Assembly: GCA_049320885.1 (NCBI GenBank)
Contig: JBMORA010000032.1
Coordinates: 1 to 64,000, forward strand
Direction: 5' to 3'
DNA length: 64,000 bases
DNA from: Thermodesulfobacteriota bacterium
GTDB taxonomy: Bacteria > Desulfobacterota > Desulfobacteria > Desulfobacterales > SURF-7
This document shows, piece after piece, positions 1-64,000 of the stretch. The translations under genes and the position numbers were made by a program. Under the pieces are notes generated by a model. That model worked only from the letters and a program-made list of their open reading frames with translations, did no database searches and was not told where the DNA came from. Numbering within the stretch: position 1 is the first letter of the stretch; each line of letters starts with the position of its first letter.

Positions 1-1184
<1,184 letters not shown>

Positions 1185-1270
1185 CTTCCCGTCCTCCCCT
1201 CTTCGAAAACGGATATCACTATTACATGTGACCGTTTCATTTCCCCCCGCCGGGGGCCCCAATATCCTTA

Positions 1271-1741
1271 CTACCAGCGGTAATGGGCGAACGCCTTATT
1301 GGCTTCCGCCATTTTATGCGTATCTTCCCGTTTCTTGATGGCCGCGCCGCGCTCGTTGGCGGCGTCCAGAATCTCCGCCGCCAGTTTTCGGGCCATGCTG
1401 GTTTCAGAACGACCGCGGGCGAAGGTCAGTATCCACCGAATCGCCAGGGCAGTGCGCCGCGAAGGCCTGATCTCGGTGGGCACCTGATAGGTCGATCCAC
1501 CCACTCGTCTCGATTTCACTTCGATGGCCGGGCGAACATTTTCCACGGCTTTTTCAAAAATCTTCAGCGGGGCCTCACCTGCTTTTTCTTTAATAATATC
1601 GAAAGCCTCATACAGAATCAATTCGGCCTTGCTCTTCTTGCCGTCATGCATGATGCTCGAAACAAACTTGGCCACCAGTTTGCTGTTGTACTTTGAATCA
1701 GGAATGATCGTCCTCTCCGGGACCTCTCTTCTTCTCGGCAT
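1271..1741 (-). CDS. rpsG: 30S ribosomal protein S7
   Basis: MPRRREV...[12 protein letters not shown]...[12 protein letters not shown]; start adjusted to the ATG at 1741. Confidence 0.98.
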
Positions 1742-1791
1742 ATCCTGCACCTAACTCGATTTATTGTTTATAAAATCCACCGTAGCGGGGG

Positions 1792-2163
1792 CTATTTCGG
1801 TTTTTTCGCACCATATTTGGATCGCCCTTGCTTTCGATCCTCCACCCCCAGCGTATCAAGAGTACCGCGGACTATGTGATATCGGACACCCGGGAGGTCC
1901 TTGACGCGTCCCCCACGAACCAGCACCACGGAGTGCTCCTGAAGATTATGCCCGATTCCCGGGATATAAGCGGTTACTTCTATGCCGGTGGTCAATCGAA
2001 CCCTGGCCACCTTCCGCAACGCCGAATTCGGTTTTTTCGGCGTGGACGTGTAAACACGGGTGCAAACACCGCGTTTTTGAGGCGCACCTTTCAGCGCGGG
2101 CGTATTGGTCTTCTTTTTGACCCGCTTTCTCCCCTTGCGAACTAACTGGTTTATCGTAGGCAT
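1792..2163 (-). CDS. rpsL: 30S ribosomal protein S12
   Basis: [12 protein letters not shown]...[11 protein letters not shown]...[10 protein letters not shown]. Confidence 0.99.
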
Positions 2164-2222
2164 TCTCTTGCTAACTCCTTTGATTCACTTCCAATTTTAT
2201 GGACCAACACACAAAATAGCGC

Positions 2223-2251
2223 ATTCTATACTCATCGATCCACGTTGTCAA
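2223..2251 (-). promoter_or_regulatory. Sigma70-type promoter of rpsL-rpsG-tuf
   Basis: Minus strand TTGACA (2251-2246), 17 nt, TAGAAT (2228-2223), ~60 nt upstream of rpsL. Confidence 0.75.
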
Positions 2252-2331
2252 GCGCTTTATTCCGATTGGAGTTGCCTTTTCCAGCGGTTACAAATCCGCC
2301 GCAACCATCGGACGCCGACCATCTCCATGCC

Positions 2332-5300
2332 TCACTCCACAGCGGATTCGGTTTCGGTAATTTTTCGATCCACCAGGGTTTCAATTTCCAAATCCCGCAA
2401 CGACATCAACCCGGTGCCTGCGGGAATCAACCGGCCCATGATGACATTTTCCTTCAACCCCGTCAGGCTATCCACCTTGCCCTGTATGGCGGCATCCGTC
2501 AACACCTTGGTGGTTTCCTGAAAAGATGCAGCGGAAATAAAGCTGTCCGTTGAAAGTGACGCCTTGGTAATTCCTAGTATCAGCGGTTCACCGATGGCGG
2601 GCTTACCCCCTTTGGCCAGTACCGCCTGGTTGGTCGATTCAAAGCGATTGCGCTCCACCTGCTCTTCGGTGATAAAATCCGTATCGCCAATCTCTTTGAC
2701 CTTAACCTGGCGCATCATCTGCCGGACGATCACTTCTATGTGCTTGTCGTTAATCCGGACGCCCTGGAGGCGATACACTTCCTGAACTTCATCCACCAGA
2801 TATCTCGCCAAGGCCACTTCGCCCTTGATATTCAGTATGTCTTGAGGATTGGCCGCTCCGCCTACAACCTGCTCACCAGCGCGAATGTAATCCCCCTCAT
2901 ACACGTTGATATGCTTTCCACGGGGAATGAGGTATTCTTTTTTCTCGCCCACATCCACCGGCGTAATGGTGACTTTCTGCTTGCCCTTCTTGGTGGTTGC
3001 CTTGGCGATGGAGACATATCCATCGATCTCGCTCAATACCGCCACTTCCTTGGGTTTGCGGACTTCGAAAAGCTCCGCGACGCGGGGCAAGCCGCCCGTG
3101 ATATCCTTGGTCTTCGTGGTCGCCCGGGGTAATTTGGCAAGTACGTCCCCGGCCTTGACTTCATCGTTTTCTTCCACCAGCAAGATGGCGTCAACCGGCA
3201 ACATATAGCGGGCCAGTCCGCTCTTCCCTGTCAGAACCACGGTTTTTCCGGCTTCATCCTTGATGGATATCCGCGGACGCACATCGGCGGCCTTGGATTC
3301 GATGATGGTCCGGCTGGATTTTCCCGTTACCGGATCGACTTTTTCCTGCATGGTTTTCCCGGCCTCGATATCACCGAATTTTACCGTTCCCGCCACTTCC
3401 GTGATGATCGGGGTCGTAAAGGGATCCCAGGTGGCGATTAAATCGCCGACTTTCACCGGCTTTCCGTCCTCCACCATAATGTGGGCGCCATAAATGACCG
3501 GACAACGCTCGCGCTCCCTTCCGGTTTCGCTGACGATGGTGAACTCGCCACCGCGGCGATTCATGACAATGTACTGGTCTTCCGCATTGCGCACCACGTT
3601 CAACCCGCCATATTTGATGGTGCCTTCCACGCGGGCGCGGATATCGGCCTGTTCGACGCGTCTGCTTGCGGTTCCACCGATATGGAACGTCCGCATGGTC
3701 AACTGTGTCCCGGGTTCGCCGATGGATTGAGCTGCCAAAATGCCGACCGCCTGACCGATTTCCACCGGACCACCATGGGACAAATCCCGGCCATAGCATT
3801 TCGCGCATACACCGTAACGGGCCTTGCATGTCAGAACCGATCGGATTTTCACTTTCGCCAGACCCGATTCATCGATCAGTTTGACGGCATCCTCGTCGAA
3901 CTCCTCTCCTGCTTTCAACAGGACCTCGTCGGTAAACGGATCCAACACATCCTCAAGGGCTGTTCGCCCCAGAATTCTTTCATCCAGACGTTGAATGATT
4001 TCTCCGCCCTCCATCAACGCTTCGACTTCAATGCCCATCATGGTGCCGCAATCTTTTTCCATGACCGTGCAATCCTGGGCCACATCCGCGAGTCGTCGGG
4101 TGAGATATCCGGAGTTGGCCGTTTTCAAGGCCGTATCGGCCAACCCTTTCCGGGCGCCGTGGGTAGAAATGAAATACTGCAGAACCGTCAAACCCTCCCG
4201 GAAATTGGCGGTAATGGGGGTTTCAATGATTTCACCGGAAGGCTTCGCCATCAATCCCCGCATACCGGCCAGCTGACGCATCTGATCCTTGCTTCCCCGA
4301 GCGCCGGAATCCGCCATCATGAAAATGGAGTTCTGGTGAATCTTTTTCACCGAAGTAACTTCCGATCCTGAACCGCCCGCCGTTTGCTTCATGGAGTCCA
4401 TCATGGCGTCGGCGATTTCATCGGTGGCTTTGGCCCAGATATCCACCACCTTGTTATACTTCTCTCCCTGGGTGATCAATCCTTCGGTATATTGATTTCC
4501 GATTTCTTCGACTTTTTTCTCGGCGCTGTTGATAATGCTCCATTTGTTGGCCGGGATGATCATATCATCGATGGATATGGACAAACCGCCGATGGTGGAA
4601 TACCGGTAGCCGATGTCCTTCAGCTTGTCGGACAGGATGACGGTTGTTTTCGGTCCCGTGTTCCGGTACGCGTAATCCACCAGATCGCGCAAGGTTTTCT
4701 TATCCATCACGTGGTTGATGACATGGAAGGGAATCGCCGCTCGCTTATCCAGAATTTCGAACAGGTGATAACCGTCTTCCATGGTGATAATGCCGCTGAT
4801 TTCGCCTTTTTCCGAATTGAACAGGGCTTCCACCGCCTCCGGATCTTCAACCGGAAACACATTCATGAAATCTTCCTGGTTGAACCTTCCGATATAGCCG
4901 TTATTCTCCTTGTTTTTGGAATAGGCCTCCACCAACCCGCTAAAAGCCGCACCGTTTTGAATTTCATCCAGAATGGCCTTCGCGGTCTTTTTGGCGGTAA
5001 CCTTGATGCGCCGAAAAGTCATGATGGTATCTTTGGGAATAATCTCCCACAACAATATCCGTCCCACCGTGGTTTCCACCCGCGCCTGCCCCATCCGCAC
5101 CGTGATCGCGGCATGCAGATCGATGGTCCCGGCGTCATAGGCGGCCTGAACCTCGTCCGGATTGGAGAAAAGCATGCCCTCCCCCCTGGAGCCTGGAGTC
5201 GATCTCGTCAGGTAATAAAGTCCCAGAACGATATCCTGTGTCGGGACGATAATGGGGCTTCCGTTGGCCGGCGAAAGGATATTGTTGCTCGCGAGCATCA

Positions 5301-6747
5301 GTACCCGGGCCTCGATCTGGGATTCAACCGAAAGCGGAATATGAACCGCCATCTGATCACCGTCGAAATCCGCGTTGAAAGCCGTACAAACCAAGGGATG
5401 CAGTTGGATGGCCTTGCCCTCGATCAATACCGGTTCAAAGGCCTGAATGCCCAGTCGGTGCAACGTCGGCGCGCGGTTCAGCATCACCGGGTATTCCTTG
5501 ACGACCTCATCCAGCGTGTCCCATACTTCCGGTGACAACCGCTCCACCAGTTTTTTCGCGCTTTTTACCGTTGAAACAAAACCCTTGTGCTCGAGGCGGT
5601 GATAAACAAACGGTTTAAATAGTTCCAGGGCCATCTGTTTCGGCAAACCGCATTGATGCAACCGGAGATTCGGCCCGATGGTGATAACGGTTCGTCCCGA
5701 ATAATCCACCCGTTTTCCAAGCAGATTTTGCCGGAATCTTCCCTGCTTGCCCTTCAGCGTGTCGGACAGGGATTTCAACGGTCGCTTGTTGGTCCCCGTT
5801 ACGACCCGGCCGTGGCGGCCGTTGTCGAAAAGCACATCCACGGATTCCTGCAGCATCCGCTTTTCATTGCGCACGATGATGTCCGGCGCCTTGAGTTCCA
5901 TCAACCGTTTCAGCCGGTTATTCCGGTTGATCACCCGACGATACAGATCGTTCAGATCCGAAGTGGCGAACCGCCCGCCTTCCAGGGGGACGAGGGGCCT
6001 TAAATCCGGGGGAAGAACCGGGATGACGTCCATGATCATCCATTTGGGATCCACGCCGGAATTCCGGAAGGCATCGACGATCTTAAGCCGTTTGGCCAGT
6101 TTCTTACGCTTCGCATCCGATCCGGTGGCCGTAATTTCCTCGCGCAATTCGCGATAAACAACATTGAGATCAAGCTGCTCCAACAACTTCTTGACGGCCT
6201 CCGCTCCAATGCCGGCCTCAAATTTCGGGCCGTACAGTTCCAGGGCCTCATGATATTTTTCATCGGACAGCAGCTGTCCCCGCATCAGACCGGTTTCCTT
6301 GGGATCGATGACGATATAGCTGTCAAAATACAGAACCTTTTCCATATTCTTCAGCGTCAAATCCAATAAATTGCCGATCTTGCTGGGAAGGCTCTTCAAA
6401 AACCAGATATGGGCGATGGGCGTGGCCAGATCGATGTGCGCCAATCGATCCCTGCGCACTTTGGATTGAATGACTTCCACGCCGCATTTTTCACAAATGA
6501 CGCCCCGGTGTTTCATCCGTTTGTACTTACCGCAGTTGCACTCATAGTCCTTGGTGGGTCCGAATATTTTGGCACAAAAGAGACCATCTCTTTCCGGTTT
6601 GAACGTTCGGTAGTTGATGGTCTCGGGTTTTTTAATCTCCCCATGGGACCACTGGCGAATCTGTTCCGGAGACGCCAAGCTCACCTTCACACCGGAATAA
6701 AGCCTTGGATCTGTTGGTTTAGCAAAGAAATCGTAAATGGTTTCCAA
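2332..6747 (-). CDS. rpoC: RNA polymerase beta' subunit, carrying a ~100-aa insertion at ~4735-5034
   Basis: Zn finger CNCGKYK...[13 protein letters not shown] catalytic motif, bridge helix and trigger loop. Probable TTG start at 6747 (LETIYDFF) behind GGGGG SD-like sequence; the ORF track extends to 6774. Confidence 0.98.
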
Positions 6748-6757
6748 TCGTAGCCCC

Positions 6758-9700
6758 CTACTGTTTTCTCTCAATAAGGTTTATATCCAGCCCTAGGCTC
6801 TGCAGCTCTTTAATCAACACCCGGAAGGATTCAGGCAACCCCGGCTCCAGGACATTCTGTCCTTTCACGATCTTCTCGTACATGCGCGTCCTGCCAGCCA
6901 TATCATCCGATTTGACGGTGAGGAATTCCTGCAATGCATGCGCTGCACCGTATGCCTCCATGGCCCAGACTTCCATTTCTCCCAGCCTCTGACCGCCGAA
7001 TTGGGCTTTCCCACCCAACGGTTGCTGGGTTACCAGCGAATATGGGCCGATGGATCGCGCATGGATCTTGTCGTCCACCAGGTGATGAAGCTTAAGCATA
7101 TACATGGTTCCCACGGTCACTTTTTCGTGAAACGCTTCGCCCGTTCTACCGTCGTATAAAACCGCCTGACCGCTCTCGTCCACACCGGCTTCCGTGAGCA
7201 AGGTCTTGATTTCCTCCTCCTTTGCTCCGTCGAATACCGGGGTCGCCATATGGACCCCTTCCCGGTAATCTTCGGCGAATTCGAGTAAATCCTGGTCATT
7301 CAACTGTTGAATCTTGTCGTATTCCGGTTCCGAATCGAAAATCCGGTTGAGTTTTTCCCGCAACTCTTTGGTTTTCCGCTCTTCGATCAACCGTTCGATC
7401 TGGGCTCCCAGGGACCTTGCCGCGCGCCCCAGGTGAATCTCCAGAATCTGTCCCACGTTCATCCGGGAGGGAACCCCCAGGGGGTTCAGAATCATATCCA
7501 CCGTCAGGCCGTTTTTGAAATAGGGTAAATCCTCCTGCGGCAGGATACGGGAAACCACGCCTTTATTTCCATGCCGGCCGGCCATTTTGTCGCCCACCGA
7601 CAGAATCCGCTTCATCGCCACATAGATTTTGATGAGTTTGATCACCCCGGGCGGCAGGTCATCACCTTTTTCGTATCGGCTGACGCTCTCCTCAAACCGC
7701 TGCTTGCTGCTCTCTTTTTGTTCCCTCACGCGATCCAGCAACTCATGGAGCCCTTCGGTCAACTCGGGGTTTTCCATGACGATCCCCTCCATCTGATCCA
7801 TCGGCAGTTCCATCAGGGCTTCTCTGGTGATTACCTTGCCTTTTACGATCAGCGATTTTTTACCGACCTTGATGGAAGTCTCGCATTTGTTGCCTACGAT
7901 CAATTTCTCAAGATGTTCGCGCGCTACTTCCTCGATGATCCGGATTTCATCCTCCCTGTTCTTTTCAAGGAGGGCGATTTCCTGATCCTCGATCTCCCGG
8001 GCCCGATCATCCTTATCAACGCCCCTGCGTGAAAACACCTTGGCGTCAATAACGATGCCTTCAACCCCGGGGGGAACCCGAAGGGAGGTGTCTTTAACAT
8101 CACCGGCTTTTTCGCCGAAAATCGCTCGCAGTAGTTTTTCTTCGGGTGAGAGCTGTGTCTCTCCCTTGGGTGTAATTTTGCCCACAAGGATATCGCCCGG
8201 CTTAACCTCGGCACCCAGGCGGATGATCCCGCTTTCATCCAAATCCTTCAGCGTTTCTTCGCCCACGTTGGGAATGTCCCGGGTTATTTCCTCTTTACCG
8301 AGTTTTGTATCCCTCGCAACAACTTCAAATTCCTCGATGTGCACGGAAGTAAAGACATTGTCCCGCACCAGGTGTTCGCTGACCAGGATGGAATCCTCGA
8401 AATTATATCCTCCCCAAGGCATGAAGGCCACGGTAACATTTTTACCCAGTGCGAGCTCGCCCTTTTCCGTTGCCGGACCGTCTGCGATAATATCGCCCGC
8501 AACCACCCGCTGCCCTTTTGTAACAATCGGACGATGATTGAAACAGGTGTTTTGATTGGAGCGAATGAATTTGGAAAGATTATAGATCGTGACAAAACTG
8601 TTGCCGTTCCTTATTTCCGACGCGTCGTGCTTCAGAACGATCCGGTCCGCGCTTACATCAACCACCAACCCGTCTCTGCGCGCGACAATCGTCACTCCCG
8701 AGTCTTTGGCCACGACACCTTCGATTCCGGTTCCCACGAGGGGGGCCTTGGTTTGGGTCAAGGGAACGGCCTGCCGTTGCATGTTGGAGCCCATCAGGGC
8801 CCTGTTGGCGTCGTCGTTTTCCAAGAAGGGAATCAGGGATGCGGAAACGCTCACCAGCTGATTTGGTGAAACATCCATCAACTCAATATCGCCGGCCTTC
8901 ACCATCATGAATTCGCCGCCCACCCGGGAAGTGACCAAGGGATTGACATACCGGTTTTTTTCATTGATGGGCGCGTTCGCCTGGGCAATGGGATGTTCCT
9001 TTTCCTCGAAAGCGCTGAGCAGCTTCACCTTATCGGTAACCGTCGCCTCTTTCACCACCCGATAAGGAGTTTCAATAAATCCGTAATCATTGACCCTGGC
9101 ATACGTCGACAGGGAAACGATCAGTCCGATATTGGGACCTTCAGGGGTCTCGATGGGGCAAATACGACCATAGTGGGAGGGATGAACATCCCGAACCTCA
9201 AAACCCGCCCTTTCACGTGTCAGACCTCCCGGACCAAGCGCGCTCAGCCGCCGCTTGTGCGTCGTTTCGGACAACGGATTGGTCTGATCCATGAACTGCG
9301 AGAGCTGGCTGGTACCGAAAAATTCTTTGACCACGGCGGATACCGGTTTTGGATTCACCAGATCATGGGGCATCAGCGCATCGACTTCCTGCATACTCAT
9401 GCGTTCCTTGATGGCGCGTTCCATCCGCACCAAGCCGATGCGATACTGATTTTCCATTAATTCTCCAACCGCCCTGACCCGACGGTTACCCAAGTGATCG
9501 ATATCATCCACGACCCCTTGGGTATCCCGCAATTCCACCAAGGTTTTGGCAGTCAACAGAATATCTTCTTTTCTTAGTGTTTTAAGTTCGATGGGTGTAT
9601 TGATGCCCAGACGGTGATTCAATTTCAATCGGCCCACGCCGGATAAGTCATAATATGCGGATTTGAAGAACAGATGGTCGATGAAATCCAGCGCGACTTC

Positions 9701-10858
9701 GGGCGTCGCCGGATTGCCGGGCCGCAGCCGCCGATAGATTTCGATCAGGGCCTCTTCCTTGCTTTCCACTTTATCCAACTGCAGGGTTTTGCGGATCGAA
9801 TCGCTGCTGTATGCGCCTTCGACCTGGAGCAAATCGAATTCCTTGACACCCAACTCGACCAATTTATCAATGGTTTCCGCGAAGATAACTTCCGTGGAGT
9901 TGGCTATTTTTTCCCCCGTCTCCGGATGCTGGACCTCGGAGGCAAAGGACTTCCCGAGGATATCTTCGGGCAGAATGGGCACCATGTCCATTTCGCTGGT
10001 CTGCAACTGCCGCAGCGATCGCTTGGTGAAGATCCGACCTTTTTTCACCACGACTTCGCCTGTTTTCGGATCCTTGATGTCGCAACTGGCGCGCAGACCC
10101 TTCAGGATATCCTCATCAAAACGCCGGAACAGTTTCTTCCGCTTTATATAAATCCTGTCTTTTTTGTAAAAATAATCGAGCAGATCGGCCGTCGTATACC
10201 CGAACGCCTTGAACAGCAGCGTCACCGGAAATTTTCGTCTCCGGTCGATACGGATGTACACGACATCCTTCGGATCAATCTCCATATCGATCCACGACCC
10301 GCGAACGGGTATGATTCTAGCGGTATAAATGATTTTTCCGCTGGAATGGGTTTTTCCTTTGTCATGATCAAAGAAAACACCTGATGAGCGGTGCAGCTGA
10401 CTGACAACGACGCGTTCGGTTCCATTGATAATGAAGGTGCCTTTTTCGGTCATCAGCGGGATGGTGCCGAAATAAATTTCCTGTTCCTTAATGTCACGTA
10501 TGTTGGAGACTCCGGATTCCTTGTCGACATCATAAACCACCAATCGGATGCGGATGCGCACGGGTATTTCGTACGTCATGCCCCTGTGAATGCACTCATG
10601 AACGGAATGCTTCACCTCGCCGAAGCTGTAGGAAACGAATTCCAGGGATGCGCTTCCCGTAAAATCGTTGATGGGAAAAACCGATTTGAATACAGCCTGC
10701 AATCCAATATCCTGGCGCGCTTCCGGCGGAGTATTCATTTGCAGGAACCGGTTGTAGGACTCCCGCTGCATCCCGATCAGATCCGGAATCTCTACAATTT
10801 TATGAATTTTGCCGAAATTCTTCCGTATTCGCTTTTTGGCCAAAAGCATTTCCGACAT
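6758..10858 (-). CDS. rpoB: RNA polymerase beta subunit
   Basis: [42 protein letters not shown]. Confidence 0.99.
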
Positions 10859-10987
10859 GCCGTCTCCAAATATAATGGTTTCGGGATTGTGGAAAGACCA
10901 GATCGCAGTGGATCTTTCAATCAGTCTCCCACAATCCCGCAGGTGTATTATCGCGCAAATTTCGTATGAATGAACCGCCCGATTTGA

Positions 10988-11374
10988 CTACTTAATTTCT
11001 ACTTGTGCCCCAGCTTCTTCCAACTGGACCTTGATCTTGTCGGCTTCTTCCTTGGCAATGCCTTCCTTAACGGGTTTGGGCGCCTCATCGACCAGACTCT
11101 TGGCCTCTTTCAGCCCCAGACCGGTAATGGCTCGGACTTCTTTGATAACCTGGATTTTTTTGTCGCCGGCAGTGACGAGAATGACATCAAACTCGGTTTT
11201 TTCCTCAACAGCGGCGGCTCCCGCATCACCCACCGGGCCGGCCGCCATCATGGCCACCGGAGCCGCAGCCGAAACGCCGAATTTGGTTTCCAGTTCCTTT
11301 ACCATTTCGGACAATTCCAGTACCGTCATGTTCGCAATAAATTCAATAACATCTTCTTTTTTAATATCCGCCAT
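10988..11374 (-). CDS. rplL: 50S ribosomal protein L7/L12
   Basis: MADIKKEDV...[10 protein letters not shown]...[15 protein letters not shown] before the ATG at 11374. Confidence 0.97.
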
Positions 11375-11453
11375 TTTATCCTCCAAATGAGTTTATACAA
11401 ATTCTTTTGATCATCGGTTTCGGCTTCTTCGACTATCGATACTTGATAGCACT

Positions 11454-11975
11454 TCAGGCCGCTTCTTTCTTGTCCTTGATTGCCTGAAGAACATTCAACA
11501 GTCGCACCGGTACATCGTTCAATGCCCTGACCAGGCCAGTGGCCACGCCGTTCATGGCCGACAGCAGTTGACCGAGCAATATTTCGCGTGAGGGAAGCTG
11601 GGACAATGCCTTGATGCCCTCGGGATCGATCACCTTGCCGTTCAGAACACCCATCTTGATTTGCAGCTTATCGTTCTCAGCCGCGAATTTGGTTAAAATT
11701 TTGGCTGGAGCGACGGGGTCGTCATAACTCAAGGCCACCGCACTCGGTCCTTTGTAATACGCGTTCAATTTCGAGGCATCCGTTCCTTCGGCTGCTCTTT
11801 TGATCAGCGTATTTTTAGCGACTCGATAGTCGACTTTCGCTTCCGTCAGCTTGCGCCGGAGATCACTGACCTCGCCCACGTTCAGGCCTTTGTAATCGGT
11901 CAGAATAACGATCTTCGATTTTTCGAAGCGACCGTGCAGTTCTTCTACGATTTGTGCTTTTTCATCTCGATTCAA
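11454..11975 (-). CDS. rplJ: 50S ribosomal protein L10
   Basis: DYKGLNV...LRRKL...VAKNTL...LPSREILL; TTG start behind AGGAGGTG. Confidence 0.96.
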   Translation of the reverse strand: MNRDEKAQIVEELHGRFEKSKIVILTDYKGLNVGEVSDLRRKLTEAKVDYRVAKNTLIKRAAEGTDASKLNAYYKGPSAVALSYDDPVAPAKILTKFAAENDKLQIKMGVLNGKVIDPEGIKALSQLPSREILLGQLLSAMNGVATGLVRALNDVPVRLLNVLQAIKDKKEAA

Positions 11976-12039
11976 AGAATTCCACCTCCTTCTTTCATCT
12001 GTAAAAAACCGGAGGTTCTCACCGGAAATGGCGCGAACA

Positions 12040-12101
12040 TGCTGTCTCGGTAGGCCGGCATCACCGATTATTCACATTCTGTGAACCTACGGTCTTTGAC
12101 A
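12040..12101 (-). promoter_or_regulatory. L10 leader (autogenous translational control RNA)
   Basis: Minus strand AAGACCGTAGG...CCTACCGAGA, the typical kink-turn-type core, located between rplA and rplJ. Confidence 0.7.
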
Positions 12102-12209
12102 GAAAGTAATAAATATTCCGGAGACGGACGGAATACTCCGCCCGCTCCGGGTTCAATCATGCAAAACAGATTGGATGCTATTGCTGAAAAGAAAACCCGA
12201 ACGAATCGC

Positions 12210-12917
12210 CTATTGTTTCGTGTAGTCTTTCGCCAGGTTGGTATCAATCTTTATCCCCGGCCCCATGGTGGTGGAAATAGCGATCCCTTTCAGATAAATT
12301 CCTTTGCTGGATGTCGGTTTTAACCGAATCACCCGATCGAGAAATGCATTGAAATTATCGATCAGCTTCTCAACACCGAACGACACTTTTCCAAGAGGTG
12401 CATGCACGATTCCGGCTTTTTCAACCCGAAATTCGATTTTACCGGCCTTCAATTCCTGAACAGCCCGACCCACCTCGAAAGTGACCGTACCGGTTTTCGC
12501 GTTCGGCATCAACCCTCGCGGCCCCAGCAGCTTGCCGATCTTGCCGACGGTCCCCATGACATCCGGAGTCGCCACAGCCTTATCGAATCCAAACCAGCCG
12601 CCTTTGATTTTCTCCACAATATCCTCATTGCCGGCGAAATCGGCGCCTGCATCCAGCGCCTCCTTCTCCTTTTCACCCTTGGCGAAAACCAGGACCTTGA
12701 CTTCCTTTCCTATACCATGGGGAAGGACAACGGTTCCCCGGACCATCTGGTCTGCATGGCGCGGGTCGACCCCAAGCTTTACCGCCACGTCAACGGTTTC
12801 ATCAAATTTGGCATAGGACGACGCCAGCGCGATCGCAAAAGCCTCTTTTAGATCGTGACGCTTTTGACGGTCGATCTTCCCCACCATCTCTTTATACTTT
12901 TTACCCCGCTTCGGCAT
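12210..12917 (-). CDS. rplA: 50S ribosomal protein L1
   Basis: KFDETVD...[13 protein letters not shown]...LGPRGLMPN...STTMGPG. Confidence 0.98.
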
Positions 12918-12943
12918 TTTAACGTACCTGCTCCTTCAATTTG

Positions 12944-13366
12944 TTAGGCTACCTCGATTCCCATGCTTCGGGCTGTTCCAGCAATTATTTTACAGGCAGC
13001 ATCCAGGTCATTGGCATTCAAATCCGACATCTTCAATTTGGCGATCTCCTCAACCTGTTTCTGAGTCACCTTTGCCACCTTGACCCGCTTCGGGTCGCCC
13101 GAACCTTTGGCGATTTTAGCGGCTTTTTTCAGAAGTACGGCCGCGGGTGGAGTTTTGGTAATGAATTTGAATGTTCGATCTTGAAAAACGGTAATGACAA
13201 CCGGTATGATCATACCTTCTTCGCCGGCTGTTCTGGCATTGAAGGCTTTACAGAAATCCATTATATTAACGCCGTGCTGTCCCAGCGCAGGACCGATCGG
13301 TGGCGAAGGATTCGCTTTTCCGGCGGGCACCTGCAGTTTGATTTGTGTGATTACTTTTTTTGCCAT
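12944..13366 (-). CDS. rplK: 50S ribosomal protein L11
   Basis: [23 protein letters not shown]...GTARSMG. Confidence 0.98.
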
Positions 13367-13385
13367 CTTCCCTAAGCTCCTGACA

Positions 13386-13916
13386 CTATAATTTTGTCAC
13401 CTGAACGAAATCCAGTTCCACAGGTGTCGACCTACCGAAGATACTCACCAGCACCTTGATTTTGCCTTTTTCCGGATTGACATCATCGACGACTCCATTA
13501 AAATTTGTAAAAGGGCCATCAATGACCCGGATGTCATCTCCCGGTTCAAAAAAATATTTCGGCTGGGGTTTTGTCTGCCCCGCCTCCATGCGATGTAATA
13601 TCTGCAAAGCTTCTTCATCCGGAATCGGCGCCGGCTTATCCTTGCCGCCCAAGAAGCCGGTTACTTTAGCGGTATTATTGACAATATGCCACGTCTCATC
13701 GTCCAGTTCCATCCGTACCAGGATATATCCGGGATAGAACTTGCGGGACGACTCCTTCTTTTTTCCTTTGACAAGTTCCACCACCTGTTCCGTCGGTACC
13801 AGCACCTGGTCGAATTTTTCAGGATGAGGGGAGGCTGAAATACGCTCCTCAAGAGCCGTCTTCACCTTGTTCTCAAATCCTGAATAAACATGGACCACAT
13901 ACCATCGTAATGCCAC
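13386..13916 (-). CDS. nusG: Transcription termination/antitermination factor NusG
   Basis: [11 protein letters not shown]...FYPGYILV; C-terminal KOW VIDGPF...[10 protein letters not shown]. Confidence 0.98.
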
Positions 13917-13937
13917 TATCCCTCTCCTTGATATTGC

Positions 13938-14330
13938 TTAGTGCAGGACAAAACGGACCACACTGGACAAACCGGCATCGACCAACCCCAGAAAAAGGGA
14001 AATAATCATTACCAAAACAATGACAACAGCAGTGGATCCCAATGTTTGGGTACGCGAGGGCCATGTCACCTTCTTTAATTCAACCTTCACTTCCCGCAAA
14101 AACTGCATCCATTCATCAAGCTTTTCTTTGAACGGTCCGGAAGGCTTGGCAGGCGCCTCGGGTTTCACTTTTAACAAAACCGGCTTCTTTTTATCCCGGG
14201 AAAAATCCGTCAGCGAAATGACCTTTTTCTTTTCATCAGCCTCGCTGTCCGGGGAAGACACAACCGTACCATCATCCGGCTTTTTTTTCTTCTTCTTGTC
14301 CGTCGGTTTTTTTCTTAATAGTTTTCCCAT
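13938..14330 (-). CDS. secE: Preprotein translocase SecE with a long Lys-rich N-terminus
   Basis: FLREVKVELKKVTWPSR followed by one TM helix; lies between tRNA-Trp and nusG. Confidence 0.93.
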   Translation of the reverse strand: MGKLLRKKPTDKKKKKKPDDGTVVSSPDSEADEKKKVISLTDFSRDKKKPVLLKVKPEAPAKPSGPFKEKLDEWMQFLREVKVELKKVTWPSRTQTLGSTAVVIVLVMIISLFLGLVDAGLSSVVRFVLH

Positions 14331-14424
14331 CTTGCTCCTGAGCTTTCAATCGCGCGGGCTGTCTCGCGGAAATGGTCGGTCCCTCGTTTCCGCCAAACCG
14401 TTCGTGCAATAGTTGGTAACGGGT

Positions 14425-14501
14425 TGGCAGGCCAGGCAGGACTTGAACCCGCAATCTTCGGATTTGGAGTCCGCTGCATTACCCAATTATGCTACTGGCC
14501 T
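14425..14501 (-). tRNA. tRNA-Trp(CCA)
   Basis: AGGCCAGTAGC...ACTCCAAATC...GGTTCAAGT...CCTGCCA; encoded CCA end. Confidence 0.95.
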
Positions 14502-14550
14502 GCAAGTAAAACACCCCGATACCGGCCAATTGTGCCGGCCCCGCCTCCTT

Positions 14551-14700
14551 CTACTTCGTTTCGCGGTGTTCCGTATGCCGTTGACAGAATCGGCAATATT
14601 TCTTAAACGCAAGCTTATCCGGCGTTGTCCGCTTGTTTTTGGTCGTTGTGTAGTTTCTTCTTTTGCATTCTGAACATGCAAGCGTAATAATCGTTCTCAC
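14551..14700 (-). CDS. rpmG: 50S ribosomal protein L33 (zinc-binding, C+ type); absent from the ORF track
   Basis: Manual translation from GTG 14700: [58 protein letters not shown] upstream. Confidence 0.95.
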
Positions 14701-14720
14701 CGGCATACTCCCTTCGCCGT

Positions 14721-15914
<1,194 letters not shown>

Positions 15915-16026
15915 CTTCCCGTCCTCCCCTTTATTGATGGAATAAATCTGTTACAATTAACGGAATTGTTAAGAATATATCGATACAATCATATTTGGAC
16001 CCGCTTCCCATGCCGATAATGCTGGA

Positions 16027-16103
16027 TGGAGCCCACGATCGGAATCGAACCGATGAACCTCTTCCTTACCAAGGAAGCGCTCTACCGTCTGAGCTACGTG
16101 GGC
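16027..16103 (-). tRNA. tRNA-Thr(GGT)
   Basis: GCCCACGTAGCTCAG...CTTGGTAAG...GGTTCGATTCC...GTGGGCTCCA. Confidence 0.95.
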
Positions 16104-16160
16104 ATCTCCATAACCGCACCCCCAGCCAGCGCAACCGCCAGGGCGAAAACAAATCCGAAT

Positions 16161-16236
<76 letters not shown>

Positions 16237-16386
16237 TGATAATCTGGTCATCGCATGTCACCATTCGCCACCGGGCAACAGGATAAAGGCAACTTCCGAT
16301 CTCGGAAGGCGCCATGCAGGCAGTCACGCAGTTTCATTGACTCCGGTCGGCAACCGGAGTCTCCTGCATTCGACTTGCGATGAGGT

Positions 16387-16471
16387 TGGTGGTGGGGGGA
16401 GGATTTGAACCTCCGAAGGCACTGCCGACAGATTTACAGTCTGTTCCCTTTGACCACTCGGGAACCCCACC
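16387..16471 (-). tRNA. tRNA-Tyr(GTA)
   Basis: GGTGGGGTTCCCGAGTGG...ACTGTAAAT; long variable arm; ...CCCACCACCA; 85 nt. Confidence 0.95.
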
Positions 16472-16483
16472 CTATTCAATGCC

Positions 16484-16560
16484 TGGAGCCAACGGAGGGA
16501 ATCGAACCCACGACCTACTGATTACAAATCAGTTGCTCTGCCTAGCTGAGCTACGTTGGC
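16484..16560 (-). tRNA. tRNA-Thr(TGT)
   Basis: GCCAACGTAGCTCAG...ATTTGTAAT...GGTTCGATTCC...TTGGCTCCA. Confidence 0.95.
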
Positions 16561-16593
16561 CCAAACAACGAACAGACAATCAACAAATCAGTT

Positions 16594-16623
16594 CTTATAA
16601 ACAAAGCCCGTCCTTGTTGTCAA
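16594..16623 (-). promoter_or_regulatory. Sigma70-type promoter of the tRNA-tuf operon
   Basis: Minus strand TTGACA (16623-16618), 18 nt, TATAAG (16599-16594). Confidence 0.6.
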
Positions 16624-16664
16624 GAGACTTTTTTTATTTTTTGCCGGTTCAATATAATCAAGAC

Positions 16665-16693
16665 TTGCTAAATATCGCGGTATATACTATTAT
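16665..16693 (+). promoter_or_regulatory. Possible divergent sigma70 promoter for the MltD-like gene
   Basis: TTGCTA, 17 nt, TATTAT. Confidence 0.45.
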
Positions 16694-16712
16694 TGTGCGG
16701 TGACATTGGCCG

Positions 16713-18650
16713 GTGACAGTTACAGCAGATGGTGACGATCAGGACGGACTTCCACCACGGGTGGTTCTTAACCCCAACCGATCAGACGAATGTGGGATAT
16801 ACACAGTGACGAACATGGTGCCTTTTTTATCTCAAAATACTAGCTGGTTATGCTCCCGTTTCCGCAATATTCATTCCCCCAAGACGATTTTTCTCGTCAT
16901 ATCGCTGCTCGCACTAGCGGCTTGCGGAACCCATGGTCCCCAAACCAACGCAAGACCACCGTTCACCATCGATGCGGCTCGATTTGAAACCGAGGGCTCG
17001 GAACTCCCGGACAGCCGCTACGCCTCCACCGCGGGTGACGATGAAGCGCCGCCGGATGAGACCAGCCCGTCTGCCCTTTCTTCCTATGGCAATGTCCCGA
17101 ACCCTGTCCTGGATAAAGCCCTTGACTTGTGCCAGGTGGCCCAGAACTATTGGCATAAAGGGGAGCTTGACAACGCCCTGCAGACCCTTGACGAAGCCTA
17201 TGCGTCTATCCTGGAAGTCGATACAACCCATAACCCAAAATTATTTCAACAAAAAGAGGACCTGCGTTTTCTGATTTCCAAACGAATCCTGGAAATATAC
17301 GCCTCCCGTCACGTGGTTGCCAACGGCTCCCACAAAGAGATTCCGCTGACGATGAACAAGCACGTTCAGATGGAAATCGACCTGTTTACAAAAAACAAGC
17401 TGTTGCGTGATTTTTTCATCGCATCCTATGGGCGTTCCGGAAGGTACCGTCCCTATATTGTCAAGCAGTTAAAAGCCGCCGGGATGCCGGAAAGCCTTTC
17501 CTGGCTGCCGCTTATCGAAAGTGGCTTCAAGACCGGCGCGCTTTCAAAGGCAAGAGCGCTGGGATTGTGGCAGTTCATTCCCTCCACCGGGTATAAGTTC
17601 GGCCTCAACCGGGACACGTATGTGGATGAACGCATGGATCCCATCAAAGCCACCGATGCGGCAATCGCGTATTTAAAGGAATTGCATCAAATTTTCGGCG
17701 ACTGGACCACCGTGCTTGCGGCCTACAACTGCGGGGAAGGCCGCGTGCTTCAGATCATCCGTACCCAGAACGTCAATTATCTGGATAATTTCTGGGATTT
17801 GTACGAACGCCTGCCTGCTGAAACCGCCCGTTATGTTCCGCAATTTTTGGCCACCCTGCACATCATTGGAAATCTCAAAAAATATGGGATGGATGGCCTG
17901 ACCACCGAGCCGGAAATGACCTTTGAGACCATTGAGGTGGCGCGGTCGGTCTCCCTTGGTCAAGTCGCCTCCTTTGCCAAACTGAATGCCGTGGATTTGA
18001 TCCAGCTCAACCCGGAACTGCGTCTCAAGCAATTACCGCCGGATCCGTATCGACTGCGCATACCGGTGGGGGCCCAGGAAATGGTTTTGGCGGGAATCAA
18101 CAAACTTCCGGTTTCCCGACCGCCGACCTCCCCAAAAACGATTGCATATCATAAAATTCAACGAGGTCAGACGCTTTTCAGCATCGCCCTGAAATACGGC
18201 ACCACCGTGCGGGCCATCACCCGGGCTAATAATCTTAACAAACGAAGCATGCTGGTAGCTGGCACCGTCCTCAAAATACCCGTGCGCGGCTCCATGGCCC
18301 TGCGGGAATCCTCTTCGCCGCCGGTTGTCTGCCGCGCCGCCAATCACACGGTCAGAAGCGGCGATTCGCTCTGGAACATTGCCAAACAATACGGCACCAC
18401 AACCCAGGCGATCAAAAAACTGAATCAACTGCCGGATACGGGACTGACCGTGGGCCAGGTTTTGAAAATTCCGGGGGTTCCCAAAACAACCTCCCGACGC
18501 AATACGGCAAAAGTGTATCATGTCAAACCCGGCGACAGCGCTTTCACCATTGCAACAAGACATAACATGTCGCTGTCGCAATTCCTGTCACGCAATAAAT
18601 TGGCCGCCCACAGCAAGATTTACCCTGGTCAGCAGCTGTTTGTGGATTGA
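16713..18650 (+). CDS. MltD-like lytic murein transglycosylase (SLT domain plus three LysM domains), probable lipoprotein; true start probably downstream of 16713
   Basis: LPLIESGF, GLWQFIP, AAYNCGEG SLT motifs; LysM repeats (HKIQRGQTL, HTVRSGDSL, YHVKPGDS); lipobox-like LAAC. Confidence 0.9.
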   Translation: MTVTADGDDQDGLPPRVVLNPNRSDECGIYTVTNMVPFLSQNTSWLCSRFRNIHSPKTIFLVISLLALAACGTHGPQTNARPPFTIDAARFETEGSELPDSRYASTAGDDEAPPDETSPSALSSYGNVPNPVLDKALDLCQVAQNYWHKGELDNALQTLDEAYASILEVDTTHNPKLFQQKEDLRFLISKRILEIYASRHVVANGSHKEIPLTMNKHVQMEIDLFTKNKLLRDFFIASYGRSGRYRPYIVKQLKAAGMPESLSWLPLIESGFKTGALSKARALGLWQFIPSTGYKFGLNRDTYVDERMDPIKATDAAIAYLKELHQIFGDWTTVLAAYNCGEGRVLQIIRTQNVNYLDNFWDLYERLPAETARYVPQFLATLHIIGNLKKYGMDGLTTEPEMTFETIEVARSVSLGQVASFAKLNAVDLIQLNPELRLKQLPPDPYRLRIPVGAQEMVLAGINKLPVSRPPTSPKTIAYHKIQRGQTLFSIALKYGTTVRAITRANNLNKRSMLVAGTVLKIPVRGSMALRESSSPPVVCRAANHTVRSGDSLWNIAKQYGTTTQAIKKLNQLPDTGLTVGQVLKIPGVPKTTSRRNTAKVYHVKPGDSAFTIATRHNMSLSQFLSRNKLAAHSKIYPGQQLFVD

Positions 18651-18656
18651 TCCGGT

Positions 18657-20144
18657 TCAGGGAAAATTCCTGGAAATCGTTCCAGCATTGATATGGGCGA
18701 ATGTCAGCACCTGGGGTTCAACCCGGGTGTAAAAATAGATATACCCTTGGGCAATATCCCCCGGCTTCAATTCCGCCACCAATTCTCTGCTGAAATTATT
18801 GTATTTATATTCTTTTTCATCCTTCCCCAACATGGTGAAAAAATCGATGTTGGTAAAGAATGAATCCTTGCCGACATTTTTTATCCAAACATAAATTTTG
18901 CGCTGTCCACCGGTGGCGCCTCCGGTTACACCATCATCCCGGAGAGCCATATGAACGGTTTCATTGCCTTCAAAAAACAGCAGCTCCGCGGTTTTCAATG
19001 CCGACAACGCTTTGACGTATTCCTTTTTATCGCCTTCCAATTCGATGGCTTTGGCGATACATGCCATGGCGGTTTGAAGTTCAGCGCGGCTGGGGGTTTT
19101 AATTTTCAGGAAATCATTGACCGCCTGGAAATTTTCCTCGGCAAATTTTTGCCGGTAAAATTCCAGTTTTTCCGCATACAGCTTATTCTCCGGGTCCATC
19201 TGGTTGAGTTGAAGAAATATATCAAAGTTCCGCTGATAATCATCGGCCGAAATGTCGTTTGTTGTGTCAAACAGCTTGATTTCAAACAGATAGTCGTTGA
19301 TCTTCTTCACTTCGTCCGTCAAGGCCGGAATGCTGTACCGCCGGACTTCCTCCTCAAAAAAATCGAACTTCCTGCCATCGATCAATGCCCGCAAATAAGC
19401 AATAATCTCCGGTTTGTTCTCCTGGAATCGTGCCGCGATCCTTTGATGCTCCTCAAGCTGTCTCTGTTGGGCCTCCGCCTGTTCCGCAACCGCACGGCTC
19501 CTTTCCACCCTGGCTTGCCAGAAACGCATCACCACCACCGTACCGGCAATGACAACCAGTATGGCTGCCGCTGGCAGCAGCCGACGGGTCAGTTTTCCCA
19601 GGTTTCGGGTGAAAAGTTCTGTTTTTTTCAATTTCGGAGGTGCCACGGTTTCCAACGCTGGCTCGGGATCAGCGGCCGTGATCGGCACCTTCATCTCCGC
19701 CGACTTTCGCAAAATTTCTTTTTCACGCCTGGCACGCTCTTCGGCGATTCCCTTTTCGGCTTCCCGTTGAACCCTGGCCTTTTCTTCCGCGAATCGGCGC
19801 GCTTCATCCTGTTTTCTGGCGGCGTCCTCGGCCTTTTTTTTAGCCAGCAGCTGCTCGTGCTTTTCATATATGACACCGCAATTGGAACAGTCCCGGGCAT
19901 CAACGTAACGCGGGCCATGGCATTTCGGACATTCGCCTGCGATCTTTCGACCCGCCTGAATTCCCGGTACTGCGGCGGCCGGTGTTTCCAGCTGGCGATC
20001 CCCCGGCGATTCGGCCTGCTGGGATCTCAATTTCATCATTTTTTTCTCGGCGACCTGTTGTTCCCACAGTTTGAAATCAAGACCGCACATCACACAATTG
20101 GCGTCTTCCGGTTGACGCTCGTAACCACATTTGGGACAATCCAT
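18657..20144 (-). CDS. Hypothetical membrane-anchored protein with two N-terminal zinc ribbons
   Basis: CPKC...CVMC and CPKC...CSNC, a charged coiled coil, one TM segment, then helical and beta-rich C-terminal regions. Start set to MDCPKC. Confidence 0.7.
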   Translation of the reverse strand: MDCPKCGYERQPEDANCVMCGLDFKLWEQQVAEKKMMKLRSQQAESPGDRQLETPAAAVPGIQAGRKIAGECPKCHGPRYVDARDCSNCGVIYEKHEQLLAKKKAEDAARKQDEARRFAEEKARVQREAEKGIAEERARREKEILRKSAEMKVPITAADPEPALETVAPPKLKKTELFTRNLGKLTRRLLPAAAILVVIAGTVVVMRFWQARVERSRAVAEQAEAQQRQLEEHQRIAARFQENKPEIIAYLRALIDGRKFDFFEEEVRRYSIPALTDEVKKINDYLFEIKLFDTTNDISADDYQRNFDIFLQLNQMDPENKLYAEKLEFYRQKFAEENFQAVNDFLKIKTPSRAELQTAMACIAKAIELEGDKKEYVKALSALKTAELLFFEGNETVHMALRDDGVTGGATGGQRKIYVWIKNVGKDSFFTNIDFFTMLGKDEKEYKYNNFSRELVAELKPGDIAQGYIYFYTRVEPQVLTFAHINAGTISRNFP

Positions 20145-20351
20145 ACGCCACCCCGCTCGCGCAACTCTGCGCTTCCATGATCTTGACATATCGAATTCAA
20201 TTTATTGGTAAAGCACCAGACGGGTCCGCCATTGTCACCCTCCCGCCGTTCCATTGCCACCGGCCTTGGATGATTTTGGTAAAATAATGATTACAGTGTT
20301 TTAAAACAAAAATCAACCCCGTCCAAACAGATTTCCCTAGCGCTAATCCGT

Positions 20352-20380
20352 TTGACTTTTCATAGGCGAATCATTATCCT
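20352..20380 (+). promoter_or_regulatory. Possible sigma70 promoter
   Basis: TTGACT, 17 nt, TATCCT, 40 nt before the ATG at 20420. Confidence 0.5.
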
Positions 20381-20419
20381 ACTTGAAACCATAACCAACC
20401 AAACCATCGGGGAAACGCA

Positions 20420-22756
20420 ATGAGAACAAATACGATCCTGATTCTTGCAGGTTTTTTTTTCGTCTGCTGCGCCACGGCCCAGGCCGTGCAACAGACCAGT
20501 CCTTCCAACCGCTGGCCTTATGACGCACCCAAGGCCATCGCGGTGAGTGACGACTATGTATTTTTCGGCACCGGCAACATCGTCCGGTTTTACGACAAGG
20601 AGACCCTGTATAAAAACCGGGATATCCTTATCGACACCAGCGAAGGAATCACTGGTCTGCATTATGACGCAACCAGCCGTTATCTGTATGTCACGAGCGG
20701 CCACAGCGGGCTGTACAAGATCGACACCGCCAATCCAGGGGCCGCTCCCGTCAATTATATCGTCAAGGGAAACTCCCACAGCGAATACAGTGACGACGCC
20801 AGCACCAGAACAGAACCCGATAAGGCCATTATTCCGCGTTCCAGGGGAGTCTATATCGCCAACGGCACCGCCTATGTTCCCTATACAAAAATCATCGCCA
20901 ACAGCAACGCGGCTTCCGGCATCGAGCTGGTCAATGTCTCCGGCACCGGCGATATGAACCGGATCAGCGCCGCGGACATACCCAGCGGAGTCACCATTTT
21001 CACCGATGCACGTGGCGTTGGCCTATACGGCAACACCGCATTTCTGATAGACGTCGTAAACGGCCTGGTCGGATTCAATCTCACCGATCCTGCCAATCCG
21101 GTGGGTGTTTACTGGGATAATTACATCTGGATCGTTTCGAAATCGATTTTGGATGTCGCAATTCAAGACACATATGCTTATTCGGCCGGCGGCGCTGTCG
21201 GATTGTGGATCGGCGCCATCGGGCAGTGGATTGCCGACCCAACCAATACCAATGGGAACGACCTGATTCCATCGACGTTTTTGTATAACGGCGCCATGAA
21301 ATACACCGACGGAACCAATGTGCTGGACAGCAGCAGGCAGCCGGTCAGCAATCCCGTTGAAGCCCGCAGCATATCGGTCAACGGCAATTACGCTTACATA
21401 GCCGATGCACGCACCAACATAGACGACTATCTCGAGCTCATCGAAGTAACGCCGGATCCCTCGAAAACCATCGTGCCGGTGGATTCCGGCCTCCGAATCA
21501 TCAACGTTGAAGACAGAGCCAATCCGCGGATCGTCGGAACATACAACGCCGATTTCGCCAGCGTCTACAGCGTCTGTTATGCCGATTCGACTGTCTACCT
21601 GGCGGATCGTATCGGCGGTCTAGTGAAAATCAATGTCGCCACACCGGAGGCGCCGACGCCGCTGGCATCCCAAACCGAGACCCCGGCCAATTGTCATAAA
21701 CTGCTCTTGTTTACTGAGTCCAATACCAGCGATAAGAACCTGTATGCCTATGCGCTGGATTCCAACGGCGCCGAAGAGGGACTCCGAATTCTGAGATTCA
21801 CCCAGGAAGGCGGCATCGCTGATTCCGAATTCAGCAACATTCAGCTGCAAAGCTTCACAAAGACACCGGGAGAGGCCCGGGACGTTTTCGTCGCTGAGGT
21901 CGGTCGAGACAATACCTATAATGTCTATGCTTTTATAGCGGACGGCAGCAACGGTCTTCTGATTTACAATGTTGATCAAAAGAACCTGGCCAATCGCACG
22001 CCCATTAATTCCGATACCCTCCTCGGTTCAGGCCTTACCCAGGCCCAAGCCATCGACTCGGCGGATATTTCCAACACCTTTATCTTTGTCGCCGACGGCA
22101 CCAATGGGCTGCGATCCGTCCGGGTTTCCGACAAAACCGCCCCCACTATCGAAAGAACGGTGGATACCCCCGGGACCGCCAAAGACCTGCTTCACACCGG
22201 CAACTATATCTACGTCGCCGACGGAGAAGCGGGGCTCCAGATTCTTTATTACGCCAATGATCCGAAAGACATGGACATCATCGGTGGCACCGACACACCC
22301 GGTGACGCCAAGGGGATCGATATCTGGGGAAGCTATGTCTATATCGCCGATGGATCGGCCGGCCTGCAAATCGTGGATGTGCGCAAGCCTACGGAGCCGT
22401 CCATTGTGGCCCATTTCCCCACTGTGGACGCATCCGCGGTCTGGGTGAACAGGCCAGCGGACACCACCCTCAATCCGGGTCAAAAGGTCTATGCCTATGT
22501 GGCGGACGGAACCGGCGGCATCCTGACCGTGGATGTCACCCAGCCGGACAGTCCCAAGGAGGTCAGCGGCTGGTCCCATGACACCATCGGCACCGCCACG
22601 GATATCTCTGTCAATCAAATCGGCACCCGCGCCGTCGTGGCGGACGGCAAGGGCGGTCTCTCCGTCCTGGCCTTTTCCGATACCCAACCCGTTGACAATT
22701 CCGACGGCGAGTCCGAAGAGCTCGACAACGGCTGCTTCATCGACACGGTTTTGTAA
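20420..22756 (+). CDS. Secreted LVIVD-repeat beta-propeller protein with a C-terminal GCFI tail
   Basis: Signal peptide (AQA); repeated TPGxAxD...Y(I/V)ADGxxGLxI(V)D units; ends ...ELDNGCFIDTVL. Confidence 0.85.
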   Translation: MRTNTILILAGFFFVCCATAQAVQQTSPSNRWPYDAPKAIAVSDDYVFFGTGNIVRFYDKETLYKNRDILIDTSEGITGLHYDATSRYLYVTSGHSGLYKIDTANPGAAPVNYIVKGNSHSEYSDDASTRTEPDKAIIPRSRGVYIANGTAYVPYTKIIANSNAASGIELVNVSGTGDMNRISAADIPSGVTIFTDARGVGLYGNTAFLIDVVNGLVGFNLTDPANPVGVYWDNYIWIVSKSILDVAIQDTYAYSAGGAVGLWIGAIGQWIADPTNTNGNDLIPSTFLYNGAMKYTDGTNVLDSSRQPVSNPVEARSISVNGNYAYIADARTNIDDYLELIEVTPDPSKTIVPVDSGLRIINVEDRANPRIVGTYNADFASVYSVCYADSTVYLADRIGGLVKINVATPEAPTPLASQTETPANCHKLLLFTESNTSDKNLYAYALDSNGAEEGLRILRFTQEGGIADSEFSNIQLQSFTKTPGEARDVFVAEVGRDNTYNVYAFIADGSNGLLIYNVDQKNLANRTPINSDTLLGSGLTQAQAIDSADISNTFIFVADGTNGLRSVRVSDKTAPTIERTVDTPGTAKDLLHTGNYIYVADGEAGLQILYYANDPKDMDIIGGTDTPGDAKGIDIWGSYVYIADGSAGLQIVDVRKPTEPSIVAHFPTVDASAVWVNRPADTTLNPGQKVYAYVADGTGGILTVDVTQPDSPKEVSGWSHDTIGTATDISVNQIGTRAVVADGKGGLSVLAFSDTQPVDNSDGESEELDNGCFIDTVL

Positions 22757-22764
22757 TTCCCGCC

Positions 22765-22801
22765 CCCCTCTGTTCTCCATCATGGGTGGAGAACAGAGGG
22801 G
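22765..22801. terminator. 15-bp stem-loop between convergent genes (probable terminator)
   Basis: CCCCTCTGTTCTCCA, 7-nt loop, TGGAGAACAGAGGGG. Confidence 0.65.
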
Positions 22802-22851
22802 TTGGAATGTTTTCTCTCCGCATCCAGCAGCGGGCCATCAGAAAGCCATCC

Positions 22852-24120
22852 TTATTCCGGCACCCGCCCCGACAGAAGCGTCAATTTCAAGCCGCCATGA
22901 AACAACGGTCGCCTTACGTGGGTCAGCCGTATGCACCGGGGCAGCAGATGGCCGGGCGCCAGCAGGGCAAACCGCCAGCCCCGGAAATCGGCAGTAATTT
23001 TTTTCAGGATTTCCCCAATCATTTTTTGGTTGCAGTCCTCCTGCCCCAACCGTTTGCCATAGGGTGGATTCAGGACGACGAGCCCCTCTTCCCGCTTGCC
23101 TTCCAGCCGGCTCAAGCGCAATTCGGCGATCAGGGATGGCGTCCAATCAAAAAAATTCCGTCGCAGCACCTGCACGCAAACGCCGAGTTCGTTCCCGGCC
23201 ACTGCCTCTGAAACCTTACGGACAGCCTCGGGATCCGTATCCGAACTCCAGATGACGGGCCGAGCAAGGGAAAGAAAAGCCCCTTCCGCCTTCCGCCGGA
23301 TATCCCGCCACCGCTCGGGTCTGAAGCAAGGCCAGTCCATAAATGCAAAAGAGCGGAACCATCCCGCCGGAATATTCCCGGCGATCATCGCCGCCTCGAA
23401 TGAAAACGTGCCGGATCCGCACATGGGATCGAGAAGGATCTGGCCCCCGTCATACTCCGCCAGCATCAGGACCGCGGCTGCGAGCGTTTCCCGCAGGGGC
23501 GCGCGACCGCCATGTTGTTTGAGCCCCCGTTTGTGCAGCAATGCACCGCTGCTGTCCAGGGATATCGTAAAAATATCCCCCTGACCCCGGACAAAAATTC
23601 CTGCCTCCCGGCCTGGCTCCTCCGCGGCTGGAGCCACCGCCGTTTCCAGCCGCTTTTGGATCTTCTCCGTAAAACAGTCGGCAAGAGCGCCGGTATGATG
23701 CAGTCGGCATTCCCGTGTACTCACGGAAACGCGGACCGCGGCGGATACCGGCAGATACAGCTCCCATGGAAATTCCGCCAGCTTTCTTCCCAGCTGCCGG
23801 AAATTGCCGGCCTGTAAACGGTCCAGCCTCATCAAAATGCGATTCGCGGTACGCAGATGCAGATTCGCCCGGTATCCCTCATGAACTTTCCCGTTGAAAG
23901 CCACGCCGCCGGCAACCGTCTCCGCGCTCTCAATTCCCAACACCGGCCCCTTGAGTTCCGCCAGACAAAGGTGCTCAAGTCCAGGTGATGTTGCGGCGAA
24001 AAATTCCTGGGGCCGGGAAATAACCCGGCGTTTGATACGTTTTGTCACAATTCCGTGATCCAATGGAATGTCCAACCGATTCATGAGAGGCCTTTCCAAC
24101 AAATGACGGTTGTTTGTCAA
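22852..24120 (-). CDS. THUMP-domain class I SAM RNA methyltransferase (RlmL/YpsC-like); start uncertain
   Basis: LHKRG...APLRETLAAA, DPMCGSGT, NPPYG. Confidence 0.85.
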   Translation of the reverse strand: MTNNRHLLERPLMNRLDIPLDHGIVTKRIKRRVISRPQEFFAATSPGLEHLCLAELKGPVLGIESAETVAGGVAFNGKVHEGYRANLHLRTANRILMRLDRLQAGNFRQLGRKLAEFPWELYLPVSAAVRVSVSTRECRLHHTGALADCFTEKIQKRLETAVAPAAEEPGREAGIFVRGQGDIFTISLDSSGALLHKRGLKQHGGRAPLRETLAAAVLMLAEYDGGQILLDPMCGSGTFSFEAAMIAGNIPAGWFRSFAFMDWPCFRPERWRDIRRKAEGAFLSLARPVIWSSDTDPEAVRKVSEAVAGNELGVCVQVLRRNFFDWTPSLIAELRLSRLEGKREEGLVVLNPPYGKRLGQEDCNQKMIGEILKKITADFRGWRFALLAPGHLLPRCIRLTHVRRPLFHGGLKLTLLSGRVPE

Positions 24121-24256
24121 TACTTATATGTTTTTTCGGATTGACAACTTCTCATAATCACGGCTTTTCCTTTCTGTAACGGAGATTGACAGACGGACCG
24201 GTTTTCTGTATCAAGACTCATACGATTTTGAACGCATCACGATTCGGAGGATCATC

Positions 24257-24733
24257 ATGGCAGGCATCAACAAGGCGATAATCGTCGGTCGTTTGGGAAG
24301 AGACCCTGAAATCCGATATACCCAGGATGGCAAAGCGGTGGCCAATTTCAGCATCGCGACATCGGATACCTGGAAAGACAAGGCGTCCGGAGAGAAAAAA
24401 GAGCGTACGGAATGGCATCGCATCGTGGCCTTTGACCGGCTGGGAGAAATCTGCGGTGAATATCTGTCAAAAGGCAAGCAGGTATATATTGAAGGCCGCC
24501 TGCAGACGCGCTCGTGGGAAAAAGACGGCGTCACCCGCTATACCACGGAAATCGTGGCAACGGACATGCAAATGCTTGGCGGACGAGAAACCGGATCCCA
24601 GGGGGGCGGCTACTCACCGGAAAGCGGTTCCGGAGATTTCGGCCACAGCCATGGTCCCGACAATGGGTTTAAAACAAGCTCCCCTGGCCCCATGGGAATA
24701 TCGGCGCCTCCGGAGGATGATATCCCCTTCTGA
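24257..24733 (+). CDS. ssb: Single-stranded DNA-binding protein
   Basis: [15 protein letters not shown]...TEWHRIV; C-terminal DDIPF. Confidence 0.98.
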
Positions 24734-24806
24734 TTCCACCCCAGGGAAAGTCAATGGAATTGGATACGGCTGAATCGTCTGTTTCCCGGCACGAATGATT
24801 CAGCCG

Positions 24807-25433
24807 TCAAACCGGTACGCCCACGATTTCCTCGATCTCCCTCAGCCGCTGGACATGGTAGGCCGCCGACAGGGCCGGATTTCGATAAGCCACCAGCGGA
24901 ATACCGGCGGCCAGGGCGGCCTGTTCGTCCAAAGGGGAATCGCCCACATAAACGATTTCAGTTGAAACAACTTGAAAATATTCCAAAATTTTCAATAACG
25001 GGTCCGGCCATGGTTTCGGATGGGGCACGTCCCGGGCAGATACGACCAGATCGAAACATCCTTCCAGGCCGTGCTCTTGAAGCACCCGGTCCATGGTATC
25101 GGAACGATTGGTGGCAATGGCGGTTTTCCAGTTCGGCCGGAGTTTTTTCAGCAGCGGTTTCAGATCCGGCTCGATCTCCATCAGCGGTATCAGTTCGTAA
25201 TAGTTCATTTTTCTGCGAAAAATATCGGCCTCCCCGCGCACATCCGGCTCCGGAAACAGATGGTCCAGGGCCGCATCCACCGTATGCATATGCACAAAGG
25301 CAAATTGCTCCGGGGTCAACAACGGGCGGCCGAAATGGGCCAATATCCTGTTATAATACAGTTGATTCGAACGGGTGGTATCGAACATGACCCCGTCGCA
25401 ATCAAAGGCCACCACTTTGATCCTGCTGCTCAT
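24807..25433 (-). CDS. HAD-superfamily hydrolase (phosphoglycolate phosphatase-like)
   Basis: FDCDGV motif I, ATNR, KPWP, YVGDSPLD. Confidence 0.88.
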   Translation of the reverse strand: MSSRIKVVAFDCDGVMFDTTRSNQLYYNRILAHFGRPLLTPEQFAFVHMHTVDAALDHLFPEPDVRGEADIFRRKMNYYELIPLMEIEPDLKPLLKKLRPNWKTAIATNRSDTMDRVLQEHGLEGCFDLVVSARDVPHPKPWPDPLLKILEYFQVVSTEIVYVGDSPLDEQAALAAGIPLVAYRNPALSAAYHVQRLREIEEIVGVPV

Positions 25434-25501
25434 GAGCCGATGTTCATGGAATGCCGAAAGGCAGTATTATCAGCGAAAACCGTGATCCCCTCCACCGGCT
25501 T

Positions 25502-26299
25502 TTAGCTTTTTGTATCGGGGAGCTGCCGGGAAGACCGTGCGTCTTTATTATTTCCGGCATTTCCCCGCTCATCCTTCGGATCGTTGATTTGGCCATAGAC
25601 ACGCAAATCGAACTCCGGGCGTTCCCGGCTGTCCGTTGAAATGGTCAGCGTGTCGAAATATCGCCCGGCATCGGGTTTGATGTTTTCCACCCGCAACAGA
25701 TATTCCAACTGCCCGGCCTTTTTTTCCTCCTTGATTTCCCAGCGGATGAATTCTCCTTTTTTGGCCTGGATTTTTTTTATGGTGAAAGGGTATTGTTTTT
25801 CCTGGATGATCCGGACTTCAGCGATGACCGGCGTTCCGGCCTTGCCGTTCAATCTGATCACCGATGTGGGGGAAATCGTAACGAACTTTTTCACATGCCC
25901 GGCAACCTCCAATCGGAAACTCCCCATCCTGGCATCATTGGTCTGCACCATGATGGATTTCTGCAGGTCCTTGCCCCCCATTCCTTCCGTATTCACGCGG
26001 ATGGTAATTTTTCCCTCGCCTCCGGGAGGGATCTGCCGTGTATAGGAAACGGCAGTGCACCCTCAGCCGGGTTGCACCCGCAAAATGTCGAGCTCGGCCG
26101 TTCCCTTGTTCTGCACGATGAAGTCATGTAAAATTTCCTTGCCTTCCAGAACGGGTTCGAATTTATAAACCGGCTCCTTCAGCTGCACCAACGGTGACGG
26201 CCCTTTTGTTTTCTGGTCCTCTTCCGCGACTGCATTCTGAAATAATAACAGAAAGATGCATACCAACATCACCACGGCGATCCGTCTGTTCACTGCCAT
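25502..26299 (-). CDS. Secreted DUF1573-type Ig-like protein with an in-frame UGA (26063-26065), probable selenoprotein
   Basis: The 78-aa and 164-aa ORFs are in one frame: ...ILRVQPG*GCTAVSYTRQIPPGGEGKITIRVNT...; the stop occupies the first Cys of the family CGCT motif. Signal peptide, AGGAGG SD and a hairpin after the UGA are present. Confidence 0.75.
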
Positions 26300-26338
26300 A
26301 ATATAAGCCTCCTGATTTCCATTTGTTTTAGCGGGGAT

Positions 26339-26366
26339 ATTGTAATGCCGTCTCCGGTAAAGTCAA
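26339..26366 (-). promoter_or_regulatory. Sigma70-type promoter for the DUF1573 gene
   Basis: Minus strand TTGACT, 16 nt, TACAAT. Confidence 0.55.
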
Positions 26367-26386
26367 GGCGAAACTTGAATTGTCGC

Positions 26387-28885
26387 TCACAGCATATACA
26401 GCGGGTCCACATCCACCAGGACTTTCACGTTGCGGTTCCGGAAACAACCGGCAGCCTCGCCGAACATCAAGCGACGGATGAATCGATGCAACGGGCCGAT
26501 ACCGGTTCCCTTCAATAGAATCTGCCAGCGGTAGTGATTGGCGATCTTCGCCAGGGGGGCCTCTATGGGACCGAGAACCTCCAGATGCATGGTGTACTCC
26601 CCATCGGCCATTCGCAAATCCCGGCAGCAGCATCCAAGCTCGCGGGCCATCCGTTCGGTGAGCGCTTTGTCCTTTCCGGAAACGCCCAATTGAATCATTC
26701 TGGAAAACGGCGGATACCGCAGGGCCCGGCGGAAGCGGATCTCCTGTTCATAAAAAAGCTGGTAATCCTGATGCCTGGCCGCCTGAATACTGAAATGGTC
26801 CGGGTTATACGTCTGCAAAATCACCCGGCCGGGCTGGTCGCCGCGCCCGGCCCGGCCGGAAACCTGCGACAGCAATTGAAATGTATGCTCACTGGAACGA
26901 AAATCCGGAAAATTCAGACTGCCGTCCGCGCAGATGATGCCCACCAGCGTGATGTTCGGGAAATCATGCCCCTTGGCAACCATTTGAGTGCCAACCAATA
27001 TATCGATACGGCGCTCCTTCAGTTCCTTCAAAATTCCCAGCAGGGCGCCTTTTCCGCGAGTGGTGTCATGATCCAGCCGGGCTATGGCCGCAGCGGGAAA
27101 AAGCGCCCGGGCCGCGGCCTCGACCTTTTCCGTGCCAAGCCCCAGCGCCTTGATGCCGGGAATACCGCAGGCCCGACAGGTAACCGTGGCGGCTTCGGAG
27201 TATCCGCAGTAATGGCAGCGATAGGCATTGGTCGATTTATGCAGCGTCAACGGAATGTCGCAGTTTATACAGCGCAGGGTCTCGCCGCAGCCGGAGCAGA
27301 CCGGGAAATTGGCGTACCCCCGGCGATTCAAAAAAAGCAGGACCTGCTCGCCCCGGGAAAGCGCTTCCGCCATGGCGGTATGAAGCTCCCGCGAAATGAA
27401 GCGGCGCGTGCCCCGCTGATCCCGAAGCCCGCGGAGATTCACCACTGCGACTTCCGGCAGGGCCTGGCGGTTGATGCGCCGTGTCAGCCGTACTTCGATA
27501 TACTTCCCCTGATCGACGTTGTAGGTGGTTTGCAGCGCCGGTGTTGCCGATCCCAGGCAGGCGATGGCACCGTCCAGCATGGCCCGGACAACGGCCAGAT
27601 CCCGGGCGTTGTAACGGAATCCGCCCTCCTGCTGTTTGTAAGAGCCGTCGTGTTCTTCATCGACGATCACCATCCCGATTTTTTCCAGGGGAGCAAAAAC
27701 AGCCGACCGCGCGCCGATAACGATGTTGACCTTTCCCTCCCGGATGAGGGTCCACTGGTCGTAGCGCTGCCCGGAGGAAAGCCCGCTGTGGAGAATGGCG
27801 ACGCATTCCCCGAAACGCGCCCGGAATCTTCTCCCGGTCTGTGAGATCAGGGCGATTTCAGGCACCAGCACCAGTACCGTATATCCCAGGCGGATGGTTT
27901 CCGCCGCGAGTCGCAGATATACCTCGGTTTTCCCGCTGCCGGTAACGCCGGACAGCAGAAATGTCCGAAAACCCCTGCCGATGTCGCCCATCATCCGCTT
28001 CACGGCCGTTTCCTGCTCGGAGTTCAGGACCGGCGGCGAATCCGGAACTATTTCCTCCCCGAAAGGGTCCCGATGGAGCCGGCGTTCCGTGACGGTCACG
28101 TATCCATTGGCCTGCAGGTAGTTCAGCAGGCCGGAGGAGCCCGGCAGGGACGCCGACAGCCGGGCAACGGATATTTCACCGGCGCGGGCAATCGCATCCA
28201 GGATCCGCTTGCGTTGCCGGAAAAACCGGTCCTCCGGAATATCCATGCGGGACACCGCCAGAATTTTTTCCGTGCGGGCCCGGGAGAGCCGCCCCTGCAG
28301 TCCGTATTCCCTTCGTATCAGGCCCGCCTCCTCCATCCGGCCGATCAGGGCCGGAGGGATGGTCGTTCCCAAGCGTCTGGACAAGCGGCTGCGGGAACAG
28401 GAGCCGGTCTTCAAGATTTCGAGGATATCTTTCTGCAGCGGCGTCAGACGGTGTTTCGCGGAGTCCAGGCTGCCCATTTCCGTCACCGCAAACTCGACGG
28501 TCTCGCAAAGTGTCAGGCCGGCGGGCAATGCACACTTGATCACCTCTCCCAGTGGATATACATAATAATCCGCGGCCCATCGAAAAAATGGAATCATGGC
28601 TGCCGGAAACAGGGGCGAATCATCCAGGATGTCGATGATCCGCTTGGTCTGGTAGCGATCCCCGGCATCCCCCGCTCCCAGGATATATCCAGTCACCCGG
28701 CGCCGTCCGAAGGGAACCAGGACACGCTTTCCCACCGCATCTCCGGCCGAAAACATGTCCCTGCCCATCCGATAGGTGAATGTCCCATGCACCGGAAGGG
28801 CGACTGCCGCTTCGATACAGATCTCCGTCTCGTCGGCCGGGGTTTCTTCCCCGGCGGCCATGGATGGTGTTTGCTTATCCGTCAT
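26387..28885 (-). CDS. priA: Primosomal protein N' (replication restart helicase)
   Basis: GVTGSGKTEVY, VDEEHD, four CxxC motifs, GTQMVAKGHDFP, QVSGRAGR. Confidence 0.97.
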   Translation of the reverse strand: MTDKQTPSMAAGEETPADETEICIEAAVALPVHGTFTYRMGRDMFSAGDAVGKRVLVPFGRRRVTGYILGAGDAGDRYQTKRIIDILDDSPLFPAAMIPFFRWAADYYVYPLGEVIKCALPAGLTLCETVEFAVTEMGSLDSAKHRLTPLQKDILEILKTGSCSRSRLSRRLGTTIPPALIGRMEEAGLIRREYGLQGRLSRARTEKILAVSRMDIPEDRFFRQRKRILDAIARAGEISVARLSASLPGSSGLLNYLQANGYVTVTERRLHRDPFGEEIVPDSPPVLNSEQETAVKRMMGDIGRGFRTFLLSGVTGSGKTEVYLRLAAETIRLGYTVLVLVPEIALISQTGRRFRARFGECVAILHSGLSSGQRYDQWTLIREGKVNIVIGARSAVFAPLEKIGMVIVDEEHDGSYKQQEGGFRYNARDLAVVRAMLDGAIACLGSATPALQTTYNVDQGKYIEVRLTRRINRQALPEVAVVNLRGLRDQRGTRRFISRELHTAMAEALSRGEQVLLFLNRRGYANFPVCSGCGETLRCINCDIPLTLHKSTNAYRCHYCGYSEAATVTCRACGIPGIKALGLGTEKVEAAARALFPAAAIARLDHDTTRGKGALLGILKELKERRIDILVGTQMVAKGHDFPNITLVGIICADGSLNFPDFRSSEHTFQLLSQVSGRAGRGDQPGRVILQTYNPDHFSIQAARHQDYQLFYEQEIRFRRALRYPPFSRMIQLGVSGKDKALTERMARELGCCCRDLRMADGEYTMHLEVLGPIEAPLAKIANHYRWQILLKGTGIGPLHRFIRRLMFGEAAGCFRNRNVKVLVDVDPLYML

Positions 28886-28897
28886 CCCGCCAACCCG

Positions 28898-30340
28898 TTA
28901 CAGAATCGGCGCCAACAGGCGGGCGGAGCGGACCAGAAAGCGGAACCAGAAGGGACGTTTTTCCAGGTCCACCATGGCTTCCCGCCGGCTGGCGGAAAAA
29001 TCATCCTCCAGCATTCTTTCCACTTCCCGGGCGAAGATCGCATCATGGAACAACATGGTGATTTCAAAATTCAGCCGAAAGGAGCGATTGTCGAAATTGG
29101 CCGTGCCCACGGCCGCCAGGTGATCATCCACCAGGAAGACTTTCTGGTGCAAGAACCCTTTCCGGTAGCGGTATATTTTGATACCCAGGGGAATGGTTTT
29201 TTCATAATAGGAAAAAGACGCCCAATACACCAGCCGGTGATCGGGTTTTTGCGGCAGCAGAATCCGGACTTCCACCCCACGCATGGCCGCCAGTTGCAGC
29301 GCGTTGATCACCGGGGGATCCGGTACGAAATACGGGCTGGCGATCCACACGCGACGCCGGGCCGAGTTGAAGGCGTGAATGAACATCAGGCCGCAGGTGT
29401 CCAGCTTGTCCGCGGGGCCGGTGGCGAACACCAGGGCCCGCATATTGCCACCGGCGCTCGTTGCCGGTTCCCAGACAAGTTCCGGCACCACCATCCCGGT
29501 GGCCCAGTACCAGTCTTCCAGAAAGCAACATTGAATCCCCTGAACCGCCGGCCCTTGGATGCAGACATGGGTATCGCGCCAGAAACCGTAATGCGGATCC
29601 AACCCCAGATATTCATCCCCCACATTATGCCCGCCCACAAAAGCCGCGTGACCGTCCACCACCACGATTTTTCGGTGGTTGCGGAAATTGATCTGAAAGC
29701 GGTTGGCTTTTCCCTTGGTGGTAAGAAACGGGCTGACCCGGACGCCTGATTCCCGCAGGTCATCGATGTATTTTCCGGGCAATTTATGGCAACCGATTTC
29801 GTCATACAGGAAGTAGACTTGCACGCCTGCCGCGGCCTTTTTCATCAGGGCTTCCTGGAACCGCCGCCCCAGGTTGTCGTCGTTGACAATGTAGAACTGA
29901 ACGAGGATGTATTTCCAGGCCGCCGCAATCCGTTCGAAAATCTGGTCGAAAGTGGCCTCGCCGTTGATCAAAAGCCGGGCGCTGTTCCCGCAGGTCATGG
30001 GCATGTCTGCCAGCTGGGCAAGGACCTGTTCATCACTGTTGCGGATATCGTCGATGATCTCCCGGTCATGGAACGCCTGCCGCAGTTTTTCGATCACCAC
30101 CCGGATTTCCAGGTCACGGGAGGAACGCAGCTTCACATAGCCGTGGAATTTGGAGCGCCCGAAAATCCAGTACAGCGGAACCGATACATAGGGGAAGGTG
30201 ATCAGGGATATGGCCCAGGCAATGGCCCCCTGGGCGGTGCGGTCCTTCATAACGGCGTCAATGGCGGAGAGTATCCCGATCAGTTCGATCAGGCCGATAA
30301 CCACGGCAATGACAATCTCATAATTCTCCGGCAGCCCCAT
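28898..30340 (-). CDS. cls: Cardiolipin synthase
   Basis: Two N-terminal TM helices and two HKD motifs (NHRKIVVVDG, LHQKVFLVDD). Confidence 0.93.
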   Translation of the reverse strand: MGLPENYEIVIAVVIGLIELIGILSAIDAVMKDRTAQGAIAWAISLITFPYVSVPLYWIFGRSKFHGYVKLRSSRDLEIRVVIEKLRQAFHDREIIDDIRNSDEQVLAQLADMPMTCGNSARLLINGEATFDQIFERIAAAWKYILVQFYIVNDDNLGRRFQEALMKKAAAGVQVYFLYDEIGCHKLPGKYIDDLRESGVRVSPFLTTKGKANRFQINFRNHRKIVVVDGHAAFVGGHNVGDEYLGLDPHYGFWRDTHVCIQGPAVQGIQCCFLEDWYWATGMVVPELVWEPATSAGGNMRALVFATGPADKLDTCGLMFIHAFNSARRRVWIASPYFVPDPPVINALQLAAMRGVEVRILLPQKPDHRLVYWASFSYYEKTIPLGIKIYRYRKGFLHQKVFLVDDHLAAVGTANFDNRSFRLNFEITMLFHDAIFAREVERMLEDDFSASRREAMVDLEKRPFWFRFLVRSARLLAPIL

Positions 30341-30642
30341 CCGTCCGCTTCCCCTTTTCGATTGCGACCCGCATCCGCCGGTCGAGCCCGTTTCCCTTTA
30401 CTTTTCCAGCCTGTATACCACATCAAATTTGTCTTGTGTCGATAAAAAATTATATTGCAAAAATAAAAATTCATGTTATGTTATCTGGTCTTTTGATAGC
30501 CGAAAACCTGCTCAGCGGGGGATCGGCGAAGCGGCGGAAGCGGATTCCGTGGCGTCCCGCGAGTCTTTTCGGGAATACCGTCCGGAATCAAGGGTAAACC
30601 TCGACACAGGATTTTTTATGCGACTGAAAGGGAATACAGGGA

Positions 30643-31215
30643 GTGGAAAGAGAAGATATCTTGCACGTGGAAGGCCGGTTGGGTGAACTGATCATTGGCA
30701 ACCGTATCCCCCGGGACTACTTTGTCACCAAGGGTACGGGTCAAAGCGACCTCACCGTTCATGCGGGCTCCTATCATCTGGCCCTCAAAGCGGCAGGGGT
30801 TGAGATGTGCAACATCATGACGTATTCCTCCATCCTGCCGGGTATCGCAAACGAAATTCAAAAACCGGATCATCTCGTTCACGGTTCCGTAATGGAATCC
30901 ATTTTCGCCGTCTGCACGGTTGAAAAAGGCCAGCGCGCCACCGCCGGTATTATTTACGGATGGTTGTTCGACAGAAAAACCGACCAGAAATACGGCGGGC
31001 TTGTCTGCGAGCTTTACGGCGACCATTCGATTCCGGAAATCGAGCACAGGCTTCATGCCAGTCTCGAGGAACTGTACACCAACGGATACTCGGATCATTT
31101 CGAGCTCCGGGACCGGCGCGTCATCACCGAGAGCTTTGTCCCGGAAAAGCAATACGGCACGGCTCTGGTAGCGCTTTGCTTTGTCAATTATCATTTCCCC
31201 ATTCTGCGGAGGTAA
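30643..31215 (+). CDS. Pyruvoyl-dependent arginine decarboxylase (PdaD-like)
   Basis: YFVTKGTG...LALKAAGV..CNIMTYSSILP, containing the Ser-Ser self-cleavage site. Confidence 0.85.
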   Translation: MEREDILHVEGRLGELIIGNRIPRDYFVTKGTGQSDLTVHAGSYHLALKAAGVEMCNIMTYSSILPGIANEIQKPDHLVHGSVMESIFAVCTVEKGQRATAGIIYGWLFDRKTDQKYGGLVCELYGDHSIPEIEHRLHASLEELYTNGYSDHFELRDRRVITESFVPEKQYGTALVALCFVNYHFPILRR

Positions 31216-31216
31216 C

Positions 31217-32251
31217 ATGATCAAAGGCTCTTTTACAGCGTTGATCACCCCTTTCATCGAACAGGAGGTGGATTACGAAGGCCTGCAGCAGCTGACGGAA
31301 TTTCAGATTGCAAGCGGTATTTCCGGTATTCTGGCGGTGGGCACCACCGGTGAAAGCCCGACGCTGTCCTGGGAAGAGCACAACCGCGTCATCGAACACG
31401 TGGCCGCGGCCTGCAAAACACGATGTTTCTGCATTGCCGGAACCGGCAGCAACAACACTTCCGAAGCGCTTTCGGCCGCCAAGCATGCCGCCAAGGCCGG
31501 TGTCGACGCCGTATTGATGGTCGATCCGTATTACAATGGTCCCAGCTCCCTTGAAATCCGCCGGGAATACATCGAGCCGGTGGCCCGGGAATTTCCGGAT
31601 TTACCCATCATTCCCTATGTCATACCCGGCCGCACCGGAGCCCAGTTGCTGCCGGAGGACCTGGCCCTGCTGGCCGCTGAATATCCCAATGTTCGAACCG
31701 TCAAGGAAGCCACCGGAAACCTGGACAACATGAAACGCACCCGCGCCTGCTGCGGAAAAAACTACACCATTCTTTCCGGTGACGACGCCCTTACCTATGA
31801 TATGATGACCCTTGCGGATATTCAGGCCGAGGGCGTGATTTCCGTCATGTCCAACATCGCCCCGAAAGCCGTGGCGGAAATGGTCGCCCTGCTGCGGGCC
31901 GGAAAAACCGCCGAGGCCCTGCGCTGGAAGAACGCCCTGGATCCGCTGTTTCAACTGGTGACGGTGAAAACCACGGAAAATACCCGATTCGGCGAGGTGG
32001 TCTGCCGGGCCAGAAACCCCCTGGCCGTCAAGACCATCATGGCCGCCATCGGCATGCCTGCCGGCGGCTGCCGCCGTCCCCTTGGTAAAATGACCTTGGC
32101 CGGCTTGACGAAGGTCTTCGACACCTGCCGGGATGTCTGGGCAAAAACCCCGGAGGTATTCCAACCGGCGGCCGAATTTTTTCAGATCGACATGGCGGCC
32201 CGCCTGAACGACCGGAAATATTGGGAAGGGCTGTATTATAAGGAATATTAG
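31217..32251 (+). CDS. dapA: 4-hydroxy-tetrahydrodipicolinate synthase
   Basis: GTTGES, GTGSNNT, PYYN, PGRTG, VKEA (Schiff-base Lys), SGDD; GGAGG SD before the ATG at 31217. Confidence 0.9.
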   Translation: MIKGSFTALITPFIEQEVDYEGLQQLTEFQIASGISGILAVGTTGESPTLSWEEHNRVIEHVAAACKTRCFCIAGTGSNNTSEALSAAKHAAKAGVDAVLMVDPYYNGPSSLEIRREYIEPVAREFPDLPIIPYVIPGRTGAQLLPEDLALLAAEYPNVRTVKEATGNLDNMKRTRACCGKNYTILSGDDALTYDMMTLADIQAEGVISVMSNIAPKAVAEMVALLRAGKTAEALRWKNALDPLFQLVTVKTTENTRFGEVVCRARNPLAVKTIMAAIGMPAGGCRRPLGKMTLAGLTKVFDTCRDVWAKTPEVFQPAAEFFQIDMAARLNDRKYWEGLYYKEY

Positions 32252-32261
32252 GGAAACAATC

Positions 32262-32293
32262 TGGAATTCGGAATGACGAATTACGAATGAAGG
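32262..32293. repeat. Degenerate heptamer repeat (GAATTAC type)
   Basis: GGAATTCGGAATGACGAATTACGAATGAAGG; the last 15 nt are the exact reverse complement of CCTTCATTCGTAATT at ~56138. Confidence 0.7.
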
Positions 32294-32294
32294 T

Positions 32295-32345
32295 TTCGAG
32301 CGGCCGGGGTATGCGATGGTACGATACTTCTCCCGGCCGCTCGAA
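32295..32345. terminator. Long hairpin between convergent dapA and the YkgJ-family gene
   Basis: TTCGAGCGGCCGGG ... CCCGGCCGCTCGAA, 14-bp stem. Confidence 0.55.
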
Positions 32346-32377
32346 CTGTTTCCGCGATATGGATATCCGGTGAGATT

Positions 32378-33175
32378 TCAGCTCTCCCCGTCCAGCTTGA
32401 CGCCGCCCTCCTTCAGGCGGAAATCCCCGATCTTGAACAACACCCACAGCATCCATTTGCAGCCGAATTCCAGCAGGGCGGTTTCATCCGTCCGCATTCG
32501 CTCCACCTGATCCGGATCGATGTCGTACCGGGAAAGAAAGGTGCTCTCAAATACAAAATGCTTGAACTGATCGATATCATAACAGGTGGTGAAAAACATC
32601 TGCTTGGTTTTTTCCGTCAGTTTGATGTTGGGCGGGAAAGACCGTTTCCGCACCACCAGGTCGGTCCAGCCGGCGTTGATTTCATCGTGCCGGTCCACCC
32701 CCTGATCCACCCGCCATTCGGCGACGTCCCATTCTTTCTCTTCCTCGAAACCCCTGCAATGGGGCTCGTTGACGAAAAAATAAAACTCGTCTCCATCCGC
32801 GCCTTCCTTGTGGCTCAGGGAGGCGACCCCCAGGGGGTAATACCGGCAGGTCGTGGGTCGATCCTGATAGACCATACACCCGTCGTCCTTGACAAAGGGA
32901 CAGGACGACAATTCATCATCCAGCAGCTTCAGGGTCACCACCGGCAGATCGGTTTTTTCAAAAAGCCGGGGCACTGTAAAGACGGCCAGGAATTCCGTTG
33001 AGGTCATACCGAGCCGGTTCTTGAGCCGGATGATATCATAGGGGGTCAAGACGATATTGATCCCGCGGCAGCACTTGGTGAAACAGGCGACTTCCTTGTG
33101 GCACCGAAAACGGAAACGGCTTTTTTTATCCAGCCGGACCGGCTCGATGGCGGCCTTTGGTTCGTTTACATCCAT
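32378..33175 (-). CDS. YkgJ-family cysteine-cluster protein (putative Zn/Fe-S)
   Basis: FRCHKEVACFTKCC...CPFV..DGCMVYQDRPTTCRYYP...HCRG. Confidence 0.85.
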   Translation of the reverse strand: MDVNEPKAAIEPVRLDKKSRFRFRCHKEVACFTKCCRGINIVLTPYDIIRLKNRLGMTSTEFLAVFTVPRLFEKTDLPVVTLKLLDDELSSCPFVKDDGCMVYQDRPTTCRYYPLGVASLSHKEGADGDEFYFFVNEPHCRGFEEEKEWDVAEWRVDQGVDRHDEINAGWTDLVVRKRSFPPNIKLTEKTKQMFFTTCYDIDQFKHFVFESTFLSRYDIDPDQVERMRTDETALLEFGCKWMLWVLFKIGDFRLKEGGVKLDGES

Positions 33176-33381
33176 AAATCCAACTATCCTTCCATGATTG
33201 AAATGTTGCGGGCATTGTTACCCGAGCCCGCCGCCAAAGTCAAGCCGACCCGTCAACGGTGCCCATCCCGGCGGATGGGACCGCGCCATATGCATTTCAG
33301 AGCACCGAAACCGAGAACCTTATCGTATCGCGGGCTATCCTTGCCATCGAATTCCGCTTTTACGGTAACGAACCTGGCGGT

Positions 33382-34272
33382 TTACCAGATATACCCCACA
33401 CCGGTCAGCACGGTGAACTCGTCGGCATGTCCGACGATCGGACTGTTGGCGATGTCGGTGTCGAAGCGCTCCATGCAGAAGGCCAGGGCCCCGATCCATG
33501 ACTTGCCGAGGCGGCAGGTCGATACCAGGGAAACCATCGGCGAGAGGGTCGAACCGGTGTCATGGGCGGGGCGTGACGCCGTCGCCTCACCGGACGATAC
33601 CCCGCCGAAATAGTAGTTCGCCAGCCGGCTCGAACGCCAGATCGCGCCGCAGCCGGGCATCACCAGAAACCGGCCGGCAATCATGGGAAAGTCCGCCCAC
33701 AGCAGCGCCTCGTGGCCGTTGCTGACATTGGTCACATCGCTCGCCATCCGCGCCGTCAGCAAGGCATACGGCGTGACCAGGTTGGCGCCGATACCGGCTT
33801 CCAGCTCTCCCTTGCGCTGATACATTCCGGCCAGGGCCGGCGTGTCCTCCGGATCAAGGTTGCCGAAACGGAACCGGCCGTACAGAAAGCCCGCAAATCC
33901 GCTTTCCTTTTTATAGAAATAGTAACGGCCACGGTCGCCGAGGTAAAGCAAGTCCTTGCCGAAATACACCGCACCCGGAACCACCAAGAAAGAGTCGCTC
34001 TGCGCTTCGTAGCGCGGGTTGTAGGCGATGGCCACCGCTCCGATCACGAGCCCGCGCGGCACCGGCGATGACTCCGCATCGACCGCCAGCGACTGCAACG
34101 AACCGAGATCGAGTTCAGCCGAATGCCCCGTCCCGCAGGCCAGCACGCCCATGACGAAGATGATCCATGTCTTCCACCCGACGCTCCTGAAAGCCCTCTG
34201 TTTTACCTGCAGCATGCCTGACTCCTGATCGATTGGCGGACGCCAGTCTCTTTTCATGATGGAGGTTTCCAA
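33382..34272 (-). CDS. MipA/OmpV-family outer membrane protein; start uncertain
   Basis: Signal-like segment, beta-barrel pattern, ANYYFGGVS, IANSPIV, terminal aromatic residue (GVGYIW). Confidence 0.8.
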   Translation of the reverse strand: METSIMKRDWRPPIDQESGMLQVKQRAFRSVGWKTWIIFVMGVLACGTGHSAELDLGSLQSLAVDAESSPVPRGLVIGAVAIAYNPRYEAQSDSFLVVPGAVYFGKDLLYLGDRGRYYFYKKESGFAGFLYGRFRFGNLDPEDTPALAGMYQRKGELEAGIGANLVTPYALLTARMASDVTNVSNGHEALLWADFPMIAGRFLVMPGCGAIWRSSRLANYYFGGVSSGEATASRPAHDTGSTLSPMVSLVSTCRLGKSWIGALAFCMERFDTDIANSPIVGHADEFTVLTGVGYIW

Positions 34273-34429
34273 CGTGATCCTTTCAATTTCTCAATACCAA
34301 AACCGCCTATTCAATCGCCGGGCAATCCTGCAAAAGGTGGCTATTCGCCATTGCCATGCGGTCTGGTTACGGCTTCCATGACATTGTCGTAATGCCACTT
34401 CCTTGACGGGGAGAAGGCGTTTATTGTAA

Positions 34430-36121
34430 ATGAGAATCATGCACCCTGTCATCACCCTGCTGTTGCCAAGAACGCTATCCGTTCGAACCGGGTTCCGCCA
34501 GACCGTCCGCAACGGCCGCTTCAACCCGCTCATCGTTCTCGGATTCATCGGCCTGCTGTTCTGGGGCGGAATTTTCGCGGTCTCCCTGCGGGTGCTGACG
34601 TATTTCAAATCCATCGAGACCCTGGGAGATATTCTGGCCTTCAAGCTGTTGTCCATGGTTCTGGTCACGCTGTTTTCCCTGCTGGTTTTCAGCAGCCTGC
34701 TGACGACCCTTTCCAAATTGTACCTGTCGCGGGATCTGGCCCTGGTGCATTCCCTGCCGGTGCCCGCTTACCGGATCTATTCGGCCCGGCTGGTGGAAAT
34801 CGTCCTGGACAGTTCCTGGATGGTGGCGATGTACACCCTGCCGGTTTTCATCTCTTATGGCATCGTCTTCCGCGCCGGATGGCCGTTTTATGCCGGCATC
34901 CTCCTGGTCCTGCCGCTGCTCGGACTGCTGGCGTCTTCCCTCAGCGCGATCCTGATCATGCTGGCGGCGTTGATATTGTCCGCCGGACGACTGCGGTCCC
35001 TTTTCATCTTTTTCGGTCTGTTGCTGTTCCTGGTCCTTTTCCTCGCCTTCCGGCTGCTGCGCCCGGAACGTCTGGTGGACCCGGAGATGTTCGGCACCGC
35101 CCTGCAGTACCTGGCCGCGCTGAAAACCCCGGATTCACCGTTTTATCCCACCACCTGGGCTTTCGACGGCCTTGCGGCCGCCCTTCAAGGCCGGACTGCC
35201 GGGGCGGCTTTTCATATCGGCCTGCTGATATCCGCCACGTCTTTTCTGACCATCCTGTCCATCGGAATCTCCCAACCCTTATATTTCAGGGGCATCTCCC
35301 GGGCCGATGGCGGTTACCGCCGGCAGGGCCGGAAAAAGACAGCGGGCGTCCGCCGGCTGCCGTTGTTTTCCCGGCCGGCCGCCGCCTTTGCGGTCAAGGA
35401 AATCAAATCCTTTCTCCGGGATCAGACCCAGTGGTCCCAGCTCTTGCTCATCGCCGGCCTGGTGGCGGTTTATACCTACAATTTCTCGGTGCTGCCCCTC
35501 AACCGAGCGCCCATCCGGACCGTTTACCTTCAGAACCTGCTGGCCTTTCTCAACATGGGCCTGGCGGCCTTCGTCCTCACCGCCATCACCGCGCGCTTCG
35601 CTTTTCCGGCGGTCAGCCAGGAGAAGGACGCCATCTGGCTGGTGCATGCGGCCCCCCTGACCAAAAAACAATTTCTCTGGATCAAATTCCTGATCTATTT
35701 CCCGCCCCTGCTGCTGCTCACGGAAACCCTGATCGTCGCCACCAACCTGCTCCTCGGGGTGACCCCCTTCCTGATGTGGCTGTCCGTGGGCACCATCGCC
35801 TGCCTAACCCCCGGCATTACCGCCCTGGGCATCGGCCTGGGCGCGGCTTTTCCGGATTTCAAGGCGGAAAATCCGGTCCAGACCGTCACCGGCTACGGCG
35901 GCTTTCTGTTCATGCTCCTGTCCGGGCTCTATGTCACGGCCGTCCTTCTGCTGGAAGCCGGACCGGTCTACCGTATTTTCATGGCCGGCTTGTCCGGCAG
36001 GAGTCTGTCCCTGCCGGATGGGATCTGGCTCATCGTCACCGCCGGAACCATTGCGTCCCTCGGCGTTGCCACGCTCCTGCTGCCCATGCGATACGGCATA
36101 ACGCGCATGAGCGCCTCCTGA
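34430..36121 (+). CDS. Putative ABC-2-type exporter permease
   Basis: About 13 hydrophobic segments; LYLSRDL..VHSLPV, KEIKSFLRD, AVSQE...W..HAAP. Confidence 0.75.
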   Translation: MRIMHPVITLLLPRTLSVRTGFRQTVRNGRFNPLIVLGFIGLLFWGGIFAVSLRVLTYFKSIETLGDILAFKLLSMVLVTLFSLLVFSSLLTTLSKLYLSRDLALVHSLPVPAYRIYSARLVEIVLDSSWMVAMYTLPVFISYGIVFRAGWPFYAGILLVLPLLGLLASSLSAILIMLAALILSAGRLRSLFIFFGLLLFLVLFLAFRLLRPERLVDPEMFGTALQYLAALKTPDSPFYPTTWAFDGLAAALQGRTAGAAFHIGLLISATSFLTILSIGISQPLYFRGISRADGGYRRQGRKKTAGVRRLPLFSRPAAAFAVKEIKSFLRDQTQWSQLLLIAGLVAVYTYNFSVLPLNRAPIRTVYLQNLLAFLNMGLAAFVLTAITARFAFPAVSQEKDAIWLVHAAPLTKKQFLWIKFLIYFPPLLLLTETLIVATNLLLGVTPFLMWLSVGTIACLTPGITALGIGLGAAFPDFKAENPVQTVTGYGGFLFMLLSGLYVTAVLLLEAGPVYRIFMAGLSGRSLSLPDGIWLIVTAGTIASLGVATLLLPMRYGITRMSAS

Positions 36122-36127
36122 GGCGCG

Positions 36128-36170
36128 AAAAAAAGCCCCCTGGGAGAGTTCTTCACTCCCAGGGGGCTTT
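36128..36170 (-). terminator. Rho-independent terminator (porin gene; possibly bidirectional)
   Basis: 15-bp stem AAAGCCCCCTGGGAG/CTCCCAGGGGGCTTT; the A7 run gives a U-tract on the minus strand. Confidence 0.8.
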
Positions 36171-36207
36171 GCGGGTCTTTCAATAAAACGCCGTCAGCGG
36201 AAAACGG

Positions 36208-37608
36208 TTAGAAGGAAACCTCTATCTTGTGATAGATCTTGCAGCCGTCCTGCAAATCGTTTTTATCCAGGACATATGCTCCGCCGGTGGCGATCAGCTG
36301 ATCGGCGCCCGCCACATCCGCCATGGCGTCGCCCACAAACAGCCAGCCGAAATTAAAGGCATAATTCAAATTGGGGGTGATGTCCCAGGACAACCTGAAA
36401 TCGAGCTCCGTGCCGTAATCAGCTCCCTGCCAGGCCTGACCAGTCAGCGGGTTGTAGTCATATTCCGCTGCCCTGGCGGCGCCGCCCAGTACGGACAGTT
36501 TGAGGGTTTCCTTGGGCATGTAAGACGCGCCCAGCCACCAGATATGAGCGCCGCCGAGGGCCGGCATGGTCGCGCTCGTGGCCGCAAGAGGATTGACTGT
36601 TACCGCGCCTTGGTTGCTGCAATAATTGGTCAGGATGGCGGTTCCGGATGTGTCGGTCAGATAGACGAATTTATCCCAGTCCTGTCCCAGGCCGCCGTAG
36701 GCAAAGTTGGCGAAGGTCCATTTTCTGTCATTGCCGGCCAGTCTTCTGGCATCCTGGCCCTGGAGATGACCATAACCGGTTTCCCAGCCGAAGGCGCCGT
36801 GTTTTCCGTTCAGCTCCGTGCCGAAGGTGAACGCGCCGATTTCCATGTCGTTCCCGTTGATGGCGCCGTTGCGGTCATCATCAAACCGGCCGAATTCATA
36901 GACGGCTTCCAGCATGAAAGTGATATCGCCGAATGTGCCGTTGAAATAAGGTACGGCGGCATAGTAATTCTGTTTTCTGGCTTCATTGATCGGGTTTCGG
37001 ACATAGGCGGTCAAAATACCGGTGGAGAATTTCTCGGCCTTGTAATTGCCCACCAGGTAGTACACATCGGCATCGGCATCGGAATAGGGTACCATATTTG
37101 CATTTCGGGTCTGGAAATCCCCCTCGGTGCCTTTTTGGAGGATACCGATCACAGCCACTTTATCGCCGATGGGCACGGTGTATTTGATGCGGTCGAAATC
37201 ACCGGCATAATCGCCGAAGGGCAGGGCCCAGGCGCCGCCGAGCTGCCGTCCGATATCGAATTTGCCGATGGGGGAGACGTAGGTCATGAAAGCGCGGTTG
37301 AGAATAAAGGTATCATAATCGCCTTTTTCCGCATAGCCGCGATTGACTTCCGTGCCCCAGGTATTGTCAAAACCGGTCCAGCGGACGCTCAACTTCAAAT
37401 TGTCCGCGATGGTCAGCACATGGTCCATCCGCAGCCGGTGATCGTATTTGTCGTCCGAGTGCTTGTCCTCATCGTTGAATGTTGGATTCTTGTAACTGAA
37501 ACCGCGAAGTCTGTAGCCCCCTGTCGTCTCGATTTCCAGCGCCATTACCGGAACCGCCAGGGCGGCGATAAAACATAGCGCCAGCGCAATTGAAATGGTT
37601 CTCTTCAT
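36208..37608 (-). CDS. Outer membrane beta-barrel porin
   Basis: Signal peptide (PVMA), alternating beta-strand pattern, GTELD strand, C-terminal Phe (IEVSF). Confidence 0.8.
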   Translation of the reverse strand: MKRTISIALALCFIAALAVPVMALEIETTGGYRLRGFSYKNPTFNDEDKHSDDKYDHRLRMDHVLTIADNLKLSVRWTGFDNTWGTEVNRGYAEKGDYDTFILNRAFMTYVSPIGKFDIGRQLGGAWALPFGDYAGDFDRIKYTVPIGDKVAVIGILQKGTEGDFQTRNANMVPYSDADADVYYLVGNYKAEKFSTGILTAYVRNPINEARKQNYYAAVPYFNGTFGDITFMLEAVYEFGRFDDDRNGAINGNDMEIGAFTFGTELNGKHGAFGWETGYGHLQGQDARRLAGNDRKWTFANFAYGGLGQDWDKFVYLTDTSGTAILTNYCSNQGAVTVNPLAATSATMPALGGAHIWWLGASYMPKETLKLSVLGGAARAAEYDYNPLTGQAWQGADYGTELDFRLSWDITPNLNYAFNFGWLFVGDAMADVAGADQLIATGGAYVLDKNDLQDGCKIYHKIEVSF

Positions 37609-37888
37609 TAGTTTCCCTCCAGAAGTTTATATGGTCAGTTGTCGATTGATTGTAAACATGTGCATGAACCGGACTTCGAGCCTCAATGTCTGACAGGCAT
37701 CCCCCCTTTCATGTACTTGAAGGCCGCCTGACTCTCTTACAAAGCAGAGTGCGCAGCGATTGTTGCGGTCATATTGTCGGTTTCAGTATATATGCAAAGC
37801 GGTTATAAGTGAATACTAGCGAATAAACACCGCCATATTCCTATATGCGGCCGCGATTGTCAAGGAATTTATGAGTTATTTCCCGTTT

Positions 37889-39424
37889 TTATTTTTTCAG
37901 GGACCCGAGCCGATAAGTAATGACGGCGCTTTTTCCGCCTTTGATCAGGGAGTTGCGCTCACTCACCACTGCGGCAAGTAGTTCCAGGGAACCGTCGCCG
38001 TCCAGATCTTCCACATAAAAGTCACTGATATAACCGGATATTTTATCAGCAGCCGCCTTCACGGAAAGCCCCAGACCGTCCCACCCCAAGACTTCGAAGG
38101 AACCGCTGCCATAACTTCTGTACCGTTCCAGAAAGCGGCCGGTCATGGATTCGTTTTTCACCACTAGCACTTCGCTCCCGGCCTTCTGATCCAAATCCAC
38201 GACAATCACCCGCTGGGAAAGATAGCGGCGTTCTTTTTCGTCATTCCTTTCCAGGCCGCTAGTCACATAATCGAGAAAACGCTCGCTGCCGCCATATTTT
38301 TCTTCACTCTTCCATTCCTGGGCGCCGGTGGGAAGAAACAATCTCAGACTGTCCTGTTGATCCAGCAAAACCATGACTTCCCGGCCGTCGTTGAGGATAT
38401 TTCCCACAGCCAGGCTCAGCAGGTCCGACTCCGCCGGCAGGTTGTATCTTTTTCCAGGGCGGTATCCGGTTCCATCCCAGGTCAATTCATGAATCCCCGG
38501 CAAAAAAGGCTCTTCAAACCCTTTTTTTTGTCCCACCAGCATCGGTTTGCCGCCGGGCCTGGGAACAACGCGATAAAACCAGGCCGGATCATGGGAAACC
38601 GGCTGGAGCGATCCACTCTTCCATTCCAGCACCAGGGAATTCATCCCATCGAAGTCGGGACGGATGGCGGTGACAAAGATTTCCGCCTTGCCGTTGCCGT
38701 TGATATCGGCGATATCCACGCCCAGCAGTTTCCTCCCGGCCCCGGCCTCCCAGCCTGTTATCTCCTTGAGCTCACCGTCTTCCTTTCGCCACACCTGAAG
38801 GCTTTTATCGGCGATGAGCACGATTTCCACCTTGCCGTCGGCATCCACGTCACCAGCGGATATGCCGGAAATCTCCGCTTCGAAATTCCGGCTTTTCCAG
38901 AAACCAGCGCCTTCGCCCGCGGTGACCGGTTCCGCCACTACTCCCGCTGTCCACGATGCGGCATGCGCCGCCGCCACTTCCCGGGCAACGGCCTGAACCG
39001 CCGGAATGACTTCGTCCACGGAAGCGGCCTGGCGGGAAAAAACCAGCGGACCGGCCCCGCTTTTCACCCCCAGGACCTTGGCATCCAGACTGATGCTGCT
39101 GCCGAAAACCGTCAGGCTGCCATAGAGGACGCGGTCTGCGCCCAAGCTTCCGCCGATTTTCCGCGCAGCCTCATCCTCGCTTACGCCCCCGCGGCTTTCG
39201 GCCTCATCCAGCGACGGCTTGACGGCCGCAAGGCCTTTTTCCGCTGAAAGTCTGGCCACAAACATATCGGCGACCCCTTCCCGAAGATAGGAAAGATCCC
39301 GGTCGGCATTGATCTTGAAAGGAAGCACGGCGATTGTCGTTTCCGCCTCCTGCCCGGCCAGGCATGGCATGCCTGCCAGCAGCGTCACCGCCACACTGAA
39401 AAAGAGCAGCCGCATTCTCATCAT
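37889..39424 (-). CDS. Secreted FG-GAP/VCBS-repeat protein with an N-terminal TolB-N/CsgG-like domain
   Basis: IAVLPF...GSLTVFG N-domain; GDVDADGKVEI, ADINGNGKAEI, DLDGDGSLEL repeats. Confidence 0.8.
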   Translation of the reverse strand: MMRMRLLFFSVAVTLLAGMPCLAGQEAETTIAVLPFKINADRDLSYLREGVADMFVARLSAEKGLAAVKPSLDEAESRGGVSEDEAARKIGGSLGADRVLYGSLTVFGSSISLDAKVLGVKSGAGPLVFSRQAASVDEVIPAVQAVAREVAAAHAASWTAGVVAEPVTAGEGAGFWKSRNFEAEISGISAGDVDADGKVEIVLIADKSLQVWRKEDGELKEITGWEAGAGRKLLGVDIADINGNGKAEIFVTAIRPDFDGMNSLVLEWKSGSLQPVSHDPAWFYRVVPRPGGKPMLVGQKKGFEEPFLPGIHELTWDGTGYRPGKRYNLPAESDLLSLAVGNILNDGREVMVLLDQQDSLRLFLPTGAQEWKSEEKYGGSERFLDYVTSGLERNDEKERRYLSQRVIVVDLDQKAGSEVLVVKNESMTGRFLERYRSYGSGSFEVLGWDGLGLSVKAAADKISGYISDFYVEDLDGDGSLELLAAVVSERNSLIKGGKSAVITYRLGSLKK

Positions 39425-39474
39425 CGCTCCGGAATATCGATTGGTTTATGGTTGACGTTTATCGGTTGATAGCG

Positions 39475-40914
39475 CTATTCTCTCGGCTCTTCCAACTTCT
39501 TCCCCAGCAGCTGGTTGACAATGGCCGGATTGGCCTTGCCCCTGGTTTCCTTCATCACCTGGCCGACAAAGAACCCCAGCAGTTTTTTCTTGCCGCCGCG
39601 ATAGGCCTCCAATTCAGCGGGAGAAGCCGCCAGGACGGCATCGATGGCCTCTTCGATGGCGCTGCTGTCGGTGACCTGCACCAATCCCTTTGCTTCCACA
39701 ATGGCCGCCGCCGGCTTTCCGGTTGCGGCCATTTCCTCGAAAACGGTTTTGGCGATCTTGCCGCTGATCACGCCCTGGTCCATCAGCTTCAGCAGTCCGG
39801 CCAGGTTGGCGGCGGGAATCGGGGATTCCTCGATGGTCCGTCCCAGGGTGTTCAGCAGGGCCATGACTTCCCCCATGACCCAGTTGGCCGCGATCTTGGG
39901 CTTGTCGTATTCCTTAAGGCAGGCTTCGAAATAATCGGCAGTTTCGCGAGCGGCGGTGAGCACTTCCGCATCATACACCGGCAGCCCGTATTCCCGGATG
40001 AAACGCATTTTCCGGGCATCCGGCAATTCCGGCAGGTTGGCCTTGACCGCTTCGATCCAGGCAGCTTCGATCACCAGGGGCAGCAGATCCGGATCCGGAA
40101 AATACCGGTAATCATGGGCATCTTCCTTCCCGCGCATGGAAACGGTTTTGTTCTTGTCCGGATTCCACAAGCGGGTTTCCTGGGTCACTTCCCCGCCTTC
40201 TTCCAGAATGGCCTGCTGGCGCCGGATTTCGTAATGCAGCGCCTTTTCCACATGCTTGAAGGAATTGAGGTTCTTCAGCTCCGTGCGGGTGCCGAAGGGT
40301 TGGGCCCCCCGGGGTCGCAAGGACACGTTGGCGTCACAGCGGAAACTGCCTTCTTCCATGTTGCCGTCACAGACGCCGATATACCGCAGAATGGACCGCA
40401 GCTTCCGAAGATAGGCGCCGGCTTCCTCCGGCGAACGCATATCCGGTTCGCTGACGATTTCCATCAGCGGCACCCCGGTGCGGTTGAAATCCACCAGGCT
40501 GACCGGCCGGGCCGGGTCATGATTCAGCTTGCCGGCGTCTTCCTCCATATGAATGCGGGTGATGCCGATGGTTTTGTCCACCCCACCCACATGAATTTCA
40601 ATATGCCCGTGCTCGGCAATTGGTTGTTCATATTGGGAAATCTGGTACCCCTTGGGCAGATCCGGGTAAAAATAATTCTTGCGGGCGAACCGGCTCCGCC
40701 GGGCGATCCGGCAATCCGTGGCCGCCGCCATCATCAGGGTGAATTCCACCACCTGCCTGTTCAGCACCGGCAGCACCCCGGGCATCCCCAGGCAAACCGG
40801 GCAGACATGGGTATTCGGCGCCGCGCCGAAAGCGGTGGAGCAACCGCAGAAAATTTTGGTATTGGTCTTGAGTTGGGCGTGTACTTCCAGCCCGATGACA
40901 GGTTCGAAATCCAT
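39475..40914 (-). CDS. gatB: Asp-tRNA(Asn)/Glu-tRNA(Gln) amidotransferase subunit B
   Basis: [44 protein letters not shown]. Start set to MDFEP; an upstream Met is possible. Confidence 0.97.
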
Positions 40915-41153
40915 TCCCATCCCCATTGCTGCTTGCAAAATAAATCCAATTTAAAACAAATTGTTATGCACACAAACCGCTTCCCCAGCCATGGGCACCG
41001 CTATCAAACAAGGCGTTATGGTGACCGATAAGCCGTCATTAGTCAAGCGATTTTCAGGGCTGCTCCACCGGTCCCGGAGACAGAAATAATCTTTTCATTT
41101 CAAAGTGCATATGGTACTTATCCCTATCCATGAGACTGTTGCCCGCCGGCTGG

Positions 41154-41187
41154 GGCGGAATGCCCGGCGGAATGCCCGGCGGAATGC
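41154..41187. repeat. 12-bp tandem repeat (GGCGGAATGCCC, ~2.8 copies)
   Basis: Read directly in the divergent gatB/GSCFA intergenic region. Confidence 0.8.
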
Positions 41188-41395
41188 GCAATAAACCCTC
41201 AAATTTCTCCCCGGTACAGGGCCGACCCGTGCGCATAATTGATATATCATATTGATTTATAATGATTTAATCAAAAATGCGCGCTATCCAGACAGCGGTC
41301 GCTCGACAATGGGACTGCCGAAGACCATCTTCCGGTAAGTCAGAGAGCGGAGCTATGTTCCGGCTCCCCCAAGCATCATTGACGCCATTCCTCCC

Positions 41396-41428
41396 ATTCG
41401 TAATTCCTAATTCGTAATTCCTGATTGC
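41396..41428. repeat. Heptamer repeat array ATTC(G/C)TA x4
   Basis: ATTCGTA ATTCCTA ATTCGTA ATTCCTG ATTGC immediately before ATG 41433. Confidence 0.8.
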
Positions 41429-41432
41429 AGTC

Positions 41433-42386
41433 ATGGCCCGTTCCAAGGTTCATCCCACCCATCGATTCGAATCCTGGCAAGTCTGGCCGGGATCGTATCA
41501 CAATCCACCGGCCGACGGAAATTTTCCATTTCCCGGCGACCGTTCCTTCACCATCACCCCGGAAACCCCCATCGCCTCCATGGGTTCGTGTTTTGCGCGG
41601 GAAATCCGCAAGGCGCTCCTGTCGGCCGGGTATCACTACATCACCGAGGAAGCCCATCATCCCGCCGCCATCCATGCCAGCGCTGCCTGGGAGCGGGTAT
41701 ACAACCCCCATTCCATCCGGCAGATCTTCGAGTATACCTTCGAAGAATGGCGGCCGGAGCTGCGCTGGTGGCATTGCCCCCAATCCGGCCAGATCCAGGA
41801 CCCCTATAGGCGGATTATCCTGTATGACAGCCTGGAGACCGCGGAGGCGGATTTTAGCCGCCACATCCTGCATTCCCGCAAGGCCCTGACCACGGCGGAA
41901 GTGCTGATCCTGACCCTGGGACTGACGGAAATATGGCAGGATCAGACCGACGGCGCCGTCATCTGTCTGCCGTCGGGCCCCTATGTGGAGGAGCAGGGCG
42001 ACATGAGCCGGTATCGGTTTCGAATCAGCCGCTATCCGGAAGTCCTTGAAAATCTGGAAAAAATTCACGCCATCATGGGCCGGGTCAATCCCCGGTGCCA
42101 TCTGGTGATAACGGTCTCCCCGGTTCATCTCTGGGCCACTTTCCGCAAGGATAGCGACGTCATCAGCGCCGGCTGCAATTCCAAATCAACCTTGCGGGCT
42201 GCGGCCGACGAATTTGCCGGTCTTCATGACAATGTGACGTATTTTCCGGCATTTGAAATGGCCACTATTTACACCGGCCTCTTGGGGCGAAGCTATTTTG
42301 CCCAGGGAAAGGAAAATTTTCATGTCAACCGGGAAACCGTGGCCTTCATCATGGATCATTTTTTCAAATTCTACAGCCAGCCTTAG
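41433..42386 (+). CDS. GSCFA-domain protein (SGNH-hydrolase-like)
   Basis: Literal SMGSCFA motif; LTLGLTEIW, ITVSPV, SKSTLR, YFPAFE, ENFHV. Confidence 0.88.
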   Translation: MARSKVHPTHRFESWQVWPGSYHNPPADGNFPFPGDRSFTITPETPIASMGSCFAREIRKALLSAGYHYITEEAHHPAAIHASAAWERVYNPHSIRQIFEYTFEEWRPELRWWHCPQSGQIQDPYRRIILYDSLETAEADFSRHILHSRKALTTAEVLILTLGLTEIWQDQTDGAVICLPSGPYVEEQGDMSRYRFRISRYPEVLENLEKIHAIMGRVNPRCHLVITVSPVHLWATFRKDSDVISAGCNSKSTLRAAADEFAGLHDNVTYFPAFEMATIYTGLLGRSYFAQGKENFHVNRETVAFIMDHFFKFYSQP

Positions 42387-42445
42387 GGTCGCTTGAGAAG
42401 TGGCGGCGGAACCCGAACGCAACCCCAACCGGAACGGATACCAAC

Positions 42446-43678
42446 ATGGCGGCGGGATCGACATATAACATTCTGATGTATTCCCATGACACCTACGGTC
42501 TGGGCCATATCCGCCGGACCATGGCCATCGCCGACCACCTGCGGGGACCCAATGTCAACATCCTGATCCTGACCGGCTCCCCCATTGCCGGCCGCTTCTC
42601 TTTTCCGGATCAGGTGGATTTTGTGCGCATTCCCGGAATGATCAAAAAGACCAACGACGAATACCTGCCGATGTCCATCAAAATCGACGCCAGGCAAGCC
42701 CTCGACATCCGAACCAATATCATCACGGCAACCGCCAAAACCTTCCGGCCGCATCTGTTCATCGTCGACAAGGAGCCGCTGGGTCTGAAACGCGAAATTC
42801 TGCCCACCCTGGAATGGATGCGGGAATATCTGCCGGGAAGCCGCACCATCCTCGGTCTGCGCGACATCATGGATGACGCGGAAACCATCCGGCATGACTG
42901 GGAAAAAAAGGACGTGTACCGCATCCTCGATTCCCTGTACCATGAAATCTGGGTCTACGGCCTCCGCGAGTATTATGACCCCATCGCCGAATACGCCATT
43001 CCGGCCGCCGTGAGCGCCAAAATCCATTTCACCGGATACATTCCCCGGCGCAAGGCCGATCCGGCCACCATACAGAAAATAAAGAAAGAATATCCGATCC
43101 GCCCCGGGGAAAAACTCATTGTCGTCACCACCGGCGGCGGCGGCGACGGCTACAAGGTCATGGACAATTATCTGTCCATGATCGAAACCGAAACCCTGCC
43201 GGACAACATCAAGAGCGTTCTGGTGACCGGCCCGTTCATGCCCAAACGGCAGCGAAAATGCATCGACCAACGCGCCCGGCGCTACGGCATCCATTCCCAC
43301 CGGTTTTACCGCAGCATGATCGACCTCATGGCCGCCGCGGACCTGGTGGTCAGCATGGGCGGATACAATACTTCCTGCGAAATCCTGTCCCAGGCCACGG
43401 TTTCCCTGCTGATCCCCCGGGAGGAACCCCGCAAGGAGCAACTGATCCGCGCCCGGGTTTTTCAGCAACATGACCTGGTGGACTATATTCCCTGGTCATC
43501 CCTGACACCGGTCGCCTTGAAACAAAAGGTCATGGCCCTGCTCGAAGATCCGGGCGCCATACGCCGCGCCGTCTCCCGATTCGACATGACCGGCTTCCAT
43601 GTGATGAGGAAACGACTGGCAGCATTCCGGAACGGGCGCTGCCCGGACCGATTGCCTGTCCATCAAGGCACGGGATGA
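42446..43678 (+). CDS. GT-B glycosyltransferase (GT28-C / COG4671-like)
   Basis: YSHDTYGLGHIRR, TTGGGGDG, VSMGGYNT, EQLIRA. Confidence 0.88.
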   Translation: MAAGSTYNILMYSHDTYGLGHIRRTMAIADHLRGPNVNILILTGSPIAGRFSFPDQVDFVRIPGMIKKTNDEYLPMSIKIDARQALDIRTNIITATAKTFRPHLFIVDKEPLGLKREILPTLEWMREYLPGSRTILGLRDIMDDAETIRHDWEKKDVYRILDSLYHEIWVYGLREYYDPIAEYAIPAAVSAKIHFTGYIPRRKADPATIQKIKKEYPIRPGEKLIVVTTGGGGDGYKVMDNYLSMIETETLPDNIKSVLVTGPFMPKRQRKCIDQRARRYGIHSHRFYRSMIDLMAAADLVVSMGGYNTSCEILSQATVSLLIPREEPRKEQLIRARVFQQHDLVDYIPWSSLTPVALKQKVMALLEDPGAIRRAVSRFDMTGFHVMRKRLAAFRNGRCPDRLPVHQGTG

Positions 43679-44988
43679 AAGCAACAAACCGCAACAGGGA
43701 ATCGCGCCCGCAAAAAGCCCCCTCCTTTCCGGTGCTCGGATTGATTCTCAAAGGCTACCCCCGGATTTCCGAAACGTTTATCTCCAATGAAATTCTTGGC
43801 CTGGAACGTCTCGGCTTTCACATCCGCATCTTTTCCATGCGTCAGCCCCGGGAATCCTTTTGCCATGCCAGTGTCCGTAGGATCAGGGCCCGGGCGGACT
43901 ATCTCCCGGAAATGCTGGCGGCGGCCCCCCTGAACTTTTTCACCGCCAATGCGCTTCTGGCCTTTTGCCGGCCGAAGCGCTATGCGGCCGCGTTCATGAC
44001 GGCCCTGCGGCGTTACCGTCGAACCCGCAAAGCCGCGACCTGGAAACACCTGCTCCAGGCCGGGTATCTGGTAAAACGGCTGGCGCCGGACGCCGGCGTC
44101 ACGCATCTGCACGCCCATTTCGCCCATTCACCCGCTTCCGTGGCCATGTTCGCCTCCCTGCTGAGCGGGATACCCTATAGTTTCACCGCCCATGCCAAGG
44201 ATATTTATACGTCGGACCCGGAACAACTCCGGGAAAAAATAAGCCGGGCCAAGATGGTCGTCACCTGCACCGAATACAACCGGCGCCATTTGCTCGCCCT
44301 TTCGGCGGGTATTCATACCCCGATTCACCGCAGCTACCACGGGATCGACACGGGGATGTTTGCACCGGAAAAATCATCGAACCAGCCCCCCGGTCCCCCG
44401 TTCCGGATTCTCACCGTGGCCCGTCTGATTCCCAAAAAAGGCCTTCCGACCGTCTATCACGCAGTGAAACGTATTCAAGAACAAGGACTTGCCGTTGAAC
44501 ACGACCTGATCGGCGATGGCGATGATCGTGACAAAATTCTGGGATTGATCGCCAAGCTGGGCCTGTCGTCCATCGCCCGCTGGCGCGGAACCCTCCCCCA
44601 TCATCAGGTGTTGGAATACTACAAGCGCGCCGATCTGTTTGTCCTGGGTTGTGAAATCGCGCCCAACGGCGACCGGGACGGTATTCCCAATGTCTTGATC
44701 GAAAGCATGGCCATGGGGGTTCCGGTAGTGGCCACAACCGTATCGGCCATTCCCGAACTCGTGGTGCATGGGCGCACCGGACTGCTCGTATCTCCCGGCG
44801 AACCGGAAGAAATGGCCCGGGCCATGACCACCCTTTTGACCGACAACCGGCTGCGAAACACCATCATTTCGGAGGCCCGCCAGGCGGTGCGGAAAAAATT
44901 CGACAACCGGACCCTGATCCATGAAATGGCGGAACTGTATGGCCGCGTCATGGAAACGCGAATCCGAACCGCCAGGCGTTACGGATAG
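43675..44988 (+). CDS. GT4 glycosyltransferase (WcaL-like)
   Basis: YPRISETFI, HLHAHFAH, FTAHAKDIY, ARLIPKKG, DGIPNVLIESMAMG. Confidence 0.9.
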   Translation: MKATNRNRESRPQKAPSFPVLGLILKGYPRISETFISNEILGLERLGFHIRIFSMRQPRESFCHASVRRIRARADYLPEMLAAAPLNFFTANALLAFCRPKRYAAAFMTALRRYRRTRKAATWKHLLQAGYLVKRLAPDAGVTHLHAHFAHSPASVAMFASLLSGIPYSFTAHAKDIYTSDPEQLREKISRAKMVVTCTEYNRRHLLALSAGIHTPIHRSYHGIDTGMFAPEKSSNQPPGPPFRILTVARLIPKKGLPTVYHAVKRIQEQGLAVEHDLIGDGDDRDKILGLIAKLGLSSIARWRGTLPHHQVLEYYKRADLFVLGCEIAPNGDRDGIPNVLIESMAMGVPVVATTVSAIPELVVHGRTGLLVSPGEPEEMARAMTTLLTDNRLRNTIISEARQAVRKKFDNRTLIHEMAELYGRVMETRIRTARRYG

Positions 44989-45000
44989 AAGGGGCGGGCC

Positions 45001-45645
45001 ATGGGAATGGACGGACCGCCGGGAACGACTTTCGGCCTGCTGCGACACGGTCAAACCATCTGGAACCGGGAGGGACGGATTCAGGGGCAAGACGATTCTC
45101 CCCTGTCCCCGGAGGGTGAACGCCAGTGCCTTGCCTGGGGAAAACGCCTGCGGGAATTCCCATGGGAAAGAATCCTTGTCAGCGATCTGGGGCGGGCCCG
45201 CCGGACCGCCGACCTGGTCAACGAATCCCTCGGTGTTCCTGTCACCGTGGATCAGCGCCTGCGGGAGCAGGACTGGGGCCGCTGGAGAGGGTTGACCCTC
45301 CGGCAGATCACCACGGACAGCGCGGACGAACTGGAACGCCAGGTCAACGCCGGCTGGCATTTCCGCCCTCCGGACGGGGAAAACCGGCTTCACCTGCTGG
45401 AACGCAGCCGACTGGCGCTGGCGGACGCGGCCAGGCAGTATGAAGGTCAGACCATCCTGGTGATCACCCACGAGGGGGTTATCAAGGCCTTGCTGAACCG
45501 GCTCAGCAACCGGATGTTTCTGCCGGGGGAAGGCCCGCTGATGGAGCCGCTGCATCTCCATTTCCTCCGGCACGACGGCCGGGAACTCCATCTGCTTCAA
45601 ATCAACGCCGTTCCGCTGAAAAATGCGGAAACCGACACCGGGTGA
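45001..45645 (+). CDS. Histidine phosphatase (phosphoglycerate mutase family)
   Basis: LLRHGQT, SDLGRARRTA, LREQDWG, ITHEG. Confidence 0.9.
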   Translation: MGMDGPPGTTFGLLRHGQTIWNREGRIQGQDDSPLSPEGERQCLAWGKRLREFPWERILVSDLGRARRTADLVNESLGVPVTVDQRLREQDWGRWRGLTLRQITTDSADELERQVNAGWHFRPPDGENRLHLLERSRLALADAARQYEGQTILVITHEGVIKALLNRLSNRMFLPGEGPLMEPLHLHFLRHDGRELHLLQINAVPLKNAETDTG

Positions 45646-45690
45646 GCATCCCCGGCAACGCTGGACTCCGACCATATCCCCACCGCCAGG

Positions 45691-46857
45691 ATGAAAATTC
45701 TCCAATATTGTCAATATATTCTCGGAATCGGACACCTCTGCCGCAGCCTGGAAATCAGTCGCGGCTTTGCCGGGCATGACGTGGTTCTGGTCACCGGCGG
45801 CCGGGATTTCCCTGTCGCTCTTCCGGAACGGGTGCGCGAACACCGGCTGCCGGCCCTGGTGATGGACGCCGAATTCAGCGGACTCAAAACTCCCGACCAG
45901 AAAAGATCCCTGGAGGCCATCAAGCTCCTGCGGCGGGCGCGCCTGACGGAAATCTTTCAAGCGGAAAAACCGGACGCGCTGCTGGTGGAGCTGTATCCCT
46001 TCGGACGCAAGGCCTTTCGTTTCGAGCTCGACCCGCTGCTGGAAGGCATCCGCAACGGAAGCCTGCACCGCTGTCTCGTTTTTTGCAGTCTGCGGGACAT
46101 CCTGGTGGAAAAGGACAATTCCCGGAAGCACGAGCACCGGGCCGTGGACATCCTCAACCGGCTGTTCGACGGCCTGCTGGTGCATGCCGACCCGGACCTG
46201 ATACCCCTGGACCGGACCTTTTCCCTGGCGACCGACATCGCCATCCCCCTGGACTATACCGGCTTCGTCTGCCCCGGCCCCTCGGCTCCCGCCGGGCTCA
46301 GGGCCCGGCTGGGAATCAGTCCCCGGGAAAAATGGATTGTCGCCAGCGCCGGCGGCGGGCAGGTGGGCGGCCCCCTGCTGACGGCCGTCATGGAAGCCGC
46401 CCGAAAACTGGCGGCGGACATACCTGTCCGGCTGCAGGTCTTTACCGGTCCGTTTCTGAACCAGCTGGAATATCAACTCCTGTCGTCCGGCCGGAATCAT
46501 CATATCCGCGTCCAGCGGTTTACGGACCGCTTTCCGGCCTACCTCGCGGAAGCCGACCTGTCCATCAGCATGGCCGGCTACAACACCTGCATGAACATAC
46601 TGGCCGCCGGGATTCCAGCCCTGGTCTGGCCTTTTCCCCAAAACCGGGAGCAACGCCTGCGGGCCGAAGCCCTGGCGGACCGGGGACTGCTCGGTGTCCT
46701 TTCCGAAACGGATCTGTCGGCTGACGGCATGGCCAATCGGATCCGGCAGGCCCTGAACCAGGGCCGTCCACCCGCAACCACGCTCCGGATCAACGGAGCG
46801 GAGGAGACCCGCCGTGTCGTGGAGGAACGGATCCGGAAACGGGAGGCCATTGCATGA
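45691..46857 (+). CDS. GT-B glycosyltransferase (second COG4671-like paralog)
   Basis: YCQYILGIGHLCR, SAGGGQVG, ISMAGYNT, EQRLRA. Confidence 0.88.
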   Translation: MKILQYCQYILGIGHLCRSLEISRGFAGHDVVLVTGGRDFPVALPERVREHRLPALVMDAEFSGLKTPDQKRSLEAIKLLRRARLTEIFQAEKPDALLVELYPFGRKAFRFELDPLLEGIRNGSLHRCLVFCSLRDILVEKDNSRKHEHRAVDILNRLFDGLLVHADPDLIPLDRTFSLATDIAIPLDYTGFVCPGPSAPAGLRARLGISPREKWIVASAGGGQVGGPLLTAVMEAARKLAADIPVRLQVFTGPFLNQLEYQLLSSGRNHHIRVQRFTDRFPAYLAEADLSISMAGYNTCMNILAAGIPALVWPFPQNREQRLRAEALADRGLLGVLSETDLSADGMANRIRQALNQGRPPATTLRINGAEETRRVVEERIRKREAIA

Positions 46858-47696
46858 CGCCCGGCGTTTCAGCCCTCTGGCGCAAGCCCCTCCCGAAGGA
46901 TCTCGCTTCCCGCCTGGATGAAAGGCTGAGCCGGGTGCTGGGACGGAAAGACCGCCGCCGTCCCATCCAGGTTTTTTTCAGGGCCGACGATATCGGAGTT
47001 CCCGGCGAGCAGGTTTACCGGTTGATCCGCCTGTTCCTGAAATACCGCAGCCCCCTGAACCTGGCCGTGGTGCCGGCATGGCTGACGGCGCCCCGGTGGC
47101 GGAAACTCCGGGAAGCGGGGGCAGCCCATCCGGAACTCTGGTGCTGGCACCAGCATGGATGGCGGCATGTCAACCATGAACCGTCCGGAAAAAAGCAGGA
47201 ATTCGGCCCGGCCAGATCCCGGCACCGTATCCGGAAGGATCTGGCCGCCGGGTTCCGCCGGCTGGAAGAACTGCTGGGAAGGGATTTCACCCCGGTTTTT
47301 ACCCCCCCGTGGAATCGCTGCAGCAGAGAAACCATCGCCGTACTGTCGGAACTCGGGTATGCGGCTTTTTCCGCAAGCCCCGCTGTCTCCGAAGGATCCC
47401 CGTTTGCGGAGCCGTTGCCGAATTTTTGTGTTCAGGTGGACCTGCACACCCGCAAGGAATCCCGGGCGGACCGGGACTGGATAGCGCTGCTGGCCGAGCT
47501 GGAATCCGCTCTTTCCCAGAACCGCTGCGGAATCGTCATCCATCACCGACGGATGAACGACCAGGCTTTCCGGTTTCTGGAAACACTGCTGGAGCGTTTT
47601 GCCTTTCTGCCGGAAATCCGCATCCACCGCTTTACCGACATGCGGCGCATGGCCGCGCCGCCGTTTCCGGAGATGAAGGGGACCCCATCATGGTGA
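46854..47696 (+). CDS. Polysaccharide deacetylase family protein
   Basis: FFRADD, HQHGWRH, FTPPWNR, IHH metal and catalytic motifs. Confidence 0.82.
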   Translation: MTPGVSALWRKPLPKDLASRLDERLSRVLGRKDRRRPIQVFFRADDIGVPGEQVYRLIRLFLKYRSPLNLAVVPAWLTAPRWRKLREAGAAHPELWCWHQHGWRHVNHEPSGKKQEFGPARSRHRIRKDLAAGFRRLEELLGRDFTPVFTPPWNRCSRETIAVLSELGYAAFSASPAVSEGSPFAEPLPNFCVQVDLHTRKESRADRDWIALLAELESALSQNRCGIVIHHRRMNDQAFRFLETLLERFAFLPEIRIHRFTDMRRMAAPPFPEMKGTPSW

Positions 47697-48379
47697 ATGC
47701 TGCGGAAACCCCGCACCCTGCCGACCGCGCCGACCGTCTTCTGGCCCTGCCCTTCGGCAAATCCGTCGCCATCGCCTTTCAAAGCATCCGGGTCCGCTTT
47801 CTGCGCTCTGCCATCACCGTGCTGAGCCTGGTTCTGGCCATCGCCTTTTTCTGTTTTCTGCGAATCAACGCCGACATCGCCGGCGGCATGCTGAAAACCG
47901 GAAATCCCGCCTTGCGGCTGGCCCTGGCGCGGGCCGGCCATGATGTCTCGCCGGACGCCGTCCGCATCGACAACACCCCGAAGCAGAAATGGATCCTGTT
48001 TCTGTCCCTCCTGGTCTGCGTGGTGGGGATTGTCAACGCCCAACTGATGGCGGTCAGTGAACGCATCCGTGAAATCGGCACCATGAAGTGTCTGGGAGCC
48101 CTGGACCGTTTTATCCTGCGCCTTTTTCTTCTGGAAGCCGGCATGCAGGGGCTTGCCGGAGCCGGTCTTGGAGCCGTTGCCGGAACCCTCGCCGCGGTGG
48201 GGAGCAGCCTGATTCGTTTCGGATGGCCGGCCATCCAAGCCCTTCCCGTTCAACAGGCGCTGAAATCGTTCCTGATCTCCATTGGCATCGGTCTTGTTCT
48301 GAGCCTCCTGGGGGTCGTCTACCCGGCCGCCAAAGCCGCCCGGATGCAGCCGGTCGACGCCATGCGCCGGGAGCACTAG
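47690..48379 (+). CDS. Small FtsX/MacB-type ABC permease
   Basis: RFLRSAIT, GIVNAQLMAVSERIREIGTMKCLGA, YPAAKAARMQPVDAMR; start at ATG 47690. Confidence 0.85.
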   Translation: MVNAAETPHPADRADRLLALPFGKSVAIAFQSIRVRFLRSAITVLSLVLAIAFFCFLRINADIAGGMLKTGNPALRLALARAGHDVSPDAVRIDNTPKQKWILFLSLLVCVVGIVNAQLMAVSERIREIGTMKCLGALDRFILRLFLLEAGMQGLAGAGLGAVAGTLAAVGSSLIRFGWPAIQALPVQQALKSFLISIGIGLVLSLLGVVYPAAKAARMQPVDAMRREH

Positions 48380-48420
48380 ATGGGATAGGCAGCCCCAAGG
48401 TGAAAGGTGAACAAACCGCC

Positions 48421-49182
48421 ATGACGGCTTCTCCGACCGATCGGCAAATCATCGTCCGCTTGATCGCCGTAACCAAGCAGTTCAAGCTGGGCAATATCGA
48501 GCTTCCGGCCTTGAAAGGCGTCGACCTGGAGATCGCAAAGGGCCGCTACATCTCCATCATGGGGCCCTCCGGTTCCGGGAAGAGCACCCTTTTCAACATG
48601 ATCGGCGGTCTCGACAAGCCCACTGCCGGGAAAGTGTTCATCGACGAGGTGGACATCGCCCAGCTGGACGCCTACGAGCTTGCCTGGCTGCGCTGCCGCA
48701 AGATCGGTTATATCTTCCAGACCTTCAATCTGATCCAGGTAATGACCGCCCTGGAAAATGTGACCCTGCCCATGATTTTTGCCGGAATGCCGGGGGAGCA
48801 GGCAACGAACAAGGGCATGGAACTGATGAAAATGGTAGGCCTGGACGACCGTTTCCGCCACAAGCCCAACGAACTCTCCGGCGGCCAGCAGCAACGGGTG
48901 GCGGTGGCCCGGGCCCTGGCCAATGATCCCGCCATCATTCTGGCCGATGAACCCACCGGAAATCTCGATCTGGTTACCGGCGAGGAAATCATCAATCTCC
49001 TGAAACGCCTCAGCGAGGAACGCAGCGTCACCATCATATCCGCCACCCATGATTTCAAAATGCTGAATGTGTCCGACCAGGTGGTCTGGATCCGTGACGG
49101 CCGCATCGAGAAAATCGAAAACCGCGCCGAGCTGTCCATCTCCATCGGCCAAATCGATTCGCGTCCGCATGAAAAGGCCTAA
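48421..49182 (+). CDS. ABC ATP-binding protein (LolD/MacB family)
   Basis: GPSGSGKST, LSGGQQQRV, ILADEPTGNLD, ATHD; start at ATG 48421. Confidence 0.93.
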   Translation: MTASPTDRQIIVRLIAVTKQFKLGNIELPALKGVDLEIAKGRYISIMGPSGSGKSTLFNMIGGLDKPTAGKVFIDEVDIAQLDAYELAWLRCRKIGYIFQTFNLIQVMTALENVTLPMIFAGMPGEQATNKGMELMKMVGLDDRFRHKPNELSGGQQQRVAVARALANDPAIILADEPTGNLDLVTGEEIINLLKRLSEERSVTIISATHDFKMLNVSDQVVWIRDGRIEKIENRAELSISIGQIDSRPHEKA

Positions 49183-52100
49183 ATCCATTCTGAGATCCAA
49201 GACCATTCGGGTTCTCGCCTGTCTGCCGGCGATCGCCTTCCTCGCCGCACCGGAATGCCGGGCCGACGCCCGGGAAGGGTTGATGCGCACCGTCGGGGAA
49301 CTTGCCGCCGTTCAAGACCGCAGCACCGGCTCCCCGGGGTGCATCCGGGCGGCGGCTTTCATCCAGGCGGAGTTCCAGGCCGCTGGTGCAGGACCGGTGG
49401 CGGTTCATCGTTTCACCGTTCCCGTGCGGCGCTGGGAAAAAAGCCGCCTGACGACCGAGGACGGACGAAGGCTCACGATCCATCCGCTGCTGTTAAACGC
49501 CGCGGCACCGGAAACATCGGCGGCCATGAATACCCTCGCTCAGCTGATCTATGTGGGACGGGGAGCCCTGGCGGATTTCAACCATCAACCCGTTAAAGAC
49601 GCCATTGTCCTGATGGACATGGATTCGGGCGGGAACTGGCGGAATGCGGCGGCGCTGGGGGCCAGGGCCTTGATCTTCCTGGATGGCGGGATCAGCCGGG
49701 ACGGGAACCCGGAGCCCACGCCCAACCTGTTCTACAAGGAAAAGATCGAACTCACGCCCCTTCATTTTCCCCGGTTCCGGGTTTCCCGTTCCGCCTTCAA
49801 CGCCTGGCTGGGGAGGGACGCCGGCGACGGCCTGAAATCCCCACTGCCCAAAGCCACTCTGTTTTCCCGGATCGCCTGGGAAAACGTGGTGGCCGAAAAT
49901 GTCTACACAAAAATCGAAGGCCGTGACCCGCGCCTGAAAAAAAACCTCCTGGTGGTCGAAGCTTTTTACGACAGCACGCCCCTGGTGGCCGGCCTGTCTC
50001 CCGGCGCGGATGAGGCTCTCGGCGTCGCCGGTCTCATTTCCCTGGCCGGATTTCTGAAAAAGCACCCGCCGGCCAGATCCGTTCTGCTGGTCGCCACGTC
50101 CGGACACGCCCAAACTCTTTCGGGATTCCGGGAACTGGTCTGGAGCCTGCGGAACGAGACGTCCTTCCAGGCCGAAAGGGAAAAACACCTGCGGCTGGAA
50201 CTGGCGACCGCCGACCGGTGTCTCTCGACCCTTGAAAAGCTGGCCCGGCCGAATCTGCCGGACGATCTGTCCCATACGGATATCCAGGCGGCCATAACGT
50301 CCCAGCTGAAAAACCGGATCGATTCCATTTCGCGGAAACTGATTCGTCTCCGCATGGATCCACAAAACCGGAACGATACGGAACGGACCCACCTCCTCGT
50401 TCAGGATCGACAGGCGCTCCAGCGGCTGGAGTGGAAAAACGACCTGTCCGTTCTCTCCCCGGAGGAAGTCATGAGAATCCGGGAACTGCTGCCGTCCGCC
50501 GTCCAGCAGCACCGCGACTACCGGGAAGCGGCCCGGCTGCAACTCGACCTGCTGGAAAGCTCCCGGATTTTCCAGGAATGTCTTGCAGGGCAAACCATCT
50601 CCGCCGTCATTTGCCTCCATCTCTCCAGTCACGGGGATGGATTCGGCGCTTTCAATAAGGGCTGGCTGTATCCGCTCAAACCGACGGTGGACAGGCTCCG
50701 CGCATACGGCGCGTTGGAGCGGTGCCTGCAAGCCTGCGCCCTGAAAACAGCGGCATCCACGGGTCATCCCTCCATGCTGGCCGATACCCTGCGTCCCGGC
50801 AGCCTGAAAGACTGGCAAAGCTATCTGGCCGACCGGCCGGAGCTGGGCGGGGAGGTGGCTTCCCTGGCGGGCTATCCCGGCATAAGCCTGGTCACGGTGC
50901 ATGACGGCCGGTTTTTCTGGGGAACCCCGGATGATCTTCCCGGAAATATGGATTGGGAATACGCCGCCAGACAAAATGCGGCTGTCTGCTCCATGATCCG
51001 GGACCTTGCCGCACACCCCGGCCTGGAATCCAATAAGCAGCCGGCCGACGGATTCAGCACCGTCAGCGGCCGGGTGCGCCGCATGCGCCATGGAGAACTC
51101 TTTGCGGACCGGCCCGTTGCCGGAGCATTGGTCATGGCCTTCCAGGGAACCAGTCGCTACTACGCCATGACCGACGCCCGGGGCGATTTCCAGCTGAAAG
51201 GCGTTTGCGACAAAAAACACGTTCTCGACAAGCTCATCATCGAAGCCTTTCATTTCCAGCCCGCAACCGGGAAAATCATTGCCGCCATCGACAAACGTCT
51301 CACGGGAAAAGACGCCTACCGCCTGAAAATCAAACGAAAGGACATGCGGACGGATCTAATCCTGTTCACCTGCCGTCAAACCACCCTGTTCGACCTGTTG
51401 GAACCCCGCAATTTCAACTATATGACCAAGATCGAACTGCTCGACGGTTTTCGCGACGCCCCGCCCCTGACCTACAGTTACAGCCGCATCGACACCCGCT
51501 CCTCCTCCATGGCGGCGGTCTTCATGGAACCCCGCAGCCGGTTGAAAATCATCCTTTCCGACAACCTGCTTTCCAAAAAGTTGCTCCTGACCGGCACGGA
51601 ACCTTCCCATCCCCAGGGAATCGGATATCGGGCGGAGGACTGGCCCTCCCTGACCTACGGCTCCTTCCGGGCCGCAACGGACATGTGGGCCCTGCTTTCC
51701 CCCCGCATTGCCAATCTCGAATCCCACGGCATCTTCGATGAGAGCATCCGGCGGATAGAAGACCGGGGCTTGAAAAGCCTAGCGGATGCCCGGCGGTATC
51801 TGGATGAAGGTTTGTACGACCGGTTCCACGGCGCCGCGTCAACAGCCCTGGCCCTTGCCAGCCGGGTTTACGACCAGGTGGATCGAACCCAGAAGGACGT
51901 TCTTTTCGGTGTTCTTTTTTACATCGCCTTCTTTGTACCCTTCGCCTTCTGCATGGAAAGGCTGCTGTTCGCATGCACGGATATTCACAAACGGATCCTG
52001 GCGTTCTGCGGGATTCTGGCGCTGCTTGTCGCCATCATCTATTGGGTCCACCCCGCATTTCAATTGGCCTACAACCCCCTGGTGGTCGTTCTGGCCTTTA

Positions 52101-53983
52101 TTATCATCAGTCTTTCCCTCCTGGTGACCCTGATCATCTTTTTCCGGTTCGAGGCGGAAATGGCCCGCTTGCAACGCCACGCCAGTCCTTTGCATTTAAG
52201 CGAAATCAGCCGCGGCAAGGCGTTTCTTGCGGCTTTCTTTCTCGGGGCGGACAACCTGAGAAGGCGGCCCCTGCGCACCGGCTTGACCTGTATCACCCTG
52301 ATCATCCTGACCTTCACCATCATGAGCTTCACCACCGTCAAAACCGCCCGCCACCATTCCCGGGTTCGCTTCCGGGACGACCCGGCTTATCAGGGCCTGC
52401 TGTTCAAAAAAGGCAACTGGCAGAGCCTGCCGCCGGAAACCGTGAGCGCCCTTGCCGGAGCCTTTTCCCACGGCGATATCATCGCCCCCCGGGTGTGGCT
52501 GGAGGCCGATGATCCCACCCGCCCGGCCCGGATTCCCATCGGACACGGGGACCGCGTCTTCGATGCCCGGGGAATGCTCGGGCTTGCGGAAAACGAAGTC
52601 CACGTCACCGGAATGGCTCGCCTGCTCACCGGCGGCAGATGGTTTACGGCGAACGAGCGTCAGGCGGTGATCCTGCCGGACCGAATGGCCGCCCATCTCG
52701 GGATCGATCCGGAATCGCCGGAAGGCGCCAGCGTGCGAATCTGGGGCCGGCCCTTCGATGTGGTGGGCGTCTTTTCCGGCAGCCGGTTCCGGCGTTACGC
52801 GGACCTGGACGGCGAGCCGCTCACGCCGGTGACGTTTCCCGATGAAATCGTCACCGAGCTGAGCGAAGTCGAAATGGAAGCCGTGGAAGCCGGGGAGGAC
52901 ATCACCGATTTTCAAAGCCGCTACGAACACGTGGATGCCGACCTGACCGTCATCCTGCCGTTCCGGACGGTGGCCGCGGCAGGGGGGGCGCTGAAAAGCA
53001 TCGCGGTGGGAATGCATCCGACGGCGGATATCGGCGCGATTGCCCGGAAAATGGTGGATCGTTTCGGCCTGTCCCTGTTCAGCGGCGAGGGGCGGAATGG
53101 GTACCTGCATCAGGGTGGAGATGCCATTCGCTACAGCGGTTCGCCGGATATCTTTATTCCCATATGCATTTCGATCCTCATCGTGCTGAACACCATGATC
53201 GGCAGCGTCCATGAACGCAAGCGCGAAATCGGCATCTACACCTCCATCGGGCTGGCGCCTTCCCATGTCGCGTTTTTGTTCATCGCCGAAGCCCTGGCGT
53301 TCGCCGTCATCAGCGTCGTCATCGGTTATATCGTCGCCCAGATCAGCGCCACCCTCTTTGGGGGTATCTCCTTCTGGTCCGGCATCACGGTGAACTACTC
53401 CTCTCTTTCGGGTGTGGCCGCCATGCTTCTGGTGGTCATGGTGGTGCTGGTCTCCGTGGTCTATCCGGCCAAAACAGCGGCAAGCATCGCCATCCCGGAT
53501 GTCAACCGTTCGTGGACCCTGCCCGAATCCAGGGACAGCGTCATGGAACTTTCCCTGCCGTTCATGATTCAATCCCGCGAGCTTTCAAGTGTCTGCAGCC
53601 ATTTGCAGGCCTATTTCAAAGCCCACCAGGATGTCTCCCACGGCCTGTTTTCCACGGGCGAGATGACGACCGTCCATCCGGAAGCGTCTCCCGAATTCCA
53701 CCCCCGGCCGGATGTCCCGGCCTGCGCCCAGCTGCGCCAGAAAGTCTGGCTGGCTCCTTTTGATTTCGGCATCATGCAGCTGGTGACCCTGTCGTTTCGT
53801 TCGTCCGGGAGCGGCTGCGGGATGCTGGAAATGACGGTCCGGCTGGAACGCAAATCCGGCGAGACCAATGCCTGGTGGCGGATCAACAAGGTCTTCCTCA
53901 ACCGCCTGCGCAAGCAGCTGCTCATCTGGCGCTCCCTGGAAAAGGACGCCCGCTCCGGTTCCGGCGGCATATGTTATGACTGA
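49169..53983 (+). CDS. Giant (~1600 aa) FtsX-type permease with an N-terminal PA/M28-peptidase-like ectodomain
   Basis: Signal-like N-terminus; PA-like YVGRG; M28-like EAFYDS...PGADE; a TM cluster; NLRRRPLRT; periplasmic domain; ERKREIGIYTSIGL FtsX motif; soluble C-terminal tail. Confidence 0.85.
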   Translation: MKRPKSILRSKTIRVLACLPAIAFLAAPECRADAREGLMRTVGELAAVQDRSTGSPGCIRAAAFIQAEFQAAGAGPVAVHRFTVPVRRWEKSRLTTEDGRRLTIHPLLLNAAAPETSAAMNTLAQLIYVGRGALADFNHQPVKDAIVLMDMDSGGNWRNAAALGARALIFLDGGISRDGNPEPTPNLFYKEKIELTPLHFPRFRVSRSAFNAWLGRDAGDGLKSPLPKATLFSRIAWENVVAENVYTKIEGRDPRLKKNLLVVEAFYDSTPLVAGLSPGADEALGVAGLISLAGFLKKHPPARSVLLVATSGHAQTLSGFRELVWSLRNETSFQAEREKHLRLELATADRCLSTLEKLARPNLPDDLSHTDIQAAITSQLKNRIDSISRKLIRLRMDPQNRNDTERTHLLVQDRQALQRLEWKNDLSVLSPEEVMRIRELLPSAVQQHRDYREAARLQLDLLESSRIFQECLAGQTISAVICLHLSSHGDGFGAFNKGWLYPLKPTVDRLRAYGALERCLQACALKTAASTGHPSMLADTLRPGSLKDWQSYLADRPELGGEVASLAGYPGISLVTVHDGRFFWGTPDDLPGNMDWEYAARQNAAVCSMIRDLAAHPGLESNKQPADGFSTVSGRVRRMRHGELFADRPVAGALVMAFQGTSRYYAMTDARGDFQLKGVCDKKHVLDKLIIEAFHFQPATGKIIAAIDKRLTGKDAYRLKIKRKDMRTDLILFTCRQTTLFDLLEPRNFNYMTKIELLDGFRDAPPLTYSYSRIDTRSSSMAAVFMEPRSRLKIILSDNLLSKKLLLTGTEPSHPQGIGYRAEDWPSLTYGSFRAATDMWALLSPRIANLESHGIFDESIRRIEDRGLKSLADARRYLDEGLYDRFHGAASTALALASRVYDQVDRTQKDVLFGVLFYIAFFVPFAFCMERLLFACTDIHKRILAFCGILALLVAIIYWVHPAFQLAYNPLVVVLAFIIISLSLLVTLIIFFRFEAEMARLQRHASPLHLSEISRGKAFLAAFFLGADNLRRRPLRTGLTCITLIILTFTIMSFTTVKTARHHSRVRFRDDPAYQGLLFKKGNWQSLPPETVSALAGAFSHGDIIAPRVWLEADDPTRPARIPIGHGDRVFDARGMLGLAENEVHVTGMARLLTGGRWFTANERQAVILPDRMAAHLGIDPESPEGASVRIWGRPFDVVGVFSGSRFRRYADLDGEPLTPVTFPDEIVTELSEVEMEAVEAGEDITDFQSRYEHVDADLTVILPFRTVAAAGGALKSIAVGMHPTADIGAIARKMVDRFGLSLFSGEGRNGYLHQGGDAIRYSGSPDIFIPICISILIVLNTMIGSVHERKREIGIYTSIGLAPSHVAFLFIAEALAFAVISVVIGYIVAQISATLFGGISFWSGITVNYSSLSGVAAMLLVVMVVLVSVVYPAKTAASIAIPDVNRSWTLPESRDSVMELSLPFMIQSRELSSVCSHLQAYFKAHQDVSHGLFSTGEMTTVHPEASPEFHPRPDVPACAQLRQKVWLAPFDFGIMQLVTLSFRSSGSGCGMLEMTVRLERKSGETNAWWRINKVFLNRLRKQLLIWRSLEKDARSGSGGICYD

Positions 53984-55988
53984 AGCTCGAATCTCAACCG
54001 GAGAAACCGGCGACCGCCCACCGAAGATCCGCCTTCGCGCCATTGTGCTGGGAATTCTGGCGGCCGCGCTGATCTGCCTGATCACGCCCTTTCATAACAT
54101 TTATCGCCAGGGGACCCCGCTTGGCGGCGGTCATTTCCCGCTGGCACCCTTCCTGCTGATGTTCTGGATCACCATTCTGGCGGCCGGGGTGAAAAAACTG
54201 ACCCGCGGGCAGGATTGGCTCACCGGCAAGGAGTTGATGATCGTCTGGGTTCTCACGACGCTTGTCTCTGGAATTGCCTATACCGGGCTGACCCGCACTT
54301 TCTTCATCAATCTCACCGCCCCTTATTACTACGCCACCATCGAAAATCGCTGGGCGGAAATACTGCAGCCGCTGCTGCCCTCCGCCTTATATCCGCGGGA
54401 ATACGCCGTCAGGCCCTTCTACGAGGGACTTGCCGGCGGTCGCGACATGGGTTGGCTCTCGATCTGCGGCCAGATCCCTTGGGAGGCTTGGCTGGCGCCC
54501 CTCCTGTTATGGGGGGGATTCATTCTGACCTGTTACGGTGTCATGATCTGCATGATCAATCTGGTGAGCCGGCAGTGGCTCCATAATGAACGGATGAACC
54601 TTCCGCTCCTGCGGGTGCCCATGATCCTTGCGGAGGCCTTCGATAACAACCGGCTTGGAAGCCTTTTGGCCGACGGCTTTCTGATCGCCGGTCTTGCCAT
54701 CGCCGCCGGCCTCCACCTGATCAACGGCCTGCATGTCTACCATCCCTCCGTTCCCCAGATCCCGACGCTGATCCTCGCCGGCGCCTATTTCCCTCCCGCC
54801 GGACTGTTCGATGGATTCCAAAAATTGACGATATATATATACCCGGCCTTCATCGGCTTCGCCTTTCTGACTTCCCGCCAGATCTCCTTTTCCTTCTGGT
54901 TCTTTTTCCTTGCCGGCAGTCTGCTGACGGGCCTCCTGCTCGTCATGGGATACAACATTCCCGCTTCGGCCCTGGGTGTCACCTTCGGACCGACCCTCAC
55001 CCGGCCGGAGGAAACCCAGATGATCGGCGCCTATTTCATTTTCTTCCTGTTTCTGGTCTGGCTGGGACGCCATCATTTTACAGAAATCGTTTCCGATGCA
55101 TTGCATTTCAAGACGCCGGGGCCCTCCCGCACCGAATGGTTTCCCACCAGCCTGTCCTTCTGGGGGTTGCTCACAGGTCTCGGCGTCATCGTGCTCTGGT
55201 TCTGCTGGTTCGGCCTGAGCCTGTGGTTGTCGCTGATGGTGGTCGGTGTTTTTTTCATGGTCATGCTGGTGGCCACCCGGGTGGTCTGCCAGGGCGGTGT
55301 GGCCTATTATACGCTGACAACCTCGCCCCTCGACGGACTCACGGCCTTCGGGGGCCCCCGGATGTTCAGCCATGCCGGCATTCTGATGGCCGCCGTAACC
55401 CAGAAAGTGCTGTTCGTGGACCTGCGGGAATCCCTGATGCCTTCGTTACTGCATGCCGGGGAAGTCACCCACCGGGAAAAAAACCGCCATATCCTGCTGG
55501 CTGGCATCGCCCTCACCCTGATCGTCGGGGTCGCGGTATCCTTCCTTGCCATGCTGGCCCTGTGCTACAAATTCGGCGCCCGGGAGCTGGAACTCGAATG
55601 GGCCACCCGCACCACGCTCACCGTATATGAAACCATCAAAACCGCCGTGGAATCCCCGGACCGGACCGGCGACTGGGTGCCTTTTTTCACCAGCCTGGGC
55701 GCGGGTATCATGCTGCTCCTGGTGATCTGCTATCACCGGGCCTACTGGTGGCCCATTCATCCCATCGGATATCTGACGGCTTACAGTTCCGCCATGCGCA
55801 TTCTCTGGTTCAGTTTTTTCGTGGGCTGGTTGTGCAATTCGCTCTGCCTGCGCTATGGCGGCATCCGGTTGTTCAAACGCCTCAGCCTGTTTTTCGTCGG
55901 CCTCATCATCGGAGATTTTCTGATGGCCGGAATCTGGGCCGTGGTCGGCCTGGTGAGCGGCGGCAGCTACGCGGTCCTGCCCACCTGA
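53976..55988 (+). CDS. Polytopic membrane protein (OPT-like; resembles DUF6785/DUF6784)
   Basis: Many TM helices; RQWLHNERMNLPL and WWPIHPIG motifs. Family name recalled from memory, unverified. Confidence 0.7.
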   Translation: MTEARISTGETGDRPPKIRLRAIVLGILAAALICLITPFHNIYRQGTPLGGGHFPLAPFLLMFWITILAAGVKKLTRGQDWLTGKELMIVWVLTTLVSGIAYTGLTRTFFINLTAPYYYATIENRWAEILQPLLPSALYPREYAVRPFYEGLAGGRDMGWLSICGQIPWEAWLAPLLLWGGFILTCYGVMICMINLVSRQWLHNERMNLPLLRVPMILAEAFDNNRLGSLLADGFLIAGLAIAAGLHLINGLHVYHPSVPQIPTLILAGAYFPPAGLFDGFQKLTIYIYPAFIGFAFLTSRQISFSFWFFFLAGSLLTGLLLVMGYNIPASALGVTFGPTLTRPEETQMIGAYFIFFLFLVWLGRHHFTEIVSDALHFKTPGPSRTEWFPTSLSFWGLLTGLGVIVLWFCWFGLSLWLSLMVVGVFFMVMLVATRVVCQGGVAYYTLTTSPLDGLTAFGGPRMFSHAGILMAAVTQKVLFVDLRESLMPSLLHAGEVTHREKNRHILLAGIALTLIVGVAVSFLAMLALCYKFGARELELEWATRTTLTVYETIKTAVESPDRTGDWVPFFTSLGAGIMLLLVICYHRAYWWPIHPIGYLTAYSSAMRILWFSFFVGWLCNSLCLRYGGIRLFKRLSLFFVGLIIGDFLMAGIWAVVGLVSGGSYAVLPT

Positions 55989-55992
55989 AAAA

Positions 55993-56225
55993 CAATTACG
56001 AATTAGGAATTACGAATTACGAATTGTGGTATTCTATCAATTTGGATACCATACGGATGTATATTCGGAGCCGACCTTCGTTCGTAATGGTTTTCATCGC
56101 CTTCAGCGGAAAAATCAAAATTGAAATTGACAGCATGCCTTCATTCGTAATTCCTAATTCCTAATTCGTAATTGAAATTGACAGCATACCTTCATTCCTA
56201 ATTCGTAATTCGTAATTCGTAATTG
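55993..56225. repeat. Inverted heptamer-repeat arrays plus a 51-bp tandem duplication
   Basis: (AATTACG/AATTAGG)n at 55994-56025; reverse-complement arrays at 56143-56225; near-identical 51-bp units start at 56119 and 56170. Confidence 0.85.
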
Positions 56226-56230
56226 CTTTT

Positions 56231-58186
56231 ATGGATCGTGAGTTAAAAGAATACCGCGACCTCCTGACGGTTCCGGACCGCTTCGAGGAGGGCTTTGACT
56301 GGAAAACCGTCATCGGCGCGGTCTTCATCGGTTTTCTGATGATGCCCGGAAGCATGTACCTGCAGCTGATGATCGGTACCGGCATCGGCCCGGCGGCCCG
56401 CTGGGTCACCATTATCCTGTTCGCCGAAATCGCCAAGCGCGCCTATACGGAAATCAAGCGCCAGGAAATATTCCTGCTGTATTACATGGCCGGTGCGGCC
56501 ATGGCCTCGCCCTTCCAGGGACTTTTGTGGAGCCAATACCTCGTGCAATCGGACGCGGCCCGCATGCTCGGCCTTGCGGAATTCATTCCGGCATGGGTGG
56601 CCCCCCCGCCGGAAACCGCCTCCCTCCTGGAGCGAACCTTTTTTCACCGCGACTGGCTGATTCCGATCCTGCTGCTGGTGGGTTCCCAGCTGATTCAACG
56701 CATTGATCATTTCGGGCTCGGCTATGCGCTGTACCGGCTCACTTCGGATGTGGAAAAACTGCCCTTTCCCATGGCTCCGGTGGGAGCCCTCGGCACCATG
56801 GCCCTGGCGGAATCCACTGAAGAAAAGGAAACCGGCTGGAAATGGCGGGTGTTTTCCATCGGCGGCGTGATCGGCCTGGCCTTCGGCGGAATCTATGTCC
56901 TGCTGCCGGCGGTTTCCGGACTGCTGTTGATCGAACCCATTCGTCTGATTCCCCTTCCCTGGGTGGAATTGACCCGCTACACCGAGGGCCTGCTGCCGGC
57001 GGTGGCCACCGGGATCCAACTCGACCTGGGGCTGGTGTTCATCGGAATGGTGCTCCCCTTTTGGGCGGTCATCGGAGGATTGGCAGGGCTTTTCATCACC
57101 ATCCTTCTGAATCCCATTCTCCACCATCACGGCATCTTGCGCAGATGGCACGAGGGCATGGGGACCGTGGACACAGTCTTCGCCAACAATTTCGACTTTT
57201 ACATGAGTTTCGGAATCGGCCTGGGCCTGGCCATCGCCTTCGTCGGCGTCTTTTATGTGGTGAAATCCTTTCGGCAGGATCCGGGCGCTCCAAGGGGTTC
57301 CCTGAAAGACCTGCTGAAAACGCATCCCGGACGCGGCGATATCAGCATCTGGATCTCCCTTGCCATCTATCTGCTATCCACTCTCGCCTATATCGCCCTT
57401 TGCCGTCTGCTGGTGCCGAATTTCCCCTGGATTTTTTTCCTGGCCTACGGTTTCATCTATACGCCTGTTCTGTCCTATATCACGGCCCGAATGGAAGGCA
57501 TCGCCGGACAATTCGTCAGCCTGCCCATGGTGCGGGAAATCAGCTTTATCGCCGGCGCCAAATATTTCGGTTACCAGGGCATTGAAATCTGGTATGCCCC
57601 CATTCCCATCCACAATTACGGCGAGGCGACGGTCCACTTCCGTCAGATCGAACTCACCGGAACCAGCATCCGCGGCATCATCAAGGCCGAACTGGTGGTT
57701 TTTCCGGTGGTGATTATCGCCGGCCTCCTGTTCTCCCAGTTTATCTGGCGGCTGGCGCCGATTCCTTCCGCGGCCTATCCCTATGCCCAGGAGTTGTGGC
57801 ATTTGCAGGCCCTGAACTCGCTGTTGATGCAGACCTCGACCCTGGAAGGCAATTCCTTGTTTCTGCAATCCCTGACCGGCAACTATGTCCTGGCCGGGCT
57901 GGGATTCGGCCTGCTGGCCTACCTCCTGTTGAACCTGATGGGCCTTCCCGTGCTGCTGATCTACGGGATTATCCGGGGCCTGGGGCAGACCACCCCCCAC
58001 GGCATGCTGCTCGAAGTCGTCGGCGCCTTTCTGGGGCGCTTCTTTTTCCTGAAACGGTACGGCGCCATGTGGCGGCAATACGCGCCGGTTCTGCTGGCGG
58101 GTTTCTCCTGCGGCATGGGACTCAGCGGCATGTTCGCCATGGGATTCGCCTTGATCGTCAAATCCCTGACCCGCATGGCCTATTGA
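56231..58186 (+). CDS. OPT-superfamily-like 'peptide transporter' membrane protein
   Basis: About 16 hydrophobic segments; QE motif after the early TMs; EKLPFPMA resembles the OPT-family LxFP motif. Confidence 0.7.
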   Translation: MDRELKEYRDLLTVPDRFEEGFDWKTVIGAVFIGFLMMPGSMYLQLMIGTGIGPAARWVTIILFAEIAKRAYTEIKRQEIFLLYYMAGAAMASPFQGLLWSQYLVQSDAARMLGLAEFIPAWVAPPPETASLLERTFFHRDWLIPILLLVGSQLIQRIDHFGLGYALYRLTSDVEKLPFPMAPVGALGTMALAESTEEKETGWKWRVFSIGGVIGLAFGGIYVLLPAVSGLLLIEPIRLIPLPWVELTRYTEGLLPAVATGIQLDLGLVFIGMVLPFWAVIGGLAGLFITILLNPILHHHGILRRWHEGMGTVDTVFANNFDFYMSFGIGLGLAIAFVGVFYVVKSFRQDPGAPRGSLKDLLKTHPGRGDISIWISLAIYLLSTLAYIALCRLLVPNFPWIFFLAYGFIYTPVLSYITARMEGIAGQFVSLPMVREISFIAGAKYFGYQGIEIWYAPIPIHNYGEATVHFRQIELTGTSIRGIIKAELVVFPVVIIAGLLFSQFIWRLAPIPSAAYPYAQELWHLQALNSLLMQTSTLEGNSLFLQSLTGNYVLAGLGFGLLAYLLLNLMGLPVLLIYGIIRGLGQTTPHGMLLEVVGAFLGRFFFLKRYGAMWRQYAPVLLAGFSCGMGLSGMFAMGFALIVKSLTRMAY

Positions 58187-58223
58187 AAAACAGTCACAAC
58201 CGACCCATCGGAGACAACCGAAG

Positions 58224-58829
58224 ATGAAAACAACCCTGCCGGTCATCCCGCTTTTCCTCATCCTGATCGCCGTCACCGGTGATTGTCAGGATATCCCCCG
58301 CCAGGTTGGCGGCTTTATCCTGGGAACCGACATCCGCCAGTACCGGAACCGCCTCCGGGAAACCACCGCCATGCCCGTTCGTTATAAGGCCTATCTCGTG
58401 GAAATCGAAATCCGTCCGGATGCCTATTTTAAAAGCGGCCTGATCGCCTATGGAACCTGCGACCAATCCGAAAAAATCCTTCGCATCCGGCTGAAATACC
58501 GGGACGGCAGCCGGACGTTTTACGAGCAGCTGCTGGAACGCCTGAAAAAACGTTTCGGGGAGCCGGTTGAATGGCGGGGCGACCCGTTTCAAACCGTCCT
58601 GGCCTGGAAATGGTCCTTCATCGACCGGCAACAAAACGCCGTCAGCCTGACCTTGCAGCACAATACCAAGGACAAGGAACAAAAACTGGGCAATTCCATC
58701 AAATTGACCCTGACCAGTCAGATTCGGAAAGAACAGGCCTGCCATCAGGCGCGGGCAGCGACACCCGTGGACCCGCCCATCCCTTCCATCTCCGGTCCTG
58801 TTGATTGGCGGCTGCTCATTCCGGAATGA
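58224..58829 (+). CDS. Hypothetical exported protein
   Basis: N-terminal hydrophobic signal; co-oriented; ATGA overlap with the next gene. Confidence 0.7.
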   Translation: MKTTLPVIPLFLILIAVTGDCQDIPRQVGGFILGTDIRQYRNRLRETTAMPVRYKAYLVEIEIRPDAYFKSGLIAYGTCDQSEKILRIRLKYRDGSRTFYEQLLERLKKRFGEPVEWRGDPFQTVLAWKWSFIDRQQNAVSLTLQHNTKDKEQKLGNSIKLTLTSQIRKEQACHQARAATPVDPPIPSISGPVDWRLLIPE

Positions 58830-59725
58830 ACACAACACATTCCGACTGGCTTGAAACCGCCTGGAACGGCATCCGTTTCCGCAGGCCGCCCCACTGGGAA
58901 ATCACCCGCATCGGCAACCAGGACCTTCTGCTCGCGGATGAGGAAGGCCCGGTCCTGGAAATCAAATGGGGGCCGGCAAGCGGAACTTTTTCCCATGACG
59001 CCCTGTTGAAGCGGCTTGCCCTGAAACATCGGCTTCATGGGCCACCCGGTTTTTCGGCGATTCCGGTCCCCGAAGAATGGGTGCAGGGGCTCCGACGGTT
59101 TCGTCTGTCCGGCTTCGAATGGCGCGACGGGACCACCGGCGGCCGGGGGGTGATTTTTGATTGCCCCCGCTGCTCCAAGGCAGGCCTGATTCAGTTCATT
59201 CATCGGCCCAACCGGAACCATTTCCCGGATATTTCCTCCAATGGGATTTCCACGACCCTGCTGGCCTCTTTCCGCGATCATTCCGAAGACGGCCGGAACC
59301 TGTTTGCCTTGTACGACATCCGGCTTGTCGTGCCGGAAGCCTTCCGACTGCACAGCTACCGTTTTACCGCCGGGGCTTTCGAATTGCACTTCCGGCACCG
59401 GCGGATATCCCTGACCTTCTATCGCTGGGGACTGGCCGGTTTGCGGCTGGCGGGCAACGATCTGGCGCTTTTCGGCAGGAAGATTTTCGCCGTTACAAAC
59501 CCCGTGACCCAGGAAAACCGGTCCGCAACGGAAGAATCCGTTGAATGGCGACTCGCCGCCCCACCCTGGTGGTCACGCCTGATTTCCAAGGCTCCCTTTC
59601 AGCAATGCCGCTTGCGGTACATTGAATCCCGGGATCGCATCCTCGGCGTCCGTATCACCGGGAAACAACCCATAAACGACGGGATTTTCAGGCAACTCAC
59701 CCAGGATTTTACCCTTGTTCCGTAA
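58826..59725 (+). CDS. Hypothetical protein
   Basis: ATG 58826 overlaps the previous TGA; Trp-rich with one CPRC; its end overlaps the PqqD-like gene start. Confidence 0.7.
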   Translation: MNTTHSDWLETAWNGIRFRRPPHWEITRIGNQDLLLADEEGPVLEIKWGPASGTFSHDALLKRLALKHRLHGPPGFSAIPVPEEWVQGLRRFRLSGFEWRDGTTGGRGVIFDCPRCSKAGLIQFIHRPNRNHFPDISSNGISTTLLASFRDHSEDGRNLFALYDIRLVVPEAFRLHSYRFTAGAFELHFRHRRISLTFYRWGLAGLRLAGNDLALFGRKIFAVTNPVTQENRSATEESVEWRLAAPPWWSRLISKAPFQQCRLRYIESRDRILGVRITGKQPINDGIFRQLTQDFTLVP

Positions 59726-60104
59726 AACCCAACCACCCCCGATAACGCACCGCCAGGCCCTGGAGTGCCGACCGATCCGCAACGCGGAAGTCGTCACTTC
59801 GCACCTGGAATCGGGCGCGGCCCTGCTGACGTATCCCGTTCGCCCAAAGCCCTGGCTCGCGGCCCTGGTGCGGTTGGGGGCGCGCCTGTCGCGGGACAGG
59901 TCCGGAGGAGGGAACCGGTCCGGAAAACTGGAGCTGGATGGATTGGGGACAGCGGTATGGGACATGGTGGACGGACGCCGATCGGTCCGGGAAATCGTGG
60001 AGCAATTCACCCGGCAGCAACGCCTGCATCCCCGCGAGGCGGAAATCGCTGTCACCCGTTTTCTGCGGGAACTGGGCAGACGCGGCATTATCGGGCTCGG
60101 CTGA
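59715..60104 (+). CDS. PqqD-family (RiPP recognition element-like) protein
   Basis: LELDGLGTAVWDMVDGRRSVREIVEQF...AVTRFLRELGRRGII matches the PqqD winged-helix pattern; TTG start. Confidence 0.8.
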   Translation: MFRKTQPPPITHRQALECRPIRNAEVVTSHLESGAALLTYPVRPKPWLAALVRLGARLSRDRSGGGNRSGKLELDGLGTAVWDMVDGRRSVREIVEQFTRQQRLHPREAEIAVTRFLRELGRRGIIGLG

Positions 60105-60116
60105 CGGATCAGCCCC

Positions 60117-60467
60117 TCACGGCGACACCAGTTTCCCGAAAGCCAGGATGCCATCATCGACGGAACCGGTGATGGGCAGAAAGGTGTCAAAACCCGAAAT
60201 CTCGAACACTTCCTTCACATAATCCTGCATGGAGCAGAGAACCAGTCCCCCGTTCCTGCGCTTCAAATCCTTGGCGGCTTTTAAAATCACCCGCAGCCCC
60301 GCGCTGGAGATATAATCCAGCCCACCGAAATCGATGGCCACTTTTTTTTCGCCGGATTCGATGGCGCCGAAAACAGCCGCCTCGAAATCCGCGGATGAGT
60401 TGGAATCCAAGCGCCCGGCTATCTGAAAAATGACGATGTCCCCCCGCCTGGTCTGAGTGATCTCCAT
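60117..60467 (-). CDS. STAS-domain anti-sigma-factor antagonist (RsbV/SpoIIAA-like)
   Basis: GRLD, DFGGLDYISSAGLRV (phosphoacceptor Ser), VFEISGF. Confidence 0.93.
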   Translation of the reverse strand: MEITQTRRGDIVIFQIAGRLDSNSSADFEAAVFGAIESGEKKVAIDFGGLDYISSAGLRVILKAAKDLKRRNGGLVLCSMQDYVKEVFEISGFDTFLPITGSVDDGILAFGKLVSP

Positions 60468-60487
60468 TTTCTCTCCTTACTTACCGG

Positions 60488-60976
60488 TCAATCCGTTTCC
60501 TCATTTGCTTTTCGTCCTGTTCGGGTCGCATTCTGTTTGGTCCCTTTTCCGGCGCATTCCGCCAGAAGGGATTTTTTCATTTCCAGGATATTGGTATCCC
60601 GGCAACGCCGATAATGCAGATGGTCCATCATGTGCTTCACCAGATGAAGCCCCATGCCGCCGATGGACCTTTCCGTCAAACCACAGCTCACATCCGGCGC
60701 TTCGCAACTCAGGGGGTTGAAGGGGATCCCATTGTCCTCGATTTTGATGGCCAGGTCGTCCCCTGAGCGGGACAGAGAGAAACGAACGGTTTTCTCCCCG
60801 CAATTTCCACAGCCATGGGAGATGATATTGGTAAAGAGTTCATCCAGGACCAGGTTGATCATCCATACCGCTTTGGGCGGCAACCCCGCCCGCCGGCCGA
60901 AACCGTGGAGCCTGCGTCTCAGACGCTCCAGTTCGTTCAATCGGCAATGTAAAGTGAATGTCCTGGAATAGTTCAT
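60488..60976 (-). CDS. Anti-sigma-factor Ser/Thr kinase (RsbW/SpoIIAB-like HATPase)
   Basis: LDELFTNIISHG, IEDNGIPFNP, GGMGLHLV; start set to ATG 60976. Confidence 0.9.
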   Translation of the reverse strand: MNYSRTFTLHCRLNELERLRRRLHGFGRRAGLPPKAVWMINLVLDELFTNIISHGCGNCGEKTVRFSLSRSGDDLAIKIEDNGIPFNPLSCEAPDVSCGLTERSIGGMGLHLVKHMMDHLHYRRCRDTNILEMKKSLLAECAGKGTKQNATRTGRKANEETD

Positions 60977-60984
60977 ATTTTCCC

Positions 60985-61512
60985 TTACACGAGAATCGCC
61001 CCCATGCGGCCGATGCATTTCTCGCAGGCGTCGCCATGCTCCACCAGAAACCGCTCTTCCCAGGCCCGGATGCGATCGATCATCGCCTGGAGAACCTTCG
61101 GTTTCAATTCAGGAAACTGTTCCATCGCCAGGGTGAATTTTTCCCTGGTGATGATGAGGCACACCAGTTCCGACGTCGCTTTCAAGGTATACAGCTGCCT
61201 AAGTTTTCCCAATAACGCCAGTCCTCCCAGAAAAACCCCCGGACCGTATTCACGCACCTGTTTTTCCTTTCCGTCCACAGCCCGAAATATCCCCGCCTTT
61301 CCCGTAACGATATACATCCCCCGGTCGATATCCTCGTATTCATGAAACAGGACATCCCCTTCCCGGTATGCTTCCCGATTGCACAGATAGGCGAACACCT
61401 TGATCATCTCCATCGGCATTTGGGCGAAAAAGTTAATCTCCCGCAGAACACCCAGGTTCTCCTGGAATTCACAGGCTTCGCAAACATCATTTGTTACCGT
61501 GTACGAGTTCAT
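60985..61512 (-). CDS. Stand-alone cyclic-nucleotide-binding-domain protein
   Basis: LREINFFA, YREGDVLF, MYIVTGKA, PGVFLGGLALL; no HTH. Confidence 0.85.
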   Translation of the reverse strand: MNSYTVTNDVCEACEFQENLGVLREINFFAQMPMEMIKVFAYLCNREAYREGDVLFHEYEDIDRGMYIVTGKAGIFRAVDGKEKQVREYGPGVFLGGLALLGKLRQLYTLKATSELVCLIITREKFTLAMEQFPELKPKVLQAMIDRIRAWEERFLVEHGDACEKCIGRMGAILV

Positions 61513-63994
61513 GGAGCACCCCGCGCTGATGAAGAAGTTGGTCGTACGTTCCCATTTCCACGATCTTCCCTGCCTTCATGACGGCTATTGTATCATAATT
61601 CCTCACAATGTCGAGCCGGTGGGCCACGGAAATCACCGTCGTGTTTCCCCGCAGGCGGGTTTCCAGCATGTTCTGAATCCGGGCCTGGGATTTGTTGTCC
61701 AGGGCCGCCGTGGCTTCGTCCATCAACAGGTATTTCGGTGATTTCAAAAGCACCCGGGCCACCGCCAGCTTTTGCCGCTGGCCGCCGGAAAGATTCTCGC
61801 CCTTGTTGCCCACCCGGTACTGCAGTCCGATGGCGATCATGGGTTCCAGCATGTCCTCTTCGATCAGCAGATGAACGATCTTTTGGCTGATTTTTTCCTG
61901 AACCCCGGGGGCATTGCTTTTGGGCTTGCCGAAAAGAATATTGCTGAGAATGGTCTGGGAGGGAAGATAGGTCGCTGGCTGAAAGGAAGAAAACGCCTCC
62001 GGATTCCGTTTCATCACGCTATCCCGGAACAAGGCGCGGCCTTCTAGAAGCTGCTTTGTTAAAGCGCCGGTCAGGGCCGCCATCTTGTGTTTCCCCGGGC
62101 AAAACCGCAAACCCAGCGCCAGCAGCATGCGCTTATCCGGTTCCGCCGCCTGGCGCGGCGGCGTATCCTTTACTCGCCCGATCAGCTCCTTGTAAGCCCC
62201 CAATTCGTCCGCCGCAATGGGACTCTGCTCAAAGAAGGCGGCTTCCGGAGGCAGATTTCCGAGGATATCCACCGTCCGCGCGGCAAGCCCGTAACCCAGG
62301 TTCAGCAGGGGCGAAAGCAGGCCCGCCTGTTCCAGAAATGCCACAAAATCATCTTGTTTTTCCAGCATCCAGGGATCAAAATCCGGCGAATGGGAGACGC
62401 CGAAAATAATGTTTTCCGCCACGCTTGAATAATACAGGTAATTTCCATCATGAAAAAACTCCACGTATTCGGCCAGACCCTGTCCAAAATCCTGTTGAAA
62501 ATGCTTCCGCATTCGGATCAGCAGTGACGCCATGTCACCGTGCCGCGCCCGGTCCAGCATGGCGTTCAAACCGAAATGCAGCACATCCACGAACAGACCG
62601 ACCTGCTGCAGAATCGCGATCATCCGATCCAGATTGGGCAGGGGGTTCTCCTCCCCCCCCCATCCGGCGGCCTTGCAGGCATACAACAGATTGTCCTCGA
62701 TGCTTCCGACGAAAATAAACGGGGCCTGGGAAATGATGCCGACGTTATCGACCACATCCTTTTTCGAAAGGTCGGCGACATCCCGGTCATCCAGCAGAAT
62801 CTGCCCCCCGGAATACCGGAACAGCTGGCCGATACACTGAACCAGCGTGCTTTTCCCGCTGCCGGAGAAACCGATCAGCGCCAGATGTTCCCCGGGCCGG
62901 AGATTCAGGGAAACGTCGTCCAGCAGCCGAACGCCGTCTTCCGTGGAAAAAGAAAGCCGGTTGATGTGTAAACGGCCTTCAAACCGGTATGGGGGCCGCT
63001 CCGGAGAGGTCAGCCGGAATTCCGGTTCACCCCGGAAATATTCCATGGTCCGGCGGTACCGCACGGAGGCGTCCTGGTACACCTGATAAAACTCGATCAA
63101 TTCCTTCCAGGGGTCGTACAATTTTTCCTGGGCGGATAAAAAGGCGACCAAAGCGCCCAATTCCAGGCGGCCGCGCATGGTCAGATAGCCGCCGAGCACA
63201 AAAACGACCAATGGTCCCAAACTGCTGAACAAATTATTCACGCTCTTGACGCCGAACAGGAACGCGTTCCAGACGATCCGGATTTTCTGCAGACGGACCA
63301 CCAGATCCCGGTATTTCCGGTTTTCCACGGTAAAAGCGCCGTTCCCCTGGATCTCCTGAATACCGCTGACGGATTCGGCGATCTTTCCGGAAAGATCCCG
63401 GGAGATATCCACCCGCCGCTTGTTTTGACGATTGGCTCCCTTTTGCAGCAGCGGCACCAGTACCAGCACGATGGGATAGATGGCCAGCGAAATGGCCCCG
63501 AGGAGCGGATTCAGCCACACCAGATAGCCGGCAAAGGCCATCAGGGTCAGGATATTGACGATGGGGGTGGCCAGGGCCATTCCGGCGAAATTACCCGCGG
63601 TGCTCAGCTCCGTCAGCAGAAAGGATACCACTGTCCCGGGCTGGGTTCTGCGGAAAAACGAAAGCGGAAGAACCAGGATGTGCTCGAACAGGGCCAGCCG
63701 CATTTCCCTCAGGGCCCGTTCGCCGATGACCGCTTGCAGCAGGTTGATCAGGTATTTGAGGCCGGTTGCGATGACGACGGCCGCCAGGTAAATCCCGCAG
63801 TAGATGGCCAGCAGCTCCATCTGGCGGAATTTGATGGCTTCGTTGACAATGCGTTTCTGCATTTCCAGCGGGATCACCCTGGCGAATACCGTGATCATGA
63901 TGATCAGCAGGAGCAACAGCTGCAGCCTCATATTCGAAGCAAAAGCCCATGATATCAATGATCTTTCCGTTACGGGAGGCTCTTTTTTTCCCAT
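61487..63994 (-). CDS. Fused ABC exporter (TMD plus NBD) with a large insertion in the NBD
   Basis: Six-TM-type membrane domain; GFSGSGKST, Q-loop IISQAP, then ~270 extra aa before LSGGQRQK, LLMDE, VAHRL. Confidence 0.9.
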   Translation of the reverse strand: MGKKEPPVTERSLISWAFASNMRLQLLLLLIIMITVFARVIPLEMQKRIVNEAIKFRQMELLAIYCGIYLAAVVIATGLKYLINLLQAVIGERALREMRLALFEHILVLPLSFFRRTQPGTVVSFLLTELSTAGNFAGMALATPIVNILTLMAFAGYLVWLNPLLGAISLAIYPIVLVLVPLLQKGANRQNKRRVDISRDLSGKIAESVSGIQEIQGNGAFTVENRKYRDLVVRLQKIRIVWNAFLFGVKSVNNLFSSLGPLVVFVLGGYLTMRGRLELGALVAFLSAQEKLYDPWKELIEFYQVYQDASVRYRRTMEYFRGEPEFRLTSPERPPYRFEGRLHINRLSFSTEDGVRLLDDVSLNLRPGEHLALIGFSGSGKSTLVQCIGQLFRYSGGQILLDDRDVADLSKKDVVDNVGIISQAPFIFVGSIEDNLLYACKAAGWGGEENPLPNLDRMIAILQQVGLFVDVLHFGLNAMLDRARHGDMASLLIRMRKHFQQDFGQGLAEYVEFFHDGNYLYYSSVAENIIFGVSHSPDFDPWMLEKQDDFVAFLEQAGLLSPLLNLGYGLAARTVDILGNLPPEAAFFEQSPIAADELGAYKELIGRVKDTPPRQAAEPDKRMLLALGLRFCPGKHKMAALTGALTKQLLEGRALFRDSVMKRNPEAFSSFQPATYLPSQTILSNILFGKPKSNAPGVQEKISQKIVHLLIEEDMLEPMIAIGLQYRVGNKGENLSGGQRQKLAVARVLLKSPKYLLMDEATAALDNKSQARIQNMLETRLRGNTTVISVAHRLDIVRNYDTIAVMKAGKIVEMGTYDQLLHQRGVLHELVHGNK

Positions 63995-64000
63995 GCGGGC

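Follow-up and report, generated by a model that had tools for sequence, protein, structure and literature searches.

In this genome of the Desulfobacterota, a set of glycan genes resembling part of the Sinorhizobium meliloti PPP cluster lies beside a membrane module that is inherited together with it. The module is a type VII ABC transporter with a degenerate M28 head and two OPT-fold proteins, stands in place of the rhizobial Opp importer and constitutes the new part of the system. The module and the glycosylation and export genes very probably serve one function, and the product is likely to be a glycan or glycoconjugate; the module is as likely as not to work inward. The reading placed first here, at slightly less than an even chance, is that a short glycan is built, exported and then retrieved from the periplasm by the module.

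A PPP-like locus

The window, that is the whole stretch of 64,000 nucleotides that was analysed, carries 18 intact ORFs of this locus. Fourteen on the plus strand (41433-60104) converge on four on the minus strand (60117-63994), with 12 nt between the end of the PqqD-like gene and the STAS gene, just as the sequence-only reading had described. Intergenic gaps on the plus strand range from -14 to +59 nt, with the exception of 242 nt between OPT1 and OPT2, and the cNMP gene overlaps the exporter gene by 26 nt. The locus is bordered by gatB, which also adjoins it in several relatives, and on the other side by queA and tgt. The latter two lie past 64 kb, where inspection had been proposed, and were identified by eye from their translations, so the locus is complete within the window. 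Pfam and NCBIfam back every gene label among the 22 ORFs scanned; OPT2, hyp1 and hyp2 have zero Pfam matches. OPT2 is present in 9 of 40 relatives, most of which keep the plus-strand order as far as their contigs extend, and the arms are adjacent and convergent in four of these nine, from four families. The locus is therefore not a chance arrangement.

Pfam and NCBIfam found no Wzx, Wzy, Wza, radical SAM, YcaO or nucleotide-sugar family among the 22 ORFs, bearing out the absences listed earlier. Priming transferase, flippase, polymerase and Wza/Wzc are likewise absent from the scanned ORFs, which rules out a standard EPS (Wzx/Wzy) locus. Since no maturase family was found there either, the locus is, as had been proposed, neither a standard EPS nor a standard RiPP locus.

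The PPP cluster of S. meliloti (smb21252-smb21271, including redA and redB) is needed for resistance to phazolicin, a peptide antibiotic (PMC10128002). Under phazolicin, the PPP genes with homologs here have Tn-seq log2 fold changes of -3.5 to -5.4, and in two insertion mutants in PPP genes the MIC falls from 1.47 to 0.18 ug/ml; a polysaccharide product is the authors' own speculation (PMC10128002). No further paper on the cluster was found beyond PMC10128002 and PMC10315480, and no literature on COG4671 or on redA and redB glycosyltransferases in rhizobia.

Homologs of five of the nine PPP genes occur in the locus (27-41% identity) and a sixth on contig C63. The core GT-B glycosyltransferase (42446..43678, +; COG4671) is 41% identical to the product of pSymB 837171-838169, which by coordinates is SMb21264, or RedA. 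It is followed by the RedB (SMb21265) homolog, a GT4 enzyme (43675..44988, +; PF00534; 38% over 410 aa), and by a second COG4671 glycosyltransferase, homologous to SMb21266 (45691..46857, +; 36% over 392 aa). These three keep the rhizobial order, with a histidine phosphatase inserted (45001..45645, +; RHG and THEG motifs; PF00300, E 1e-50) that is unmatched in four rhizobial loci. In Pfam, two plus-strand genes match Glyco_tran_28_C, and one each Glycos_transf_1 and His_Phos_1. The CE4-like deacetylase (46854..47696, +) has Asp-Asp and His motifs, a weak Polysacc_deac_1 match below the Pfam cut-off and 31% identity to a protein whose tag, SMb21253, was assigned from position and product name. 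An SMb21252-type GT4 gene lies at C63:183025-184140 (34%) and falls within the cluster in several relatives. For the lyase SMb21259 and the methyltransferase SMb21271, single-sequence queries against this genome came up empty at E<=1e-10, and the locus is therefore classed as a PPP-like variant, not as a PPP member.

On the minus strand, the core type IV ABC exporter (61487..63994; ABC_membrane and ABC_tran) is homologous to SMb21269 (27% over 755 aa). It has about 255 extra residues within an ATPase domain whose motifs are intact; a whole-chain structure search assigned this insert no fold. The stand-alone cNMP-domain protein (60985..61512, -; cNMP_binding) matches SMb21270, a neighbour of the PPP genes, at 26% identity. 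An exporter with a long ATPase insert, followed directly by a cNMP protein, is thus common to both clusters, and 47 fetched loci have the two genes side by side. Three annotated plasmid loci of rhizobia show the glycosyltransferase trio, the exporter and the cNMP gene all running in one direction, with an Opp-type importer in the same cluster, and half of the convergent arm therefore belongs with the glycan genes. Unlike the PPP cluster, the locus lacks an Opp importer, adenylate cyclase, lyase, FkbM methyltransferase and nucleotide-sugar dehydrogenase, and adds the histidine phosphatase, the type VII ABC/OPT module and RsbW/RsbV. The idea of an undescribed system consequently holds for the type VII ABC/OPT partner but not for the glycan and exporter genes.

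The cNMP motif is degenerate here: Gly-Gly replaces the Gly-Glu of the phosphate-binding cassette, with the Arg region kept, whereas four rhizobial proteins retain Gly-Glu. The position of the ligand-binding Glu is Gly in 29 of 47 aligned homologs and Glu in 6. This departs from the cAMP/cGMP receptor motif (Gly-Glu ... Arg), and the protein has probably lost nucleotide sensing, which makes the proposed second-messenger control doubtful here. In S. meliloti, Clr targets map to nodP2-smb21248, adjoining but outside PPP, so this mapping does not show cAMP control of PPP (PMC5498481).

A type VII ABC/OPT membrane module

Known type VII ABC systems, such as LolCDE, MacB and FtsEX, export, extract or signal and are not known to import. 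The module shares with them a LolD/MacB-type ATPase (48421..49182, +; NCBIfam; all motifs intact), two unlike FtsX-domain subunits and a MacB periplasmic core. It differs in that one subunit, a mini-FtsX permease (47690..48379, +; PF02687; three hydrophobic segments), has no large periplasmic domain, while the other, of 1604 aa (49169..53983, +), is larger by about 900 residues, which include a degenerate M28 domain. MacA, TolC and LolA genes are missing from the locus. Pfam divides the giant subunit into a degenerate M28/PA ectodomain, a TM bundle, the MacB periplasmic core (MacB_PCD) and FtsX. In an alignment of 70 homologs, compared with the familiar M28 motifs, the usual metal ligands are replaced by EAFYDS, GADEA, GHAQ, LHLSS and WGTP, among them the two His ligands and the paired Glu residues of the five-ligand dinuclear zinc site. 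An active M28 peptidase was rejected on this basis. Other Asp, Glu and His residues of the domain are conserved, so it may hold a different metal site. Searched against PDB sequences, the N-terminal 944 aa gave nothing significant, the best match being an aminopeptidase at E 0.1; the OPT2 profile, hyp1 and hyp2 gave nothing significant either.

OPT transporters carry peptides, and YS1 is an importer. The AF2 model of OPT2 (56231..58186, +; pLDDT 90.5) matches barley YS1 (7wst) over the whole chain in Foldseek (E 2e-11, TM 0.63, 14% identity), and PF03169 is matched by 24 of 50 OPT2 family members. OPT1 (53976..55988, +), a DUF6785/DUF6784 protein in Pfam, is a distant full-length paralog. As a single sequence it gave no match to the OPT2 profile; by profile-profile comparison (hhalign, 97.9%, E 5e-13, 580 columns) it is assigned the OPT fold. 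The pair departs from other OPT/Yellow Stripe-like proteins in two ways: its members are diverged paralogs, and they are linked to a module driven by ATP. Neither of the next two proteins belongs to a family: hyp1 (58224..58829, +; 201 aa, two invariant Cys) is likely periplasmic, judging from its hydrophobic N-terminus, and hyp2 (58826..59725, +) is a soluble protein of the module. No literature was found on DUF6785 or linking OPT, PqqD, FtsX and M28 in Desulfovibrio.

Co-inheritance and lineage additions

OPT2 and the exporter occur in identical sets of genomes, namely 16 of 251 from the phylum and 17 of 101 from the order Desulfovibrionales, counts that include kin genomes and are not independent. 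In many of these genomes the two genes are on different contigs or far apart. The RedA-like glycosyltransferase is present in all 16 and all 17, often unlinked. As regards the exporter and cNMP genes, such profiles support the suggestion of a single system made up of both arms. Cultured carriers are among the records, in Desulfovibrio, Pseudodesulfovibrio and Solidesulfovibrio. The exporter was unmatched in two incomplete OPT2-positive genomes (73% and 60%), and OPT2 in 72,556 plasmid records, a plasmid-only search with 266 exporter matches. Outside the system genomes, RedA-like matches in the phylum were found in G052, G109 and G216 (34-37%) and one further in G471. Those inspected, in G052 and G109, adjoin a shorter ABC protein, in G052 also APH-family kinases, and were set aside as a different cluster type.

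In none of 38 divergent metagenome loci does the module adjoin an exporter gene, which leaves room for a different cargo in other settings. Its solitary state in loci seeded by Poribacteria and Lentisphaerae proteins, together with the gatB flank in relatives, a sign of vertical inheritance, would suit a general importer (of peptides, metal chelates or oligosaccharides) whose link to the glycan genes of this phylum is hitch-hiking alone. That explanation is unlikely, as presence is patchy within families (for instance, 1 of 6 in f42) and yet the OPT2 and exporter distributions are identical in both samples.

The PqqD/RRE-fold gene (59715..60104, +; PF05402; TbiB1, E 1e-7) belongs to the membrane module and not to a RiPP pathway. 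It occurs in 24 of 32 system genomes and 0 of 28 others, and accompanies the module even in loci that lack glycan genes (17 of 38). A glycosylated ribosomal peptide, with the PqqD-fold protein recruiting the precursor, glycosyltransferases decorating it, the exporter secreting it and the OPT pair importing the peptide or its fragments, is nonetheless conceivable given the genuine RRE fold, the peptide cargo of OPTs and the exporter's predicted fold, whose top Foldseek match is the PCAT1 core with general exporters near-equal. Radical SAM/SPASM genes lie nearby in some relatives. This pathway is improbable, the least favoured of those considered: PqqD went undetected in 8 of the 32 system genomes and in four rhizobial loci, the exporter has no C39 peptidase match in Pfam, no RRE-dependent maturase family was found in the scanned ORFs (Pfam/NCBIfam), and among short ORFs around 85 PqqD genes, the six largest clusters resembled, by eye, shadow frames of neighbours. 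An RRE-dependent RiPP locus was rejected accordingly. Of the role first suggested, glycan synthesis and envelope handling are upheld by PPP homology and co-inheritance, and the glycopeptide is not.

RsbW/RsbV and GSCFA are lineage add-ons and not core parts, contrary to the sequence-only reading. Of the 16 system genomes, 9 carry RsbW (60488..60976, -; HATPase_c_2), as do 26 of 235 others; GSCFA, an SGNH-like hydrolase (41433..42386, +; PF08885, E 1e-46), occurs in 3 of 32. The RsbV-like STAS protein (60117..60467, -; YISSAGLR) retains its Ser motif and the kinase its boxes. SpoIIE homologs are on contigs C12, C46 and C9, with none in the locus; in some relatives SpoIIE phosphatases adjoin the exporter. 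An RsbW-like kinase and STAS-only protein beside glycan genes recall the sigma-independent switches over polysaccharide reported in Vibrio (SypE/SypA, PMC10120452) and Anabaena (Hep, 10.64898/2026.04.08.717354), but the pair here does not follow the system through the phylum and has no phosphatase in the locus.

Proposed export and retrieval

In the favoured reading, three GT-B enzymes and the GT4 encoded on C63 would add sugars to a small acceptor within the cytoplasm, with no polymerase; the phosphatase would remove an acceptor phosphate, and loss of an N-acyl group would be the work of the CE4-like enzyme. The exporter, tuned by the cNMP-domain protein, would move the product out. The non-catalytic M28 head may bind it; the FtsX pair, working in ATP-driven strokes, would pass it on to OPT1/OPT2 to be taken up, and hyp2 and the PqqD-fold protein are putative cytoplasmic adaptors. 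In some lineages, control by stress may be added through RsbW/RsbV. Retrieval is suggested by the PPP homology, the Opp importer of rhizobial clusters, OPT2/exporter co-inheritance, the YS1 fold and the degenerate M28 site. Against it count identities of only 26-41% to rhizobial proteins, the unmatched lyase and methyltransferase and the absence of importers among known type VII ABCs. SMb21260-62, the Opp genes of S. meliloti, show no phenotype under phazolicin (PMC10128002), so the Opp analogy points to a dispensable step; despite this, the module is never missing in sampled exporter genomes.

That constancy, in all 16 and 17 genomes, is what an obligatory outward step predicts. The exporter would then flip a lipid-linked glycan, and the ABC complex would extract it as LolCDE does, with the OPT pair as carrier or scaffold, onto envelope acceptors. 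The ATPase scores best with LolD, mini-FtsX with LolC/E models and the exporter, below cut-off, with MsbA (NCBIfam). This remains a minority possibility, however: the locus has no priming transferase, rhizobial plasmids with PPP genes gave no OPT2 match in the plasmid search, and divergent loci carry the module without glycan neighbours.

Retrieval, if it occurs, might involve a new transporter class: an OPT-fold heterodimer powered or gated by a type VII ABC motor whose receptor head is a pseudo-peptidase. Here it would close an export-retrieval cycle for a PPP-like glycan, a tentative and rather unlikely proposal. No paper was found that assigns a substrate to the FtsX/M28/OPT module. The PPP product and the module's substrate are two puzzles that one-to-one inheritance in the Desulfobacterota ties together, and a glycan cargo is therefore suggested for the module. 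PPP-like envelope chemistry is thereby extended to sulfate reducers, and the use of a PqqD-fold protein outside peptide maturation calls for caution in RRE-based genome mining. If the new class is real, the module would take over the function of a binding-protein-dependent Opp importer and, occurring as it does in several phyla, would gain its first hint of a substrate.

Boundaries and architecture of the locus

All 18 genes claimed by the sequence-only reading were found, arranged as it stated: 14 on the plus strand (41433-60104) and four convergent ones on the minus strand (60117-63994). The block is bounded by gatB on one side and, beyond 64 kb, by queA/tgt on the other, both oriented outward, so that no part is lost at the window end and the locus is complete within it. 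The giant M28/MacB/FtsX subunit, OPT1, OPT2, hyp1, hyp2, the PqqD-fold protein, STAS and RsbW are each single-copy in this genome (E<=1e-8). To judge by the annotations of its relatives, the genome falls in Desulfobacterales (Desulfobacterota). Tandem 7-nt repeats lie before GSCFA (41402-41422) and between OPT1 and OPT2 (55990-56225); a pattern of three or more units has 53 strand-wise matches genome-wide, and the repeat is probably a dispersed intergenic one. Outside the window, near a contig end (C32:105770-107779), is a 669-aa Ser/Thr-kinase-like ORF of odd composition.

Within the membrane module, the predicted fold of OPT2 is of high confidence and its sole match at E<=0.001 is barley YS1; Pfam OPT is matched by 24 of 50 family members, and OPT1 is a full-length, distant paralog. 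The module ATPase has intact motifs, and in the M28/PA head of the giant subunit the usual zinc ligands, as judged against the canonical M28 motifs, are replaced throughout 70 aligned homologs. Five OPT2 homologs of 860-1080 aa (P0122, P0123, P0129, P0130, P0131) have a best match ending near residue 350-540, which suggests a large insertion or fused domain. No literature on the module was found in a search whose reach excluded subscription journals and bioRxiv supplements.

Co-inheritance of module, exporter and glycosyltransferase

OPT2 and the ABC exporter occur in the identical 16 of 251 phylum genomes, this one included, and in the identical 17 of 101 genomes from the order to which a Desulfovibrio caledoniensis genome belongs, in samples that overlap by a few negative genomes and contain non-independent kin, with only 3 or 9 candidates scored per genome and a chosen exporter cut-off of E<=1e-75 (best matches of positives all <=2e-171). 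The RedA-like COG4671 glycosyltransferase (GT) follows them, with three further weaker matches in the first sample and one weak match in the second. This agreement persists where the parts stand far apart or on separate contigs, and elsewhere the exporter is close to and co-directional with module genes; the link is therefore not one frozen gene order. Counting against the link, the exporter was found in two of four OPT2-positive relatives tested; the two without a match are 73% and 60% complete. Among 80 GTDB loci, nearly all titled as deltaproteobacterial lineages, the genes upstream of OPT2 (50 loci with at least 9.5 kb) were OPT1, giant and ATPase in 49 each and mini-FtsX in 48; downstream (46 loci with at least 8 kb) were hyp2 and PqqD in 34 each, exporter and cNMP protein in 27 each, and STAS and RsbW in 26 each. 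A record titled Acidobacteriota (L142) carries the module (OPT2 77%) and exporter (51%), perhaps through transfer or mis-binning.

A metagenome scan seeded with Poribacteria- and Lentisphaerae-type OPT2 proteins gave 80 loci, 46 of at least 9 kb, and in 38 of these OPT2 is 38-50% identical to that of the window. In these 38, with flanks of at most 10 kb, the giant subunit is found in 28 and PqqD in 17, the exporter and cNMP gene in none, and single weak GT matches in two. PqqD and hyp2 are thus members of the module, and the evidence for its coupling to glyco genes is confined to Desulfobacterota. PqqD occurs in 24 of 32 system genomes (those carrying OPT2 and exporter) vs 0 of 28 others, GSCFA in 3 of 32.

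The proposal that both arms form one system is thus supported for the exporter and cNMP genes, and not supported for the RsbW/RsbV partner switch as a core part. RsbW homologs are scattered over 35 of 251 genomes, including 9 of the 16 system genomes, and are not adjacent to the exporter in families f103, f67 and f54 or in genome G232; the switch is a lineage add-on. Where RsbW does stand beside the exporter, a SpoIIE phosphatase sometimes adjoins it; the SpoIIE genes of the present genome are on other contigs than the locus. Precedent is reported for polysaccharide being controlled through such switches. Second-messenger control is doubtful here, since the window's cNMP protein has Gly-Gly instead of Gly-Glu. 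Gly-Glu is kept by the proteins of all four rhizobial loci and by 6 of the 47 aligned homologs; the six include the copies in both f54 genomes, where a cyclase gene lies close by.

Relation to the rhizobial PPP cluster

The glyco and export genes are not undescribed; they make up a variant of a cluster known from genetic work. Protein searches across 72,556 plasmid records matched the exporter in 266 and the first GT in 274, with near-equal counts per genus (Rhizobium 142/143, Sinorhizobium 80/80). In three annotated plasmid loci, GT, GT4, GT, exporter and cNMP genes are co-directional, with an Opp-type importer and a nucleotide-sugar dehydrogenase; adenylate cyclases occur in two of the three, as do a deacetylase and extra GT4. 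The first two GTs of the locus are annotated redA and redB in R. etli.

In Travin et al. 2023 (PMC10128002), nine genes within smb21252-smb21271 on Sinorhizobium meliloti pSymB are required for fitness under phazolicin, and a protective polysaccharide (PPP) is the authors' speculation as to their product. Homologs of five of the nine sit in the window locus. Mapped by pSymB coordinates, SMb21264, SMb21265, SMb21266 and SMb21269 have window homologs at 41%, 38%, 36% and 27% (over 755 aa) identity; SMb21253 (31%) and SMb21270 (26%) were assigned by position. The SMb21252 homolog, a GT4, is on contig C63, paired with the third COG4671-like GT of this genome; the pair (C63:183025-185306; L043:11025-13306) stands next to a gene resembling glutaminyl-tRNA synthetase and likely belongs to the same pathway. 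The sole SMb21256 homolog in this genome (35%) is unlinked to the locus, and at E<=1e-10 the genome gave no match to the PPP lyase or FkbM methyltransferase. In the same study, the Opp genes SMb21260-62 lack a phazolicin phenotype, and SMb21270 insertions (5 sites) show a non-significant upward trend of +1.1 to +3.1 (PMC10128002). Seven of the nine PPP genes are up-regulated during myxobacterial attack, according to PMC10315480.

Among relatives, clusters contain variable tailoring genes (L025:6700-8751, L017:9891-11701, L063:12554-13522, L035:9578-10189), comprising ArnA-like formyltransferase/epimerase, O-methyltransferase, radical SAM/SPASM and DOT1-like methyltransferase genes, a hint that the product may be decorated differently from lineage to lineage. 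Genomes without the OPT module hold another kind of COG4671 cluster, in which GT4s stand with a shorter ABC protein (L066:1117-9068, also with two APH-family kinases; L065:5776-15653).

Product and direction of transport

From the observed gene content, homologies, folds, motif states and co-inheritance, we infer the chemistry as follows. Apart from one marginal segment, no membrane spans are predicted in the GTs, and there is no polymerase alongside, which favours a short defined glycan as the putative product. The histidine phosphatase next to the GTs suggests that their acceptor may be phosphorylated, as it is in compatible-solute pathways. As for the exporter, a type IV ABC protein with intact motifs, its ATPase domain carries about 255 additional residues, which would likely serve as a docking site for the cNMP protein.

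In PPP-type rhizobial loci an Opp importer accompanies these genes; in Desulfobacterota the OPT-fold module does. A strong rival is that the module works outward, in the manner of LolCDE: type VII ABCs are not known to act as importers, and the module is never missing in the sampled exporter genomes. Retrieval of the exported product is nonetheless favoured, mainly because two unrelated uptake-type families fill the same slot.
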